Positions 1 to 32,000 of a DNA stretch of 32,000 nt are shown here, one piece after another. Source of the DNA: Dickeya dadantii NCPPB 898 (GTDB lineage Bacteria; Pseudomonadota; Gammaproteobacteria; Enterobacterales; Enterobacteriaceae); NCBI RefSeq assembly GCF_000406145.1, contig NZ_CM001976.1:4609545-4641544 (forward strand), written 5' to 3'. The notes under the pieces were generated by a model that was not told the DNA's origin, made no database searches, and was given only the letters and a program-made list of their open reading frames with translations. The position numbers were made by a program, and so were the translations under genes. How positions within the stretch are numbered: position 1 is the first letter of the stretch; each line of letters opens with the position of its first letter.

Positions 1-70
1 AACAGATTCAAAACATCGAGTAACGATTCACGCGATCTCGCGTTGTCTCACTAAGTCTCGACAGGATAAA

Positions 71-104
71 AGGGCCATTGTAAATCATGGCCTTCTTTGT
101 TTTA
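71..104 (+). terminator. putative Rho-independent terminator next to the IS left end
   Basis: Stem AGGGCCAT (71-78) pairs with ATGGCCTT (87-94) around an 8-nt loop, followed by T-rich CTTTGTTTT. The gene it would terminate lies left of the window. Confidence 0.4.
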
Positions 105-165
105 TATAGTCTGACCTGCTCCCCGATGTTAGTAATGTCTTCATAAGCCACATGAGGACATCCCC

Positions 166-417
166 ATGAAGAAGCGTTTTTCCGACGCACAGATCATCAG
201 TACCCTCCGCGAAGCGGAAGCCGGGGTTTCTGTGAACTCTGCCGTAAGCACGCCATATCCGACGCCACGTTTTACAACTGGCGTAAGAAGTATGGAGGTG
301 CCCGAGGTTAAGCGCCTGAAGTCGCTTAAGGAAGAGAACGCTCGACTCAAGAAGTTGCTTGCAGAAGCCATGCTGGATAAGGAAGCCCTTCAGGTAGCCT
401 TTGGTCGAAAGTACTGA
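166..417 (+). pseudogene. IS3-family transposase OrfA with its HTH segment out of frame (two compensating indels)
   Basis: The N-terminus MKKRFSDAQII..REAEAG and the C-terminal leucine-zipper part MEVPEVKRLKSLKEENARLKKLLAEAMLDKEAL are typical IS3 OrfA. The conserved motif ELCRKHAISDATFYNWRKKYGG is encoded at 234-299 in a different frame from the annotated ORF. Confidence 0.6.
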
Positions 418-440
418 CGATAGACCTGAAGCGGGAAGCC

Positions 441-1277
441 GTGGTGTTGATGTGTGATGCGACCGGTCTGTCGCAACGTCGTGCATACGGGCTTACAGGT
501 TTGTACCTGTCGACCTGCCGCTATGAGGCGCAACGCGCGGCCGCTGGTGCGCATTTATCAGGACGTATCACTGAGCTGGCACTGGAGCGCAGGCGTTTTG
601 GCTACCGCCGGATATGGCAGCGGCTGCGCCGAGAAGGACTTCACGTTAATCACAAGCGCGTGTACCGCCTTTATCATCTCAACGGACTGGGCGTAAAACG
701 CAGACGACGTCGTAAAGGGCTGGCAACAGAACGTCTGCCGCTGCTCCGCCCGGCGGCCCCCAATCTGACCTGGTCGATGGATTTTGTCATGGACGCATTG
801 GCCATCGGTCGCAGAATCAAGTGTCTGACCTGCGTGGACGACTTTACGAAAGAGTGTCTGACGGTGATGACCGTTGCCTTTGGGGTTTCCGGCCTTCAGG
901 TAACGCGTATTCTGGGCAGTATTGCGTTGTTTCGTGGATATCCTGGGACGATAAGAACCGATCAGGTACCTGAATTTACCTGCCGGGCACTGGATCAGTG
1001 GGCCTTTGAACACGGAGTGAAACTGAGGCTAATCCAGCCGGGCAAACCAACACAGAACGGGTTGATAGAGAGCTTTAACGGCCGCTTTCGTGATGAATGT
1101 CTGAATGAGCACTGGTTCAGCGACACCATTCACGCCAGGAAAACCATTAATGACTGGCGGCAAGACTATAACGAGTGCAAGCCCCATTCGGCACTGAATT
1201 ATCAGACGCCATCAGAGTTTGCAGCAAGGTGGCGAAACAGCGAATTTGGAAGTAAACAAACCGACATTACTAACTGA
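441..1277 (+). CDS. IS3-family transposase OrfB (DDE/rve integrase core)
   Basis: It lies in the -1 frame relative to orfA, and that frame is open from 381, overlapping the orfA end. DDE candidates are WSMDF, IRTDQVPEF (usually RTDNGPEF) and ESFNGRFRDECLN. The tail ..KPHSALNYQTPSEF is typical of the family. Confidence 0.85.
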   Translation: MVLMCDATGLSQRRAYGLTGLYLSTCRYEAQRAAAGAHLSGRITELALERRRFGYRRIWQRLRREGLHVNHKRVYRLYHLNGLGVKRRRRRKGLATERLPLLRPAAPNLTWSMDFVMDALAIGRRIKCLTCVDDFTKECLTVMTVAFGVSGLQVTRILGSIALFRGYPGTIRTDQVPEFTCRALDQWAFEHGVKLRLIQPGKPTQNGLIESFNGRFRDECLNEHWFSDTIHARKTINDWRQDYNECKPHSALNYQTPSEFAARWRNSEFGSKQTDITN

Positions 1278-1472
1278 CGTTTGTATCTAATCCTGGGAGC
1301 AGGTCAGAATGTGTTTTTGGATGAAAAATCAGCATTATCGTAAAAAAAACGAAAATCAATAGATAAAAACATTTATGCCAACTTTTAGTAGCGTCGAACT
1401 GACTTAACAACCACATATAGTGTTTTTCTTCGATGTATAGGTGGCTATACAAAAAAACCGTGACGGGTCACG

Positions 1473-1500
1473 TTGACATAAAACCCACTTAGTGTAGATT
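1473..1500 (+). promoter_or_regulatory. putative sigma70 promoter of the abi gene
   Basis: TTGACA at 1473-1478, a 16-nt spacer, then TAGATT at 1495-1500. The palindrome CGTGAC-GG-GTCACG (1459-1472) abuts the -35 box. Confidence 0.3.
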
Positions 1501-1597
1501 TACTATCAACTGAGCCCGGTCCCCTGGCTTGATCCTATCTAGGTAGGTGAGAGTTATGGCCGGGCCTTCTTGTATCAGGAGGTAAGGAAACTTTTGA

Positions 1598-2548
1598 ATG
1601 GCTGATCCGGTGAAAGTTCATAAGGAATATGACGAACTAATCGATTTGCTACTTTCTCGAGGTATGGATATACCTGACCGTTATCATGCAATAAAGAAAA
1701 TCTCACAGGTTGGTTATTACCGGCTCTCTGGTTTTTGGTATCCATGCAGAATCCCTCACATAACTCCTGAAAATATTAGAACCCGGCTTGATCAGGTTCG
1801 TCCTGGGACAAATTTCCGGGCTGTATACGACCTCTATTTGTTCGATAAAAAATTACGTCTTCTAATAATGGATGCTTTGGAGCGGATCGAGGTTTATGTT
1901 CGTTCGGTGATCGCACATGAAATTGGGAAGATATCACCTCTCAGTTACTTGGATGATTCCCTAATCAATCCAAAGCACTTGAGTCCAAGTTCTGATAGGC
2001 GCTCTAAGTGGCTTACTAAACATTCAAATAAAATCTCTGAAAGTAGAGAAGATTTTATCAAGTGGCACGAAGGGAGATATGAAGGATTTCCATTCTGGGT
2101 GGTTATTGAGGTTTGGGATTTTGGCTTAATGTCGAAATATTATGCAATGCTAAAAGATAGCTATCGTAATAAAATACTATCTAGGCTAGGCATCCCTTCT
2201 GGGAATGGTGCTATATTCCAAAATTGGCTTAGTGCCATGAACGTCCTTAGAAATCGTTGCGCTCATCATTCTCGAATTTGGAACAAAGTTAATGAGCCAA
2301 AGATCATGCCATTGCCAAATCATCCTTATTTTAAACATTTGCATTTGAGTAATGACGCTTATGAAAGGATGTACGGAATGATCGCTATACTGTGGTTGTT
2401 AGTGAAAGAAATAGGCCCGGGCTCAAATTGGATTAGGGACATTGCTGATTTGATAGATACGAAACCACCCTTGCCTGGGTGTAATCTGACAGCGATGGGA
2501 TTCCCTGACAATGAAGGATTTCCTCGGTCCCTGTTTGGGATTGGCTGA
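1598..2548 (+). CDS. Abi_2 family (AbiD/AbiF-like) abortive-infection protein with a HEPN-type RNase motif
   Basis: Family hallmarks are GYYRLSGFWYP near the N-terminus and LRNRCAHHSRIWN (R-x4-H HEPN motif). RBS AGGAGG at 1578-1583. The gene has lower GC than its surroundings. Confidence 0.85.
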   Translation: MADPVKVHKEYDELIDLLLSRGMDIPDRYHAIKKISQVGYYRLSGFWYPCRIPHITPENIRTRLDQVRPGTNFRAVYDLYLFDKKLRLLIMDALERIEVYVRSVIAHEIGKISPLSYLDDSLINPKHLSPSSDRRSKWLTKHSNKISESREDFIKWHEGRYEGFPFWVVIEVWDFGLMSKYYAMLKDSYRNKILSRLGIPSGNGAIFQNWLSAMNVLRNRCAHHSRIWNKVNEPKIMPLPNHPYFKHLHLSNDAYERMYGMIAILWLLVKEIGPGSNWIRDIADLIDTKPPLPGCNLTAMGFPDNEGFPRSLFGIG

Positions 2549-2837
2549 ATAATTCTATTATCGTGCAGGCAATCTGGTCTGTATTGTCTCTCTTAGCACC
2601 GCCACATGTAGTCGTTTTTCATGGTGGCTTTGTTGATCCAGATTCTCCCCTACTGAAACAACAGGGGAAGATCAAAAAACGACCACACTCAGACGATACC
2701 TTAAATTATCGTGTACACATGGGTGTACCCGTAGAAAAAACGCATTAACAAGAATCCAGCAACCACGCGTTATAGAGCCACCTACTCAATAAACAGATTC
2801 AATCGAGTAATTTCCACCCTGTTCCACAGACTGCCAC

Positions 2838-2864
2838 AACGCCCTGCTTTCAGGGCGTTTTTGT
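2838..2864 (+). terminator. Rho-independent terminator
   Basis: Stem AACGCCCTG (2838-2846), loop CTTT, stem CAGGGCGTT (2851-2859), running into a TTTTTGTT tract. Confidence 0.55.
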
Positions 2865-2925
2865 TGCTTATTACGCTCCGTTTTCCGCCTGATCGCATCG
2901 GCACTAAACAGCAACTCCGACCATA

Positions 2926-2942
2926 ACTACGATAATCGTAGT
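2926..2942. promoter_or_regulatory. operator copy 1: ACTACGATAATCGTAGT (perfect 8-1-8 palindrome)
   Basis: One of four copies of ACTACG-N5-CGTAGT. It lies upstream of XRE paralog 1. Confidence 0.6.
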
Positions 2943-2959
2943 ATCTAAAACCCATCATG

Positions 2960-2976
2960 ACTACGAATATCGTAGC
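2960..2976. promoter_or_regulatory. operator copy 2: ACTACGAATATCGTAGC
   Basis: Same motif, 34 bp centre-to-centre from copy 1, immediately upstream of the likely ATG at 2978. Confidence 0.55.
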
Positions 2977-2977
2977 T

Positions 2978-3310
2978 ATGAACACCCGTCAGAAACGCCA
3001 TGATATTTTCAGTCAACGCCTCAAGGATGCTCGCTTACTGCGTGGGCTGTCCCAGAAAGGGCTGGGTATCGCTGCCGGAATAGATGAGTTTGTTGCCAGT
3101 GCACGCATTAATCGCTACGAAAAGGGTGTGCATGAAGCGAATATCGTGACGGCGAAGCGCCTCGCAGAAGCGCTCAATGTCCCTCTGGCTTATTTCTACG
3201 CTGACGATGACAATCTGGCAAAAATGATCCTACTGTTCGCCGACTTGCCCAGAGAACAGCAAGCCAGGTTGCTTGCATCGTTAGACAATAACCAACCCGA
3301 GACAAAGTAA
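2978..3310 (+). CDS. XRE-family HTH transcriptional regulator (paralog 1)
   Basis: HTH region LSQKGLGIAAGIDEFVASARINRYEKGVHEA. The start at 2978 (MNTRQKRHDIF..) is preferred over the ORF-track start 2957 because it aligns with paralog 2 (MKSRPNYHDVF..) and leaves operator copy 2 outside the coding region. Confidence 0.8.
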   Translation: MNTRQKRHDIFSQRLKDARLLRGLSQKGLGIAAGIDEFVASARINRYEKGVHEANIVTAKRLAEALNVPLAYFYADDDNLAKMILLFADLPREQQARLLASLDNNQPETK

Positions 3311-3317
3311 AACTCGC

Positions 3318-3575
3318 TTAACGCGACTTCGCTCTTATCCTGATTTTACGATCAATCAATTCACCACTCCGATCGTAATATCGACTCGGCCATATTTCGG
3401 CCGGATGAATCCCCAATGCTTCCGCAATCAGCCATTCACCTTTGGGCCAGGGCCTGACCAATGCATTCGCCAATGTTGATGCACTCAAACCGGCAGAACG
3501 GGAAAGCGCTGCCATTGAGGTACGTTGCTTGTGTAAAGCAGCAATAATGTCCGCCTGATGCCAATCCTTTTTCAT
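3318..3575 (-). CDS. Ner/Nlp (SfsB-like) family DNA-binding protein
   Basis: DWHQADIIAALHKQRTSMAALSRSAGLSASTLANALVRPWPKGEWLIAEALGIHPAEIWPSRYY closely matches the Mu Ner / E. coli Nlp family signature. Confidence 0.9.
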   Translation of the reverse strand: MKKDWHQADIIAALHKQRTSMAALSRSAGLSASTLANALVRPWPKGEWLIAEALGIHPAEIWPSRYYDRSGELIDRKIRIRAKSR

Positions 3576-3620
3576 CCAGCCTCCTAACTCGTCACTGTTA
3601 AAGGAACAGACACAGCAAAT

Positions 3621-3637
3621 ACTACGTTATTCGTAGT
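3621..3637. promoter_or_regulatory. operator copy 3: ACTACGTTATTCGTAGT
   Basis: Same motif, in the divergent intergenic region between the ner-like gene and XRE paralog 2. Confidence 0.6.
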
Positions 3638-3654
3638 ATCTCACTCAAGAAAAA

Positions 3655-3671
3655 ACTACGATTCTCGTAGT
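3655..3671. promoter_or_regulatory. operator copy 4: ACTACGATTCTCGTAGT
   Basis: Same motif, 34 bp centre-to-centre from copy 3, ending 2 nt before the ATG at 3673. Confidence 0.6.
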
Positions 3672-3672
3672 C

Positions 3673-3993
3673 ATGAAATCAAGACCAAACTACCATGACG
3701 TTTTCTGTCAACGACTTAAGCAAGCCCGGCTTGCGAAAGGCCTGTCACAGAAAAAACTCGGCATCGCCGCCGGAATCGATGAATTTGTGGCAAGCACCCG
3801 CATTAACCGATATGAAAAGGGCGTGCACGAAGCCAGTATTGATACTGCTCAACAACTCGCGAACGCGCTCGACGTCCCGCTGGCATTCTTTTACACCGCT
3901 GATGATGAACTGGCCGAATTGATGCTAGCGTTTTTGAGGCTGTCACCAGAGAAACGGGCAGAGATTTTGACATTAGTGAAAACGGTTGGGTAG
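3673..3993 (+). CDS. XRE-family HTH transcriptional regulator (paralog 2)
   Basis: The HTH (LSQKKLGIAAGIDEFVASTRINRYEKGVHEA) is near-identical to paralog 1. It is divergent from the ner-like gene. Confidence 0.85.
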   Translation: MKSRPNYHDVFCQRLKQARLAKGLSQKKLGIAAGIDEFVASTRINRYEKGVHEASIDTAQQLANALDVPLAFFYTADDELAELMLAFLRLSPEKRAEILTLVKTVG

Positions 3994-4181
3994 TAAATCA
4001 GTGCTCATTTTTTCTACACTGACAGAGATAGGATCACACTTATCACCAGCTATTCAGGAACCTCAGCCCGCGCGGCAATCATCTGGCATGATCCATAGAT
4101 AAGGGGTATGTTAGCCGCTTGCATTCAGGAAGAAACCGTTAGCGATCAGGCCGATCGCATTGGCGGTGCAAGGGAGAAAAA

Positions 4182-6482
4182 ATGGATACGTGTTATCCGA
4201 TACGAAAAGCGGATGGAAAGGATTACGACAGCCTGGAGACGTTACTGAACGTTTTGCGGCACGAACCCGATGGCTGGTGGCTGGCCAGCAGTAACCGACA
4301 GTGGCATGGCGGCATCCACATCAGCCGCCGGAGTGCCCCGGAATCAGTACTGACTTCAATCAACGCCGACAAGGCGGTTCCACTTCAGTGTATCGCCAGC
4401 GGAAACGTGGTGGCATGGCGCATCAATAAAAACTACTGCACCGCGCCGTATGACAAATATCAACTGCGCTATTCCAGCACATTTCTGCTGGTGCGTTCGG
4501 AACATAAGCCTAATCCGGACGACCAGAGCACGTGGTTGACGTTTTACACGCTGTATATGCACCTCGCTCCTGTTTCTGCCTACCCGGTGCTGATGAATTG
4601 TTATCGTGTCAAGCCCAATGTAAATAGCTTACCGACAAACGAATACAACGGCCGGGAAATCAGCGGGCAAAAATTGCCTAAAGCGGGAAATATCACACTC
4701 AAAGAAAATGATTTACTGGTGGTGTCAAAGCAGGAAACATTCAAAGTAGAACGTGAAACTAGTAATGATGTTTTCGGGCTGGCACAGCGCCTGAAAGACG
4801 GGAAAGTGAGCGAAGAAAAATTCTGGGTTTCTCTGCAAGATAAATTTGTCGAACAAACTGCCCCTCGCTATCACCGTATGCCGGAATGGATGACCAAAGC
4901 CGTTGAGCAGGGGAAATATGACACGGTGATCATCCCCGAAGAGACATTTGCGATCAACGCCGGAGACGCGATCGGCTTTTTAGCAGAAGATAACGCTCCC
5001 GACAAATCTGATTCCAATCGTGTGGAGGTAGACTTTTATTCGCACATTGAAGTCATCAGCGTTGATACCAATATGCCCGGTTTTCTCTCTAATCCCAAGG
5101 GGATTAAAACCGGTCGGGCTTTTGTGAAGATAAAAGAAGGAAAGCCGTTATATCAGAGATCCGGTGAAGGTGCCGAAACAACATTCACACCAACAAATGA
5201 TATGACCAAAGGCATGAATGCCGGAAGAATTCTACCTCGCGATAAGACCAACCAGATAGAAGCGCAGGGTACAACGTGGTTTCAAATCACAGCTGATAAC
5301 TGGATTAAATGCGAAGATGTGGACGAGTTAAGCCAACATGACTTATCTAAGCTGGGATTTACTGCGCTGGAAGAAGCATCGACGGACGATTTCGGTTCCC
5401 TGCTAAAAGAAAACTTTCTAAAAGGCATCTTTGACTGGGTATCACAATCCATTCGGGGAGATACCGAGTTTGAATGCCAACAGGGATCCGAGACGTATAA
5501 AAAGCTGGTGAAAGTCATCGACCAGAACAATGACGGTAATTTATCACAATACGAACTGGCTGCGTTTGAGAGACGTATCTTCGAAGGGCTGCATTCGGGA
5601 GAGAATAATGCACCTGAGCTGGTACGTCGGCTGATAGTCAAACATGATAGTGAATGGTTTGGCGACAGCAAGCATAAACACTGGCAGTCTTTTCTTAATA
5701 ACGATAGCTACCCGAAAATGATGCCGTATCTGAAAAAATGGCGAGATGATATGGCATGGATGAGTGAAGTACCTGAGTTTAAATCGGGTAAGCCTGTTTG
5801 GCATTTCCATCCGGTGGAGTTCATTGACATGTTAAACGATGATGACATGTCTCTGAAATGGCTAAAAGTTCCGAAAGGACAGTTAACATTTGATGTTGAG
5901 GGTAATGATGACGAAAAAAGCCCTTGGTTTAGCAGAATCGCTCATTGGCCAGGAAGCGCATCGGGTGTGACTATTGGTCGAGGATATGATTTAGGTCAAC
6001 AGATTACTGCTAATACCGATTTAACTCAGACAAGAATTGGTGAGCCTCTAAAGACATGGTTAATTGAATCTCAAGGATTGTCTTCGTCAAATGCGCAGAA
6101 TAGATTAATGTCAGCCAGCAGAAATATTCGTACATTTCAAATCACAAGAAAACAACAATATGAAATATTTATGATCTCATATCAACGATTGGAGAATGAT
6201 GTAAAGAAAATATGTCAGAAGGAAGAAGCCATTCGTAGATATCATCCAAACTCTAATGCCACACCAGAGCAAGCATGGAACGATATACCAGAAAAAATAA
6301 AAGAATTACTTGTAGATCTACGCTACCGTGGAGATTATACTCCCAGTACCCGCGTTCACTTACAGCATGCCGCATACTCTGGTGACATTAATACTTTTGG
6401 TCGAATTTTATCTAATAGAGCATATTGGCTAAACGTACCAGATGATAGATTCAAAAAGAGGGTAAAATATTATGAAAGTTAA
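4182..6482 (+). CDS. 766-aa putative antibacterial peptidoglycan-hydrolase toxin: split M23/LytM-like N-terminal domain, EF-hand loop, C-terminal pesticin/T4-lysozyme-like domain
   Basis: RBS AGGGAG upstream. M23-like strings are WHGGIHIS, ..FYTLYMHL.. and later INAGDAIGFLAED...DFYSHIEV. A canonical EF-hand loop DQNNDGNLSQYE sits at 5520-5555. The C-terminal LTFDVEGND...WPGSASGVTIGRGYDLGQQ ... LVDLRYRGDY resembles lysozyme-like toxin domains (catalytic Glu candidate at 5898-5900). Confidence 0.75.
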   Translation: MDTCYPIRKADGKDYDSLETLLNVLRHEPDGWWLASSNRQWHGGIHISRRSAPESVLTSINADKAVPLQCIASGNVVAWRINKNYCTAPYDKYQLRYSSTFLLVRSEHKPNPDDQSTWLTFYTLYMHLAPVSAYPVLMNCYRVKPNVNSLPTNEYNGREISGQKLPKAGNITLKENDLLVVSKQETFKVERETSNDVFGLAQRLKDGKVSEEKFWVSLQDKFVEQTAPRYHRMPEWMTKAVEQGKYDTVIIPEETFAINAGDAIGFLAEDNAPDKSDSNRVEVDFYSHIEVISVDTNMPGFLSNPKGIKTGRAFVKIKEGKPLYQRSGEGAETTFTPTNDMTKGMNAGRILPRDKTNQIEAQGTTWFQITADNWIKCEDVDELSQHDLSKLGFTALEEASTDDFGSLLKENFLKGIFDWVSQSIRGDTEFECQQGSETYKKLVKVIDQNNDGNLSQYELAAFERRIFEGLHSGENNAPELVRRLIVKHDSEWFGDSKHKHWQSFLNNDSYPKMMPYLKKWRDDMAWMSEVPEFKSGKPVWHFHPVEFIDMLNDDDMSLKWLKVPKGQLTFDVEGNDDEKSPWFSRIAHWPGSASGVTIGRGYDLGQQITANTDLTQTRIGEPLKTWLIESQGLSSSNAQNRLMSASRNIRTFQITRKQQYEIFMISYQRLENDVKKICQKEEAIRRYHPNSNATPEQAWNDIPEKIKELLVDLRYRGDYTPSTRVHLQHAAYSGDINTFGRILSNRAYWLNVPDDRFKKRVKYYES

Positions 6483-6828
6483 ACATTTAACATATTTCTT
6501 ATCAGTTATTTTCGCAACTCAGTGCTTTGCAGCCTTTTCTGAAAAGGAAAGCAATGAATTGGGAAGAATAAACACTGAATCCCAAAACGATAAAATAACC
6601 ACCATAAAAAACTTGGATCAGGCTATCAAAAAAGCCATTGAAGATAACCCAGAAAAGAAAAGATTAATTTTGGAGCTGAGAAAATCTTGGGATTTAACAA
6701 TAGAAAAAAAATGCCAGTTTGAAATTTCTGAATCTAAAGGAACAGATGCAGAAACCACTAAGATGAACAATTGCCTCGTCGAAAATTACCTGGATGAAAT
6801 AAAGTACTTTGACAGTATACTTCCCTAA
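6472..6828 (+). CDS. secreted DUF1311/LprI-like protein, candidate immunity (lysozyme-inhibitor type) for the upstream toxin
   Basis: Its start overlaps the toxin stop by 11 nt. Signal peptide MKVKHLTYFLSVIFATQCFA. The pattern W-x8-C ... G-x10-C-L-x3 (LRKSWDLTIEKKCQFEISESKGTDAETTKMNNCLVENYL) is typical of DUF1311. GC is about 30%. Confidence 0.65.
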   Translation: MKVKHLTYFLSVIFATQCFAAFSEKESNELGRINTESQNDKITTIKNLDQAIKKAIEDNPEKKRLILELRKSWDLTIEKKCQFEISESKGTDAETTKMNNCLVENYLDEIKYFDSILP

Positions 6829-6900
6829 TTTAAGATTAACAAAATAATAAAAATTAGTCAGCACCAGTATAAACGCATTTAAGTATTGAGGATACCAATC

Positions 6901-7830
6901 ATGAAAATAAAAGCAGCATGCTTATTATGCTTACTAATCAATAATGCAACAATAGCTGACGAATCGAACATTACTTACGGCTACGATAAAAATAAAGGAG
7001 AAATCTATGCAGTAAGTGGGAAGGAAAAAGGAGTTTTAAGTTTTGAAGAGAGTTATACCGGTAATCCTGCTGTTTCGTTTGGATTCTTTAATAATCAACC
7101 ATCAATTATTGTTTCAGCCCGTTCTTTGCATGACTATACCGCTTATATGACATTGCAATTTAAAAACGGTAATTTTTATGCAGACTGTCTATATGTCGAT
7201 ATAAAAAGCAAACAAAACGGTGTTGCTTCGAAAGAAGGCTTGTGCGGGTTAAACACACCGGTTTCAGATGATTATATTGAACTTGTTGAAAAACAAATTA
7301 ATGATGTATCAAATAATATTGACACGGTAGATACATCCTATTTTTTAAATGGAAAAACAACTTACATTCCATTAACTCTCTTTCGTGGGAAAGATAGTTT
7401 AATTTATAAAATATATAAAAATAAAAGTGCCATGCTAAACGATGAATACCAAATATTATTCACTGATAAACATGGGCAATGCCAGTCATACAATAAAAAT
7501 ACGTGGCTAGAATATAACTCAAAAGCTGCGGACAATGCCCATATCAAAGCAGAAAAAAATAAGGATGATCAAATATCATTGATACCTATCGTGGTAGAAG
7601 ATGAAAAAAAATCTAATGATTGTGAAAAATACCCAACATTTAAGGTAAAATCAGATAAATCTTTTTTCTATGATGAAAACAAAAACCCCAAAAACTCTTA
7701 CCTAATAAAAGGGGATGATATTACCTTACTGTCAATTAAGGATGATGATAAATGGTGTCGAGTCAGGTATGTTTCAGAAAAGAACAAAAATACAGATGGT
7801 AATATGCTCTGTTCAACATTGAAACTATAG
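6901..7830 (+). CDS. secreted protein of unknown function (possible second immunity or accessory protein), with an SH3-like C-terminus
   Basis: ATG at 6901 with GAGGA RBS (6888-6892) is preferred over TTG at 6886. Signal peptide MKIKAACLLCLLINNATIA. Very AT-rich. The C-terminal ..LIKGDDITLLSIKDDDKWCRVRYV.. looks SH3b-like. Confidence 0.6.
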   Translation: MKIKAACLLCLLINNATIADESNITYGYDKNKGEIYAVSGKEKGVLSFEESYTGNPAVSFGFFNNQPSIIVSARSLHDYTAYMTLQFKNGNFYADCLYVDIKSKQNGVASKEGLCGLNTPVSDDYIELVEKQINDVSNNIDTVDTSYFLNGKTTYIPLTLFRGKDSLIYKIYKNKSAMLNDEYQILFTDKHGQCQSYNKNTWLEYNSKAADNAHIKAEKNKDDQISLIPIVVEDEKKSNDCEKYPTFKVKSDKSFFYDENKNPKNSYLIKGDDITLLSIKDDDKWCRVRYVSEKNKNTDGNMLCSTLKL

Positions 7831-8034
7831 TAATGATATCGTTTAAGCTGACTAAAATATAAATAAATTCGGATATAATAAATCACCCAAAATGATGGAT
7901 GATATCAAGGTATAACACATCTACATAACGTGGACCTTATGCGCAGGCAGTGCTAATTCTGTGCACAGGTCCGAATCAACATGCAATATTAAAACCGCCA
8001 GAACCCACTGGCACCAGAGACGTTGTATTACTGA

Positions 8035-8451
8035 TTACCGGCTCCACCGGGGAGGAGCGATATTCTCCACGATATCTGAAAAAGAGATCAAAGGATCACG
8101 CCTTTTTACCGCCGCCTCTACACAGTGTTGCACCGGAGATTTATAAGGTGTATCGCCGATAATCACGTTGCTGCTACCGGAAACAATGAGGCCGCCGCAA
8201 TCAATGTCGTCACCTATTCGCGCGGCAGATTTCCCATTAATCGATACCGTAGAAGATCCTGATGCTATTTTTCTGCCATGCACACCATGAGGCCCCTGAG
8301 GGCAGGGACATCCGTGCATTTTTACCGTATCACCAACGCGTGCGGCCGGGAGACCGTTAATCAATACGTCAGCGCTGCCTTCTGTTACCGGAGTATCGGG
8401 AAAGCAATCATGTCCACTTCCGATGTCATTTAAGCGAGCCGCTCCTGGCAT
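8035..8451 (-). CDS. PAAR-domain protein (T6SS spike tip) with a roughly 40-aa C-terminal extension
   Basis: PAAR repeats LPAARVGD and KSAARIGD, plus the typical N-terminus ARLNDIGSGHDC and Cys/His cluster HGCPCPQGPHG. Confidence 0.85.
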   Translation of the reverse strand: MPGAARLNDIGSGHDCFPDTPVTEGSADVLINGLPAARVGDTVKMHGCPCPQGPHGVHGRKIASGSSTVSINGKSAARIGDDIDCGGLIVSGSSNVIIGDTPYKSPVQHCVEAAVKRRDPLISFSDIVENIAPPRWSR

Positions 8452-8781
8452 GTTACGCTCCTTCCTTTACTTGATTGATATTGTTTAACCTGACATACAG
8501 ATCTACTACGCTGCGGTGATGATATGACAACCTGTACACTACCTTTTGACGATCATTATGCCGTGATAACCCTACACCCCACGTCGCAACCCATCATTGA
8601 TGTCGGTCACCCCAATCACCGGTTTTCAAGACCATCGCTGTCGTTCAAATACGTTAAAGCGCCCGGCTCTCCGGTATCAATGCAGCGCTCGTTTTTTCGC
8701 TACGTAATTTCCCTTGTTAAAACGAGATAAAAACACTAAATCTTGACGACATCACGCCCATCATATCCAGAAGGAATACCC

Positions 8782-9000
8782 ATGCTGATTTATAACGTGT
8801 TTGGTCGGATTATTGGAGTCAAGCGACACCAGCAGCAATGGCTGGTATTTCGCGTCAACCTGAATGAAAGAAAGTATTCGCCGCTGCACGAGGTGGTGAT
8901 ACCAGATGATGTGGCGGAAGAGGAAATTCCTGTCTGGCTGGATGATATCTTCCACGAAGCAGCCAGCGATAAATATCCCCAGATATTCCGGATTGAATAA
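8782..9000 (+). CDS. 72-aa hypothetical protein
   Basis: ATG at 8782 with AAGGA RBS (8771-8775) is preferred over the TTG at 8743. No recognisable motif. Confidence 0.5.
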   Translation: MLIYNVFGRIIGVKRHQQQWLVFRVNLNERKYSPLHEVVIPDDVAEEEIPVWLDDIFHEAASDKYPQIFRIE

Positions 9001-9021
9001 TATTTCTGGCGGTTTATCGAC

Positions 9022-9048
9022 ATAAAAAAACCGGGTCGAAACCCGGTT
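9022..9048 (-). terminator. Rho-independent terminator of the DUF1471 gene; the hairpin may also serve the convergent + strand gene
   Basis: Stem AACCGGGT (9029-9036), loop CGAA, stem ACCCGGTT (9041-9048). On the minus strand the hairpin is followed by a T7 run (A-run 9024-9030 on the plus strand). Confidence 0.65.
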
Positions 9049-9138
9049 AACAACAGCATAAGACAGACACAAGGAGGGGGATTATTCATGATGATTGAGG
9101 GTGGGCGAGGGGTACGGTCCCCAACCTCATCAAACACG

Positions 9139-9384
9139 TTATTTATACAGAACCGCGTTGCCGTGCAGCGTGTCGTCACCCTGAACGGACGTGATCTGGA
9201 ACGATTTGGCGCCGGCGGCATCGGCTTTAGCGGCCAGTTGAGCCTGCAGACTATCGAGCGTGCTGGCGCTGGCGGAGATGCTGCCGACTTCCTGACCCTG
9301 CGGGTACTGGATTTCCGTTGCAGCAAAAGCGCCGACAGACAGTGTGCTCAGTGCGATGGCGGTAAAGACAGTTTTCATGTTCAT
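9139..9384 (-). CDS. YdgH/BhsA/McbA-family (DUF1471) small periplasmic stress protein
   Basis: The internal ATG at 9384 (MNMKTVFTAIALSTLSVGAFA signal peptide, AGGAA RBS) is preferred over the ORF-track start at 9492. The C-terminus ..FQITSVQGDDTLHGNAVLYK is typical of the family. Confidence 0.8.
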   Translation of the reverse strand: MNMKTVFTAIALSTLSVGAFAATEIQYPQGQEVGSISASASTLDSLQAQLAAKADAAGAKSFQITSVQGDDTLHGNAVLYK

Positions 9385-9797
9385 GATAGCTTCCTTTTTT
9401 ACGTTTTCGTTGTTGAGGGCGTTTGTAAATGACAAGTCAATTATCACCACAGTAACTATACCCCACTTCACAAAAAGTGCGATCCATATCACACTCTTAT
9501 GTCAGTAATATGAAAAAATAAGGTATTCAATAGATTACCGATATCCACTCTCGCGAATTTTTTCGGATGGGCCGGCAAACGCATTCTGGCGTTATCAAAA
9601 GCCAGTCGGCTCAGGAAAACGCCCCGGAAAAACATGCAATTTATGGAACGCACCGGGAAGAGCGGGAAATCAGCGGGTATACGCATGAACATGCGGAAAG
9701 GCAGCAAGAGTAAAACGCCACACGCGCCAGCCGTCAGACCAGACACGTGTGGCGGGAGATCACGCCCTGTCAGGCAACCGTCGCCGGCGCTGTTTTA

Positions 9798-12485
9798 TCA
9801 GGGATGACTCCACATTGATGGGTAGCTTTCACCATTGCCGTTCACGGCAACAACCCGGTAGTAGTAGCCGCCAGCCGGTACTTTTGAACTGTCGCTGTAG
9901 GCGTTAGCGCTAACGGTGGCGATCGTCCGGTAATCACCGTTTTCACCGGTGGCACGTAATATTTTGTAGCGCTCGGCGCCGGATGCCGCCGTCCAGGATA
10001 GCCCGGTGACGCCGTTGCTGCTGTGCGCTTTCAGGTACAGCGGCGTGCCGGGCACCGGTTTGGCATCACGGGTGCCATCCAGATAGAGCACCACGCTGGC
10101 ACGCGGCCCCACGGTCACATCGCCCGATTGCGTTCGCTGCGAAACCAGATCTTCCGCCGCGTTGAAACCGACCGGTGTTTTCAGCACGTAGCTATTGCTG
10201 GCGTTGGCGTTAATCCCCATCAGATAGTGGCCGAAACGCAAAGCGTAAAAATCGGCCTTACCGCGGAACGGATCGTCGCTGGACGCATCGGTCGGCGTCG
10301 ACCCCAGCGGCAGCAGCTCGCCGGCATAGGCGTTATCCGGCGGATTAGGCGGCGTGTAAGGGGTTTTCTCCGGCATATCGATGATGTTGGGGCGCGCATA
10401 CACCGAGGTCGCTCGGAAGATTGGCGTGGTTTCCAGTACGCCGTATTGGTCATAGCCGGACGTACTAAAGTGGAAGCGCGCCAGACCGTTGATGCCCGTC
10501 CCCGCTTTCGCCTCCCAGTAAGCGCTCAGCCACAGGCGTTCATCTCCTTTTTTGATCGCGGCGATAGCGTTCTCTTCATCCACCCAGGCAAAGTCAGGCT
10601 GCCCGTCCGTCATCGGCAGACGCACACCGCTGTCGCTCGCCGCTTTGATCGTCTGATAATCGGCGAATACGTCCAGCGCTTCAAACGCGGACTCCGACCC
10701 GGCCAGATTGGCGAAAAACTGATTATCGTCCAGCATTTGTCTGGCGTAACCCATGAGCGTCGCATCTTTGCTGGCGGCGGCGACACGCAACGCCTTAGCG
10801 CGTTCGTTGGTATTCACCGCGTCGGCATAAGCGATGTAACCGGCGAAATTGCCGTCGCTTTCATGCGCGCCGCGCCAGGCCAGCAGGCCAATCGCTTCCA
10901 TCGAACGGTAGGTGGCGCCATTACTGATTTCAATCGCCGGACGGCGGAACGGCGCGCGCGCTTTGGTCATTTTCACCATCTGCGTGCGGAAATCCTCATT
11001 ACCGGTGACACGATAATATTCCGCCAGATACGACTGCACTTCCCCATACCCCGCGCCGACATAGCCCCACTCGCGGGTCTGGCCTTTGTCGGTGACCTGA
11101 TAGTAGTTGCTGCCAAACGGTTTCCAACCGCCATCATCCGGCAGGCCATTGCCATTACTGTCCGCCTTATCATCACCGCTCCACGGTAAAAGCCCGACAG
11201 CTTCCTTGATATAGCGCTGCGCGGTTTCCTCCGGAAAAGCGCGCGAATCTTTCAGTACCAGCATGCCTTTGTTGGCGAAGTAGATGTTGGTATTGGCTAT
11301 CAGGTTCTGGTTGCTCAACCTCAGGCGATTTTGCAACCGGCCGTATTCACGGCTGGCAAACAGCATGTCGGCCCAGGCGATACGGCGTTTTTTAGTACCG
11401 GCGGCACCATAGCTGACTGAGGCATTGAGGATATCGGCAGTCAGCATCTCGCGCAGGTAATAGATCGCCTGCCCCTGCGAGCCAAAATTTCCCCCCCAAT
11501 TTTTCACGGTGTTGTTGTCGGCATAGTATTGCGCGGCGTAAGCATCCAGTGTGGCGACGACCTGGCTCACCACCGCCGGATTTTGGTAGCTTTTCAGTTC
11601 CGGAATGGCGTACGCATGAGCGAGATACCGCAAATCTCCGCCGGAAAGATTCGCGGTTGTCGGCTCCTTGCCAAGCAGGCTGGTGATACGGTTATTGATG
11701 GCAACGCGGAACGAACCGTTCGCGCCCAGCATCTCATCGCCCGGGGAAGGACGGGTGCTGACCGCCGGCGCACTGCCCTGCCTTTCGCCCGAAACATCAA
11801 GGAATGGCTCAACATGGGTGTAAGCCCGGTAAATCCCGCGGCTCGGCACGTTCATCGCGTACTGATACGGATTGCTGGCATCCGGGCCGCCGTTGCCGAA
11901 CGGATAGAGACGGCCGGTGGACACAATTTTCAGGGTAACGCTACTGCTGCCTTTGGTCATCGCGTAAGGCAGCAAGGTGGTTGAGTAGAAGAAGCGCCCT
12001 GGCAACGGCTTATTCCAGTGGGTGACGCTGAGCGGCGCATAGTCGCCTTCGTGACGGTAGCCGACCTGATAATCAACGCCATCCCTGACGATATACAAGT
12101 AAAGGCGACCAGTATCGTAGTTACCGTCATCTTCACCCCACAGCTTGACGGAAACGTAGTTACGGCGCAGCGGATCCACCCGCAGGGTAACCGTCAGGCT
12201 GCCGCCATACACGCCTGCCGGGCTGAGCGGCAGTAATTTACGGGCGGATTCGCCCAGCCCACCGGAGAGCGTCTGGCTATTATTTTCGATCAGACTATGG
12301 CTTTTCTCCGACGCGCTGTCGCCAAACGAAACCTGATCAATCGTCCCAACCGCCGTAGCCGCGGCTGATGACGACGTGGCTCCTGAACCCGAACTCTCGG
12401 CGGCAATGGCCGCATGATTTGCCGTTGTAGCCGCCAGCGCCAGCGCAACCAGCCACGCCGGTCTGAACACCGTGTTTTTCTGCAT
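9798..12485 (-). CDS. 895-aa secreted protein with a C-terminal fibronectin-type-III-like domain; possibly a polysaccharide-active enzyme (function uncertain)
   Basis: Signal peptide MQKNTVFRPAWLVALALAATTANHAAIA. The C-terminal LSWTAASGAERYKILRATGENGDYRTIATVSANAYSDSSKVPAGGYYYRVVAVNGNGES is FN3-like. No catalytic family was recognised by eye. Confidence 0.8.
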   Translation of the reverse strand: MQKNTVFRPAWLVALALAATTANHAAIAAESSGSGATSSSAAATAVGTIDQVSFGDSASEKSHSLIENNSQTLSGGLGESARKLLPLSPAGVYGGSLTVTLRVDPLRRNYVSVKLWGEDDGNYDTGRLYLYIVRDGVDYQVGYRHEGDYAPLSVTHWNKPLPGRFFYSTTLLPYAMTKGSSSVTLKIVSTGRLYPFGNGGPDASNPYQYAMNVPSRGIYRAYTHVEPFLDVSGERQGSAPAVSTRPSPGDEMLGANGSFRVAINNRITSLLGKEPTTANLSGGDLRYLAHAYAIPELKSYQNPAVVSQVVATLDAYAAQYYADNNTVKNWGGNFGSQGQAIYYLREMLTADILNASVSYGAAGTKKRRIAWADMLFASREYGRLQNRLRLSNQNLIANTNIYFANKGMLVLKDSRAFPEETAQRYIKEAVGLLPWSGDDKADSNGNGLPDDGGWKPFGSNYYQVTDKGQTREWGYVGAGYGEVQSYLAEYYRVTGNEDFRTQMVKMTKARAPFRRPAIEISNGATYRSMEAIGLLAWRGAHESDGNFAGYIAYADAVNTNERAKALRVAAASKDATLMGYARQMLDDNQFFANLAGSESAFEALDVFADYQTIKAASDSGVRLPMTDGQPDFAWVDEENAIAAIKKGDERLWLSAYWEAKAGTGINGLARFHFSTSGYDQYGVLETTPIFRATSVYARPNIIDMPEKTPYTPPNPPDNAYAGELLPLGSTPTDASSDDPFRGKADFYALRFGHYLMGINANASNSYVLKTPVGFNAAEDLVSQRTQSGDVTVGPRASVVLYLDGTRDAKPVPGTPLYLKAHSSNGVTGLSWTAASGAERYKILRATGENGDYRTIATVSANAYSDSSKVPAGGYYYRVVAVNGNGESYPSMWSHP

Positions 12486-13052
12486 AGGTCAGTCCCTTTT
12501 TCCAGTTTTTTATCATCCGTGCAGTCCTATCAGATGACAATGACAAAACGAATACATCATTACCACACTAATACTTCCATCAATTAACCATAGTTTCTCG
12601 ACGCTATTGATACTTTTTTAGTATCACCTTCCCACGCGTCGTCTACATACCCTAAGCCGACGTCGTCAGGTGGAAACAGCATGTAGAAAAGTCGGGATTA
12701 CAACACATCGCGCTCCTCTGTCGGATCGGCGTCAGTATTTATGGCAACAACCCTGTCCGCCAATTAATCATACCGGCGCTTTATGCCCGAAAAACACCGA
12801 CCAGACGGCGCGTGACCGTTAATCACATCAGACCTCCTGATGGGTTTTATCACGACAACAGAGGGGATTGCTCTGCTGGCAGCGGCCATAATGAGGATAG
12901 AAAAGGAAATAATATGTCAACTAATGAAAATAAACTTTCCTTAAATGAATGCAAATAATCACGCTGGAAAAGCAAGCGGTAAAAACGTTAACATATATCC
13001 CCACCAGGTGAGTTTTGCGTAAAAAGACATAAAAGTGATGACAGGGGGAAAT

Positions 13053-13691
13053 ATGTTAGAAATATTTGATGTGAGTTTTAGCTTAATGTCAAATAACAAG
13101 CTAGATGAGGTGTTTGCACTACGCAAAGGGACATTTAAGGACCGTCTGGACTGGACCGTCAACTGTATTAACGGGATGGAATTTGACGAGTACGATAATG
13201 AACATACCACCTACTTGTTAGGTGTCAAGGAAGGAAAAATCATTTGTAGTGTCAGATTTATAGAAATGAAATATCCCAACATGATTACTGGCACATTTTT
13301 CTCTTATTTCGACGGCCTCAACATTCCCGAAGGGAATTATATTGAATCCAGCCGATTTTTCGTCGACCGCGATCGGGTGAGAAATTTGATTGGCACCCGT
13401 AATCCAGCTTGCCTGACATTATTTCTTGCCATGATCAATTACGCCAGAAAATATCATTATGATGGGATATTCACGATTGTCAGCCACCCGATGCTGACCT
13501 TGTTAAAACGTTCAGGCTGGCGCATTTCCATCATTCAGCAGGGGTTATCAGAAAAACAGGAGAAAATTTATCTGCTGCATCTGCCCACTGACGATGAAAG
13601 CCGATACGCGCTGATCGAGCGCATTACACGGATAACCAACGCCGAATCCGAGCAGCTTACGACCTTGCCTTTGCTGGTCCCACTGGCTTGA
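13053..13691 (+). CDS. expI: acyl-homoserine-lactone synthase (LuxI family)
   Basis: MLEIFDV.. start with GGGGGA RBS. LuxI hallmarks are LRKGTFKDRLDWTV, EFDEYDN, ESSRFFVD and TIVSHPMLTLLKRSGW. It is convergent with a LuxR-type gene, as in soft-rot Pectobacteriaceae. Confidence 0.9.
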   Translation: MLEIFDVSFSLMSNNKLDEVFALRKGTFKDRLDWTVNCINGMEFDEYDNEHTTYLLGVKEGKIICSVRFIEMKYPNMITGTFFSYFDGLNIPEGNYIESSRFFVDRDRVRNLIGTRNPACLTLFLAMINYARKYHYDGIFTIVSHPMLTLLKRSGWRISIIQQGLSEKQEKIYLLHLPTDDESRYALIERITRITNAESEQLTTLPLLVPLA

Positions 13692-14409
13692 TCAGGTTCA
13701 TTTCAACGCCGAGCCGGATAGCATGCTTGGCATTCAGCACGCCCAGTTTTTTCACAACGTTGCCGATATGAAATTTTACTGTACTGGTGGTGATACCGAG
13801 AATAAGCGCAATCTCCTGATAGGTTTTTCCCATACTCGCCCAGTAGAGAATTTCGTTTTCTCTTTGTGAGAAAAGATCGGCTTCCTGCGACTTGCTGTTG
13901 TTTCTGTTTCTGCTCATCTCTCGGTACAGAGAGGTGAGTTTTTCATGCGCTGAAATCAACAGCATTTGCAATTTATCTTTATTATTCTGAATAATTTCTT
14001 CCAGTTCTTCGCTGCGGTGCTCTTCAATCATAAAAGACAAGGCGGCCAGGTTGTTACCCGGATCGTGCAATACAAAGGTATAACCATTAACAATGTCGTA
14101 ATCTTTGGAGAGATTGAATATTCTGGAAAACTTCAATTTTGAACTGATGACCAGATCATCATCCCAGGAGAAAGGGGAAATTTTGTTGATAGCGGTCAGA
14201 ATTACCGGGTCAATATGCTGATAGTTATTATTTCTGTAAATATCAACCCACTCCGTCGGATAGTTGGAGATGATCACAACGTCCGTCGGTTTCTTCTTGT
14301 TCATGATCAAATAGGCGTACTTGGGGTCGCCATAGCTTTTTAACTTTCTGTTAAGATAGCTTTGTATTGTGCTATTGATGAAGTCAACGTTAGAGAATGA
14401 TATAGACAT
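13657..14409 (-). CDS. expR: LuxR-family AHL-responsive transcriptional regulator
   Basis: Start MSISFSNVDF.. at 14409 with GGGAGAG RBS (the ORF-track start 14544 is rejected). It has an autoinducer-binding N-terminal region and a C-terminal HTH ENEILYWASMGKTYQEIALILGITTSTVKFHIGNVVKKLGV. Confidence 0.9.
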   Translation of the reverse strand: MSISFSNVDFINSTIQSYLNRKLKSYGDPKYAYLIMNKKKPTDVVIISNYPTEWVDIYRNNNYQHIDPVILTAINKISPFSWDDDLVISSKLKFSRIFNLSKDYDIVNGYTFVLHDPGNNLAALSFMIEEHRSEELEEIIQNNKDKLQMLLISAHEKLTSLYREMSRNRNNSKSQEADLFSQRENEILYWASMGKTYQEIALILGITTSTVKFHIGNVVKKLGVLNAKHAIRLGVEMNLIKPVGPAKARS

Positions 14410-14797
14410 CCAACTCTCCCAAAATCGCGTGCGACAGCCCAGCCTGACCATAACGGCACGAAAGTATAGTATCAACCTATACCTAAGTCTAACTATCTTT
14501 CCCGATACAAAATCCTTAGAATTTTCAAAAAATAACATCAACACAAAAATAAAAACATCTGATCCGCTTTAAAGATCGGAAAGCCAAATTGGCGCACACC
14601 AGGGAAATATCCGTTAGTTTATTATTTCTATGCCTTAAATAATTCGGGTAGCAGGACAAGGCTCATTATGAGCCAGGTAACGCGGCCCCCCAGTGAATCA
14701 CCGAAAGCTGGCATAAGTCAGCGACGGGGATGAATGCAGGCGGCCAACCTATCTGTCATCCTAAGTATGGCGGGCAATAACGCTGTATTGTTAGCCC

Positions 14798-14840
14798 TTC
14801 TCTCTCTTGTGTTATCCTCCACGATTCGCAGGAGAGAGAA
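14798..14840. promoter_or_regulatory. 9-bp inverted repeat TTCTCTCTC ... GAGAGAGAA in the expR / biosynthetic-operon intergenic region
   Basis: Arms at 14798-14806 and 14832-14840, separated by 25 nt. It lies about 320 bp upstream of the first operon gene. This could be an operator or an RNA hairpin. Confidence 0.3.
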
Positions 14841-15154
14841 AGGTCATTTTCTTCCTCTGCTTATTTTCGCCCGGCACCTTGCCATTCCCTCAAATATCCC
14901 TTTTGTCTGTTCTGTATCTGACGGAATACCCGGATCACATCCTGTTATATCGCGCACGCGCTCCCCGCAGAATGTTGATGATGGAAACATTCGGATAAAA
15001 AACGTGATAACGCCGCTATCAGAATAAACTACACCGATTTTACCGCCGATCTGACGGTATTACTCCTCCCACATCGGCTGGCGTGCAATTTCAAACAAAA
15101 CGCCTGAATAACGCTGGTTATACTCCCGTCAAAGAGACAGATAAGGGGAGTAGA

Positions 15155-15466
15155 ATGGATTATTCGGTAATTATTCATCATGATGATGACACCTTGCATA
15201 CCCTCCTGCGCGACAAACTCAGCGCGATTGGCGTCGATAACGGCCGTATCGCCGAGATCTTTCAGGGAGCCCCCTTGTTCGGTGAAGAGGGGCGGCTGGA
15301 CTCCATCAATATCGTCACCCTGATCGCCATGCTCAGCGACCACTGCGAAGCGGCCTATAACCTGAGCGGCGATTTGTTCGACCTGACGGACGACCGCGTT
15401 TTTGATGCGTTCCAGAATCTGACCAGTCTGACGCGCTTCCTGCGCGAGCGGCTTCGCCATGGCTGA
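15155..15466 (+). CDS. free-standing acyl/peptidyl carrier protein (first gene of the Vfm-type operon)
   Basis: ATG at 15155 with AAGGGGAG RBS (the ORF-track start 15083 is rejected). The canonical phosphopantetheine site is in GRLDSINIVTLIAML. Confidence 0.75.
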   Translation: MDYSVIIHHDDDTLHTLLRDKLSAIGVDNGRIAEIFQGAPLFGEEGRLDSINIVTLIAMLSDHCEAAYNLSGDLFDLTDDRVFDAFQNLTSLTRFLRERLRHG

Positions 15467-16781
15467 CCCCACCCCTCCCGTTGCTGCTGAGGCGGGTTCG
15501 CTGTTCGCCAACGGCTATGTAGAAGAGATTCCTGTTGCCAATATTGCCGACCGCATCGGCACGCCTTTCTATGTTTACAGCGCCCGTCAGCTACGCCGCC
15601 AGCTTCAGCAGCTCCGCCAGCAACTGCCAACCGGAACCGCAATTTATTATTCTTTGAAAGCCAATCCTAATCTTTCGGTGGTTAGAGCGTTGGCGGAACA
15701 GGGGGCGGGGTGTGAGGTCTGCTCGCCAGCCGAGCTGAAAACCGCGTTGGCGGCAGGCGTCTCACCGCAGCACATCCTGTATGTCGGGCCGGGCAAATCT
15801 CTGCCGGCGCTGAAACTCGCCATTGACTGCGGCATCCAGGCAATTGTGGTGGAGTCGGTAACAGAGCTGGATAACCTCAACCGGCTGGCCGCACGGGCCA
15901 ATACCGTGCAGACGGTGGCGCTGCGCATCAATCCGGATTTCAGCAGCGCGCACGCCCGGCTGGTGATGAGCGGCAAACCTACCCAGTTCGGCATGACGCG
16001 GGATACCCTGCATACCGTGCTGGTCAGCCTGCACCGCTGGCCTTCCATTTCCCTGCGCGGTTTTCATGTTTATCTGGGTACCCGAATCCTCAATGCGCAG
16101 GCCATCGCCGACAACACCCGTAATATTCTGCAACTGGCGCTGGATCTCCGCAACACGCACCGGTTAACGCTGGATTTCGTCGATGTCGGCGGCGGTTTCG
16201 GCGTACCCTATTTTCCGAAGGAAACGCCGTTGGATCTGCCGGCGTTAGGCGCGGCCATCGCGTCGATCGTGGCGGATTTCCGCCGCCGGGCCGCCGACAC
16301 GCAAATCATCATCGAACTGGGACGTTATCTGGTGGCGGAAGCCGGCCTGTTCGTCACCCGGGTCAACACCCTGAAAACCGCCGGCGGGAAAACGTTCGCC
16401 GTCTGTGACGGCGGCGCCAATTGCCACAGTGCGGCGGCCGGCCTGAACAGCATGCTGCGCAAAAACTTTCCGTTGTTGCGGCTGGGCGACAACCAGGGGC
16501 GGCCGTTGCAGCCTTATCAGGTCAGCGGACCGCTTTGCACGCCCACCGATCTGCTGGGCGACAATGTGCTGCTACCAACGCTGGAGGTCGACGACCTGAT
16601 CGGCATCACCCACTCCGGCGCTTACGGGCTAACCGCGTCGCCGGGTTCGTTCCTCAGTTTCGGTTACCCGGTGGAAGTGATGGTGGACGGTCGACGCCTC
16701 ACGCTGATACGCCAGCCGGAAACCACGGAACAACTGCTGGCCCGGCAACAGCCGGTCGACCTCTGCGGGGATACGCCATGA
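15459..16781 (+). CDS. PLP-dependent decarboxylase, Orn/DAP/Arg decarboxylase (alanine-racemase fold) family; tentatively vfmK by position
   Basis: PLP lysine in YYSLKANPN. Other family motifs are VDVGGGFGVPY, SGPLCTPTD and HSGAYG. Its start overlaps the carrier-protein stop (ATGGCTGA). Confidence 0.85.
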   Translation: MADPTPPVAAEAGSLFANGYVEEIPVANIADRIGTPFYVYSARQLRRQLQQLRQQLPTGTAIYYSLKANPNLSVVRALAEQGAGCEVCSPAELKTALAAGVSPQHILYVGPGKSLPALKLAIDCGIQAIVVESVTELDNLNRLAARANTVQTVALRINPDFSSAHARLVMSGKPTQFGMTRDTLHTVLVSLHRWPSISLRGFHVYLGTRILNAQAIADNTRNILQLALDLRNTHRLTLDFVDVGGGFGVPYFPKETPLDLPALGAAIASIVADFRRRAADTQIIIELGRYLVAEAGLFVTRVNTLKTAGGKTFAVCDGGANCHSAAAGLNSMLRKNFPLLRLGDNQGRPLQPYQVSGPLCTPTDLLGDNVLLPTLEVDDLIGITHSGAYGLTASPGSFLSFGYPVEVMVDGRRLTLIRQPETTEQLLARQQPVDLCGDTP

Positions 16782-17689
16782 CGTTGTGTATCCAGCCGGA
16801 TGACCTGGTATGGCGCGCTTTTGCGCCCGAAAGCGAGGCCGCGTTGCTGGCCCCACATCCCAGTCAGGCTTTGATGGCGGATTACCTGCGCGCTTTTTTC
16901 CGTTCTCACGACGACCCCCAGGAACCGGACGACGCCCTGCTGACCCGCTGGCTCAACAGCGGCCGCCATACGTTTACCGCGATGATGCAGGCGCTGCTGC
17001 CCGAATTGCAGGCGCGTCATACGCTGCAGCAGCTTGATCTGGTGATGTTCGCTCATTGGACGCCCGACAGCACCCTCGGTTGCGCGGTATCCAACGCGCT
17101 GATCCATGCCTGCGACGCCCGACAGGCGTTCGGGCTGTCGGTGTCGGAGCGCGGGCTGGCGGCGCCGCTGTTTGCGCTGCACGCCATCGACGACTATCTG
17201 GCCAGCGATGAAAACCGGCGCGAGGCGTTGCTGATGATTGCCGATCAGGACGTGGCGCCTTACCCCAGCGAACGGCTGGCGCAGTTGCGTCCCCAAAAGA
17301 ACTGTTGCCTGATGCGGATAGAAAAACGCCCGCCCCAGCAGGCCAGCGGGCTGATATTTGAAGGGTATTATCGCCAACCTTACGCCGAAAGCGGCGACCC
17401 GATCGGAGCCATGCGGCAATTGCTCTCGCGCCTGCCCGCGGCGGACACGCTGACGCTGCTGAGCACCCCGTCGCTGGCGGCGGAACTACAGGGCGCGTTC
17501 CCCGAACACCAGACTGCGGCCGTGGCGGAGTCGTTACTGTGCGCCGCCCCGTTCGTATACCTGAAACACCATGCGCAGCCGGGCCGGCGTTATCTGCTGA
17601 CGGTGCCGGAATCGCGTCACCTTACCGCCTGTGTGTTGCGCTACCAGCCTTGCCACGACGGGCCTTTCACTTGCCCTCCCCGTACCTGA
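16778..17689 (+). CDS. FabH-fold (thiolase-like) protein lacking the catalytic Cys; paralog of 27192-28049
   Basis: ATGA overlap with the decarboxylase stop; the ORF-track 5' extension (16421-16777) overlaps that gene and is rejected. The strings ..MFAHWTPDSTLG..GLSVSERGLAAPLFALHAID..LLMIADQD.. align by eye to the FabH active-site region, but no Cys is present. Confidence 0.7.
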   Translation: MTLCIQPDDLVWRAFAPESEAALLAPHPSQALMADYLRAFFRSHDDPQEPDDALLTRWLNSGRHTFTAMMQALLPELQARHTLQQLDLVMFAHWTPDSTLGCAVSNALIHACDARQAFGLSVSERGLAAPLFALHAIDDYLASDENRREALLMIADQDVAPYPSERLAQLRPQKNCCLMRIEKRPPQQASGLIFEGYYRQPYAESGDPIGAMRQLLSRLPAADTLTLLSTPSLAAELQGAFPEHQTAAVAESLLCAAPFVYLKHHAQPGRRYLLTVPESRHLTACVLRYQPCHDGPFTCPPRT

Positions 17690-17701
17690 GAAGGATGCTC
17701 C

Positions 17702-19285
17702 ATGACGAACATTACCCACCTGACCGCCTGGCTTGACCGAGCAGCCAAAGAAGCCGCCAACAAAACCGCGATCATCGACACCGACCGCGAGGTCAGCTGG
17801 TTTATGCTGCGTCTGCAGGCCCGGCAACTGGCGGACTACCTGCGAGAAAACGGGGTGGAAAAAGGCGACCGGGTGATCGTCTGTATGCCGAACTCACTGA
17901 CGTTCGTGCTCTATTTCTGGGCGTTGCAGTATCTGGGGGCGATCTTTATTCCACTGAGCCCGGACACCAAAGCCAGCAAGCTGAGCTGGCTGGTGGACAA
18001 CGCCGGCTGCCGGTTACTGATTGCCAATCGCATCCTGAAAGACGAAATCGGCATCGCTCAGGCAAGCGAGCACTGGCAGCAATACAATCGTCATACCCGC
18101 GTCTGTTTCAGCAATGATGTGGCGGCCGTGCTGGCGGGAGAACCGTATCGCATCTCCGTCGAGCGCGACCGGCAGGCAACGGGCATCGACCTCGATCTGG
18201 CCTGCATTATCTACACCTCCGGCTCGACCGGCCATCCCAAAGGGGTGATGCTTAGCCGACGCAATATGATTACCGCCGCTGGCTCGGTGGCCGGTTACCT
18301 GCAACTGCGCGGCGACGACCGCATCATGTCGATGATCCCGATGAGCTTCGATTACGGCCTGTATCAGGTGATCATGTCGGCGCTGGCGCAGTGTACGCTG
18401 ATCGTAGAGCCGGATTTCCGGCGTCCGCTGCTGTCGTTGCAGCGCATGGTCACCCTGCGCGCCACCGTATTGCCGATCGTGCCGACCATGCTGCGCCTGA
18501 TCGCGCCGCTGGCGTCCCGCTATAACTTCGGCACCATCCGTACCGTGACCAACACCGCCGCCGCGCTGCATGCCGGCGATATCGATCAGTTGCGTACCAT
18601 CTTTCCGCAGGCGCGCATCTACTCGATGTACGGGCTGACCGAGTGCCACCGCTGCACTTACCTGCCGCCGGAATACCTCGCCACCCACCCGCAGAGCGTC
18701 GGCATCGCCATTCCCAACACCGAACTGTGGGTGGTGGACGACAACGGCCAGCGCCATACCCGCAACGCCACCGGCGAACTGGTGATCCGCGGCGCGACCG
18801 TCATGTGCGGCTACTGGCGCAATGAAGAGAAGAGCGCCGAAAAGCTGCGCCCCGGTCTGCTGCCGGGCGAACGGGTGCTGTACACCGGCGACATCTGCCG
18901 GTTGGATGAACAAGGATTGCTCTATTTCGTCGGCCGCCGGGACGAAATGCTGAAAAACTGCGGCGAAAAAGTGGCGCCGAAAGAGGTGGAAGCGGTGCTC
19001 AACCGCCATCCGCAGGTCGCGCAGGCGGTGGTGCTCGGCGTGCCGCACCCGATTTACGGCGACGAAATCATCGCCTGCGTGGTTACCCGCGGCGATCTCA
19101 ACGAAAAGGCGCTGTCGCGCTGGAGCAAAACCCAGATGGAGTCGCACATGGTGCCGCACCGCTTCCGGCTCATATCGCAGCTGCCGCTGAACCATAACGG
19201 CAAGATCAACCGCTCGCTGTTGCGAGAACAACTGACGGCGGGCGCAACGGCTCAGGTTTGCCCGCAGCACGGTCTAATGGAGTAA
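17702..19285 (+). CDS. AMP-dependent synthetase/ligase (acyl- or aminoacyl-adenylating enzyme); tentatively vfmM
   Basis: Core motifs are IIYTSGSTGHPKGVMLS, YGLTE, YTGDICRLDEQGLLYFVGRRDEMLKNCGEKVAPKEVE and NHNGKINR. RBS GAAGGA. Confidence 0.85.
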   Translation: MTNITHLTAWLDRAAKEAANKTAIIDTDREVSWFMLRLQARQLADYLRENGVEKGDRVIVCMPNSLTFVLYFWALQYLGAIFIPLSPDTKASKLSWLVDNAGCRLLIANRILKDEIGIAQASEHWQQYNRHTRVCFSNDVAAVLAGEPYRISVERDRQATGIDLDLACIIYTSGSTGHPKGVMLSRRNMITAAGSVAGYLQLRGDDRIMSMIPMSFDYGLYQVIMSALAQCTLIVEPDFRRPLLSLQRMVTLRATVLPIVPTMLRLIAPLASRYNFGTIRTVTNTAAALHAGDIDQLRTIFPQARIYSMYGLTECHRCTYLPPEYLATHPQSVGIAIPNTELWVVDDNGQRHTRNATGELVIRGATVMCGYWRNEEKSAEKLRPGLLPGERVLYTGDICRLDEQGLLYFVGRRDEMLKNCGEKVAPKEVEAVLNRHPQVAQAVVLGVPHPIYGDEIIACVVTRGDLNEKALSRWSKTQMESHMVPHRFRLISQLPLNHNGKINRSLLREQLTAGATAQVCPQHGLME

Positions 19286-19290
19286 CGTCG

Positions 19291-19599
19291 ATGTCATTCA
19301 ATACCGATTACGCGTCCAACGCCGGCTATCGCCCGGATTTTTACTACCAGAAGATCGCCACGGCGATCGGCATGGTGCTGGAAACCGACGACCTGTCGGA
19401 ACTGCACCCGCATACCGATCTGGAGCGGGATTTAGGGTTCAAGAGCGGCATTTTCATCGAGCTGATGATGTATCTGGAAGAGATGATCGAAGGGTTTTCC
19501 ATCAACCCGGTGACGCTGGACAGCCAGCAGATCAGCACCATCGACTCGCTCGGCCGTTTCATTCACTCACAGTTGGAGCATGACGTCCCTTGTGCATGA
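19291..19599 (+). CDS. second free-standing carrier-protein-like protein with a non-canonical Ser motif
   Basis: ATG at 19291 with a GGAG RBS 8 nt upstream. LERDLGFKSGIFIELMMYLEE resembles DLGxDSLxxxEL, but reads K-S-G where D-S-L is expected. Confidence 0.6.
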   Translation: MSFNTDYASNAGYRPDFYYQKIATAIGMVLETDDLSELHPHTDLERDLGFKSGIFIELMMYLEEMIEGFSINPVTLDSQQISTIDSLGRFIHSQLEHDVPCA

Positions 19600-21140
19600 T
19601 CGCGTCGTGGCAGTATCTGATCACCGTGTTCGCCCGGTTTGACGGCGTACACACTCCCGCCTGTCATCACACCGAAGGTGACCTGACCTATCACCAGCTT
19701 TATCAGGGGGCGCTGGCGCTGGCGGAGCGGTTGCAGGCGCAGCATGAAGCCAGCGGGCATCGCCAGCGCGCGCCGGTGCTGCTGTACGGCCATAAACATC
19801 CTGCCTGCCTGATCGCCTGGTGGGCCTGCCTGCTGACCGGCCATCCGGTAGCGCCGGTGGAAACCGACAACAGCGACGAGCGCCTGCGCTTTATCGCCGG
19901 CGGTATTCAGGCCGGGCTGCTACTCAACGCCACCGGGCAGGCGGCGCCGGATATCGGCATACCCGCGCTGACGGTTTCAACGGCATTATGTGATATGCCC
20001 GCTCCCCGGCTGGCAGACCATTGCCACCAGATGGGGCTGGCGTTCGGCCGGGACACAATCAGCGGCATAGCCTACATCCTGTTTTCCTCCGGCACCACCG
20101 GCGCGCCTAAAGGCATCCAGGTGAGCTACGCCAATCTGGCACACTTTGTACGCTGGCTTACCGAAATATTCCCCATACAAGGTACAATAACCAGTAATAA
20201 TCGATACTCCTTTGACGCATCACAGTATGAACTGTGGTTGGCCTGGTATTACTGCCAGCCACTCTCGATACTGGATTACCGCGACATCATCAATACCCGC
20301 AAGATGATCGCCCGCCATGCCGACGCCCGGCTACAAACCTGGGTCAGCACACCATCATTGCTCCGTTGCTATCTGAAAGATAGAGAATTTAGTCAGCAAA
20401 ACCTGCCGTGGCTGAGCACGTTCATCTCTTGCGGTGAAGTGTTGACGAAAGAGATCGTCAGCACCCTGTGGCGAGCCTTTCCCGGCTGCCGCATCGTTAA
20501 TACGTACGGCCCGACGGAGTGCACGGTCGCCGTCACCGCCTGCGACGTCACCCCCGCCATGCTGGATGACGACGCGCCGCTGCCGCTGGGTTATGTGCGC
20601 CCCGGCGTCGAACTGCGCATCAACGCCCCGGCAGACAGCGAACGCGGGGAAATCGTTATCGTCGGCCCGGCGGTTAGCGAAGGCTACCTGAACGCGCCGC
20701 CCGCCCAGCAGGCGCGTTTCGTCATTGAGCCAGACGGTACCCGCAGCTACCGCACCGGCGACATCGGTTCGCTACGCAACAACCTGCTTTATTTTCATGG
20801 CCGGGAAGACAGCGAACTGAAAATCCAGGGCTACCGTATCGTCCTCAGCGACATCGAAAACACGCTGCGGGAACACCCGCAGGTACAGGACGCCATCGTC
20901 ACCCCATGGCTGCTGCACGGCACGCCGCAGGGATTGCAGGCGTTTATCCTGTCCGGCCAGACGGATATTTTCCCGGCGCTGGCGGCTTATCTGCGCCGCT
21001 ACTTCCCGCTGTATATGGTGCCCAAATTCTGGTATCCAGTGGGCGATGCCGCGCTCAACCACAACAGCAAGCTGGACCGACAGCGTGTCGTCCAGCAGGC
21101 GCTCGACAAAGGCAAACGCTATGTTTTCGTCAGTTCTTAA
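19596..21140 (+). CDS. vfmO: stand-alone NRPS-type adenylation enzyme (amino-acid activating), first of two
   Basis: ATGA overlap with the upstream stop. Motifs are ILFSSGTTGAPKGIQVS (A3), NTYGPTECTV (A5), YRTGDIGSL..LYFHGREDSELKIQGYRIVLSDIE (A7/A8) and HNSKLDR (A10). The letter assignment rests on my memory of the published operon order and is not verified. Confidence 0.8.
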   Translation: MIASWQYLITVFARFDGVHTPACHHTEGDLTYHQLYQGALALAERLQAQHEASGHRQRAPVLLYGHKHPACLIAWWACLLTGHPVAPVETDNSDERLRFIAGGIQAGLLLNATGQAAPDIGIPALTVSTALCDMPAPRLADHCHQMGLAFGRDTISGIAYILFSSGTTGAPKGIQVSYANLAHFVRWLTEIFPIQGTITSNNRYSFDASQYELWLAWYYCQPLSILDYRDIINTRKMIARHADARLQTWVSTPSLLRCYLKDREFSQQNLPWLSTFISCGEVLTKEIVSTLWRAFPGCRIVNTYGPTECTVAVTACDVTPAMLDDDAPLPLGYVRPGVELRINAPADSERGEIVIVGPAVSEGYLNAPPAQQARFVIEPDGTRSYRTGDIGSLRNNLLYFHGREDSELKIQGYRIVLSDIENTLREHPQVQDAIVTPWLLHGTPQGLQAFILSGQTDIFPALAAYLRRYFPLYMVPKFWYPVGDAALNHNSKLDRQRVVQQALDKGKRYVFVSS

Positions 21141-22644
21141 TCCGATTCAGACACAAATGCGGGAAAACCCGCAGCATCTCGCCCTCGTCAACGACAGCGG
21201 CAGCTATACCTTTGCGCAGCTAGGACGTCGGGTAGAAGGCATACGCCAGGCGCTGCGCCGACACACGCCGCGCTGCGTGATGATTTACGGCCACAAGCAG
21301 TTGGACGCCGCCGCCGCCATGCTGGCCTGCGCGTTTGAAGCCATTCCGTTCACCTTTGCCGATATCGCCAACCCGGCCGCCCGTATTGAACGGATCGCCG
21401 CAATAGTTCAGATAGATCTGGTACTGCTGACATGTGAACCGCGAACCTCATTTCCCTCATTGCCGGCACCGACCATCATCACTACCAGTCTGGCAGACAG
21501 TAGCCACCTACTCCCGGCGGTTATCCCTTCACCAGAACAACTCTTTTATATCCTGACCACCTCCGGCAGCACTGGCGAACCGAAAGGGGTAAAGATCAGT
21601 TATGGGAACTTTGCTGCATTTTCTGACTGGTATATCCCCAGTCTTCAGTCGGAACGCTTCCCCGGCGGCCACGTTAATCATGCCTGTCTGTCTTTCGATA
21701 TGGGTATTATGGACCTTTTCCCCTCACTGGCTGCAGGCAAACCGGTCCTGATGCTCAATCATGCTCATAATATCCTCCCCCGCAAGAACCTGCAGTTGCT
21801 CACCGAATCCGCAGTAAAAGCAAGCAGTTGGTTTTCTACACCCAGCTTTTTGGACATTATGTGTATGGATCGCCAATTCAACGCCAAAAGTCTACCTGAA
21901 CTACGCGTAATTTTCGTTGCTGGAGAACCGGTTTCACCTTCATTGGTGCAAACATTGCAAACCCGTTTTCCCCAGGCGGAGATTCGGCACGCATATGGTC
22001 CCACCGAAACGACCTGTGTCACCCACTCCTTATGTTTACCCCCCATTCTTGACGCCAAAACAATATGCGCTTTGCCATTAGGACGACCGCAAGGCACAAA
22101 CCGCATTGTGGTCTGGGATGAATGGAAAAAACCACTTCCGGCTGGTTGCCACGGCGAAATTGTCCTTCTGGGTCCCCAGGTCGGTGCGGGTTATTTACCA
22201 CATGATCTGCCCGCCAATCAGGCCTTTGGTTATCAGGACAATGAACGTTATTACCGTACCGGCGATATCGGCTATCTGGACGAGCAGGGGCAACTGTTCA
22301 TTCAGGGGCGCAAGGATAGTCAAATTAAATGGCACGGTAATCGAATCGATCTGGCCGAAATCGAGAAAGCCGCCGGCCAATGCGATCAGGTAAAACAATC
22401 AGCGGTTTTCATAGAAAAAAACAATAACGTCGTAACTGAACTAGTGTTATGCGTCCATTTGAACATCGACACCCCTGCCCATCGCGACGGCCTGCGGCGC
22501 TCGCTGGCGCAGCGGCTGCCCGCTTACATGGTGCCGCGCGTGATCCGCTTCACCGGCCCGTTTCCGCTGACGCTGCACGGCAAAACCGACCGCCAGGCGC
22601 TGATGCGGCAAGGCGAAACCGACGTGGGAGCCGTGTCGAAGTAA
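21121..22644 (+). CDS. vfmP: stand-alone NRPS-type adenylation enzyme (amino-acid activating), second of two
   Basis: The start MFSSVLNPIQ.. at 21121 overlaps the upstream gene by 20 nt. Motifs are ILTTSGSTGEPKGVKIS, HAYGPTETTC, YRTGDIGYLDEQGQLFIQGRKDSQIKWHGNRIDLAEIE and LHGKTDR. The letter assignment is tentative, as above. Confidence 0.8.
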   Translation: MFSSVLNPIQTQMRENPQHLALVNDSGSYTFAQLGRRVEGIRQALRRHTPRCVMIYGHKQLDAAAAMLACAFEAIPFTFADIANPAARIERIAAIVQIDLVLLTCEPRTSFPSLPAPTIITTSLADSSHLLPAVIPSPEQLFYILTTSGSTGEPKGVKISYGNFAAFSDWYIPSLQSERFPGGHVNHACLSFDMGIMDLFPSLAAGKPVLMLNHAHNILPRKNLQLLTESAVKASSWFSTPSFLDIMCMDRQFNAKSLPELRVIFVAGEPVSPSLVQTLQTRFPQAEIRHAYGPTETTCVTHSLCLPPILDAKTICALPLGRPQGTNRIVVWDEWKKPLPAGCHGEIVLLGPQVGAGYLPHDLPANQAFGYQDNERYYRTGDIGYLDEQGQLFIQGRKDSQIKWHGNRIDLAEIEKAAGQCDQVKQSAVFIEKNNNVVTELVLCVHLNIDTPAHRDGLRRSLAQRLPAYMVPRVIRFTGPFPLTLHGKTDRQALMRQGETDVGAVSK

Positions 22645-22741
22645 CACTTCCCCAAAATAGCGGTACGACCTGCAAGCAGGCATAAAAAAAAACCGCTGTC
22701 GCCGGTAGTCTGGTACAAACGGTATTGACGGGGGAAAAGTC

Positions 22742-23173
22742 ATGAAATTCAGCCATCTCGGATACATCGTCAGGAATAGCGATGCCACTATTGCAGCCAT
22801 GGCGACCTTTTTCCCGCAGATCACCGTGCACCGCAAAAAAGTCAGCGCGCAGCAGATTTACGTCACCTTCATGAACACGACCCACCACGACATGCAGATT
22901 GAACTGGTGGAGCCGCTGCCGGAAAACCGGCTGCTGAGCGGCATGCTGGACAAAGAGAATAAGGATTGCCTGCCCTACCACATCTGCTTTGAAGTGGATG
23001 ATTTCAATAAAAGATATCAACAGCTGCGCGACGACGGCTGGCTGGCGCTGACGCGCCCGTTTCATGCCTACCCGCAGGGGCCGCTGGCCAGCCACCTGTA
23101 TAAACCGGAGGCAGGCATCATGGAGATCATGTCCGGCAGCACCAGTCTGATCGCACAAGGAGAAACCGCGTGA
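22742..23173 (+). CDS. VOC-superfamily protein (glyoxalase / methylmalonyl-CoA-epimerase-like)
   Basis: HLGYIV.., MQIELVEPL and YHICFEVDD are typical VOC beta-alpha-beta-beta-beta module strings. RBS GGGGGAAAAG. Confidence 0.75.
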   Translation: MKFSHLGYIVRNSDATIAAMATFFPQITVHRKKVSAQQIYVTFMNTTHHDMQIELVEPLPENRLLSGMLDKENKDCLPYHICFEVDDFNKRYQQLRDDGWLALTRPFHAYPQGPLASHLYKPEAGIMEIMSGSTSLIAQGETA

Positions 23174-24303
23174 ATGATTACGCCCTTTTCCTTGCGCCCC
23201 TGAAACACCTGATTGAAGACACCCTGTCCGAAGGGCGCCATCTTGGCGGGCAAATAGATATCGCTCCGGAGAAAGCGCGCCTTACCGCGCAGTATTCACT
23301 GGCGCCGATGCTCAATACGCTGGGCGTGCCGACCGACTACCGGCCGACTTGTTGGCTGGAGGAGGAGGGCGTCGCCCTGCGCTCGCTGCCTTTGGCCCTG
23401 CGCTGCGAAGCCTACGAATCGTTTGGCTACATTGACCCCAACCTGCTGTTCGCCGCGCCGGGGCCAGGCATGGCGGCGCTGGTGGTGGAAAACATGGGCA
23501 GTCTGGAACAACGGGATGCGTTCTTCTCCCAGTTTAGCCGCGAGCTGACCTGGAGCTGTTTTGCCATGACCGAGCCGGAGGTGGGCAGCGATGCACAGCA
23601 AATCCAGACCAGCGCCATCAAGGTGGACGGCGGCTGGCTGATCAACGGCGAGAAATATCTGATCGGCAATGGCGTCATTGCCGACACCGGCGTGCTGTTT
23701 GCCCGCACCACGTCCGGCCCGCTCGGCATCAATGTCTTCACCTTTGCGCCGCGCCATCAGGATGGCGTGTTCGCCGAACGTATCCCGATCAACGGCGTGC
23801 CAGGCTGCAATGTATCGCATCTGACGTTCCGGGATCTGTTCGTGCCGGACAGCGCGCTGCTGGGTCAGCACCTGAGGCCGACCGAGCGTTTTGCCCGCTC
23901 GGCGATGGTCACCTTCGACTCGCTGCGCCCTTGCGTCGGCGCGATTGCGCTCGGCGTCGCCCGTTCCGCGCTCGATCTCGCCCTGCAGCAGCGCTGGGCC
24001 ACTCCTCGCGCCGCCTGGTTGCTGAAAGCCCGGCGACAGTTGCAGGCGGCCATGTCGCAGGCCCGGATGGTCTGCAAACGTTTTGAGCAAGGAGAAACCT
24101 GCGGGCGCGACGCCGGGCTGGCGAAAATCACCGCCACCCGTGTGGCCGAGCAAGTGGTGATGGCCGTCATTCATCATGCGCCGCCCGCCGCGCTGGGTGA
24201 ATATCCGCGTCTGGCGAAAACCTGGCGCGACGTGAAAGCCTTCGAATACACCGAAGGCACCACCTTTATCCACCTGATTAACCACGGTTATCGGGGGATG
24301 TAA
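23170..24303 (+). CDS. acyl-CoA (or acyl-ACP) dehydrogenase family flavoprotein, copy 1
   Basis: The GTG start overlaps the upstream stop (GTGA). Motifs are FAMTEPEVGSDA and FEYTEGTTFIH. Confidence 0.8.
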   Translation: MNDYALFLAPLKHLIEDTLSEGRHLGGQIDIAPEKARLTAQYSLAPMLNTLGVPTDYRPTCWLEEEGVALRSLPLALRCEAYESFGYIDPNLLFAAPGPGMAALVVENMGSLEQRDAFFSQFSRELTWSCFAMTEPEVGSDAQQIQTSAIKVDGGWLINGEKYLIGNGVIADTGVLFARTTSGPLGINVFTFAPRHQDGVFAERIPINGVPGCNVSHLTFRDLFVPDSALLGQHLRPTERFARSAMVTFDSLRPCVGAIALGVARSALDLALQQRWATPRAAWLLKARRQLQAAMSQARMVCKRFEQGETCGRDAGLAKITATRVAEQVVMAVIHHAPPAALGEYPRLAKTWRDVKAFEYTEGTTFIHLINHGYRGM

Positions 24304-24304
24304 C

Positions 24305-24817
24305 ATGGCATACCCGGCGTTGGCCCCCGTTAGCCGTTCGATAGTGCAGGAAACCGGCAGTCTGGCGGTGGAAACCCGCGCCACCCCGTTGACGGCACAG
24401 CAGCATGCCCTGTTGTCGCCCTGGTTTGCCCTCAATCATGCCGACCCCGACATTCCCTGGTTTTTGCATGAGCCCGTCCACAGCGACGAATTCGGTCTGC
24501 ATGCCGCCGACATCATCGCGCTCTGCCGCCATTTTTGCGCCAGCCATGCCAATAGCGTCCTGTTGTACGAGTATTGCGGCGCGCCGCTCCAGTTCCGCAC
24601 CCCGCTGCTGCAAAGCCTGCTCTATGCCGCGCCGGGTTTTCATCACAGTCTGGGGATCAAGGCGCAAGGGCGGATCCAGGCCGAACGTGATTTAGCCAGT
24701 ACACTGCTGGGCCACGATGGCGCGGTGCTTTATCTGAGCGACCCGCTGCGCCGTATCAGTCCCTGCGCCGACGCTGCGCCGGTCGTCTACCGTTACTGCC
24801 GGCTTCACCCGCGCTAG
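24305..24817 (+). CDS. 170-aa hypothetical protein; possibly a truncated relative of the Cys-less FabH-fold paralogs
   Basis: It sits in the same position (between an ACAD and a FabH-like gene) as 27192-28049. There is weak by-eye similarity (SLGIKAQGRIQAERDLASTLL..GAVLYLSD versus ALTISDRGPDAALFALSSIA..SLLLIADQ). Confidence 0.55.
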   Translation: MAYPALAPVSRSIVQETGSLAVETRATPLTAQQHALLSPWFALNHADPDIPWFLHEPVHSDEFGLHAADIIALCRHFCASHANSVLLYEYCGAPLQFRTPLLQSLLYAAPGFHHSLGIKAQGRIQAERDLASTLLGHDGAVLYLSDPLRRISPCADAAPVVYRYCRLHPR

Positions 24818-24852
24818 CCCCGTCGCACCGCTACCATGAAGCAGCACAGGCT

Positions 24853-24989
24853 CTTGATGACGCTCCAGCTATTGATGACGCTCCAGCTATTGATGACGCT
24901 CCAGCTATTGATGAAACGCTCCATACTATTTATGGAACACTCCATACTCTTTATGAAACACCCATGCTATTTATGAAACACCCCATACC
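24853..24989. repeat. seven tandem direct repeats of 18-21 bp in the intergenic gap inside the operon
   Basis: (C/A)TTGATGACGCTCCAGCT occurs three times (24853-24906). These are followed by ATTGATGAAACGCTCCATACT, ATTTATGGAACACTCCATACT, CTTTATGAAACACCCATGCT and ATTTATGAAACACCCCATACC. Confidence 0.9.
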
Positions 24990-25047
24990 ATGACGCCGGA
25001 CACGCCGTTCGCCCTTTTTCATCCCGTTAACCGTCAGGAGTGCGCTT

Positions 25048-25971
25048 GTGCTAGGACACCTTGAGGCGATAGAAGTCGCGTTTCCGCCTGAAGTACAATC
25101 ACTGGACGAGGTCGCGCAGGAAGTCGGCATGACCCGGCTTGATGTGCGCATGTTTGACCGTTTTTACGGGCTACGCCGTTTTCACGGCGGCCCCGGCACG
25201 CTGGACGAACTGCTGACGCCGGTTGTCGACCAGATGCGGCACAACCGGCCGCAGGCTTTCGCCGCCATCAGCCATGTCGCGCACTGCCATACCGTGCCTT
25301 GCGTGCGAGTGTTCGAAACCGCGAGCCAGACACCCTCCTGGTTGAATCGCTTTTCACCCCGGACCGAATTCGCCAGCCTGACCATGGGGCACTGCGCCAC
25401 CCCGCTCACCGCGGCGGAATGGTTGCTAAAACAGCTTTCGCCCGACGACTTCGGCCTGATACTGATCGGCGAGAAAGCCTTTCACCCCAGGGTCAGACTG
25501 ATCAAAGACACCACTCTGATGGGCGAGGCCGCCTGCGCGGTACTGTTGAGCCGTCAGGGCGACGGCCCGGCGATCCTCAGCCGTTACACCGGTCAGGATG
25601 GGCGCTTTAGTATCCAGAAAGGCGCCGACGAGCACGAAATCTCCGACTTTGGGCAGCATTATATTGATTTTACCCGCCAACACCTGCAGGCAGCGCTGGA
25701 CAAAGCCGGCGTAACCATTGATTGTATTGCCTGGATCGCCCCTCATAACGTCAATATCTCGTCGTGGCACCGTCTGGCGCAGTTGATGAATTTTCCACGG
25801 GAGAAAATCTTTCTGGAAAACGTCCCGCGCTATGGTCACTGCTTTGGCGCCGACCCGTTTATCAACCTGCGCCAGTTGCAGCAACAGCAGCGGCTGCGCA
25901 AAGGCGATACCGTGCTGCTGGTCAGCGTGGGGCTGGGCGCGACCTACTCATCGTTACTGATCAAGATTTAA
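25048..25971 (+). CDS. FabH-like (KAS III family) condensing enzyme, copy 1
   Basis: GTG start 7 nt after an AGGAG RBS. The active-site Cys is in SLTMGHCATPLTAAEWL and the His in IAPHNVN. The third motif reads RYGHCFGADP where FabH has GNTSAAS. Confidence 0.8.
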   Translation: MLGHLEAIEVAFPPEVQSLDEVAQEVGMTRLDVRMFDRFYGLRRFHGGPGTLDELLTPVVDQMRHNRPQAFAAISHVAHCHTVPCVRVFETASQTPSWLNRFSPRTEFASLTMGHCATPLTAAEWLLKQLSPDDFGLILIGEKAFHPRVRLIKDTTLMGEAACAVLLSRQGDGPAILSRYTGQDGRFSIQKGADEHEISDFGQHYIDFTRQHLQAALDKAGVTIDCIAWIAPHNVNISSWHRLAQLMNFPREKIFLENVPRYGHCFGADPFINLRQLQQQQRLRKGDTVLLVSVGLGATYSSLLIKI

Positions 25972-26071
25972 CCAAAACGCAATATCGGGCAATACACCAC
26001 AACTATTCCCGATAAGGTACATAATTATCGTGCGAATGGTATTTTTTGCGACTCGACTAACAGGACAGATC

Positions 26072-27208
26072 ATGAAGGCTCTTACGTTCAGTAATGTATT
26101 AAAAGAATTGGATGCACTGGGCGAAAAATTACGGCAGGCGGCCAGTCAGGTAGAATCCGATCGTAGCCGGGCGTTATCCTGTCTTGAGGATGAGTTGCTT
26201 TATACCATCGCCTACATTGGCATTCCGCCCGAATTCATTCCGTTTCGGGGGTGGGACTATCAGGCCTGCCACTATAGCGATCACATCGATATGCTGGAGT
26301 ACCTCAGCCGCTTCGACGCCAGCGGTCTGATGATGTTGCCCGGCGCTTCGCTGTCGGCGCGAGCAGTCACGATGCTGGGCACGCCGGAGCAGCAGGCCTT
26401 CTTCTTCTCCCGCTTTAACCAGCCGCCTTGCTGGGCGTTTTTTGCCGTCACCGAACCTGAAGTCGGCTCCGATACGCAATCGATCGCTTCTTCACTGACG
26501 CCGACCGATAACGGCTATGTGCTGCACGCCCGCAAGAAATTCATCGGCGGCGCGCAACTGGCGTCCGTCGGGCTGGTCTTCGCCCGCGAAGGCAACCTCC
26601 AGCGGCTGGTGATGGTGGAGCCCGAACAGGCCGCTTCTCACATGACGATCACGCCGCTTGAACAGTTCGGACTACAGGGTTCTAACCTGACGGAAATCGA
26701 GATCAACGGGCTGCCGGTCACGCCGGATCGCATTCTGGGCTATCACCGCAAAGGGCTGAACCAGGGGCTGACCGCGCTGGGACAGGTGTTTGAACGCCAC
26801 CGTCCGATGGTCAGCGCCATGGCGCTCGGCACCGCCTACGGGCTGCTGCGCGTGCTGGACGACACCGGGCTGAACGCCGAACAACAGCGCTGGCGCGCCC
26901 AGCAGTGGCGTACTTACCATCTGCTGCGGCAGCAACTGTCGGAAACCGCCGCGCGCTACCAGTCCGGCCAGCCGCAATACCACATCACCAGCCAGTTGAA
27001 ACGGCGCTGTACCCTGTTCGTGGAAACGGTGGCGCACCGGATGCCGCATCTGCTGGGCGAGCAAACGTGGCTGGAAGACGCGCCGTTGCGCCGTCGCTGT
27101 CGCGATGCGCTGGCGTTCGAATACATGGAAGGCACCGCCAATATCCATCTGATGAACAGTTTCCGTTGTTACACTGCCAAGGGAGGCGTCTGTGCCCACG
27201 TATCTTGA
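26072..27208 (+). CDS. acyl-CoA dehydrogenase family flavoprotein, copy 2
   Basis: Start MKALTFSNV.. at 26072 (the ORF-track start 26030 is less likely). Motifs are FAVTEPEVGSDT and FEYMEGTANIH. It is a paralog of 23170-24303. Confidence 0.8.
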   Translation: MKALTFSNVLKELDALGEKLRQAASQVESDRSRALSCLEDELLYTIAYIGIPPEFIPFRGWDYQACHYSDHIDMLEYLSRFDASGLMMLPGASLSARAVTMLGTPEQQAFFFSRFNQPPCWAFFAVTEPEVGSDTQSIASSLTPTDNGYVLHARKKFIGGAQLASVGLVFAREGNLQRLVMVEPEQAASHMTITPLEQFGLQGSNLTEIEINGLPVTPDRILGYHRKGLNQGLTALGQVFERHRPMVSAMALGTAYGLLRVLDDTGLNAEQQRWRAQQWRTYHLLRQQLSETAARYQSGQPQYHITSQLKRRCTLFVETVAHRMPHLLGEQTWLEDAPLRRRCRDALAFEYMEGTANIHLMNSFRCYTAKGGVCAHVS

Positions 27209-28049
27209 CCCACGGTCGATACTGCACCGCCGCTTTGCCTCGCCCGCCAGCATGCCGCGGCAGGCGATCAGCCCGGCGCAGGAGTATTACTGGCACAGCT
27301 ACGCCACCCGGTTCTTCGCCAGCAACGGTCTTGACTGGCATGATAGGATGGCTAACCTGCAATCCAGCAGCCGGACCAGCGACCTGACATCGTTCATCAA
27401 CATGATCGGCCAGTTGCTGCCCGTTTATCGGGCCAGAAACGATCTGTCGCATATCGACAGCGTGCTGATGGCGCACTGGACGCCGGACTTACATCTTGGC
27501 AGTTCGGTGATCAACTATGTCATCGAATCGCTCAGGTTGCCGGCCTGTCTGGCGTTGACCATCAGTGATCGCGGGCCGGACGCGGCGTTGTTCGCGCTCT
27601 CCAGCATCGCCAATTGCCAGTTGGAAGATGACCATGACTCGCTGTTGCTGATCGCCGACCAGAGCAACCTGCCGTATCACTCCACCCTGCTTGAATCGCT
27701 CGCCCCGGAAAACAACGCCTGTCTGTTTTCCGTCAGTTGCCACGAGCGGCCGCTGCGCTATCAGGGGTTCTGTCGCCATCCTCAACCCGCGGCCGACACC
27801 CTGGCGCAAACCGTGGCCCAGTTATGCCAGCGCTTTGCCCTGCGGCAAGACCGCTTATGCGTGGTAGCGGAGCCGTTACTGCTGGCGGCGCTGCCGCCGA
27901 CGCTGACCGGTATCGCCACCAACCCGCATCTGGTATGCGCCGCGCCGTTTGTGGCGCTGGCGGAAAATTACCAGCCCGGCCGTGACTACCTGCTGCTGGT
28001 TCATTATCAGGACACGCTCAGCGCAGTCGCATTACAAGGGATGGAATAA
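27192..28049 (+). CDS. FabH-fold protein lacking the catalytic Cys (PqsB-like partner candidate)
   Basis: GTG start 5 nt after a GGGAGG RBS, overlapping the ACAD end by 17 nt. It is a paralog of 16778-17689, with shared strings HWTPD, ..SDRGPDAALFALSSI.., LLLIADQ and VCAAPFVAL. Confidence 0.7.
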   Translation: MPTYLDPRSILHRRFASPASMPRQAISPAQEYYWHSYATRFFASNGLDWHDRMANLQSSSRTSDLTSFINMIGQLLPVYRARNDLSHIDSVLMAHWTPDLHLGSSVINYVIESLRLPACLALTISDRGPDAALFALSSIANCQLEDDHDSLLLIADQSNLPYHSTLLESLAPENNACLFSVSCHERPLRYQGFCRHPQPAADTLAQTVAQLCQRFALRQDRLCVVAEPLLLAALPPTLTGIATNPHLVCAAPFVALAENYQPGRDYLLLVHYQDTLSAVALQGME

Positions 28050-28085
28050 TGGGGGACAGAAACCAGTGCAGGGGCTGAAATAACG

Positions 28086-29024
28086 GTGCGTCTGACCCGC
28101 TTTGTGACCTGGGTGCCGAAGCAACGGCTGAGCGCCGGCGATGTTATTTGCGCCGCAGGCGCCAGCGCATCGGAAGCGCGGGTCTTCTCGCAACTGTTCG
28201 GCTTTCGGCAGGTGGCGGCGCTGGATAGCGATGTGCCGCTGGCTTCGGTGTTCCACCGGCTGCTCAGCGAGTTGCAGCGCCAGTCGCCGCACCCCGAGCA
28301 CCCGGCCGATGTGCTGATCTATGCTCACGGCATGCCGGTGCAGGCGTCGGATCAGCACCCTTGGCTGGTCCAGCTTGGCCGTGAACATCCGTTTATTCGC
28401 GAGCACGCCCCCTGCTACGAACTCGACCAGCAAAACTGCGCCACGCTGTTTTGGGCGCTGGCGCTGGCTCAACGACTGCTGTCGCAGCAACGCGCGAAGC
28501 GGGTGGCGATCATTGCCGGCGATACGTTATCTGCATTTGCGATTCAGGAGCGATATTTTCCCGGTTGTACTATGGTTGGCGATGCCTTCGCAGCACTGTT
28601 ACTGGAAAATCAGCCATCCGGCCTCCAAATAGGACCTGTCTATACCGAACAGCGACCAGAGTTTCATGAAGGCATTCATGGTAGCGAGCACGCCAAAAAA
28701 GCATTTTATCAAGCTCATGATGAGTTGATTTCCGATGCGTTACAAAGCGTAAAGCCAGGCCCCCCGACACATCTCCATCTCTTACCGCACAACGTCAATC
28801 GGTTAAGCTGGCTCAACTATTCCCGCCGTCATCAACATCCGCTGGAAAACATTGCGCTCGGCCTGATGCCGGATATCGGACACTGCTATACCGTCGATCC
28901 GCTGCTGTTGCTACCAGCCGCACTGCCCGCAATTCAGTCCGGCAAGCCCCACGTCATGCTGTCCGTCGGTCTGGGCGCCTGGATCGGCAGTTGCCGAATC
29001 CAGTATGCTGACGCGCCGTTCTAA
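28086..29024 (+). CDS. FabH-like (KAS III family) condensing enzyme, copy 2
   Basis: The N-terminus MRLTRFVTWVPKQRLSAGDV is FabH-like. The Cys is in LDQQNCATLFWALALA, the His in LLPHNVN, and the third motif is DIGHCYTVDP. Confidence 0.8.
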   Translation: MRLTRFVTWVPKQRLSAGDVICAAGASASEARVFSQLFGFRQVAALDSDVPLASVFHRLLSELQRQSPHPEHPADVLIYAHGMPVQASDQHPWLVQLGREHPFIREHAPCYELDQQNCATLFWALALAQRLLSQQRAKRVAIIAGDTLSAFAIQERYFPGCTMVGDAFAALLLENQPSGLQIGPVYTEQRPEFHEGIHGSEHAKKAFYQAHDELISDALQSVKPGPPTHLHLLPHNVNRLSWLNYSRRHQHPLENIALGLMPDIGHCYTVDPLLLLPAALPAIQSGKPHVMLSVGLGAWIGSCRIQYADAPF

Positions 29025-29306
29025 CCTTCCGCAGCCCGGCCGCACTATTTAGCCGCATTTATCAGAATAGTTCTCAATTTCAGACAAAAATGGATAATTC
29101 CGCTATGCATAATAGCAACTAGGGAAAGCTTTCGCTGGCTTGCCGGCGATAAGAGACAAGGATGTAACTGAACCGCCCCGACTGAAACAACGGATGAATG
29201 ATCAGACGGGCATCGGCCAGACAAGGATAAGCTGGCCGCGGGTTCCCTCCTGATACGGGACGTCAGGCTGGCATGGCAGGGATAGCAACGGAGAAGGGAG
29301 AGAGGA

Positions 29307-29822
29307 ATGAAAGCGTTGCTTTGTTCCGCGCTGGTGCTGCTGCCATTGACGGTGGCTTGTTCGCCGGCGAATCAGCAAAACGTGGATGTGCCCTCCTTTA
29401 CGACATTGGATGTTAGCCGTGGCCTGAGCGTCACTTTGGTTTGCGGTAATGGATACCGCGTGGAGGCCAGCGCCAGACAGGATGTTCTGGATAAGCTGGT
29501 CGTCCGCCCTCAGGGACAGAGTCTGATCATCGAAAACCATTCCAGCGATGACAATATCCTGCGTGATCACAGCGCAGCGATTACGGTCATTATCAGCGCA
29601 CCGATTACTACGATTAAGGCACAGTCAGGTGTCAGGATGACCGTTCCCGCCTGTGCGGTTTCGCCCGACACATTCACGGTCGACGGCAGCATGGGCGCGG
29701 AGATCAACGTCGCGGGCAATACACGTCAGCTCGACCTGTCGCTGGCGATGGGGTCATCTTTCAATACGCGTGAACAGGCTTTTTCGGCGCAGGAGGCCGT
29801 GGTGAATATCGCCAGGGCGTAG
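29307..29822 (+). pseudogene. DUF2807-like (adhesin-head GIN-domain-like) lipoprotein, apparently frameshifted near its 3' end
   Basis: Strong RBS GGAGAGAGG. Lipoprotein-type signal MKALLCSALVLLPLTVAC. It has beta-helix-like repeats. After the TAG at 29820-29822 a further 43 codons (DARLCHVRQLSGTITTGARVRVAPDTLVHTSNGVASL..) continue in another frame to the TGA at 29951-29953. Confidence 0.5.
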
Positions 29823-29940
29823 ACGCGCGGTTATGCCATGTGCGGCAGTTGAGTGGAACCATCACCACCGGCGCCAGAGTCCGGGTGGCACCGGATACGC
29901 TGGTTCATACCAGCAACGGCGTAGCCAGCCTGATAGACCA

Positions 29941-30711
29941 TCACGGTTGCTGAAGCGATGCGCGGTTTTCCGGCGCGTCGTCACGCAGTATCAGCAAACG
30001 CCATGCATCCGGCTCGGCCGATTTAGCAGGCAAAAGGCAGTAGCTGAGCGCGACGGACGGCTCCCCCGCAATCCACGCTTCATCCAGCCGACAATCGCTA
30101 ATCTGCCCGACATCCGTTACCCGAATAGCCCCCTGGCCGTCGGCCAGGCAGCTGAACGACGCCAGCGATTTGCGCAACCCTAACCCCAGCGCTTTGATGT
30201 AGGCTTCTTTGCGGCTCCACAAACAGGTGAACGCCGGCAGGAATCGCACGTCATCAAACGCATCCAGCCAGCGGATTTCATCAGGATGAAAGAAACGTCT
30301 GGCCACTGACCGCTTACGGTCCACATGACCCTGACAGCTTTCCACATCCACACCCACCGGACTGTGGCGCGCAAACGCAAAAGCAAAGGCGCTATGAGTG
30401 TGGGATAGATTGAACTGAATTGTCGGATGCTGTGGCAAAAACGGTTTGCCATGCGGGTTACGCTCAAAGCGTAGTGCGGCGGCCTCTTGCTGACACAGCG
30501 GCGCCAGCAGGATGCGCAGCATGCCTTCCGCCAACTGGCGGGAAGCCAACACCGCATCCGGCAGCACGCCGCAGGCCTGACGAGCCTGCGCGACGATTGT
30601 CGGGCACGCCAGTTGCGCACGCGGTACTACAACACAGTGGGGATACGGCCATGCTCTCGCCGCCAGGTCATCCCAGCGGCAGGAAGATATTGACGACACA
30701 GCCTTCTGCAT
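29941..30711 (-). CDS. vfmJ: Sfp-type 4'-phosphopantetheinyl transferase
   Basis: Motifs are GKPFL...FNLSHT, VGVDVE and WSRKEAYIKALG. It overlaps the 3' end of the kinase gene by 44 nt. The symbol is inferred from the published vfmFGHIJ operon order. Confidence 0.8.
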   Translation of the reverse strand: MQKAVSSISSCRWDDLAARAWPYPHCVVVPRAQLACPTIVAQARQACGVLPDAVLASRQLAEGMLRILLAPLCQQEAAALRFERNPHGKPFLPQHPTIQFNLSHTHSAFAFAFARHSPVGVDVESCQGHVDRKRSVARRFFHPDEIRWLDAFDDVRFLPAFTCLWSRKEAYIKALGLGLRKSLASFSCLADGQGAIRVTDVGQISDCRLDEAWIAGEPSVALSYCLLPAKSAEPDAWRLLILRDDAPENRASLQQP

Positions 30712-31987
30712 CCTTACGGTTCTCCAGCGTCAGGTGCCCGTCATGGCCTTCGACAATCTGCCGGCACAGAATCAGCCCAATGCCGCTGCCATGCGTCTTG
30801 GTGGTATAAAACGGCACGAACAGGTTTTCGATATTCGCCACCCCTTTGCCCTGATCGATAATCTCGATATGCAATTGCCGGGCAATCACTTTCCAGCGCA
30901 ACACGATTTCACCCTGCCCGGGTGCCATCGCTTCATCGGCGTTTTTCAGCAGGTTGATGAACATCTGCTGCATTTGATTGGCATCGACCATCGCCTGCTG
31001 CGGCGCGTCCCCGGAAAGCACCAGTTTACGCTGTGGGAACAGCATCGCCATTTGCGTCATCAGCCCGGCGATATCGCAGGGCTGTTTGTTGGCCGGCGGC
31101 AGGCGGTTCAACTGACGATAACTGCCGACAAAGGTGATCAGTTCGCGGGCGCGATTGTTGATGATCTCCATGCCGTTGACCAGATCCGGCGCCGCCTGAT
31201 GCTGACTATCCTTACGGAACACCTGCAACAGCGTCTGGCTGATGGAGGCAATCGGCGTCAATGAGTTGTTGATCTCATGGCTGATCACCCGCAGCAGGTT
31301 CTGCCAGGTTTTCTGCTCCTCGTTACGCAACAGTTTGCTCACATCGCTGATGAATAACAGGTGGTTTTGCCGACCGTCTTCGATAAAGGAATCGTGACGA
31401 ATCTGGAACATCCCCCGTGTGCCGGGGAAACGCCAGTCGACCGGCTCGGCATCTGACGGTTGCTGCAACAACCCTTCCAGCCCGAACTCCGCCGCCGGTT
31501 GTCCCACCAGCAGCGAGAGCGGTTTGTTGACCAGCACCGCCGCCGCGTCGTTACACCAGATGATGCGCCGCTCCGCGTCCAGCGCGAACACGCTGATATT
31601 GATATTGGAGATTACCTTGTGCAGCACATAGTAGGTTTCTTTTTGCTGCTGACGGCTACGGGCCATCGTGCCGGAAAGCTGGTTAATCTGGCGGATCAAG
31701 TTATCAAACGCGCCTTTATCCTTGGTAACGCCGCGCAGGCTGAAGTTTTCCTGCTCCAGCGCTTCCAGCAGGTTAGACACAACGTGAATCTTGCCGTTCA
31801 GTCGCTCGGAGAACGTAAAGCTGCTGTAGACCAGACACAGGAAGATGATGAATACCGTCAGTATCTTCAGGTACACCGACTGGTCGGGAAACAGCCATAG
31901 CAGGAAATACCCCAACAAGCCGGCAATCGCTGCGACATTGAATGACAACAGGTGAGGAGGCTCAAAGGAGGAGTCGAGTTTACTCAT
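30668..31987 (-). CDS. vfmI: membrane sensor histidine kinase (two TM segments, PAS-like region, HisKA + HATPase_c)
   Basis: TM segments are LLSFNVAAIAGLLGYFLLWLF and ILTVFIIFLCLVYSSF. The H-box is LLRVISHEINNSLTPI, the N-box FINLLKNADEAM, G1 DQGKGV and G2 GSGIGL. The symbol is inferred from the cluster context. Confidence 0.8.
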   Translation of the reverse strand: MSKLDSSFEPPHLLSFNVAAIAGLLGYFLLWLFPDQSVYLKILTVFIIFLCLVYSSFTFSERLNGKIHVVSNLLEALEQENFSLRGVTKDKGAFDNLIRQINQLSGTMARSRQQQKETYYVLHKVISNINISVFALDAERRIIWCNDAAAVLVNKPLSLLVGQPAAEFGLEGLLQQPSDAEPVDWRFPGTRGMFQIRHDSFIEDGRQNHLLFISDVSKLLRNEEQKTWQNLLRVISHEINNSLTPIASISQTLLQVFRKDSQHQAAPDLVNGMEIINNRARELITFVGSYRQLNRLPPANKQPCDIAGLMTQMAMLFPQRKLVLSGDAPQQAMVDANQMQQMFINLLKNADEAMAPGQGEIVLRWKVIARQLHIEIIDQGKGVANIENLFVPFYTTKTHGSGIGLILCRQIVEGHDGHLTLENRKDAEGCVVNIFLPLG

Positions 31988-32000
31988 GGTTAATCTTGTA

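Follow-up and report, generated by a model that had tools for sequence, protein, structure and literature searches.

Four palindromes in the window (the whole 32,000-nucleotide stretch of DNA that was analyzed) are best read as operators of two paralogous helix-turn-helix regulators, XRE1 and XRE2, which by sequence and model belong to the C.Csp231I class of controller proteins, and with a divergent Ner-like gene they would constitute a portable, self-regulating cassette. We give this reading a probability of about 0.75; the protein that binds the sites, the positions of the promoters, the sign of regulation and the repression of ner are what we infer. In this D. dadantii-like genome the predicted cassette is placed between the end of yicC and a gene for a T6SS-type effector.

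Results

The palindromes share a 15-bp core, CTACG-N5-CGTAG, that is exact at all four sites and has no assigned strand. Two sites precede XRE1, a distal one at 2926-2942 (ACTACGATAATCGTAGT), with orthologous sites in Pectobacterium, Brenneria and Dickeya loci, and a proximal one at 2960-2976 (ACTACGAATATCGTAGC). The other two precede XRE2, a distal one at 3621-3637 (ACTACGTTATTCGTAGT; extended palindrome ATACTACG-N5-CGTAGTAT), whose offset is conserved in nearly all of 80 related loci, and a proximal one at 3655-3671 (ACTACGATTCTCGTAGT). A preliminary description of this DNA had given the same coordinates, which we confirm, and had described four copies of the 17-bp sequence ACTACG-N5-CGTAGT; this longer form is exact in three sites, but the site at 2960 ends in C and thus has a mismatched outermost base. 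When one mismatch is allowed, 4 matches are observed against 0.05 expected and none of 100 shuffles reaches four, so that chance does not account for them. The only further match in the 32 kb is a core with one mismatch in a coding region at 18393. A search of 2780-4200 for the terminal repeats of a mobile element returned only the operators themselves and short chance repeats.

The spacing from start to start is exactly 34 bp in both pairs, and each proximal site occupies -18 to -2 as counted from the start codon, ending one base 5' of the ATG (2978 for XRE1 and 3673 for XRE2). Since the proximal site of each pair ends in this way, and by homology, we place the start of XRE1 at 2978 rather than at the upstream in-frame ATG (2957) of the open reading frame list. 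One pair with this spacing in front of each of two paralogous XRE genes, as had been proposed, is therefore confirmed, and the sequence data support the description of the palindromes as operators of these genes.

XRE1 (110 aa, 2978-3310, plus strand) matches Pfam HTH_3, and XRE2 (106 aa) is encoded at 3673-3993, also on the plus strand. The two proteins are 66% identical, and their HTH segments were rightly called nearly identical, differing at 2 of about 31 residues. Orthologues of XRE1 have 76-94% identity and dN/dS of 0.05-0.07. A PDB profile search with XRE2 found C.Csp231I (E = 1e-31, residues 2-97 of 98), and the Control_protein model of PADLOC matched both XRE2 (5e-23) and XRE1 (9e-26). 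The AlphaFold model of XRE2 (pLDDT 93.8) has seven helices, including two extra C-terminal helices, and was superimposed by Foldseek on 3lfp with TM scores of 0.82/0.90 and an rmsd of 1.2 Å. Judged by sequence and model, XRE1 and XRE2 are homologues of the C.Csp231I/C.EcoO109I class of controller proteins, and not Mu- or CI-type repressors. Looking up the exact protein sequence of XRE2 returned no record. Assignment as a CapH/CapP-type defence regulator was considered and rejected, the PADLOC capH match being weak (1.5e-6, against 5e-23 for Control_protein) and the window having no peptidase or CBASS gene.

C.Csp231I from Citrobacter sp. RFL231 contacts bases through Ser32, Gln37 and His43 and binds a pair of CTAAG-N5-CTTAG sites that are 18 bp apart, or 33 bp from center to center (PMC4321490). 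The XRE proteins described here are 43-46% identical to C.Csp231I and C.EcoO109I (the 'motif 8' group of Sorokin et al. 2009) and share with them the seven-helix fold with its two-helix C-terminal extension, and two 5-N5-5 operators in front of the regulator's own gene, 33-34 bp from center to center. Ser32 and His43 are kept, as are seven of the nine phosphate-contact positions (Ser30 and Lys42 are both replaced by Val), and in C.Csp231I too the start codon is near the operators. The class thus already accounts for the 5-N5-5 form of the palindrome, for a pair of sites some 34 bp apart and for the proximity of the start codon. There are also clear differences. In place of CTAAG the half-site reads CTACG, and Arg stands where the class has Gln37. 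The operators lie about 27 bp nearer to the ATG, so that the proximal site would cover the -10/start region and not the -35 element. The activation patch SQE reads SQK, which makes activation at the distal site uncertain. Finally, there are two paralogous copies of the gene, with a Ner-like gene as partner, and no restriction endonuclease or methyltransferase gene was found in the window.

Three other relatives are informative. The Xre of type I-F3b CRISPR-associated Tn7 elements (e.g., Aeromonas salmonicida S44) is 47.7% identical to XRE2, is likewise a member of the C.Csp231I class outside restriction-modification and has two sites 34 bp apart before xre, of which by experiment the distal one activates and the proximal one represses (bioRxiv 10.1101/2020.07.02.184150). 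Unlike the present proteins, it is of the Q type with CTAAG sites, has a third site at tniQ-cas, has its ATG about 44 nt beyond the first base of the proximal site and has neither Ner partner nor paralogue. BswR of Pseudomonas aeruginosa (PA2780) is the second-closest structure (PDB 4o8b, E = 7.5e-29, TM 0.83/0.87, 45% identity) and is, like the proteins here, a chromosomal regulator with SQK and no link to restriction-modification; its gene is followed by a small overlapping ORF, PA2781. It differs in its Q-type helix (ARMNQYE), in a reported rsmZ footprint, ACCCGGCGTTCGCCGGGT, that is unrelated to CTACG, and in being described as a modulator of motility and biofilm and not as an autoregulator acting on an operator pair. 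The third group is the tandem 'motif 8' homologues such as Bxe226/Bxe227, which are two adjacent C-class paralogues of the same motif class without restriction-modification genes. They were listed without analysis by Sorokin et al. (2009), who asked whether such tandem homologues control other toxic genes; no Ner partner or CTACG specificity was described for them.

Among Gamma- and Betaproteobacteria, about 80 species have the operator pair together with the XRE family, although the 80 loci were retrieved by the peptide patterns AGIDEFVA and RINRYEKG, so that the recognition helix is constant by construction and conservation of the operator is partly expected. The 34-bp spacing is exact in 107 of 122 site pairs from related loci. 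Independent support for a link between residue and half-site is provided by a smaller plasmid sample. Proteins with Gln at position 37 have CTAAG half-sites, those with Arg have CTACG, and those with His have CTTAG..CTAAG, all spaced 34 bp; R-type proteins from Moraxella and Mycetohabitans, two more independent lineages, have CTACG sites as well. The half-site CTACG in place of CTAAG thus correlates with the change of Gln37 to Arg, in independent lineages too.

Between the two XRE genes lies a gene of the Ner/Nlp(SfsB) family (85 aa, 3318-3575, minus strand), identified by PF13693 (E = 5e-37) and preceded by an AGGAGG ribosome-binding site at 3580-3585 on the same strand; the match to NCBIfam SfsB, 4e-33, is under that model's cutoff. 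The gene has dN/dS of 0.07-0.14, and the next feature in its direction is the convergent XRE1 gene, with no transposase. Ner and XRE2 are separated by a divergent region of 97 bp (3576-3672), and the earlier observation that the second operator pair falls within it, shared with a Ner/Nlp-like gene, is correct.

A promoter for ner is predicted at 3619-3648 on the minus strand (-35 TTGAGT, 3648-3643; 18-nt spacer; -10 TAGTAT, 3624-3619); it was not called by a generic promoter scan and was read directly from the sequence. Its -10 element and the distal XRE2 operator overlap at the left edge of the latter. The TTG of the -35 element (CAA on the plus strand) and the AT of the left flank co-vary, with both present in 35 site pairs, neither in 38 and only one in 7 and 12, where the ner positions were defined by tblastn; an earlier test of the CAAG motif on crude ORF calls was noisy. 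Both elements are absent at XRE1-type pairs, which are without a divergent gene.

The generic scan called no sigma-70 site in 2700-4300, so that promoters of xre and ner are inferred from conservation only and their placement is ambiguous. A terminator-like hairpin with a T-run at 2838-2859 (plus strand), also present after yicC in D. fangzhongdai and D. solani, closes the upstream yicC unit at its 3' end and gives a left limit for the XRE1 promoter. A candidate -10 element of the xre genes, GAnTaT, is found in the spacer of the proximal site (GAATAT at 2965-2970 and GATTCT at 3660-3665), where positions A7 and T11 are near-invariant in a logo of 97 unique site pairs. A second candidate is TAGTAT, which is near-invariant and sits on the right edge of the distal site; if this were the -10 element, both sites would be purely repressive and the transcript would have a 27-nt leader lacking a Shine-Dalgarno sequence. 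No Shine-Dalgarno sequence was seen for the xre genes, and the ATG starts two bases past the 15-bp core in 70 of the 97 unique pairs. The xre mRNAs are probably leaderless or devoid of a Shine-Dalgarno sequence, with the -10 element possibly inside the proximal operator spacer. The transcript of C.Csp231I is leaderless, and there activation comes from the distal site and repression from the proximal one (PMC4824078).

The three genes of the cassette, about 1.1 kb in all, are kept as a unit across genera. XRE1, XRE2 and ner are under purifying selection, with dN/dS of 0.05-0.15 where dS is unsaturated, and 43 of the 80 loci have a divergent Ner-like gene. The cassette recurs at the edges of variable islands with defence genes, toxins or integrative elements. 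In D. oryzae it occupies another locus, beside orphan CdiA-CT modules, and homology to that copy starts at 2923 and stops at the stop codon of XRE2. In a minority of related loci the adjacent gene is dndB (six, directly behind ner), a C5 methylase (three) or McrB-like (one), and elsewhere the cassette or its Ner-XRE half has Tlde1, HipA or Fic neighbors. Across 75 loci the genes downstream of XRE are heterogeneous, and many of them belong to the ordinary core set, for instance genes for chemoreceptors. In the window, the neighbors are an IS3 element, AbiD and the T6SS-type effector, with no phage genes nearby. Megablast of E. coli genomes gave no match, and a distant DNA search of plasmids matched the ner segment only.

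Outside the cassette, at 4182-6482 on the plus strand, is the gene for a polymorphic T6SS-type peptidoglycan-hydrolase effector (766 aa). It has a conserved N-terminal domain of 540 aa and swapped C-terminal domains, among them GH19, GH73 and pesticin-type lysozyme. Its identity with D. solani ends at 5821. The cassette was correctly described as directly upstream of, and co-directional with, this toxin gene. The gap between XRE2 and the toxin gene (188 bp, 3994-4181, plus strand) contains no operator, no terminator-like hairpin and no significant RNA structure. Its last 130 bp (4052-4181) are the toxin's own conserved upstream region, and from 4052 onward the sequence aligns at 87% with D. 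fangzhongdai, in which yicC is followed by the toxin at the same locus and the cassette is missing.

Discussion

Since the recognition helix is the same in both proteins, XRE1 and XRE2 would each be expected to bind all four sites, resulting in both auto-regulation and cross-regulation. As the distal XRE2 site overlaps the predicted -10 element of ner, the XRE proteins should also repress ner. A literature search on the Ner/XRE cassette, on a link between Ner and dnd and on the Mu Ner operator found no description. XreR1 and XreR2 of Photorhabdus, of which XreR2 was described as highly homologous to phage Mu Ner (PMC7905540), were considered as the same cassette and set aside, being 78 and 69 aa long and neither of the C class of about 106 aa. 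RptR, which binds TAGCTA direct repeats (PMC12255303), is unrelated.

The most serious alternative is that the cassette works as a gate for the toxin. Transcription from the XRE2 promoter would then run through the 188-bp gap, as for C proteins and a co-transcribed endonuclease, and would put expression of the effector under the XRE/Ner switch, which could give, for instance, a burst or a delay when the genes are newly acquired by horizontal transfer. Because no operator precedes the toxin gene, only read-through could couple the two, and read-through is possible because no terminator was found in the gap. XRE2 and the toxin gene are co-directional, their arrangement is kept in D. solani at 95% identity, C genes of the C.Csp231I class form a bicistronic mRNA with the downstream gene (PMC4824078), and the cassette or its Ner-XRE half stands beside other toxic cargo as well (CdiA-CT in D. 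oryzae, Tlde1, HipA, Fic, and dndB six times). Yet D. fangzhongdai retains the toxin locus with its 130-bp upstream region and has no cassette, and toxin homologues in other genera come after hcp-vgrG, with no XRE or Ner there. The D. oryzae homology ending at the XRE2 stop codon and the variety of genes downstream of XRE likewise argue against a dedicated gate, which we regard as unlikely. The view that the switch is organized upstream of the toxin does not hold as a conserved link; as far as the sequences tell, the cassette is not tied to the toxin gene, nor is the toxin conserved as its target.

A phage origin was also suggested in the preliminary description, both as an echo of the Mu repressor/Ner switch and as a prophage relic. 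We take the relic to mean an immunity region that has decayed after a Mu-like transposable prophage lost all its other parts. The resemblance is real in part. The Ner-like protein has 62-67% identity to the Ner proteins of Mu-like phages of Shewanella and Vibrio, where a true Ner-family gene (PF13693) likewise stands divergent to an HTH repressor, with a short control region shared between the two; there, too, a repressor site overlaps the predicted ner promoter, and the motif AAGGAACA is common to the phage control regions and the 5' region of ner here. The repressor half of the comparison does not stand. In the phages, the repressor has 244 aa, is annotated as Cro/CI family and is accompanied by a DDE transposase (early operon) directly after ner, whereas here the partner is a 106-aa C-class protein of a different family, neither a transposase nor an early operon follows ner, and the Ner-associated motifs of the phage regions (TTAACTAAGTTAGTTA) are absent. 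No homologue of XRE2 was found at 1e-8 in 50,697 phage records. All three genes are moreover intact, with the low dN/dS given above, and they travel together across genera. The relic is thus very improbable, and already largely refuted.

Equally improbable is a reading of the palindromes as Ner operators, or as RNA hairpins acting as terminators or translational structures, and not as XRE sites: a scan flagged the proximal XRE2 palindrome with its minus-strand T-run as terminator-like, hairpins of 5-6 bp adjoin the AUG (z-scores -2.5 and -3.0) and the Mu Ner site contains CTAAG, but site pairs are kept upstream of XRE in 37 loci without a Ner gene, Mu-like phage control regions with a nearly identical Ner HTH have no CTACG site (best core match, 3 mismatches), the half-site changes along with a single residue of the XRE recognition helix, the stem does not co-vary, its bases being invariant, changes at the outer base break pairing, and no Rfam family scored above threshold.

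To our knowledge, controller proteins have been studied almost only in restriction-modification systems, where they are the textbook device that delays a toxic gene after horizontal transfer. With operators of XRE1 and XRE2 as the preferred reading, one could go further and picture the cassette as a portable two-layer switch in which XRE represses ner, Ner feeds back on XRE, and the self-harming cargo of a mobile island is timed or gated after transfer. We advance this extension tentatively and consider it rather unlikely. If true, the cargo would include DNA phosphorothioation genes behind ner, orphan CDI toxins and, by read-through, T6SS effectors; the delay principle of controller proteins would extend from restriction-modification to polymorphic toxin systems, and expression of the T6SS-type effector in this window would be heterogeneous or bistable, bistability having been raised as a possibility in the preliminary description as well.

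In summary, the regulator class itself is known, and the family described here is a variant of it, marked by the CTACG specificity, the duplication and the pairing with Ner, at the borders of defence and toxin islands. A regulator cassette beside a toxin gene need not control that gene, which calls for caution in annotation. The change of Gln to Arg with that of CTAAG to CTACG would be a specificity change of one residue and one base, and the Q, R and H types suggest a simple recognition code that is open to mutagenesis. The C-class family extends, without restriction genes, to at least 80 species of proteobacteria, usually with a Ner-like partner gene and in many cases as a duplicate, and dnd operons and orphan toxin modules are candidate targets of the XRE/Ner cassette.

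Regulator class and operator palindromes

The cassette made up of XRE1 (2978-3310, plus strand), the Ner-like gene (3318-3575, minus strand), XRE2 (3673-3993, plus strand) and four operator palindromes is of the class of C.Csp231I, a restriction-modification controller protein. It is predicted to be autoregulatory, and it is duplicated, altered in specificity and paired with Ner. Both XRE products have an HTH_3 domain and, at 66% identity, are paralogues as first proposed; their closest database matches are Dickeya proteins (97–99% identity). We place the start of XRE1 at 2978, by homology to XRE2 and to all orthologues, rather than at 2957 as in the ORF list.

The preliminary description had reported a 17-bp palindrome, ACTACG-N5-CGTAGT, at 2926, 2960, 3621 and 3655. 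All four positions hold, although the copy at 2960 has a terminal C (one mismatch); the 15-bp core CTACG-N5-CGTAG is exact at each site. Four matches with at most one mismatch were observed, against 0.05 expected, and none of the shuffles attained four. The only further copy of the core in the 32 kb is a one-mismatch site within a coding region at 18393. The 34-bp spacing inside both pairs was read from the sequence, the divergent region (97 bp) and the gap before the toxin gene (188 bp) have the sizes given earlier, and one base separates the end of each proximal site from the ATG (2978 and 3673). The palindromes form short hairpins only, their region matched no Rfam family, and across cassette loci the stem bases are invariant, not co-varying. 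Terminal repeats of mobile-element type were not found around the cassette.

Two other features were seen here. On the minus strand at 3654-3672, the proximal XRE2 operator is followed by TTTTTTC and scored as terminator-like, and the A-tract ahead of the proximal site is kept in many loci; it could act as an antisense stop ahead of the ner promoter or merely bend the DNA. An inverted repeat, GATTTTACGATC / GATCGTAATATC, lies at 3342-3382 in the 3' part of ner with its arms 17 nt apart; its TACGAT/ATCGTA arms look like operator half-sites, differently spaced.

A profile of the XRE family matched C.Csp231I over its whole length (E=1e-31). The second match was BswR of P. aeruginosa (4o8b), and C.AhdI and C.BclI were far weaker. 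PADLOC Control_protein scores were 5e-23 for XRE2 and 9e-26 for XRE1. The AlphaFold model of XRE2 has seven helices (pLDDT 93.8) and superimposes on C.Csp231I with TM 0.82/0.90 and rmsd 1.2 Å. C.Csp231I binds CTAAG-N5-CTTAG at two sites 18 bp apart, or 33 bp centre to centre; binding of two dimers depends on spacer length and not on spacer sequence, and Ser32, Gln37 and His43 make base contacts (PMC4321490). Its mRNA is leaderless, with activation via the distal site and repression via the proximal one (PMC4824078), and a homologue in a CRISPR-associated transposon (CAST) of type I-F3b behaves in the same way (bioRxiv 10.1101/2020.07.02.184150). This literature explains the site layout in the window. 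Sorokin et al. (PMC2632904) had already catalogued C homologues lacking restriction genes, as well as tandem 'motif 8' pairs; a published description of the XRE/Ner cassette was not found in the literature.

Recognition residue and half-site

In the XRE family the position of Gln37 is Arg, in an invariant RINRYE, while Ser and His are retained; the SQE patch known from C.Csp231I is SQK here. The half-site differs by a single base, CTACG instead of CTAAG. Residue and half-site were compared in plasmid homologues collected by tblastn, a search that made no use of the peptide patterns behind the main set. Gln accompanies CTAAG-N5-CTTAG upstream (Xanthomonas, the A. salmonicida S44 CAST and Vibrio), Arg accompanies CTACG-N5-CGTAG (Moraxella osloensis and Mycetohabitans rhizoxinica), and His accompanies CTTAG-N5-CTAAG (five IncH/IncF-type plasmids). 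Those of these loci that have two sites all show a spacing of 34 bp. The main grounds for attributing the palindromes to the XRE proteins are the pairing of residue with half-site and the crystal structure of the relative.

The His-type genes form a sister group (loci L088, L098, L099, L100 and L102) on IncH/IncF-type plasmids of Raoultella, Klebsiella and Lelliottia. Their operators have the half-site order reversed, in two copies 34 bp apart, and a conserved protein of ~185 aa is encoded divergently from each of them; L102 also has a CBASS phospholipase gene following.

Conservation of the cassette

Scanning one genome per species gave 154 relatives, and 80 loci were retained. In nearly all of the 80 the XRE gene is preceded by the two sites, a conservation that is partly expected because the recognition helix was fixed by the patterns used for retrieval. 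The spacing is exactly 34 bp in 107 of 122 pairs, and of 97 unique pairs 70 have the ATG two bases past the proximal core. The set takes in Betaproteobacteria and Lysobacterales. Ner is adjacent at 43 loci, and the sites are still present at the 37 without it. The XRE1–Ner–XRE2 triple is common to Pectobacterium, Brenneria and Rahnella; in Cedecea, Buttiauxella and Citrobacter, Ner is followed by two tandem XRE genes, each with its own site pair.

Four sites occur within one Ner–XRE intergenic region of ~220 bp at loci L031, L033, L034, L036, L037, L043, L044, L049 and L050. There the ner-side pair has 35-bp spacing, with TTTTGCGA after it; where a second XRE gene stands in tandem, the corresponding position is occupied by TTATGCGA, the start of that gene. 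The ner-side arrangement looks like the remnant promoter of a lost middle paralogue.

Ner and the resemblance to phage Mu

The cassette had also been viewed as a possible prophage relic. All three genes have dN/dS of 0.05–0.15 where dS is unsaturated, and none is a relic. The echo of the repressor/Ner switch of Mu survives in the layout and in Ner itself, but not in the type of repressor or in a prophage origin. The product of 3318-3575 belongs to PF13693 (E=5e-37), confirming its Ner/Nlp-like nature, and shares 62–67% identity with the Ner proteins of Mu-like phages from Shewanella and Vibrio. In those phages ner is divergent from a 244-aa repressor of the Cro/CI family and is itself followed by a DDE transposase. 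No XRE2 homologue was found among 50,697 phage records. Ner is disfavoured as the binder of the palindromes, since the CTACG site is absent from the phage repressor–ner control regions even though the Ner HTH is nearly identical.

The 5' region of ner contains CTGTT-AAAGG-AACAG (3595-3609), weakly conserved among cassette loci. In Mu-like phages of Shewanella and Vibrio, the control regions between repressor and ner (L104, 736-908; L105, 1443-1616) contain multiple copies of the AAGGAACA part, in either orientation. The motif might be a site for Ner or a vestige of common ancestry.

Predicted promoters

A plausible ner promoter on the minus strand consists of TTGAGT (3648-3643), 18 nt and TAGTAT (3624-3619); its candidate -10 shares bases with the distal XRE2 site. 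The TTG goes with the left-flank AT across loci: both are found in 35 pairs and neither in 38, with one or the other alone in 7 and 12; both elements are missing at XRE1-type pairs, where no divergent gene exists. Two candidates may be proposed for the xre -10 element. One is GAnTaT in the proximal spacer, whose near-invariant A and T would match -11 and -7. The mRNA would then be leaderless, its first base being the A of AUG, with the distal site centred at ~-44 and the proximal at ~-10. The other is TAGTAT, which is near-invariant and lies on the right-hand border of the distal site; the leader would then be 27 nt long and lack a Shine-Dalgarno sequence. A generic promoter scan called neither xre candidate. 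With either, filled operators would hinder initiation. The window operators lie ~27 bp nearer the ATG than those of C.Csp231I and the CAST Xre, so the regulatory geometry is a variant.

The toxin gene

The 766-aa toxin matches a D. dadantii protein at 100% identity, and its only Pfam match, to pesticin/lysozyme, is sub-threshold. Its family shares a conserved N-terminal domain of ~540 aa (>1000 proteins), and the C-terminal peptidoglycan-hydrolase domains swap among GH19, GH73, GH104, GH108 and pesticin-type lysozyme. The 95% identity with D. solani over 2794-5821 gives way to a diverged toxin C-terminus, and identity returns at 6498. The toxin (4182-6482; with 6472-6828 and 6886-7830) is a polymorphic T6SS-type effector. 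A convergent PAAR gene lies nearby at 8035-8451.

The preliminary interpretation as a whole is supported in part, but comparison of loci does not bear out a conserved link to the toxin. Pectobacterium, Yersinia and Serratia carry the toxin after hcp-vgrG(-PAAR) with XRE/Ner absent. In D. fangzhongdai the order is yicC, terminator, toxin, again without the cassette, and the 130 bp upstream of the toxin (4052-4181) are 87% conserved. In D. oryzae the cassette is at a different locus, with homology running from 2923, three bases ahead of the first operator, to 3984. Since, in addition, the 188-bp XRE2–toxin gap has no operator, the toxin is not conserved as a target. Neither a terminator nor strong structure was found between XRE2 and the toxin, so coupling by read-through is possible.

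Genomic setting

An IS3-family element (ORFs 166-417 and 441-1277) and an AbiD/Abi_2 abortive-infection gene (1598-2548) lie where D. solani and D. fangzhongdai carry yicC. Homology to both picks up at 2794, the last bases of yicC and its terminator, which suggests that 1-2793 is an island inserted into, or in place of, yicC in this strain. Further along, an 895-aa ORF (9798-12485, minus strand) has no Pfam match; D. fangzhongdai (L097) has an 895-residue product in the equivalent position, adjoining PAAR/DUF7661/YdgH genes. The autoinducer synthase and LuxR pair (expI/expR-like, 13035-14544) and the AMP-ligase and acyl-CoA-dehydrogenase genes, which lie with a histidine kinase at 15459-31987, we interpret as the vfm quorum-sensing cluster of Dickeya; this is in keeping with a Dickeya origin for the window.

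Dickeya oryzae (L085, 12762-13441) has a second Ner–XRE copy, flanked on one side by a full-length cdiA and on the other by an orphan PT-VENN cdiA-CT module, with ner pointing into the orphan toxin gene. A cassette promoter might there allow expression of an orphan CDI toxin and immunity pair that would otherwise be silent.

Across the family, the genes downstream of XRE vary (chemoreceptors, YhgA-like nucleases, HipA, P4-type primase, Tlde1 and Fic). On the Ner/upstream side, dndB is directly behind ner at six loci, and integrases occur at four, C5 methylases at three and yicC at three. These neighbours indicate that the cassette marks the borders of variable islands and at times heads a DNA-modification operon, a position that recalls its controller-protein ancestry.

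Follow-up and report, generated by a model that had tools for sequence, protein, structure and literature searches.

The locus under study comprises three consecutive genes and a convergent PAAR gene (Table 1) within the window, i.e., the whole 32-kb stretch of Dickeya dadantii DNA that was analysed, and it sits in a mobile island flanked by IS and AbiD genes. The genes are far beyond chance, since the 766-aa protein encoded by the first one has 1131 homologues at E<=0.001, among them full-length relatives with E-values down to 1e-250. According to the ORF calls, the start of the second gene overlaps the toxin stop by 11 nt. The third gene shows a GAGGA Shine-Dalgarno sequence in front of its ATG start (6901, 309 aa); an alternative TTG start at 6886 would yield 314 aa. 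On inspection of the sequences, both smaller proteins are basic at the N-terminus, continue with a hydrophobic stretch and then show small residues resembling a cleavage site, and a signal-peptide-like N-terminus was not found in the 766-aa protein. The latter carries the motifs WHGGIH (aa 41-46), YMHLAP (125-130), YSHIEV (286-291), FDVEGND (570-576) and GVTIGRGYDLG (595-605). The ORFs, the overlap and every motif quoted in the initial annotation are all present as described there.

Table 1. Features of the effector locus (nucleotide positions refer to the window, aa positions to the 766-aa protein).
Feature	Position	Strand	Description
766-aa ORF	4182-6482	+	WHIX-class T6SS cargo effector, WP_050570297.1, Dickeya dadantii
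WHIX region 1	4272-4580	+	aa ~31-133; WHxxxH (W41, H42, H46) and FYTLYMHLAP
Variable beta-rich insertion	4581-4931	+	aa 134-250; separates both WHIX regions
WHIX region 2	4932-5825	+	aa 251-548; D270, H288, E290, KHDSEW, WHFHP, EF-hand-like loop
Strain-specific swapped segment	5822-6519	+	toxin C-terminus and first 16 codons of the immunity gene; blastn vs. L002
Pesticin/T4-lysozyme-like muramidase domain	5838-6479	+	aa 553-766; candidate catalytic E573, T597, D603
118-aa ORF	6472-6828	+	putative cognate periplasmic immunity protein, WP_038912245.1
309-aa ORF	6901-7830	+	proposed orphan immunity gene, WP_038912246.1
138-aa PAAR ORF	8035-8451	-	orphan T6SS spike-tip protein, convergent

By sequence comparison, the N-terminal part of the effector (aa 1-548) is a bipartite WHIX T6SS loading domain. 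An exact-sequence look-up identifies the protein as WP_050570297.1, an accession listed in the S2 File and the S1 Data tree of the study on WHIX T6SS effectors, where members with a 'pesticin lysozyme-like' C-terminus fall into subclass I (Fridman et al., PLoS Biol 2025, PMC12135965). That is, the locus belongs to an already known class, and the effector is a catalogued member of subclass I, with WHIX at the N-terminus and the toxin domain at the C-terminus. BLASTP aligns it with the founding WHIX effector WP_005373349.1 at E 1e-25, and W41/H42/H46 fall on the same positions in both. W41, H42, G43, G44 and H46 are invariant across 36 sequences; in the second WHIX region, D270, H288, E290, KHDSEW and WHFHP (H541, H543, F547) are invariant as well. 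The EF-hand-like loop of this region (D447-E458) has weak Pfam and PDB matches. Between the conserved halves lie 116 aa (113-119 aa in homologues), close to the roughly 120 aa of the initial annotation. This insertion is 26-38% identical to its homologues compared to 47-63% for WHIX region 1; AF2 predicts strands (pLDDT 75-90), and its role is called unknown in the WHIX study (PMC12135965).

The same motifs had been read before as a split M23/LytM domain, with HGGIH as a degenerate form of HxxxD. While the split motifs are real and conserved, HGGIH is the WHxxxH signature of the WHIX family, and a relationship to M23 was recovered neither by Pfam nor by hhalign or Foldseek. Pfam M23 does not match the N domain, not even when eight constructs lacking the insertion are searched at E<=10, hhalign against M23 reports a probability of about 1%, and the confident AF2 model of aa 1-555 (pLDDT 87, pTM 0.87) has no credible PDB match and no M23 structure among its best 50 Foldseek matches. 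It is conceivable, though doubtful, that the protein is nevertheless a two-warhead toxin, i.e., that the WHIX domain descends from a degenerate M23/LytM domain and acts in addition as a Zn-dependent peptidoglycan amidase, such that peptide stems as well as glycan strands are cut, and that the 118-aa protein blocks both activities. Zn-dependent amidase activity of the N-terminal half of TseP needs H19 and H23 (the WHxxxH histidines) as well as other His/Glu residues, and TsiP inhibits both TseP halves (PMC11893102). A metal site would also fit the invariance of H42, H46, D270, H288, E290, H541 and H543 in 35 homologues, and the unspliced hhalign alignment, at its probability of ~1%, places WHGGIH on HYGVDF, VPLQCIASGNVVA on TPVKAISSGKIVEA and YTLYMHL on RQWYMHL, i.e., in the order of M23. 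On the other hand, the M23-type catalytic His (H127) is replaced by Gly in 20/35 homologues, the WHIX domain of Awe1 alone is non-toxic in the E. coli periplasm, and mutating the C domain alone abolishes TseP toxicity (PMC11893102). With no M23 relationship found, the one remaining basis for two warheads is therefore the in-vitro amidase claim for TseP, an activity shown for TseP and two homologues only (PMC11893102).

The C-terminal domain (214 aa), in contrast, has a pesticin/T4-lysozyme-like muramidase fold, as initially proposed. Its best Foldseek matches are the pesticin structures 4arm, 4aqn and 4epf (E 3.7e-5 to 1e-3, 3.7e-5 being reached for 4arm/4aqn; probability 1.00), followed by T4 lysozymes, such that the suggested domain-wise fold search came out positive for the lysozyme-like half and negative for the M23-like one. 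The Pfam family PF16754 (Pesticin) matches with E 2.6e-4 and 21.4 bits, i.e., below its curated cut-off of 25.8. E573, T597 and D603 are invariant in all 24 of the 24 pesticin-type homologues, and their E...T.....D spacing is 24/6 compared to 23/6 in Yersinia pestis pesticin (E178, T201, D207 according to PDB titles), even though the two domains share only 13-15% sequence identity. Pesticin enters cells via an outer-membrane receptor by means of its own N-terminal domains, in place of which the effector carries WHIX. Another pesticin-like T6SS domain, grouped with the pesticin fold, is that of VgrG3cp.

Beside its domain architecture, the effector gene is a mosaic in which a resident Dickeya WHIX allele is joined to an exchanged toxin tip and immunity-gene start. 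Against locus L002, blastn aligns the window at 2924-5821 (96%) and 6520-7849 (92%) with nothing between, which sets the DNA breakpoints at 5821/5822, directly behind F547 as the last invariant residue of WHIX, and at 6519/6520. A tblastn search found no pesticin-type remnant in locus L001. The mosaic is also reflected in the protein identities: the N domain matches Dickeya GH19 alleles at 83-98% identity and the C domain at 16-25%, while the respective values are 35-55% and 63-66% for the pesticin alleles of Enterobacter, Salmonella and Pantoea. The GC content drops stepwise from 47% (N part) via 37% (C part) to 32% (immunity genes). In homologues, GH19, pesticin, glucosaminidase, CHAP and PF21277 C-termini are found behind the same N domain.

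We take the 118-aa protein to be the cognate periplasmic immunity protein. Its pairing with the effector recurs in Enterobacter, Pantoea and Salmonella arizonae, where a homologue, likewise of 118 aa and with 44-50% identity, shares the 11-nt overlap with the stop of the effector gene, and inhibition of the toxin is the probable function. Judging from profile comparisons, it is a distant DUF1311/LprI relative. The only significant PDB match of its family profile is the DUF1311 structure 3gi7 (E 4.5e-4), and hhalign pairs the family with a PF07007-annotated LprI protein at 79% (E 1.6e-5). Together with the gene pair kept in three other genera, this bears out the DUF1311/LprI-like immunity candidate of the initial annotation. 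Both DUF1311/LprI (PF07007, 3gi7), to which the mycobacterial lysozyme inhibitor LprI belongs, and the 118-aa protein are small, secreted and helical, with a conserved Trp and two Cys (W73, C81 and C101 in the 118-aa family) in the same register. However, the latter is a single short domain that has diverged below the Pfam cut-off, and its inhibition of a pesticin-type enzyme is putative: Pfam LprI does not match the window's protein and matches its relatives only weakly, in 1/6 and 1/26.

The 309-aa gene, going by gene neighbourhoods only, is probably an orphan immunity gene. It had been suggested to guard against the other toxin domain, i.e., to encode a second cognate immunity protein, one neutralising the N-terminal domain. 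Its product is indeed secreted, encoded on the same strand and kept beside the same N domain whatever the C-terminal allele of the Dickeya strain, and double-blade WHIX effectors need two immunity proteins. But the WHIX-pesticin loci of Enterobacter, Pantoea and S. arizonae, which share this N domain, have the 118-aa gene only, with no 309-aa homologue found. Outside Dickeya, 309-aa homologues (41-47% identity) always lie behind WHIX effectors, 2 nt downstream, with one GH19-like C-terminal subtype (68-76% identical to one another). Furthermore, in Dickeya strains with a GH19 allele the 309-aa gene lies four genes downstream of the effector, amid an array of genes for other secreted proteins, and the same families turn up again in the arrays of other genera. 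Several copies in D. solani and D. dadantii are shortened to 132-226 aa. We thus regard a second cognate immunity protein as improbable. The GH19 subtype that pairs with the 309-aa family was not seen among the Dickeya loci compared.

Arrays of orphan immunity genes are known downstream of polymorphic toxins, namely in T6SS auxiliary clusters, Rhs and CDI loci. As in those, a conserved delivery part at this locus is combined with a swapped toxin tip and immunity gene, and downstream immunity genes are kept without their resident cognate toxin. The array differs in size, i.e., the window holds a single orphan (the 309-aa gene) compared to four or five such genes in GH19-allele Dickeya.

Concerning delivery, a scan of the window's larger ORFs found no vgrG, hcp, Rhs or T6SS core gene, which agrees with the initial annotation. 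Its convergent orphan PAAR gene was also recovered (PF05488 E 2e-24, NF033420 E 4.9e-37). This gene is conserved at the Dickeya locus and syntenic in loci L001-L003; its cluster covers D. dadantii (including strain 3937), D. solani, D. fangzhongdai and D. undicola. The delivery route had been left as unknown. Because homologous effector-immunity pairs stand directly after vgrG, we infer VgrG-dependent T6SS export: in Pantoea the pair directly follows hcp-clpV-vgrG, the WHIX effectors of loci L008, L009-L011 and L012 come after vgrG, and in T6SS clusters homologous pairs are found with vgrG on one side and PAAR/tssM on the other. The PAAR gene adjoining the effector locus here is also in favour of this route. 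The WHIX domain suffices for secretion through the T6SS and binds to the tail of VgrG4, and a T6SS is present in more than 98% of the genomes that encode WHIX (PMC12135965); TseP uses VgrG2 as its carrier (PMC11893102). The C-terminal tails of the readable WHIX-linked VgrGs showed no obvious common motif.

The pesticin-fold killing domain with its periplasmic immunity protein, the IS-flanked mobile region with no vgrG or hcp nearby, and the integrase or IS genes flanking the Enterobacter and Salmonella copies might instead point to a bacteriocin released independently of a T6SS. Here, the N-terminal 550 aa would serve receptor binding and translocation and the small protein would be Pim-like. 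This is very hard to reconcile with an N domain homologous to one sufficient for T6SS export, with the T6SS-cluster context of the homologous pairs and with the T6SS content of WHIX-encoding genomes. In addition, the full-length Foldseek query was matched over ~245 columns only, which corresponds in size to the C-terminal domain, and with the N model alone there was no credible match in the PDB. We consider the bacteriocin reading the least probable explanation.

Compared to published WHIX subclass I effectors, we find no difference in kind. WHxxxH lies at the positions that it has in the founding member, a variable insert divides the bipartite domain, the C-terminal toxin is predicted to target peptidoglycan, and a signal-peptide DUF1311-like gene follows. 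What differs is the setting: rather than lying beside vgrG, this copy occupies an island bordered by IS and AbiD genes, together with a convergent PAAR gene and one additional orphan immunity gene. TseP of Aeromonas dhakensis (Wang et al., eLife 2025, PMC11893102), WHIX-containing according to the WHIX study, resembles the effector, by description only, in its long N-terminal domain with essential HxxxH-spaced histidines (H19, H23) and an EF-hand. It likewise has a C-terminal glycan-cleaving domain lower in GC than the N part and a periplasmic immunity protein, with VgrG as the carrier. Unlike in the effector locus, the gene for TseP lies downstream of the carrier gene vgrG2, and the C domain of TseP is not pesticin-like, i.e., it was solved with the phage endolysin search model 4OK7 and compared with 1LZC.

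Overall, we assign a probability of about 0.88 to the reading as a subclass-I WHIX T6SS cargo effector of mosaic origin with a muramidase tip, the 118-aa immunity protein and an orphan 309-aa gene. By analogy with Awe1-VgrG4 and TseP-VgrG2, the WHIX domain would attach the effector to a VgrG, at the C-terminal tail of the spike protein, whose gene lies elsewhere in the Dickeya genome, and the T6SS would fire it into the periplasm of neighbouring Gram-negative cells. There, the muramidase is expected to cleave peptidoglycan in its glycan strands by means of E573, T597 and D603. The translationally coupled, Sec-exported 118-aa protein would bind the muramidase in the periplasm and inhibit it, such that the producer and its kin are protected. 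Recombination just after F547 has exchanged the toxin tip together with the start of the immunity gene, and the 309-aa protein may protect against GH19-subtype WHIX effectors fired by other bacteria.

The three co-directional genes that the initial annotation had described, including the 11-nt overlap between the first two, are present as ORFs, and all the motifs it had quoted are found in the product of the first gene, a 766-aa effector. The coordinates of these and all other features are collected in the table below. For the 309-aa ORF, an alternative upstream TTG start would result in 314 aa.

Features of the locus and its flanks (window positions unless marked as residues)
Feature	Position	Strand	Evidence and remarks
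IS3-family transposase	orfA 166-417, orfB 441-1277		left flank
AbiD/Abi_2 abortive-infection gene	1598-2548		left flank; PF07751 E 4.9e-52, PADLOC AbiD E 1e-58
Two paralogous XRE/'control protein'-like HTH genes	2957-3310, 3673-3993		~70% nucleotide identity to each other
Ner/SfsB-like HTH_35 gene	3318-3575	-	between the two XRE-like genes
WHIX effector, 766 aa, WP_050570297.1	4182-6482	+	ORF; exact-sequence look-up, Dickeya dadantii
Effector motifs	aa 41-46, 125-130, 286-291, 570-576, 595-605		WHGGIH, YMHLAP, YSHIEV, FDVEGND, GVTIGRGYDLG
EF-hand-like loop of the effector	5520-5555		aa 447-458, WHIX region 2
118-aa protein, WP_038912245.1	6472-6828	+	11-nt overlap with effector ORF; exact-sequence look-up, Dickeya dadantii
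Promoter-like site	6809-6836		TTGACA-16-TAAGAT, 10/12 matches
309-aa protein, WP_038912246.1	6901-7830	+	ATG start with GAGGA Shine-Dalgarno; exact-sequence look-up, Dickeya dadantii
PAAR gene	8035-8451	-	convergent; PF05488 E 2e-24, NF033420 E 4.9e-37
Small DUF7661 protein	8743-9000	+	PF24697 E 7e-25; divergent partner of the PAAR gene
895-aa high-GC ORF	9798-12485	-	N-terminal signal-like sequence; no Pfam match at E<=1e-5
LuxI/LuxR-type quorum-sensing pair	13035-14544		convergent and overlapping; autoinducer synthase E 2e-90, autoinducer-binding regulator
60%-GC cluster	15459-31987		PLP decarboxylase, three AMP-binding enzymes, acyl-CoA dehydrogenases, histidine kinase
Segment matching GH19-allele locus	2924-5821		96% identity (blastn)
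Segment matching GH19-allele locus	6520-7849		92% identity (blastn)
Segment matching GH19-allele locus	7944-9605		95% identity (blastn)
Segment without match to GH19-allele locus	5822-6519		blastn

Judged by its homologues, the effector is a polymorphic toxin, since its N-terminal module is constant while the C-termini of the homologues vary. Over its first ~72%, the protein has counterparts of 83-99% identity among Dickeya proteins that carry a glycoside hydrolase family 19 (GH19) C-terminus. Full-length relatives with about 45% identity and a Pesticin domain (PF16754) were found in Enterobacter, Salmonella arizonae, Pantoea, Citrobacter and E. coli, and the same module also occurs in proteins with PF01832, PF05257 or PF21277 C-termini.

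Under the name WHIX, this module has been known since 2025 (PMC12135965). The domain has two parts, takes its name from the conserved WHxxxH motif, suffices on its own to direct T6SS secretion and binds VgrG4 at the C-terminal tail (PMC12135965). The C-termini fused to WHIX mostly degrade peptidoglycan, with 448 of the proteins being 'pesticin lysozyme-like', and the genes downstream mostly encode signal-peptide proteins, some of them DUF1311/LprI (PMC12135965). The same arrangement is found here, i.e., GH19, pesticin, glucosaminidase and CHAP domains are among the C-termini of the homologues, and the downstream gene encodes a signal-peptide protein. We also compared the effector directly with residues 1-452 of the founding WHIX effector WP_005373349.1, transcribed from the AlphaFold file in S1 File. 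BLASTP aligns the two with E 1e-25 across aa 1-290, where W41, H42 and H46 have the same residue numbers (WHxxxH reads W41-H42-G-G-I-H46 here) and the stretch FYTLYMHLAP is identical; for WHIX region 2, a short IVKH..W match is non-significant (E 0.064). Across 36 aligned homologues, W41, H42, G43, G44, H46, D270, H288, E290, H541, H543 and F547 are invariant. The N domain (aa 1-548) is the known WHIX T6SS adaptor, which the initial annotation had missed. Moreover, WP_050570297.1 is itself present in S2 File (CLANS set, C-terminal sequences) and in the Fig 1B tree file of the WHIX study (PMC12135965). The effector thus already belongs to the published WHIX collection. As the effector class, the pesticin-type C-terminus and the DUF1311-like immunity partners were all published in 2025 (PMC12135965), little new is added on these points; the original observation is confirmed, its interpretation partly right.

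Within WHIX region 2, we observe a near-canonical EF-hand loop, DQNNDGNLSQYE, that is partly conserved (D447 in 24/35 and E458 in 25/35 homologues). The corresponding Pfam matches, near aa 440-460, and PDB polcalcin matches are weak. An EF-hand has also been reported for TseP, an effector of Aeromonas dhakensis (PMC11893102).

For the C domain (aa 553-766), the proposed lysozyme/pesticin-like character is borne out by structure comparison. Given an AF2 model of the full effector (pLDDT 85, pTM 0.72), Foldseek returns 11 Yersinia pestis pesticin chains (E 3.7e-5 to 1e-3, probability 1.00) followed by T4 lysozymes. Searching the PDB with the effector as a single sequence returned no match. The Pfam Pesticin family (PF16754) matches aa 593-715 with E 2.6e-4 and 21.4 bits, i.e., under the curated cut-off of 25.8, and a precomputed match to it is carried by many of the 45%-identical homologues. 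According to PDB titles, mutation of E178, T201 or D207 inactivates pesticin. The residues E573, T597 and D603 of the effector, its candidate catalytic triad, are spaced 24/6 compared to 23/6 in pesticin, where the equivalence is based on motif position and not on a residue-level structural alignment, and they are invariant in 24/24 pesticin-type homologues. The pesticin match together with these invariant and similarly spaced E/T/D residues supports a lysozyme-like C domain with the pesticin/T4-lysozyme fold, from which we infer a probable muramidase activity.

More difficult is the N domain, for which an M23/LytM 'warhead' had been proposed. The proposed motif register is reasonable, and a similar claim has been made for TseP, whose N domain reportedly acts as an amidase dependent on Zn and on H19, H23 and other residues and whose superposition on the M23 structure 3SLU is reported by its authors (PMC11893102). 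TseP is in turn cited as a secreted WHIX-containing protein (PMC12135965). What did not stand is the M23 profile, the fold and the HxxxD/HxH motifs. Pfam M23 (PF01551) gives no match at E<=0.1 on the full effector and none at E<=10 on eight constructs from which the 113-119-aa insertion (116 aa here) was deleted. Aligning the N domain to six manually entered M23 domain sequences with hhalign yields a probability of about 1%, and a PDB profile search with alignment A2 finds weak EF-hand polcalcin matches only (E 0.6-1). The predicted structure of aa 1-555 (pLDDT 87, pTM 0.87) likewise provides no M23-like fold when compared to the PDB: the best Foldseek probability is 0.09 with TM<=0.12 and M23 is absent from the top 50, noting that Foldseek on this model might overlook a split sub-domain. 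Finally, the motifs are HxxxH (H42, H46) and S-H-I-E (H288, E290) versus HxxxD and HxH in M23, and H127, the histidine of the M23-type 'YxHL', is Gly in 20/35 homologues. Since none of these approaches showed a credible M23 match, we consider an M23/LytM fold of the N domain as not demonstrable here, if still conceivable.

We thus assign the N domain a role in loading, because no M23 relationship was found, the WHIX domain of Awe1, an effector loaded on VgrG4, is by itself non-toxic in the E. coli periplasm (PMC12135965), and TseP toxicity is abolished by a C-domain mutation alone (PMC11893102). A secondary enzymatic activity is possible though unproven, and we regard it as rather doubtful. 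Still less probable is that the domain combines the role of a VgrG adaptor with that of a metal-dependent peptidoglycan amidase and uses the same cavity for both. The invariant H42, H46, D270, H288, E290, H541 and H543 would then form the active site of a cavity that first accommodates the tail of VgrG and attacks the cell wall once the protein has been released into the periplasm of the prey. The WHxxxH histidines, on which the TseP amidase depends, are present here and invariant. If true, this would reconcile the 2025 conflict between WHIX as a non-toxic loading domain (PMC12135965) and TseP-N as an amidase (PMC11893102), and a single 118-aa DUF1311-like protein would have to block two active sites that are unrelated to each other. 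An enzymatic role of WHIX would concern the family as a whole and not this window in particular.

The 118-aa protein, which carries a typical Sec signal sequence, had been suggested as a DUF1311/LprI-like immunity protein, and both parts of this suggestion are supported. The strongest evidence for a cognate immunity protein is the pairing across genera: in Enterobacter (L004/L005), Pantoea agglomerans (L006) and S. enterica subsp. arizonae (L007), a 118-aa gene of 44-50% protein identity comes after a pesticin-type WHIX effector, whose stop it overlaps by the same 11 nt. With regard to the family, PF07007 (DUF1311/LprI) does not match the window protein, and among its relatives matches only 1/6 (E 0.0094) and 1/26 (E 0.041), both under the Pfam cut-off. 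A word-indexed homologue search recovered Dickeya copies only; the 26-sequence profile stems from an exhaustive phmmer search (32 cluster representatives). The DUF1311 structure 3gi7 is the top PDB match of a 6-sequence profile (E 4.9e-3) and the sole significant one of the 26-sequence profile (E 4.5e-4), with the Trp and both Cys aligned. W73 and C81 are invariant in the family and C101 nearly so (90% or more). Against a PF07007-annotated protein of the Siccibacter locus L008, hhalign gives 79% (E 1.6e-5). By these profile comparisons, the protein is a distant DUF1311/LprI relative; the conserved pairing with the pesticin-type domain makes it a putative lysozyme/muramidase inhibitor.

The 309-aa protein has no Pfam and no PADLOC match. 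Its 90%-identity cluster comprises 29 members from D. dadantii and D. solani, several of them truncated, and the gene is also present in Dickeya strains with a GH19-ended effector. In T6SS clusters of other genera, homologues of 41-47% identity are located 2 nt 3' of WHIX effectors that themselves follow vgrG, i.e., with this gap in L008 and L012 as well as in three related contigs (L009-L011) with the order vgrG, DUF3828, 920-aa effector, 309-aa gene, PAAR, tssM. All effectors of L008-L012 contain MWHGGIH and have GH19-like C-termini, which are 68-76% identical among themselves and 32-40% identical to the Dickeya GH19 allele over 62-129 aligned aa. This type of C-terminus is absent from the window according to tblastn and blastp and shows no similarity to the C domain found here. 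Conversely, no 309-aa homologue occurs at the pesticin-type loci outside Dickeya (L004-L007). It had been suggested that the gene product could neutralise the other domain of the toxin, i.e., guard the N domain; we reject this since the family pairs with GH19-like effectors and is missing where the pesticin-type effector occurs. For the same reason, it is best read as a candidate orphan immunity gene for a toxin subtype absent here. The promoter-like site just 5' of it could drive it independently; a promoter/terminator scan of 3900-8700 was not above shuffled expectation.

Between effector and PAAR gene, GH19-allele Dickeya encode five more secreted proteins of 158, 247 (reverse strand), 135, 241 and 181 aa. 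The 135-aa gene is an 83%-identical homologue of the window's 118-aa gene, retained without its toxin; no remnant of a pesticin-type toxin was found upstream of it. Several of these families recur in Pantoea and Siccibacter arrays, and the arrays resemble a shared reservoir of orphan immunity genes. In locus coordinates, the arrays downstream of the WHIX effectors cover 8376-12651 in L001 (GH19-allele Dickeya), 9044-12334 in L006 and 8268-14583 in L008. Common to them are L001_158, L001_181, L006_163 and L008_161 at 35-53% identity as well as L001_241 with L008_261, and the 309-, 241- and 261-aa families have a short C-terminal stretch of ~30-80 aa in common. A different repetition is seen in the Enterobacter contig L005 (JASCAN010000032.1), where a 7,197-bp unit with two LysR genes, a WHIX-pesticin effector, the 118-aa immunity gene and a phage-type integrase is repeated ~3 times within 21.7 kb, pointing either to amplification in tandem or to a circular island that was excised and appears as a concatemer in the assembly.

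That no vgrG, hcp or Rhs gene is adjacent and that the only T6SS-related gene is a convergent orphan PAAR gene was correctly noted: elsewhere in the window, no T6SS core gene is found among the larger ORFs, and vgrG is absent. TseP-type effectors have their carrier vgrG immediately upstream, while three HTH regulators, AbiD and the IS are found at this position here. The delivery route was nevertheless wrongly left open by the initial annotation. In Pantoea agglomerans (L006), with the order hcp, clpV, vgrG, effector, immunity and, further on, PAAR and tssM, the pair begins 12 nt after vgrG, and the GH19-type relatives (L008, L009-L011, L012) are likewise placed after vgrG. Given these placements and the published interactions of WHIX with VgrG4 (PMC12135965) and TseP with VgrG2 (PMC11893102), the effector is most likely exported by the T6SS, carried by a VgrG whose gene lies elsewhere in the genome; the neighbouring PAAR gene lends this indirect support. 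Among the readable WHIX-linked VgrGs, no obvious motif of a common C-terminal tail was found. Release as a bacteriocin was considered and rejected. The PAAR gene is conserved at the locus across Dickeya species, including strain 3937, as is the DUF7661 gene, whose product has no PADLOC match; the PAAR protein extends ~40 aa past its PAAR domain at the C-terminus.

To the left, Dickeya retain the HTH block 2957-3993 immediately 5' of the WHIX effector gene, which it could control. Synteny with GH19-allele D. dadantii begins only at window 2924; in place of the IS3 transposase and AbiD, the left flank of these strains holds AAA/ASCH/acetyltransferase genes. On the right, the LuxI/LuxR pair and the 60%-GC cluster presumably resemble the Dickeya vfm signalling cluster.

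The blastn comparison with the GH19-allele locus reveals a mosaic whose unmatched segment lies between two recombination breakpoints. The left breakpoint is in codon 547, i.e., the last invariant WHIX residue (WHFHPVEF), and the right one in codon 17 of the 118-aa immunity gene, within the signal peptide. Compared to the Dickeya alleles, the effector is 83-98% identical in the N domain and 16-25% in the C domain, while the values for the Enterobacter/Salmonella/Pantoea alleles are 35-55% and 63-66%, respectively. These per-domain identities confirm the swap of the toxin tip. GC content drops from 47% in the N part to 37% in the C part and ~32% in both immunity genes, which parallels a comparable GC step reported for TseP (PMC11893102). 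The window provides a clean natural example of toxin-tip swapping with a retained immunity gene for an absent toxin subtype. With regard to the ecology of plant pathogens, it shows that Dickeya strains differ in the cell-wall toxin that is loaded on an otherwise identical adaptor, which could underlie strain incompatibility.

Follow-up and report, generated by a model that had tools for sequence, protein, structure and literature searches.

The vfm quorum-sensing locus of Dickeya dadantii NCPPB 898 and a possible thiotemplate route to its signal

Positions 15155-31987 of the window (the whole stretch of 32,000 nucleotides that was analysed) hold vfmY and vfmK-W (14 co-directional genes), then vfmX, then the convergent vfmJ and vfmI, and almost certainly belong to the published Vfm quorum-sensing locus of the plant pathogen Dickeya dadantii, as its biosynthetic operon (vfmY-vfmK...W) together with vfmX, vfmJ and vfmI. 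Assignment to this already known locus follows from exact protein matches, identity of VfmI to that of strain 3937 and matching gene order: 10 predicted proteins had exact matches in Dickeya dadantii records, VfmI (NCBI name VfmI) did not differ from ADN00604.1 of strain 3937, and the genes were ordered as in a 3937-like contig. When the vfm genes of strain 3937 were checked, no difference from the window in order or sequence was found. The VfmP and VfmW alleles were 99% identical to those of the 3937-like contig and the expI/expR neighbours were shared; by sequence, the alleles here are 3937-like (group I). Unlike the 3937 locus, the present one belongs to a different strain with a one-base frameshift in vfmX, and the window covers vfmY to vfmI only. 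The 14 ORFs, described as co-directional in an earlier note on the same DNA, all lie on the + strand between 15155 and 29024, and the 6 stop/start overlaps quoted there (15459/15466, 16778/16781, 19596/19599, 21121/21140, 23170/23173, 27192/27208) were all real; the arrangement is an annotated, conserved operon and not a chance pattern. The match to the Dickeya Vfm locus beside expI/expR had been recognized correctly, and adjacency of vfm to expI/expR is published (PMC12206141, PMC8860905); the name vfmY comes from the order "vfmY-vfmK-W" in PMC7912708. Presentation of the region as an incompletely described system cannot count as a new find, since the locus has been described since 2013 (Nasser et al. 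2013; Hugouvieux-Cotte-Pattat et al. 2022, PMC9306890) and comprises 26 named genes. The remark that the signal is structurally unsolved still holds, "a still-uncharacterized signaling molecule" being the wording of July 2026 (PMC13395407).

Outside vfm, the neighbouring AHL synthase gene expI (13035..13691, + strand; Pfam Autoind_synth, E 2e-90) probably has its true start a few codons further on, at the ATG of MLEIFDV, and the 3' end of the LuxR-type receptor gene expR (13657..14544, - strand; Pfam Autoind_bind, E 7.8e-39, and GerE) overlaps it convergently. Downstream of the operon, vfmX (29307..29822, + strand; Pfam DUF2807) is frameshift-truncated: one T is missing near 29815, the product has 171 aa versus 213-215 aa elsewhere, and the mutation is probably the one that PMC9306890 reports in vfmX of DSM 18020T. 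The convergent genes for an Sfp-type 4'-phosphopantetheinyl transferase (PPTase), vfmJ (29941..30711, - strand; Pfam ACPS, E 2.7e-18, and AASDHPPT_N), and a sensor histidine kinase, vfmI (30668..31987, - strand; Pfam HATPase_c, HisKA and PAS), were confirmed by Pfam. The window ends inside the locus and covers about half of it. The other half, past position 32000, comprises vfmH, G, F, E, D, C, B, Z and A; among its products are a third carrier, a third FabH-like enzyme, the alpha/beta-hydrolase VfmD and a remnant of an acyl-CoA-dehydrogenase-family flavoenzyme (ACAD). Paralogue pairs within the cluster, which were not found in the vfm literature searched, are O/P, R/U, T/W and L/V. No C, TE or KS-AT domain was detected by Pfam in any window gene or in the ten longest antisense ORFs, and no condensation domain across the whole locus. 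The absence of all three domain types, as claimed from the sequence, thus stands for the window and holds for half of the locus only; the conclusion drawn from the lack of a thioesterase, that release must be unconventional, overreaches, because VfmD, encoded just past position 32000, has Abhydrolase_1/6 domains and a weak Thioesterase match (PF00975, E 0.0064).

Tentatively, and at somewhat less than an even chance, the signal may be the product of free-standing proteins that form a thiotemplate pathway without a condensation domain; identity and mechanism jointly are slightly favoured as the best explanation of the whole. In the proposed route, VfmJ would convert the carrier proteins VfmY, VfmN and, from outside the window, VfmZ into their holo forms. 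An acidic amino acid would be loaded by VfmM onto VfmY, the BtrK-like VfmK would take a carboxylate off the carrier-held substrate to leave an omega-amino acyl thioester of beta-alanine or GABA type, and the ACAD VfmU would act next on the same carrier-held intermediate. These loading and decarboxylation steps are suggested by the kinship of VfmK to BtrK, the carrier profile of VfmY, the likeness of VfmM to VinN, the Vin precedent and a VfmK-ACAD fusion. Both free-standing carriers had been read from the sequence: VfmN (19291..19599, + strand; ATG at 19291 preceded by GGAG) lies above the Pfam threshold (PP-binding, E 5.9e-5) and matches the VfmZ carrier family with an hhalign probability of 98%, and the divergent VfmY (15155..15466, + strand; ATG at 15155 preceded by the ribosome-binding site AAGGGGA) is subthreshold (PP-binding, E 0.049; best PDB match an ACP, E 0.15) and is backed by the match of its orthologue profile to the VfmZ family (hhalign probability 76%, E 2.2e-5), in which the phosphopantetheine Ser of LDS/LNS is aligned. 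VfmK (15459..16781, + strand) is a fold-type III PLP decarboxylase (Pfam Orn_Arg_deC_N, E 6.6e-46, Orn/DAP decarboxylase) with best solved relatives in BtrK (7ru7/2j66; L-glutamyl-[BtrI ACP] decarboxylase; 272 bits, E 8e-80) versus 196 bits for the best DAP decarboxylase; its best NCBIfam model, TIGR03099, scored under cut-off. At three loci (L021, L030, L033) one ORF of 831-864 codons encodes a fusion of a VfmK homologue with an ACAD homologue, and in L033 (Tritonibacter) both domain sets were confirmed by Pfam. The adenylating enzyme VfmM (17702..19285, + strand; Pfam AMP-binding, E 2e-78; best NCBIfam model TIGR03098, under cut-off) matched the LgrA A-domain (274 bits) and VinN (3wvn, 230 bits) in the PDB. 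VfmK-BtrK kinship, VfmY as a divergent carrier and VfmM-VinN likeness were not found in the vfm literature searched. The butirosin (BtrI/BtrK) and vicenistatin (VinL/VinN/VinO/VinM) systems resemble Vfm in combining a stand-alone carrier with an ATP-dependent loading enzyme and a PLP decarboxylase of fold type III; their products feed a PKS or an aminoglycoside, whereas neither a PKS nor a sugar pathway is present with vfm. For butirosin the loader, BtrJ, belongs to the ATP-grasp enzymes and not to the AMP-binding ones, so the Y-K-M trio would be a mix of the two precedents. For vicenistatin, VinN, VinL and VinO accomplish loading and then decarboxylation on the ACP, and VinM makes an amide bond to a carrier-bound amine with no C domain involved (PMC11284099).

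Two strain-variable amino acids would then be loaded by the DltA-like VfmO and VfmP onto VfmN/VfmZ or, alternatively, be added by them directly to the carrier-bound amine, as VinM does; the closeness of both enzymes to DltA, the VinM precedent and the vfmO/P polymorphism that tracks specificity point to this step. Both stand-alone adenylation enzymes, VfmO (19596..21140, + strand; Pfam AMP-binding) and VfmP (21121..22644, + strand; Pfam AMP-binding and AMP-binding_C), share 32% identity, adjoin small carriers and are closest to DltA of the DltA/DltC D-alanyl carrier system (PDB DltA 259 bits, NCBIfam DltA models >300 bits; for VfmO, 259 bits and DltA subfamily 333 bits). Their scores are under the DltA family cut-offs, and neither a dltB nor a dltD homologue was seen. 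VfmO keeps what we take to be the enantiomer-selecting Cys269 position of DltA (FISCGEVL vs LFCGEVL). VfmP shows 99% identity to the 3937-like allele; with other D. dadantii alleles the figure is about 70%. Published VfmO/P specificity codes differ from those of DltA, and the published vfmO/P polymorphism follows signal specificity (PMC9306890).

Joining of the carrier-bound pieces is assigned provisionally to the Cys-bearing KAS III-like VfmT and VfmW (and VfmA), which would replace C domains; VfmW would probably pair with the Cys-less FabH-fold VfmV, as PqsC does with PqsB, and VfmL may be the partner of another KAS III-like enzyme. The points that suggest this are the lack of a C domain in the locus, the invariant residues of VfmT and VfmW, the fold and adjacency of VfmV, the PqsBC precedent and the kinship with CorB/4v2p. 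In VfmT (25048..25971, + strand; Pfam ACP_syn_III_C, E 2.4e-20; PDB matches FabH, CerJ and DpsC) the Cys, the PHN-His and the GHC motif are invariant over four genera, as are Cys118, His235 and G-H-C 265-267 in VfmW (28086..29024, + strand; Pfam ACP_syn_III), for which the solved structures nearest in sequence are CorB (4yuc) and 4v2p, labelled "KETOSYNTHASE". FabH has Asn at the place of the GHC His. Similarity of VfmT and VfmW to CorB/4v2p, CerJ, DpsC and ChlB3, KAS III-like proteins that join or transfer carrier-bound acyl groups, is low (25-51 bits), and the third catalytic residue differs. VfmV (27192..28049, + strand; AlphaFold2 pLDDT 86.8, pTM 0.88) has FabH and type III PKS as best Foldseek matches (probability 1.0, E 1e-11) and an invariant SDRG motif at the Cys position, with the Cys and His positions unconserved, which supports, for this gene, the reading of FabH-fold proteins without Cys made from the sequence. 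Its paralogue VfmL (16778..17689, + strand; 33% identity to VfmV, E 9e-32) is a putative Cys-less FabH-fold partner protein. VfmV has a weak profile link to the T/W family (hhalign probability 20%, E 0.0011); the tie rests mainly on the predicted fold. A VfmV homologue adjoins a VfmW homologue in every locus with both. VfmL (Dda3937_03215, "hypothetical") has no Pfam or NCBIfam match, its gene does not adjoin a FabH-like gene, and alpha-proteobacterial clusters are without it. VfmS (24305..24817, + strand), a small protein without a Pfam match, is possibly half of a thiolase fold: with an AlphaFold2 model of moderate quality (pLDDT 70.9), nearly all of the best 50 Foldseek matches listed were KAS III, HMG-CoA synthase, CerJ or kin (E 4e-4 and weaker, TMq 0.3-0.47), and its profile comparison with VfmV was not significant. 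Six of the 26 vfm genes appear to be of thiolase fold. The vfmS-vfmT spacer holds a tandem-repeat array (24850..24988; TRF periods 18 and 21 nt, about 7 units) that is present in three D. dadantii sequences and absent from D. oryzae and D. undicola. PqsBC of Pseudomonas aeruginosa is a FabH-like heterodimer with the active site in PqsC (PMC4807248) and resembles VfmV/VfmW in that two dissimilar FabH-fold proteins stand side by side, the active-site Cys and His are in one of them, and a cell-cell signal is made; it differs in showing no significant sequence similarity to VfmV/VfmW, PqsB is absent from the best 50 fold matches, and PqsC has a Cys-His dyad whereas VfmT and VfmW have Cys-His and the His of the GHC motif. 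VfmV as a Cys/His-less, PqsB/PqsC-like neighbour of VfmW was not found in the vfm literature searched. Alternatively, the substrates of the KAS III-like enzymes could be malonyl or fatty acyl units, in keeping with the original published idea of a signal from amino acid and fatty acid building blocks (PMC7912708). Finally, the alpha/beta-hydrolase domains of VfmD suggest that it would release the product; export would be via VfmC and VfmFG, and sensing by VfmI/VfmH.

The remaining operon genes encode the VOC/glyoxalase-fold protein VfmQ (22742..23173, + strand; Pfam Glyoxalase_4, E 3.9e-13; weak match to methylmalonyl-CoA epimerase TIGR03081) and two ACADs with 28% identity, VfmR (23170..24303, + strand; Pfam Acyl-CoA_dh_M and Acyl-CoA_dh_1), in which FEYTEGT is presumably the catalytic-Glu motif, and VfmU (26072..27208, + strand; Pfam ACAD middle and C-terminal domains; annotated as 378 aa in related contigs), whose homologue is the partner in the alpha-proteobacterial fusions. 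Together with the three adenylating enzymes, the PLP decarboxylase and the two FabH-like enzymes, they had all been named from the sequence, and all lie above Pfam threshold. Both ACADs score best against generic acyl-CoA dehydrogenases, so their carrier dependence is an assumption.

This bears on an improbable alternative, a pyrrole or dehydro-amino-acid cassette of the pyoluteorin, prodigiosin or clorobiocin type, in which the DltA-like enzymes would load proline or similar, VfmR/VfmU would oxidise it, and the FabH-like proteins and alpha/beta-hydrolase would only transfer the acyl group. CloN2 and CloN7 hand an acyl group on as acyltransferases, and the vfm gene content parallels what we take to be the CloN1-N7 set; VfmR matches two families, PigA (E 4e-18) and RedW (E 1e-15), and a solved L-prolyl-PCP dehydrogenase (64 bits), VfmT matches the acyltransferase-type KAS III proteins CerJ and DpsC, and CerJ and ChlB3 are among the VfmS fold matches listed. 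Generic ACADs nevertheless outscore the prolyl-PCP enzymes (AcrC family 93 bits, ACX4 80 bits), VfmO/VfmP are nearest to DltA and not to proline ligases (259 vs 116 bits), and the decarboxylase and VfmM are left unexplained. Less improbable, but still rather unlikely, is the published reading as a type II NRPS, stated in PMC9306890: VfmM, VfmO and VfmP would each pick an alpha-amino acid for a short non-ribosomal peptide, perhaps acylated, with bonds made by an unidentified condensation catalyst. The locus does hold three free-standing adenylating enzymes as well as carriers and a PPTase, and VfmO/P allele groups predict biosensor specificity (PMC9306890); however, the Pfam condensation domain is absent from every locus gene and long antisense ORFs, VfmK is nearer to the carrier-dependent decarboxylase than to LysA, so that probably not every unit is a plain alpha-amino acid, and the six apparent thiolase-fold genes would be superfluous for a simple peptide.

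Related clusters bear on the least probable alternative, that the core makes a general secondary metabolite (toxin, antibiotic or siderophore-like) which Dickeya merely senses, quorum sensing being a lineage-specific add-on. Reviews describe Vfm as Dickeya-specific, and vfm-like clusters outside Dickeya were not found in the vfm literature searched; syntenic clusters with the two-component system were detected in Pseudomonas and Rahnella, and others in Vibrio, Lonsdalea, Xenorhabdus, Rhodobacterales and Rhizobiales. Within 10 kb flanks of the Vibrio, Lonsdalea, Xenorhabdus and alpha-proteobacterial cores no VfmI/VfmH homologues were found, and these cores have additional tailoring genes of P450, luciferase-like and halogenase-like types; both points favour a general metabolite. 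Against it, Pseudomonas and Rahnella retain the kinase, sigma-54 regulator, ABC transporter and PPTase in the same arrangement, Dickeya genetics show complementation by cell-free supernatant and autoinduction through VfmI/H/E (PMC9306890, PMC7912708), and the Vfm signal is, as published, active in trace amounts. For the Vfm system, sequence comparisons suggest a way in which the signal may be assembled without the usual peptide-joining enzymes, and they reveal related clusters in many other bacteria.

The region under study is virtually certain to be the already known Vfm locus. Ten predicted proteins were identical, residue for residue, to D. dadantii records, the kinase of the window was identical to ADN00604.1 from strain 3937 (named VfmI by NCBI), and the proteins of the window showed 98–100% identity to those of a 3937-like contig (L001). 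Look-up of the kinase yielded three D. dadantii contigs that have the gene order of the window and show the remainder of the locus past its edge; the same order was found in L001–L003 (L002 and L003 being other D. dadantii contigs) and in L007 and L008. By this order the genes were named vfmY, K, L, M, N, O, P, Q, R, S, T, U, V, W and X, followed by vfmJ and vfmI on the minus strand. Pfam identified expI (LuxI homologue, 13035–13691) and expR (LuxR homologue, 13657–14544) just upstream. Published vfm comprises 26 genes adjoining expI/expR (PMC9306890; PMC7912708; PMC12206141; PMC8860905; bioRxiv 10.1101/2023.09.17.558112), the adjacency being stated in PMC12206141 and PMC8860905, and its transcription units are vfmY-vfmK...W, vfmX, vfmFGHIJ, vfmE and vfmAZBCD (names from PMC7912708 and the Prodigiosinella preprint, bioRxiv 10.1101/2023.09.17.558112). 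Published work describes VfmM, VfmO and VfmP as stand-alone adenylation enzymes, and VfmW as an oxoacyl-ACP synthase. Sequence identity, gene order and the expI/expR neighbours thus bear out the identification as the Dickeya Vfm locus made in the earlier note. Its remark that the signal has not been structurally solved also still holds: a paper of July 2026 (PMC13395407) calls the signal uncharacterised, and searches of bioRxiv and PMC returned no structure for it and no paper identifying it.

Between 15155 and 29024, 14 ORFs were found, all on the plus strand, and the six stop/start overlaps claimed for them (15459/15466, 16778/16781, 19596/19599, 21121/21140, 23170/23173 and 27192/27208) are all real, that of vfmY and vfmK measuring 8 nt. 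The vfmY ATG at 15155 has a ribosome-binding site (AAGGGGA) ahead of it, and the ATG of vfmN, the small gene after vfmM, lies at 19291 and is preceded by GGAG. Above threshold, Pfam assigned one fold-type III PLP decarboxylase, three AMP-binding proteins, one PP-binding carrier, one VOC protein, two ACAD-family proteins, two FabH-like proteins, one DUF2807 protein, and the convergent Sfp-type PPTase and histidine kinase; at E 0.01 four ORFs (15155–15466, 16778–17689, 24305–24817 and 27192–28049) had no Pfam match. Antisense ORFs were considered as hidden genes and rejected, the ten longest having no Pfam match. A promoter and terminator scan gave nothing over shuffled background and no clear operon end. 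The paralogue pairs are O/P (32% identity), R/U (28%), T/W (25%) and L/V (33%).

Upstream of expI, the interval 441–12485 resembles an accessory island, with an IS3-type transposase (441–1277), an Abi_2 protein (1598–2548), two XRE-type HTH genes, a protein of 766 residues whose C-terminus is weakly pesticin/lysozyme-like (4182–6482) and, on the minus strand, a PAAR protein (8035–8451) and a protein of 895 residues for which Pfam gave no match (9798–12485). GC content drops to 32–34% at 6000–8000.

VfmO and VfmP are closest to DltA; VfmO carries a Cys at what we take to be the position of the D-alanine-selecting Cys of DltA, and VfmP has Ala there. VfmR and VfmU contain the motifs FEYTEGT and FEYMEGT, presumably the catalytic-Glu motif of ACADs. 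Of the two free-standing carriers proposed earlier, VfmN (19291–19599) stands, with a PP-binding match above the Pfam threshold, whereas VfmY (15155–15466) reaches carrier level by profile only. Alone, VfmY gave a subthreshold Pfam carrier match (E 0.049) and, as its best PDB match, an ACP (E 0.15); its orthologues keep the Ser in an L(D/N)S motif, and their profile aligned with the VfmZ carrier family at a probability of 76% (E 2.2e-5) with the serines aligned. The residue ahead of the phosphopantetheine Ser of VfmN is Lys (LGFKSG); in the listed orthologues, which come from D. oryzae, D. undicola and other genera, it is Glu or Asp (LGFESG, LGFDSG, LGIDSG). Among solved structures, VfmK best matched BtrK, which acts in butirosin synthesis as L-glutamyl-[BtrI acyl-carrier-protein] decarboxylase; the score was 272 bits (E 8e-80), as against 196 bits for the best DAP decarboxylase. 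VfmK is thus closer to carrier-dependent enzymes than to LysA, as in a BtrK/VinO-type module, for which VfmY, encoded next to it, is a candidate dedicated carrier. A role as LysA in lysine synthesis was rejected because VfmK scored 293 with NCBIfam lysA, just below the cut-off of 297.9, the BtrK score was far higher than that for DAP decarboxylase and the gene lies within the operon. VfmM matched VinN with 230 bits. In vicenistatin synthesis, VinN attaches 3-methylaspartate to VinL, a stand-alone ACP, on which the PLP enzyme VinO then decarboxylates it; VinM, a second adenylating enzyme, aminoacylates the carrier-bound amine, so that an amide bond is formed without a C domain (PMC11284099).

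A homologue search with VfmV (27192–28049) gave 42 relatives, and its AlphaFold2 model (29 aligned sequences) reached a pLDDT of 86.8 and a pTM of 0.88. Foldseek matched this model in the PDB to FabH, type III PKS, AbyA1, BioZ and OleA (probability 1.0, E ~1e-11, TM 0.58–0.65). Aligning the VfmV profile with that of the T/W family placed the invariant SDRG motif of VfmV at the position of the VfmW nucleophile Cys, and the PHN histidine of the T/W family had no counterpart; the predicted fold and the absence of both residues support, for VfmV, the claim of a FabH-fold protein without Cys. VfmL (16778–17689) is a VfmV paralogue (33% identity, E 9e-32). Cys118 and His235 of VfmW are invariant, and in T and W the Cys, the PHN histidine and a G-H-C motif are invariant across Dickeya, Pseudomonas, Rahnella and Vibrio; FabH has G-N-T in place of G-H-C. 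Every locus with both V and W has them side by side. With adjacent genes and two FabH-fold subunits, one of which has no nucleophile, VfmV and VfmW may by analogy form a pair like PqsBC (PMC4807248). VfmS (24305–24817), for which the homologue search gave four close relatives only, was modelled with moderate confidence (pLDDT 70.9); nearly all of its 50 listed Foldseek matches were KAS III, HMG-CoA synthase, CerJ and related condensing enzymes, matched weakly (E 4e-4 and above, TMq 0.3–0.47), and its profile gave no significant alignment with VfmV (E 0.31) or VfmT/W (E 0.16). Judged by this model, VfmS may be half of a thiolase fold.

The absence of condensation, thioesterase and KS-AT domains holds by Pfam for the window genes and antisense ORFs, but the window stops at vfmI. 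Past the window lies the other half of the locus, with VfmA (the third FabH-like protein of the locus), VfmZ (the third carrier, PP-binding E 3.6e-7), VfmB, VfmC (a MATE exporter), VfmD, VfmE (AraC type), VfmF/G (a MacB-type ABC transporter) and VfmH (a sigma-54 response regulator). VfmD is an alpha/beta-hydrolase of 362 residues with a weak match to Thioesterase (PF00975, E 0.0064), and therefore a plausible release enzyme exists, but by Pfam no gene of the whole locus encodes a condensation domain; within the window there is no KS-AT didomain and no type I or II thioesterase. VfmB (L001:927–1538) matched the ACAD C-terminal helical domain only, below threshold (21.6 bits, E 2.6e-4), and may be a non-catalytic partner. 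It carries the motif KLMGGHG and is kept in the alpha-proteobacterial operons.

From these parts we tentatively derive a pathway outline, to which we give slightly less than an even chance. VfmJ would prime the three carriers, and VfmM, VfmY and VfmK would build a decarboxylated omega-amino acyl thioester on a carrier, which an ACAD would then modify. Strain-variable amino acids would be supplied by VfmO and VfmP. Joining of the units would fall to the KAS III-like enzymes with Cys, which would replace C domains and may work with inactive FabH-fold proteins as their partners, on the model of PqsBC (PMC4807248); VfmD would release the product. A small polar product would fit this outline; the signal is reported to be highly polar and present in trace amounts.

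This outline has two main rivals. One is a plain type II NRPS peptide, for which adenylation enzymes (VfmM, VfmO and VfmP), a carrier (VfmN, with VfmY at profile level) and a PPTase (VfmJ) are present and the condensing catalyst is still to be named: Pfam found neither a condensation domain nor another known peptide-bond catalyst in the window genes and antisense ORFs or, from precomputed matches, in the rest of the locus. The other is a cassette for a pyrrole or a dehydro-amino acid, where the FabH-like proteins would serve for acyl transfer only. The solved relatives closest to VfmT are FabH, CerJ and DpsC; those closest to VfmW by sequence are 4v2p (labelled KETOSYNTHASE) and CorB, which joins two carrier-bound chains.

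The P and W alleles of the window are 99% identical to those of L001, which places the window in the 3937-type allele group. L002 and L003 differ from L001 in VfmP (~70% identity), VfmW (82%) and VfmG (61%), with the rest of the locus at 97–100%, and this divergence reproduces the published recombination and polymorphism pattern. The allele group was taken from identity to the 3937-like contig in place of the ten-residue specificity codes of VfmO and VfmP, of which the DltA alignment let just the first three positions (DAY, DMM) be matched to the published codes. The vfmX gene has 171 codons here and 213–215 elsewhere; a single T is missing near 29815 (29815–29822) relative to two other D. dadantii sequences, which causes a frameshift and truncation. 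This frameshift matches the one published for D. dadantii DSM 18020T, where it did not stop signal production (PMC9306890), and the window probably derives from that strain. In the vfmS–vfmT spacer, inside the operon, about seven tandem units of 18–21 nt were observed (24850–24988), GCTATTGATGACGCTCCA grading into CTATTTATGAAACACTCCATA; the array is present in three D. dadantii sequences, and D. oryzae and D. undicola are without it and have a much shorter spacer. A search of the Dickeya S–T spacer for a remnant of the hydrolase gene that sits between S and T in other genera found none.

A scan with the VfmV/L alignment, with one genome per species, gave 38 loci, and BLASTP against the 26 Vfm proteins served to assign their ORFs. 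Few proteins belong to the V/L family: of 1.84 billion representative proteins, only 143 matched at E 0.001, and 26 did so at 1e-30. In a first layout, found with the sensing circuit in Pseudomonas spp. and Rahnella, the order is M N O P Q R S (hydrolase) T U V W (P450, luciferase-like) X, followed by J I H G in convergent orientation, and F stands at the locus edge wherever the sequence extends to it; identity to Dickeya is 31–77%, most genes lying at 31–65%. The loci of this layout (L004, L005, L009–L016 and L018) contain VfmI, VfmH, VfmG and VfmJ homologues and additional P450, luciferase-like and hydrolase genes. A second layout, in Vibrio, Lonsdalea and Xenorhabdus vietnamensis, consists of the biosynthetic core, with no VfmI/H homologue within 10 kb flanks. 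In the third, from Rhodobacterales (Phaeobacter, Tritonibacter, Sulfitobacter, Yoonia and others) and Rhizobiales (Mesorhizobium and Rhizobium), one operon runs A Z B C D T (Y) K (U) V W M N O P and is accompanied by P450s and further oxygenases; we know of no product for this operon. Loci L021–L024, L026, L029–L030, L032–L035, L037–L041 and L043 have this layout and share the Vfm biosynthetic core. The VfmK homologue lies in one ORF of 831–864 codons in Mesorhizobium (L021:7522–10014), Phaeobacter (L030:7320–9911) and Tritonibacter (L033:7467–10001); in the last of these Pfam found decarboxylase and ACAD domains together, a fusion that ties both activities to one substrate.

Reviews call the Vfm cluster unique to Dickeya, and a 2023 preprint describes it in Prodigiosinella (bioRxiv 10.1101/2023.09.17.558112); a literature search of incomplete coverage gave no report of it in the other genera. 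We consider it an even chance that the Vfm core, far from being peculiar to Dickeya, belongs to an uncharacterised family of C-domain-free thiotemplate pathways, rare but widely scattered over gamma- and alpha-proteobacteria, with the whole Vfm-type sensing circuit (VfmI/H/G/F/J homologues) kept in Pseudomonas and Rahnella. Such a family could combine DltA-like loaders with KAS III-like enzymes, their inactive FabH-fold partners and a carrier-dependent decarboxylase linked to an ACAD. If this is true, Vfm-type quorum sensing exists beyond Pectobacteriaceae.

Published genetics in 3937, D. solani and EC1 show that the locus directs production and sensing of an extracellular density signal, with VfmI/VfmH sensing the signal and VfmE amplifying the response. 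In the soft-rot pathogens of the genus Dickeya, Vfm acts as the main switch of virulence, and since 2013 its signal has withstood chemical identification. As the locus itself is already known, the remaining interest is in the unsolved signal and in leads not found in the literature consulted, the most useful being the BtrK link, the decarboxylase–ACAD fusion, the V–W pairing and the occurrence of the cluster outside Dickeya. These leads narrow the chemists' search to a decarboxylated, carrier-built amino acid unit, to FabH-type enzymes standing in for C domains, and to relatives with the decarboxylase–ACAD fusion. The clusters in Pseudomonas, Rahnella, Phaeobacter and others are alternative producers from which the compound class might be isolated more easily. 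If Vfm-type circuits work outside Dickeya, descriptions of the system as genus-specific, and the quenching strategies that rely on them, would need revision.

Follow-up and report, generated by a model that had tools for sequence, protein, structure and literature searches.

Predicted thiolase-fold proteins lacking FabH catalytic residues as candidate partners of KAS III-like enzymes in the vfm operon of Dickeya dadantii

The window analysed here, a stretch of 32,000 nucleotides from Dickeya dadantii NCPPB 898, is the Dickeya vfm locus, and its region 23170-29024 is the distal portion of the vfm biosynthetic operon. To our knowledge, the quorum-sensing signal made by this operon has not been isolated to date. 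An earlier sequence-only reading of the same DNA described the region as a duplicated module of three genes (ACAD, Cys-less FabH-fold, FabH-like), and every ORF that it named was found again in the same place. These genes were compared with 38 related gamma- and alphaproteobacterial loci, 36 of which include the downstream flank. All genes below lie on the forward (+) strand, and proteins at Vfm positions are referred to by their last letter.

The upstream half of the operon includes a putative small carrier protein (15083..15466), the true start of which may lie further downstream, encoded immediately upstream of a decarboxylase. A Pfam search returned no match for it, and its role is inferred from this position and from the sequence LDSI at residues 72-75, a typical phosphopantetheine attachment site; homologous small ORFs lie upstream of the decarboxylase in Rahnella and Tritonibacter. 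The PLP-dependent decarboxylase (15459..16781; Pfam Orn_Arg_deC_N, E 6.6e-46) is of the BtrK type, for an amino acid bound to a carrier protein. Its best PDB matches were chains of the L-glutamyl-[BtrI ACP] decarboxylase BtrK (E 8e-80, 272 bits), whereas no diaminopimelate decarboxylase scored above 196 bits. VfmM (17702..19285) is a stand-alone adenylation enzyme matched by NCBIfam adenylate-forming families, and its best stand-alone PDB matches were 3wvn (E 3e-67) and 3wv4 (E 1e-54), which we take to be VinN, a loader of the beta-amino-acid type. Carrier-bound amino acid decarboxylation is likewise known from VinN/VinL/VinO of the vicenistatin system, and butirosin BtrI/BtrK resembles the window both in its decarboxylase and in the small carrier gene upstream of it. 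Neither system, however, is known to have a downstream ACAD and thiolase-fold pair. The Btr/Vin comparison accounts for the genes in the upstream half and leaves the thiolase-fold pairs unexplained.

Next come a carrier protein (19258..19599), which passes the gathering threshold of Pfam PP-binding (E 7e-5), and two DltA-like adenylation enzymes, VfmO (19590-21140) and VfmP (about 21118-22644), which match the NCBIfam DltA subfamily at E 3e-99 and 7e-93 and whose names and polymorphism have been published (PMC9306890). The operon also encodes a phosphopantetheinyl transferase, and no condensation domain was found among its proteins using Pfam and NCBIfam. Counting VfmM, the operon has three adenylation enzymes; together with the carrier proteins, the transferase and the BtrK-like decarboxylase, this gene content appears to follow a stand-alone (type II) NRPS-like logic, which contradicts the earlier suggestion that the signal is assembled by FabH-type condensations rather than NRPS or PKS chemistry.

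The distal region holds two ACAD genes, at the VfmR position (R, 23170..24303) and the VfmU position (U, 26072..27208), the products of which both score above the Pfam cut-offs (gathering scores) of Acyl-CoA_dh_M and Acyl-CoA_dh_1. As had been proposed, the two are paralogues, aligning from end to end with 27% identity (E 2e-33). The best PDB matches of R were acyl-CoA oxidases and dehydrogenases (E 2e-21), together with prolyl-PCP dehydrogenases (1e-16). Both proteins retain a (T/M)EGT motif: residues 360-364 of R read YTEGT, at the catalytic-Glu position of MCAD/SCAD-type ACADs, and residues 351-355 of U read YMEGT, which falls in the alignment on the motif that carries the catalytic Glu in butyryl-CoA dehydrogenase. 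A U-type ACAD was found in every related locus, being fused with the BtrK-like decarboxylase into one protein in 12 alphaproteobacterial loci; the R type is nearly restricted to the gammaproteobacterial cluster type. The stop of R abuts the start of the next gene, S (spacing +1 to -22 nt). U runs into the start of V, and in 38 loci these two genes have 13-43 nt in common.

Each set ends in a KAS III-like protein, at the VfmT position (T, 25048..25971; Pfam ACP_syn_III_C, E 2.4e-20) and in VfmW (W, 28086..29024; Pfam ACP_syn_III, E 1e-7). These too are paralogous, as had been claimed, with a full-length alignment at 25% identity (E 5e-16) and an hhalign E of 1.6e-38 between their family profiles, and each has its own orthologues in gamma- and alphaproteobacterial clusters. 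The cysteines of the motifs GHCAT and QNCAT are C116 of T and C118 of W. They belong to a Cys-His-His-Asp set (Cys116, His233, His264 and Asp269 in T; Cys118, His235, His266 and Asp271 in W) that is invariant in all T and W orthologues; the accessory KAS III-like proteins encoded in these clusters have C-(Y/T/H/P)-H-D in its place.

By contrast with these enzymes, the VfmV protein (V, 27192..28049) has no conserved nucleophile, and neither it nor the protein at the VfmL position (L, 16778..17689), whose start overlaps the stop of the decarboxylase, had a match in Pfam and NCBIfam searches. The two share the motifs AHWTPD, SERG, ADQ and CAAPF and are paralogous (34% identity, E 5e-35), as the sequence-only reading had it. 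That reading also made a thiolase fold for V a test of its proposal. An AlphaFold2 model of V (pLDDT 85.7, pTM 0.83) gave 720 matches against the PDB at E<=1e-3 in Foldseek, and the best 50 of the 720 were all type III PKS, FabH, PqsD, OleA or AbyA1 (E ~1e-10, TM 0.54-0.66). V is thus predicted to have a thiolase fold without any FabH catalytic residue and is a candidate non-catalytic partner of W, and its 34% paralogy with L points to L as a second full-length protein of the same fold, again without a nucleophile. At the strand-to-helix elbow V has an invariant Arg127-Gly128; Ser125, 2-3 residues before the elbow, is almost invariant (Arg in D. poaceiphila) and may be a nucleophile. The 42 homologues of V are all labelled hypothetical protein and have no Pfam domain. 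Compared by hhalign, the V and W families match at E 5e-4, with their N-terminal halves in register.

In the first set the middle place is taken by a 170-aa protein at the VfmS position (S, 24305..24817), for which Pfam, NCBIfam and PDB sequence searches returned no match. The S family is nevertheless real, with 17 representatives at E<=1e-3, a member in every related locus (all alphaproteobacterial ones included) and the invariant residues W40, Y88, P100, D146 and R150. AlphaFold2 gave a compact model (pLDDT 86.7, pTM 0.81) with the topology beta-alpha-beta-alpha-beta-alpha-beta-beta, whose best 50 Foldseek matches were all in the thiolase superfamily (best E 3e-4, TM merely 0.33-0.45), suggesting, on weaker evidence than for V, a single thiolase-type half-domain without a conserved nucleophile. 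Within Dickeya S is 77-78% identical, against about 85-90% for its neighbours, indicating faster evolution. The direct adjacency of S and T described for the first module does not extend beyond Dickeya, since elsewhere an alpha/beta hydrolase gene, lost in Dickeya, lies between them. Its place is occupied in the window by an intergenic tandem-repeat array of 18- and 21-bp units (24850..24988; Tandem Repeats Finder scores 119-125), which was not found in the same spacer of D. oryzae ZYY5 or D. undicola 2B12.

The order U, V, W is invariant in the 38 related loci of both classes, with genes that overlap or nearly abut; the projected V-W gap is -1 to +23 nt in 36 of them, and RefSeq annotates a 4-nt overlap of V and W in Rahnella and Tritonibacter. 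The proposed placement of a dead FabH-like gene just upstream of an active one therefore stands for V and W, the inactive-looking V being directly upstream of the active-looking W in 36/36 loci covering the downstream flank, but fits the first module less well, its middle protein being half-size. A pair of the same sort is found in Rahnella, where the L orthologue is directly followed by an extra KAS III-like gene (FabH3) that is absent from Dickeya, and a Burkholderia locus has two inactive/active pairs. BLAST links one inactive member of these to L of the window (E 1e-6) and also, at E 1e-7, to a KAS III-like protein of the active kind. In all, the inactive copy directly upstream of the active one recurs at least 4 times in three cluster types. 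Such adjacency is not obligatory, since the Dickeya L gene has no KAS III-like gene adjoining it. As for the duplicated module, the ACADs and the FabH-like genes are paralogous as described, but the middle genes are not recognizably so, S and V having no significant similarity by sequence or profile comparison. For this reason, and because T and W have separate orthologues in both classes and the R-type ACAD is nearly confined to gammaproteobacteria, the paralogy of the two modules appears to be ancient and partial, not that of a recent tandem copy.

The explanation we favour, which we put at about an even chance taken as a whole, is that the region encodes two anciently diverged three-part sets, each consisting of an ACAD, a thiolase-fold protein without a nucleophile and a KAS III-like enzyme. 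VfmM would load an acidic amino acid onto the small carrier protein, and the amino acid would be decarboxylated while carrier-bound. One or both ACADs would then dehydrogenate the bound group at the alpha,beta position, and W (and T) would take over the acyl or aminoacyl group on the active-site Cys and couple it to the next unit. V and W would form a pseudo-symmetric heterodimer resembling a FabH homodimer, on the model of PqsB and PqsC; in it V would serve as a scaffold, pocket or carrier-docking surface and not in catalysis. Such a heterodimer is plausible, and an inactive-looking partner beside a FabH-like enzyme, kept in many other bacteria, is a concrete lead on how the Vfm signal is assembled.

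An active condensing subunit with an adjacently encoded Cys-less paralogue, working on carrier-bound substrates, is familiar from the KS-CLF of type II polyketide synthases, in which both subunits are of the KAS I/II branch and a conserved Gln replaces the Cys in CLF. V and W resemble this pair in their side-by-side genes, but V is KAS III / type III PKS-like, with Arg-Gly at the elbow. The sequence-only reading drew its comparison with PqsBC, a heterodimer in which PqsB lacks all catalytic residues and PqsC, where Val replaces the Asn, is left with a Cys-His dyad (PMC4807248). The arrangement is indeed alike, with a gene for a catalytically dead FabH-fold protein of ~285 aa directly upstream of a Cys-bearing FabH-like gene in a quorum-sensing signal operon (PMC4807248), and V and PqsB both have a short C-terminal half. 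However, T and W have Cys-His-His-Asp where PqsC has its dyad; the Vfm system has carrier proteins, adenylation enzymes, a decarboxylase and ACADs where Pqs uses anthranilate-derived CoA chemistry; and the PqsBC heterodimer is established, whereas the V-W heterodimer is a prediction. No PqsB or PqsC chain came up when PDB sequences were searched with the V profile (E<=10) or the T/W profile (E<=0.01), and PqsBC therefore serves as an analogy and does not place the Vfm proteins in its family.

A second reading, in which T and W act not as condensing enzymes but as KAS III-like transferases of acyl or peptidyl groups (forming amides, esters or thioesters), falls a little short of an even chance in our judgement. 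It would supply the peptide-bond-forming step needed by a pathway without condensation domains. Among PDB sequences T matched FabH (8.5e-13) and also CerJ (4e-9) and DpsC (about 4e-5), W matched CorB (8e-5) and 4v2p (labelled KETOSYNTHASE; 1.8e-4), and the T/W profile matched ChlB3 (7.8e-9), although true FabH enzymes were its best matches (1.7e-15). Also against a transferase role, every T and W orthologue keeps the FabH-type PHN histidine, which CerJ lacks (IPVS where T has PHNV), as do most of the accessory KAS III-like proteins encoded in these clusters, and has His for the Asn in the Cys-His-Asn of FabH, giving a Cys-His-His set. Decarboxylating KAS I/II enzymes have Cys-His-His as their triad. 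DpsC has a Ser-His-His set, and its group, with CerJ and ChlB3, shares with T and W a nucleophile at the FabH position and a His-x4-Asp where FabH has Asn, corresponding to the Cys-His-Asp triad described for CerJ and ChlB3 (PMC9573744), which AfcL and AfcO also carry (PMC12186527); the known enzymes of this group, however, are homodimers without an inactive partner.

The Burkholderia afc pathway (AFC-BC11), compared with the bolagladin pathway in PMC12186527, is a precedent that by its published description has the same parts list: one or more adenylation enzymes of the stand-alone kind, a small carrier protein, a PLP-dependent decarboxylase, several KAS III-like proteins that hold thioester intermediates, an ACAD-like dehydrogenase whose substrate is a beta-amino acyl group on a carrier, and no condensation domains. 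There an amide bond is made with AfcL, which speaks for the transferase reading, but DltA/VinM-like adenylation enzymes can also form amide bonds on carrier-bound amines, as AfcQ illustrates (PMC12186527). The afc KAS III-like set includes the Cys-less AfcR (Thr/His/Glu), but an inactive/active pairing is not described in PMC12186527, and the afc product is a lipopeptide antifungal whereas the Vfm product is a small, polar signal. Since T and W keep the PHN histidine lost by CerJ and the accessory proteins, we lean slightly towards Claisen-type C-C coupling; since their His-x4-Asp is the hallmark of the acyltransferases CerJ, ChlB3 and AfcL, C-N or C-O bond formation would be nearly as likely.

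Rather unlikely, in our view, is that V, L and S are autonomous homo- or monomeric proteins of non-canonical function (a cyclase, dehydratase, decarboxylase or carrier-protein docking factor on a thiolase scaffold), co-transcribed with W without being its structural partner. V is strongly conserved (mean column identity 51% over gamma- and alphaproteobacteria; invariant residues including H95, W96, P98, D99, R127, G128, Q157 and Y162), its rate of divergence does not exceed that of W, T or U, and its many invariant polar residues (H95, D99, R127, Q157, Y162) could mean that V is itself active and not a scaffold. L has no partner gene in Dickeya, no V-W fusion occurs among 42 V or 61 W homologues, and the U-V overlap is tighter than the V-W spacing, so that V could equally serve the ACAD. 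Thiolase-fold proteins are, however, normally obligate dimers. FabH-like enzymes are too (PMC4807248), and the recurrent inactive-upstream-of-active arrangement argues further for partnership. A recent tandem duplication followed by decay, leaving S and the orphan L as functionless remnants, would fit the shortness and fast evolution of S and the loss in Dickeya of the hydrolase and FabH3 genes beside S and L, but is very improbable and largely refuted by the S orthologues with invariant residues in every related locus, the confident compact S model, an intact L with Rahnella orthologues, and the mere 25-27% identity of T with W and R with U, T and W each having orthologues of their own in distant classes.

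Published work describes vfmW as an oxoacyl-ACP synthase gene that is polymorphic jointly with vfmP (PMC9306890). Compared with D. undicola 2B12, W is 80% and P 68% identical, against 87-95% for neighbouring genes, and the published covariation fits the binding by W of a VfmP-derived residue.

The genes considered here form one long plus-strand operon that extends from about 15.1 to 29.0 kb of the window. Since its gene order agrees with that of the published Dickeya locus, in which vfmM, vfmO and vfmP encode adenylation enzymes and the last gene encodes an 'oxoacyl-ACP synthase VfmW' (PMC9306890), we identify it as the vfm locus, and the remaining vfm letters used below are positional. The proteins of the window are 95–97% identical to the representatives of Dickeya protein clusters. 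In these soft-rot pathogens, virulence is under the control of the Vfm signal, which was still uncharacterized in July 2026, thirteen years after the discovery of the locus (PMC13395407), and a literature search returned no solved Vfm structure and no named roles for vfmS, vfmT, vfmU, vfmV or vfmL. All of the open reading frames on which the sequence-only reading was built are present as it had placed them. Its suggestion that the signal is assembled by paired FabH-type condensations rather than by NRPS chemistry is not supported: the same operon encodes three adenylation enzymes together with carrier proteins, and a phosphopantetheinyl transferase is encoded directly downstream on the opposite (minus) strand, where a histidine kinase gene is also found.

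The same reading described the distal genes as two copies of a module consisting of an ACAD (R, 23170–24303; U, 26072–27208), a middle gene (S, 24305–24817; V, 27192–28049) and a FabH-like enzyme (T, 25048–25971; W, 28086–29024). For the outer genes, this is borne out. R and U align over their full length (27% identity, E = 2e-33), and in both the middle and C-terminal ACAD domains score above the Pfam gathering thresholds; T and W align end to end (25% identity, E = 5e-16; hhalign of the family profiles, E = 1.6e-38), and both match FabH Pfam domains. The cysteine-less protein L (16778–17689), which had been taken for a paralogue of V, is one (34% identity, E = 5e-35). The middle genes call for the one reservation, as S and V share no detectable sequence homology. 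Because BLASTP and hhalign comparisons of S with V, L, T and W were all non-significant, S is tied to the thiolase fold through its structural model only.

To assign a fold to V, we collected 42 homologues, all of which are annotated as hypothetical proteins and have no Pfam domain. Neither V nor L matches Pfam or NCBIfam, and neither has a sequence match in the PDB; the V profile gave a weak, in-register PDB match to FabH (3il4, E = 0.23) and otherwise nothing. Structure prediction with AlphaFold2 from an alignment of 26 sequences yielded a V model with a pLDDT of 85.7 and a pTM of 0.83, and a Foldseek search of the PDB with this model returned 720 matches at E ≤ 1e-3, the best 50 of which are all type III PKS, FabH, PqsD, OleA or AbyA1 (E around 1e-10, TM 0.54–0.66). 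The model has the two-repeat alpha-beta-alpha-beta-alpha fold of the thiolase superfamily, and the AlphaFold2 and Foldseek results thus go against the lack of a thiolase fold that the sequence-only reading had named as its refutation. V and L are a previously unassigned family inside this superfamily, with S as a probable half-size relative.

FabH-type enzymes hold their nucleophilic cysteine at a strand-to-helix elbow. In the V model, a strand at residues 120–124 leads into a helix beginning at residue 128, and the elbow is formed by an invariant Arg127-Gly128, which is aligned with the AACSG elbow of FabH by the V profile and with the QQNC elbow of W by hhalign (E = 5e-4). None of the Cys, His and Asn residues is kept at the FabH catalytic positions of V or L, as judged from the V alignment and hhalign. 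Because Ser125, which lies two to three residues before the elbow, is nearly invariant, and because many polar residues are invariant (H95, D99, R127, Q157 and Y162), the description of V as 'catalytically dead' is one that we infer rather than observe.

S belongs to a genuine protein family. It has four close clusters in Dickeya and Musicola, an exhaustive profile search yielded 17 representatives, and an HMM built from the 17 identified exactly one member in each related locus, including all of the alphaproteobacterial ones. The 170-residue S protein has no match in Pfam or NCBIfam, and its profile found nothing among PDB sequences. Its AlphaFold2 model (pLDDT 86.7, pTM 0.81) consists of an N-terminal hairpin and two short helices, followed at residues 53–169 by strand-helix-strand-helix-strand-helix-strand-strand, the order of elements that makes up the topology of one thiolase repeat. 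The best 50 Foldseek matches all belong to the thiolase superfamily (DpsC, CerJ, HMG-CoA synthase, FabH and ChlB3), with a best E of 3e-4 and TM scores of only 0.33–0.45. S is therefore probably a single-repeat thiolase-like protein without a nucleophile, an assignment from the model that we make with moderate confidence. The spacer between S and T contains a tandem-repeat array (24850–24988) made up of about 3.6 copies of an 18-bp unit, GCTATTGATGACGCTCCA, and then about 4 copies of a 21-bp unit; the array is missing from the same spacer of D. oryzae ZYY5 and D. undicola 2B12.

T and W have active sites with features of two enzyme types. In searches of the PDB, the T/W profile matched FabH best (1.7e-15), followed by PqsD (3.9e-9), ChlB3 (7.8e-9), DpsC (about 5e-7) and CerJ (6.6e-6). 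HMMER aligned the cysteine of the GHCAT motif in T and the QNCAT motif in W with FabH Cys112, and the histidine of PHNVN with His244. At the position of FabH Asn274, T and W have the histidine of a GHCxxxD motif (GHC against GNT in FabH), which is aligned with GHVGAGD of CerJ. The resulting residue sets are C116, H233, H264 and D269 in T (motif GHCFGAD) and C118, H235, H266 and D271 in W (motif GHCYTVD), and a survey of every KAS III-like ORF in 40 related loci showed that they are kept in all T and all W orthologues. T and W thus lack the canonical Cys-His-Asn triad of FabH, His replacing Asn in all orthologues, and have a Cys-His-Asp triad, with His and Asp five residues apart, like KAS III-like acyltransferases of the CerJ/ChlB3/AfcL type. 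In CerJ and ChlB3, the triad consists of a cysteine with a His-x4-Asp pair, and DpsC has been described as Ser-His-His (PMC9573744); in the afc pathway, AfcL and AfcO have a Cys/His/Asp set (PMC12186527). T and W join a FabH-type histidine to the His-Asp pair. CerJ differs in having IPVS at the place of T's PHNV, and the accessory KAS III-like proteins of related clusters keep the Cys, His and Asp and often have Tyr, Thr or Pro at the first His. T and W are alone in retaining the FabH-type histidine, and for this reason we lean slightly towards the view that they would form a C-C rather than a C-N or C-O bond.

How, then, does the V–W pair relate to known pairs of inactive and active condensing enzymes? 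The sequence-only reading likened it to PqsB/PqsC, and the arrangement is indeed the same: as seen from the genes and models, the gene for a partner of about 285 residues that lacks catalytic residues directly precedes that for an active enzyme, in an operon for signal synthesis. The likeness does not extend to sequence or to the active site. When the PDB was searched with the V-family profile, no PqsB chain was matched at E ≤ 10, and the 49 PDB matches of the T/W profile at E ≤ 0.01 include PqsD ('PQS biosynthetic enzyme') and none labelled PqsC or PqsBC. Moreover, PqsC has a Cys-His dyad with Val at the Asn position (PMC4807248), in contrast to the Cys-His-His-Asp set of T and W. At the level of sequence, membership of V and W in the PqsB/PqsC family is not supported. 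The KS-CLF pair of type II PKS systems differs too: it has a KAS I/II-type fold and Gln in place of Cys in its inactive subunit, whereas V finds its best structural hits among KAS III and type III PKS proteins, not KAS I/II, and its elbow is Arg-Gly. No V–W fusion protein was found among 42 V and 61 W homologues (103 in all) or in all ORFs of 41 loci. V/L and S are a new variation on the known theme of an inactive partner plus an active condensing enzyme, here within a pathway that runs on carrier proteins, not something categorically new; a conserved inactive/active thiolase-fold pairing would be a second, independent example beside PqsBC.

Turning to the upstream steps, the decarboxylase encoded at 15459–16781 matches BtrK, an L-glutamyl-[BtrI acyl-carrier-protein] decarboxylase, with E = 8e-80, well above any diaminopimelate decarboxylase. 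The best stand-alone structural relatives of VfmM are 3wvn and 3wv4, both of which we take to be VinN. Directly before the decarboxylase gene lies a small ORF (15083–15466) with an LDSI motif and no Pfam match, resembling small unannotated or 'hypothetical' genes of Rahnella and Tritonibacter, and it is probably a divergent carrier protein missed by the domain models. In MCAD- and SCAD-type enzymes the (T/M)EGT motif carries the catalytic Glu, and YTEGT in R and YMEGT in U line up with EGT in ACADs of solved structure, the catalytic Glu being present in both; the N-terminal ACAD domain of R and U was undetected by Pfam. CloN-type systems consist of a prolyl-PCP dehydrogenase, a KAS III-like acyltransferase and an alpha/beta hydrolase. 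Pyrrole-2-carboxyl transfer of this kind is at most a distant parallel, as R and U match generic ACADs somewhat better than they match prolyl-carrier-protein dehydrogenases of the PigA, RedW and AnaB type.

The decarboxylase and the U-type ACAD are encoded as a single ORF of about 810 residues in 12 alphaproteobacterial loci (L015–L017, L024, L026–L029, L032, L034, L035 and L037 of our related-locus set), and in Tritonibacter (L041, 17244–19682) the fusion is one annotated CDS. This argues that the two steps are functionally linked, and that U may act on the decarboxylase product while it is still carrier-bound.

A pattern scan with the V alignment identified 38 loci in Dickeya, Rahnella, Pseudomonas, Vibrio, Lonsdalea, Xenorhabdus, Mesorhizobium, Rhizobium and many Rhodobacterales. 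When searched by tblastn with the window proteins, the gammaproteobacterial loci showed the architecture M N O P Q R S [alpha/beta hydrolase] T U V W, and the alphaproteobacterial loci S ... [alpha/beta hydrolase] T, carrier, decarboxylase, U V W, M, O, P, with no R. The order U-V-W is invariant across related loci, with a projected U/V overlap of 13–43 nt in 38 loci and a projected V-to-W spacing of -1 to +23 nt in 36; in the RefSeq annotation of Rahnella and Tritonibacter, V and W overlap by 4 nt.

A fuller vfm-like cluster is found on the Rahnella aceris plasmid pRAHAQ01 (NC_015062.1, 232000–266000). Compared with Dickeya, it has an additional KAS III-like gene directly after the L orthologue, an alpha/beta hydrolase gene between S and T, and, following the W position, one gene each for a cytochrome P450 and a luciferase-like monooxygenase, the corresponding Dickeya sites being 17689–17702, 24818–25047 and 29025–29306. 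The four extra genes imply that Dickeya has lost four genes and that its cluster is a reduced version. A gene for a nucleophile-less thiolase-fold protein followed by a KAS III-like gene occurs twice in the Rahnella cluster, as L-FabH3 and as V-W. The plasmid also holds genes for a histidine kinase, a sigma-54 response regulator, an ABC transporter, HlyD, an AraC regulator and a phosphopantetheinyl transferase. In ten loci from Rahnella and several Pseudomonas (L003–L012), the two genes checked, for the kinase (50–52% identical) and the phosphopantetheinyl transferase, were both found. Vfm is still called Dickeya-specific in recent papers (PMC10616651, PMC13395407). The biosynthetic core is far from Dickeya-specific, and it is adjoined by the sensor kinase in Rahnella and some Pseudomonas and by the response regulator in Rahnella. 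With such clusters, the Vfm molecule may become easier to isolate, whether from a heterologous or from an alternative producer.

From the folds, residue sets, synteny and decarboxylase–ACAD fusion, all of them shown by the analysis, we infer the most likely order of events. VfmM would load an acidic amino acid onto the carrier, the BtrK-like enzyme would decarboxylate it in its carrier-bound form, and one or both ACADs would then introduce a double bond. W and T would take acyl or aminoacyl groups onto their cysteines and couple them to the next unit, V pairing with W as a FabH-like pseudo-dimer. The closest described logic is that of the afc pathway (PMC12186527), where a single carrier works with an adenylation enzyme, a PLP decarboxylase and an ACAD-like dehydrogenase, the last proposed to form dehydro-beta-alanine, and where thioester intermediates are held by KAS III-like enzymes. 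Compared with D. undicola 2B12, W is 80% and P (21118–22644) 68% identical, while their neighbours are 87–95% and V 95% identical. The divergence of W and P reproduces the linked vfmP/vfmW polymorphism published previously (PMC9306890), with V outside it, and fits a model in which W, not V, would read the VfmP-derived side chain.

In this way, three vfm 'hypothetical proteins' gain a fold and a proposed role, two 'oxoacyl-ACP synthases' gain a defined active-site type, and the upstream Vfm steps become readable as decarboxylation on the carrier and then dehydrogenation. The outcome is a concrete, stepwise plan for in vitro reconstitution and a set of targets for mutagenesis, making a long-standing Vfm question directly testable in a pathway that is widespread. 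A broader proposal, which is tentative and on balance doubtful, is that the Vfm-type loci of Dickeya, Rahnella, Pseudomonas, Vibrio, Lonsdalea, Xenorhabdus, rhizobia and many roseobacters represent a widespread, undescribed class of carrier-protein pathways for small molecules, in which KAS III-like enzymes would be obligate heterodimers with a new nucleophile-less thiolase-fold family. These partners would include a unique 'half-thiolase' of a single repeat, the ACAD would be fed by channelling from a carrier-dependent decarboxylase, and the products would make up a new chemical class of quorum-sensing signals in use well beyond Dickeya.

A further example of inactive/active pairs, and used here solely as such, was found by tblastn in Burkholderia cenocepacia (L039; NZ_CP091013.1, 3064486–3095394, region 12307–23562). 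Besides an ACAD gene, it has two gene pairs in each of which a Cys-less KAS III-like protein precedes a Cys-bearing one. A BtrK-like decarboxylase, a VfmM-like adenylation enzyme, a GNAT and a second ACAD-like protein are also encoded there, next to a LuxR-type autoinducer-binding regulator. One of the Cys-less proteins matches L of the window (E = 1e-6) as well as an active KAS III-like protein (E = 1e-7), and so connects the V/L family with KAS III-like enzymes at the sequence level. An initial suspicion that this is the afc cluster was dropped, as the gene content disagrees with the afc order given in PMC12186527: ACAD, two KAS III-like, adenylation enzyme, decarboxylase, ACAD-like, GNAT, unknown, KAS III-like and LuxR-type. 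Nor could the region be identified with the CepR2-linked genes or with any named cluster.

Two other features of the window lie outside the operon. Just upstream of it, convergent overlapping ORFs at 13035–13691 (plus strand) and 13657–14544 (minus strand), the latter encoding a C-terminal LuxR-type helix-turn-helix sequence as read from the translation, look like a putative ExpI/ExpR acyl-homoserine-lactone pair. Finally, the G+C content falls sharply to 0.32–0.34 at 6001–8000, as compared with 0.5–0.63 elsewhere, which suggests a foreign insertion there.

Follow-up and report, generated by a model that had tools for sequence, protein, structure and literature searches.

A tandem repeat array in the vfmS-vfmT spacer of Dickeya dadantii, probably a neutral intercistronic minisatellite

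The window, by which we mean the whole 32,000-nucleotide stretch of DNA that was analysed, carries expI/expR together with the vfmK-W signal-biosynthesis operon of Dickeya dadantii. The genes and gene groups relevant to the locus are listed below.

13035-13691: autoinducer synthase (Autoind_synth), of the expI/expR pair
Convergent to the autoinducer synthase gene: LuxR-type receptor (Autoind_bind and GerE)
15459-29024, + strand: long operon encoding a PLP decarboxylase, three AMP-ligases, a glyoxalase-fold protein, two acyl-CoA dehydrogenases and two FabH-like proteins
19258-19599: putative vfmN, a 113-aa ORF named by position only, filling an apparent gap at 19285-19590
24305-24817, + strand: vfmS, 170 aa, function not assigned, upstream of the spacer (WP_038912257.1)
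25048-25971, + strand: vfmT, FabH-like protein with a KAS III C-terminal domain, 307 aa, GTG start (WP_038912258.1)
Downstream of the operon, - strand: PPTase and histidine kinase

Names such as vfmS were taken from the gene order given in PMC9239193 Table S1A. The gene order of the operon agrees with that of TU 1958, vfmK to vfmV, of strain 3937 (PMC9239193 Table S1A), and the 230-bp gap at 24818-25047 is therefore the vfmS-vfmT junction of the Vfm quorum-sensing cluster. The protein upstream of the gap, VfmS, gave no match to a Pfam family, and the database entry identical to it (WP_038912257.1) is annotated as 'hypothetical protein [Dickeya dadantii]'. The downstream protein, VfmT, matches PF08541 (FabH C-terminal) with E = 2.4e-20; its orthologues in Dickeya are 307 aa long and share the same start, and that of Musicola has 325 aa. 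An exact match was also found for the acyl-CoA dehydrogenase (WP_038912256.1, D. dadantii RefSeq). The exact VfmS and VfmT of the window had no matches in the contig index, and both were present in the protein collection.

The operon holds two copies of a three-gene module, at 23170-25971 and 26030-29024, each with the order acyl-CoA dehydrogenase, protein without a Pfam match, FabH-like protein. The first and last genes of the two copies are recognisably related, VfmR and VfmU being 28% identical (BLASTP E = 3e-33) and VfmT and VfmW 25% identical (BLASTP E = 5e-16). Full-length VfmT-like proteins with 44-51% identity occur in Pseudomonas, Rahnella, Vibrio and Prodigiosinella, and others with 36-41% identity in Sinorhizobium and in marine alphaproteobacteria such as Leisingera, Phaeobacter and Yoonia. 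The Vfm system has been called not widespread in a review (PMC7912708).

Most of the gap is occupied by a head-to-tail array at 24853-24989, with successive unit lengths of 18, 18, 18, 21, 21, 20 and 21 bp. Tandem Repeats Finder placed the array at 24850-24988 with scores of 119-125, and divided it into a period-18 part (3.6 copies, 97% matches, score 123) and a period-21 part (4.0 copies, 84% matches, score 119). The original prediction, a seven-copy array of 18-21 bp units in the only sizeable gap of the operon, upstream of a FabH-like gene with its own ribosome-binding site and GTG start, was borne out by the program as well as by direct reading, which found the units at exactly the stated positions. 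The wording about the gap is approximately right, the other apparent gap being filled by the putative vfmN. The parts of the spacer are as follows.

24818-24835, + strand: 5' part of the spacer, CCCCGTCGCACCGCTACC, common to the sister species (alignment A2)
24836-24856, + strand: diverged leading copy, ATGAAGCAGCACAGGCTCTTG, overlapping the first unit in the ATGA register, with a non-overlapping part at 24836-24852
24853-24870, + strand: unit 1, CTTGATGACGCTCCAGCT, 18 bp
24871-24888 and 24889-24906, + strand: units 2 and 3, both ATTGATGACGCTCCAGCT, 18 bp each
24907-24927, + strand: unit 4, ATTGATGAAACGCTCCATACT, 21 bp
24928-24948, + strand: unit 5, ATTTATGGAACACTCCATACT, 21 bp
24949-24968, + strand: unit 6, CTTTATGAAACACCCATGCT, 20 bp
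24969-24989, + strand: unit 7, ATTTATGAAACACCCCATACC, 21 bp, with a core, ATGAAACACCCCATACC, that corresponds to the single unit of the sister species
24990-25047, + strand: vfmT leader, 58 nt, with an AGGAG ribosome-binding site at 25036-25040

The motif ATGA is present in every unit, and the three 18-bp units (24853-24906) make up the variable part of the array. The 20-nt consensus of the long unit has three matches in the window, compared with 0.00 expected from 100 shuffles. The leading copy ATGAAGCAGCACAGGCTCTTG resembles the right-hand flank of the array, TACCATGACGCCGGACACGC (also read as ATGACGCCGGACACGC), and the two sides were recovered as a direct-repeat family, D4, in which 24832-24851 and 24986-25005 are 80% identical over 20 nt. 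In alignment A2 the diverged leading copy is present in D. dadantii only. The vfmT leader, its AGGAG and the GTG at 25048 are kept in all ten aligned sequences, which cover eight Dickeya species. The leader also contains a weak hairpin followed by a T-run (24997-25011), and terminator-like sites occur at chance frequency (1 found, 0.9 expected).

The array region differs from its surroundings in composition, with a GC content of 0.42-0.46 against about 0.6 in the flanks. Within the 13.6-kb operon the C/G ratio peaks at 3.83, in the 78-nt stretch 24914-24991, and a ratio of 2.0 or more is reached in just 2.8% of operon windows. The ratio has a second maximum, about 3.2, around position 28760 in vfmW. 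Folding of the array RNA was not unusual (z-score 0.14, with 113 of 200 shuffled sequences folding at least as well), and no Rfam match was obtained at E <= 1.

Orthologous loci were gathered by exact look-ups of the proteins in the VfmT cluster, and one genome scan added D. undicola; the species of each locus was then assigned via an exact look-up of the VfmS that it encodes. The sample comprises about ten D. dadantii loci and one D. solani locus, and D. aquatica, D. lacustris, D. poaceiphila, D. oryzae and D. parazeae fall outside it. The 170-aa VfmS proteins were found grouped in 90%-identity clusters with the 377-aa VfmR, to which they bear no obvious similarity. This co-clustering is probably a clustering artefact, for example via a fused gene call, which is conceivable because vfmR and vfmS lie only 1 nt apart, and it may account for the yield of only four VfmS hits in the first homology search. 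Spacer lengths and unit numbers for the loci read are given below.

D. dadantii, window: spacer 230 bp, 7 units
D. dadantii 3937 and five other assemblies: spacer 231 bp, 7 units
D. dadantii, two assemblies: spacer 213 bp, 6 units, exactly one 18-bp unit fewer
D. solani: spacer 102 bp, 2 units of 17 bp, ATGAAACGCCACATATC and ATGAAACATCCCATACC
D. fangzhongdai: spacer 92-93 bp, 1 unit
D. undicola: spacer 91 bp, 1 unit
D. dianthicola: spacers 90 and 75 bp, 1 and 0 units
D. chrysanthemi: spacer 70-91 bp, unit not recognisable
D. zeae MS1: spacer 93 bp, unit not recognisable

Comparison of repeat counts across Dickeya, which had been proposed together with the original prediction, thus found the array in D. 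dadantii and not in the other Dickeya species read; the genus presupposed by that proposal was the correct one. Among the species sampled it is restricted to D. dadantii, and it is missing from seven other vfm-bearing Dickeya species. In alignment A2, of ten sequences, D. dadantii carries a clean insertion of about 138 bp; the flanks, conserved across species, are the 3' end of vfmS on one side and the 58-nt vfmT leader on the other. The first two units measure 18 and 18 bp in the window allele and 19 and 18 bp in the 231-bp allele. The vfmT DNA of the D. dadantii strains is 99.5-99.8% identical to that of the window, yet three spacer alleles occur among them, so that change is faster in the array than in the sequence beside it. 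By eye, the last D. dadantii unit agrees at 16 of 17 positions with the second D. solani unit and with the D. dianthicola unit, which places the expansion on the 5' side of the ancestral unit.

Length differences were also seen in other species. The two D. dianthicola spacers (L017, 90 bp; L018, 75 bp) differ by 15 bp, so the site is unstable in a second species; the shorter one is without the 17-bp unit, and the bases right after the vfmS stop differ as well. In one D. fangzhongdai locus (L024, CP119773.1, 1409-1500), a 1-bp deletion in the C-run of the spacer brings the upstream ATG into frame with vfmT, and the predicted VfmT carries a 19-residue N-terminal extension.

Transcription of the locus was considered using the published transcript map of strain 3937 (Forquet et al. 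2022, PMC9239193 Table S1A). In this map, TU 1958 has its primary transcription start site (TSS) at 4713300, a sole internal TSS at 4720678, upstream of vfmQ, and internal transcription termination sites (TTSs) at 4721195 and 4722331, and all 11 of its gene junctions were validated by long native nanopore RNA reads (PMC9239193). Strain 3937 has the same array, as the 231-bp allele, and its gap corresponds to 4722769-4722999. The map, made under limited growth conditions, lists neither a TSS nor a TTS within that interval (PMC9239193). A weak or conditional start in the gap may have been missed, because few growth conditions were covered and the vfm genes are perhaps weakly expressed. The strong internal TSS of strain 3937 falls in the vfmP-vfmQ gap (about 22645-22741 of the window; PMC9239193). 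Of the strong internal TTSs, one lies within vfmR, some 70 nt from its start, and the other within vfmS, some 77 nt from its start (about 24379 of the window), and because of them part of the transcription may end before vfmS.

The period of 18-21 bp, about two helical turns, is reminiscent of operator arrays, and an internal regulated promoter with sites for AraC-type or response regulators had indeed been suggested for this gap. The array would then consist of direct-repeat sites for the AraC-type regulator VfmE or the response regulator VfmH, or of iteron-like sites, driving an internal vfmT promoter. Consistent with this, the gene that directly follows the array has its own ribosome-binding site, the region has a higher AT content than its flanks, and VfmE is reported to bind the promoters of all vfm operons (PMC7912708). 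The reported targets of VfmH and VfmE, however, are the operon promoters and not the vfmS-vfmT spacer (PMC7912708), and the papers on these two regulators give no DNA-binding consensus. D. solani, D. fangzhongdai, D. undicola, D. dianthicola, D. chrysanthemi and D. zeae are without the array despite having the same regulators, and no start is mapped in the gap of strain 3937. No sigma-70-like site was found in 24200-25400, and the sigma-54 pattern was at chance in the window (151 matches, 159 expected); the two three-mismatch sigma-54 matches inside the array were taken as noise. The 32-kb window, which takes in the expR-vfmK intergenic region with the vfmK promoter but not the vfmE and vfmA promoters, contains no further copy of the unit, and the array region has no inverted repeats. 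For iterons in particular, neither a replication gene nor an origin is nearby, the neighbours being biosynthetic (acyl-CoA dehydrogenase, FabH-like), and a search of a plasmid collection with the array region gave no match. A role as operator array, iteron or internal promoter is thus very unlikely, and this part of the original prediction largely fell with the missing array in the sister species and the missing internal start. An action in cis on the mRNA, in which the array loads Rho or uncouples translation and so lowers or tunes vfmT-V relative to vfmK-S, is somewhat less improbable but still unlikely. In its favour, the array brings the spacer from some 90 nt to 230 nt, the C/G maximum of the operon lies in the array, as would be expected of a Rho-loading site, the RNA is no more structured than shuffled sequence, and strains differ in copy number. 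On the other hand, no TTS is reported at or shortly past the gap in strain 3937 and its vfmS-vfmT junction is spanned by long reads (PMC9239193), the same pathway runs in sister species that have no array, and the vfmT leader and ribosome-binding site are unchanged, so that vfmT can initiate on its own. It is distinctly improbable that the 140-nt C-rich, G-poor array sets the ratio of vfmK-S to vfmT-V, with the unit number as a heritable, quickly mutable dial on the Vfm signal; if copy number did alter vfmT-V expression, the array would bear on the tuning of Vfm signalling.

Two further readings concern the coding capacity and the origin of the array. The 170-aa VfmS had been described as truncated-looking, with its C-terminal half expected where the array now lies, and the array might accordingly be the remnant of that lost half, or else an inserted mobile or dispersed repeat of the REP or MITE type. 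VfmS is indeed shorter than VfmV (285 aa), its positional counterpart in the duplicated module. The two proteins, however, have no similarity detectable by BLASTP, and the VfmS homologues of Dickeya and Musicola are 170-177 aa long (some shorter annotated forms have 149-165 aa), with and without the array, and end at the same stop in all species of alignment A2. A mobile element is opposed by the lack of inverted repeats and of copies elsewhere, a 22-mer across a unit junction having no exact match in metagenome and viral contigs, and the relatives already have, in their spacer, the sequence from which the units arose. The chance that the array is a gene remnant or a mobile repeat is accordingly close to nil, and VfmS is not a truncated gene. 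Almost as hard to credit is a small repeat peptide encoded by the array, such as that of the 52-aa ORF of strain 3937, MKQHRLLMTLHAIYDAPAIDDAPAIDETLHTIYGTLHTLYETPMLFMKHPIP, perhaps linked to the Vfm signal. Units of 18 and 21 bp contain whole numbers of codons, and an ATG at the 24836 position opens an ORF across the array of 52 aa in the 231-bp allele and 46 aa in the 213-bp allele, the 18-bp deletion being in frame; this ATG lies 18 nt past the vfmS stop, which makes re-initiation conceivable. No Shine-Dalgarno sequence precedes the ATG, however, and the 19- and 20-bp units change the frame within the array. The window allele, 1 bp shorter than the 231-bp allele, reads MKQHRLLMTLQLLMTLQ... 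in place of MKQHRLLMTLHAIYDAPAIDDAPA... and yields an unrelated 46-aa product. In the sister species, all with a working Vfm system, the ORF has six codons or is missing.

Several candidate reading frames in the spacer were rejected. The array as a frameshifted C-terminus of VfmS was considered since the frame ...IDDAPAIDDAPAIDETLHT... is open upstream, but the stop and the length of VfmS are conserved across species. The 46-aa and 52-aa ORFs across the array were not accepted as genes, as they are not conserved between alleles. A 24-codon ORF from 24990 (MTPDTPFALF...) ends 17 nt inside vfmT and keeps its frame in most species; it was treated as non-coding, its frame being broken in D. dianthicola, D. 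fangzhongdai L024 and Ech1591.

The reading that we consider probable is that the array is a slippage-generated intercistronic minisatellite, or variable-number tandem repeat (VNTR), that is specific to D. dadantii and likely neutral. Its units fall in the range of 10-100 bp and are repeated head to tail beyond chance, its copy number varies, and its orthologous flanks are conserved, as in VNTR loci, and it lacks the features examined of an operator or promoter array, iterons, a coding repeat or a structured RNA. The proposed starting point is an ATGA-anchored 17-bp unit followed by a second ATGA segment, both already in the spacer of the relatives. Replication slippage or unequal exchange would have enlarged this short direct repeat in the D. 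dadantii lineage, and small indels would have produced the unit lengths of 18-21 bp. The species may be arranged in a series of 17-bp units that runs from none recognisable (D. chrysanthemi, D. zeae, one D. dianthicola strain) through one (D. fangzhongdai, D. undicola, D. dianthicola) and two (D. solani) to 6-7 together with a diverged leading copy (D. dadantii). We infer both the slippage mechanism and the neutrality. The suggestion of a hypervariable locus holds, unit number varying among D. dadantii strains (spacers of 213, 230 and 231 bp) and among species (none, 1, 2 and 6-7), and that of a recombination scar holds in part, in that the array would be a product of slippage or unequal exchange and is not a scar of gene loss.

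The array is transcribed within the polycistronic vfmK-V mRNA, and the conserved 58-nt leader of vfmT, with its ribosome-binding site, is unaffected by it. Most probably it has no dedicated function. It more than doubles the untranslated spacer and adds eight AUGs, and an effect on vfmT-V expression is possible on account of the longer spacer, the added AUGs and the extreme skew of C over G.

The minisatellite resembles the bacterial intergenic VNTR loci used in MLVA typing in its non-coding head-to-tail units of 17-21 bp with internal variants, in a unit number that varies between close strains and species, in its origin from an earlier short direct repeat and in giving no signal of function. 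It differs from the usual intergenic VNTR in lying in an intercistronic spacer of a quorum-sensing biosynthetic operon, and hence in being transcribed. With iterons and with AraC- or OmpR-type operator arrays it shares direct repeats about two helical turns apart and an AT-richer stretch; unlike plasmid Rep iterons it has no origin or rep gene nearby, and unlike operator arrays it has no associated TSS, is not conserved along with the regulators, and its motif is not found at the other promoter region of the window. Phase-variable contingency loci likewise have slippage-prone repeats of varying number beside virulence-related genes, whereas the units here are long (18-21 bp) and imperfect, do not separate promoter hexamers and are not part of a reading frame. 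With the start and ribosome-binding site of vfmT both intact, they imply no on/off switching. The resemblance to rut regions is compositional only, the array RNA being untranslated, weakly structured, C-rich, G-poor and longer than 80 nt, and in contrast to rut regions no termination downstream of it is reported in the strain 3937 map (PMC9239193).

A repeat in the vfmS-vfmT spacer is not mentioned in the Dickeya papers found by full-text searches, and the variable regions identified in a study of vfm polymorphism, in vfmO, vfmP, vfmW and vfmG, do not include this spacer. The array matters little for the biology of the system; recognising its nature removes a false lead of an internal promoter or operator in the Vfm signal operon and warns against over-reading the periodicity of repeats. 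It is also of practical interest, both as a candidate VNTR locus for strain typing and because spacer length (213-231 bp, compared with 70-102 bp in the other seven species read) could mark D. dadantii.

A few minor features accompany the array. In the species with a single unit, the unit forms a six-codon mini-ORF (MTRSIS or MKHPIP, each followed by a stop), as seen among loci L019, L028, L001 and L017. The TGA of the mini-ORF overlaps the ATG of an ORF of about 24 codons, MTPDTPFALFHPVNRQECACARTP followed by a stop (24969-25064 of the window). This ATGA overlap chain resembles a translational-coupling relay, with the frame broken in D. dianthicola, D. fangzhongdai L024 and Ech1591. Two other tandem repeats were found in the window, one of 24 bp in 2.0 copies (78% matches) at 29570-29616, inside a DUF2807 gene (29307-29822), and one of 15 bp in 2.5 copies at 6762-6799, upstream of an ORF at 6886-7830.
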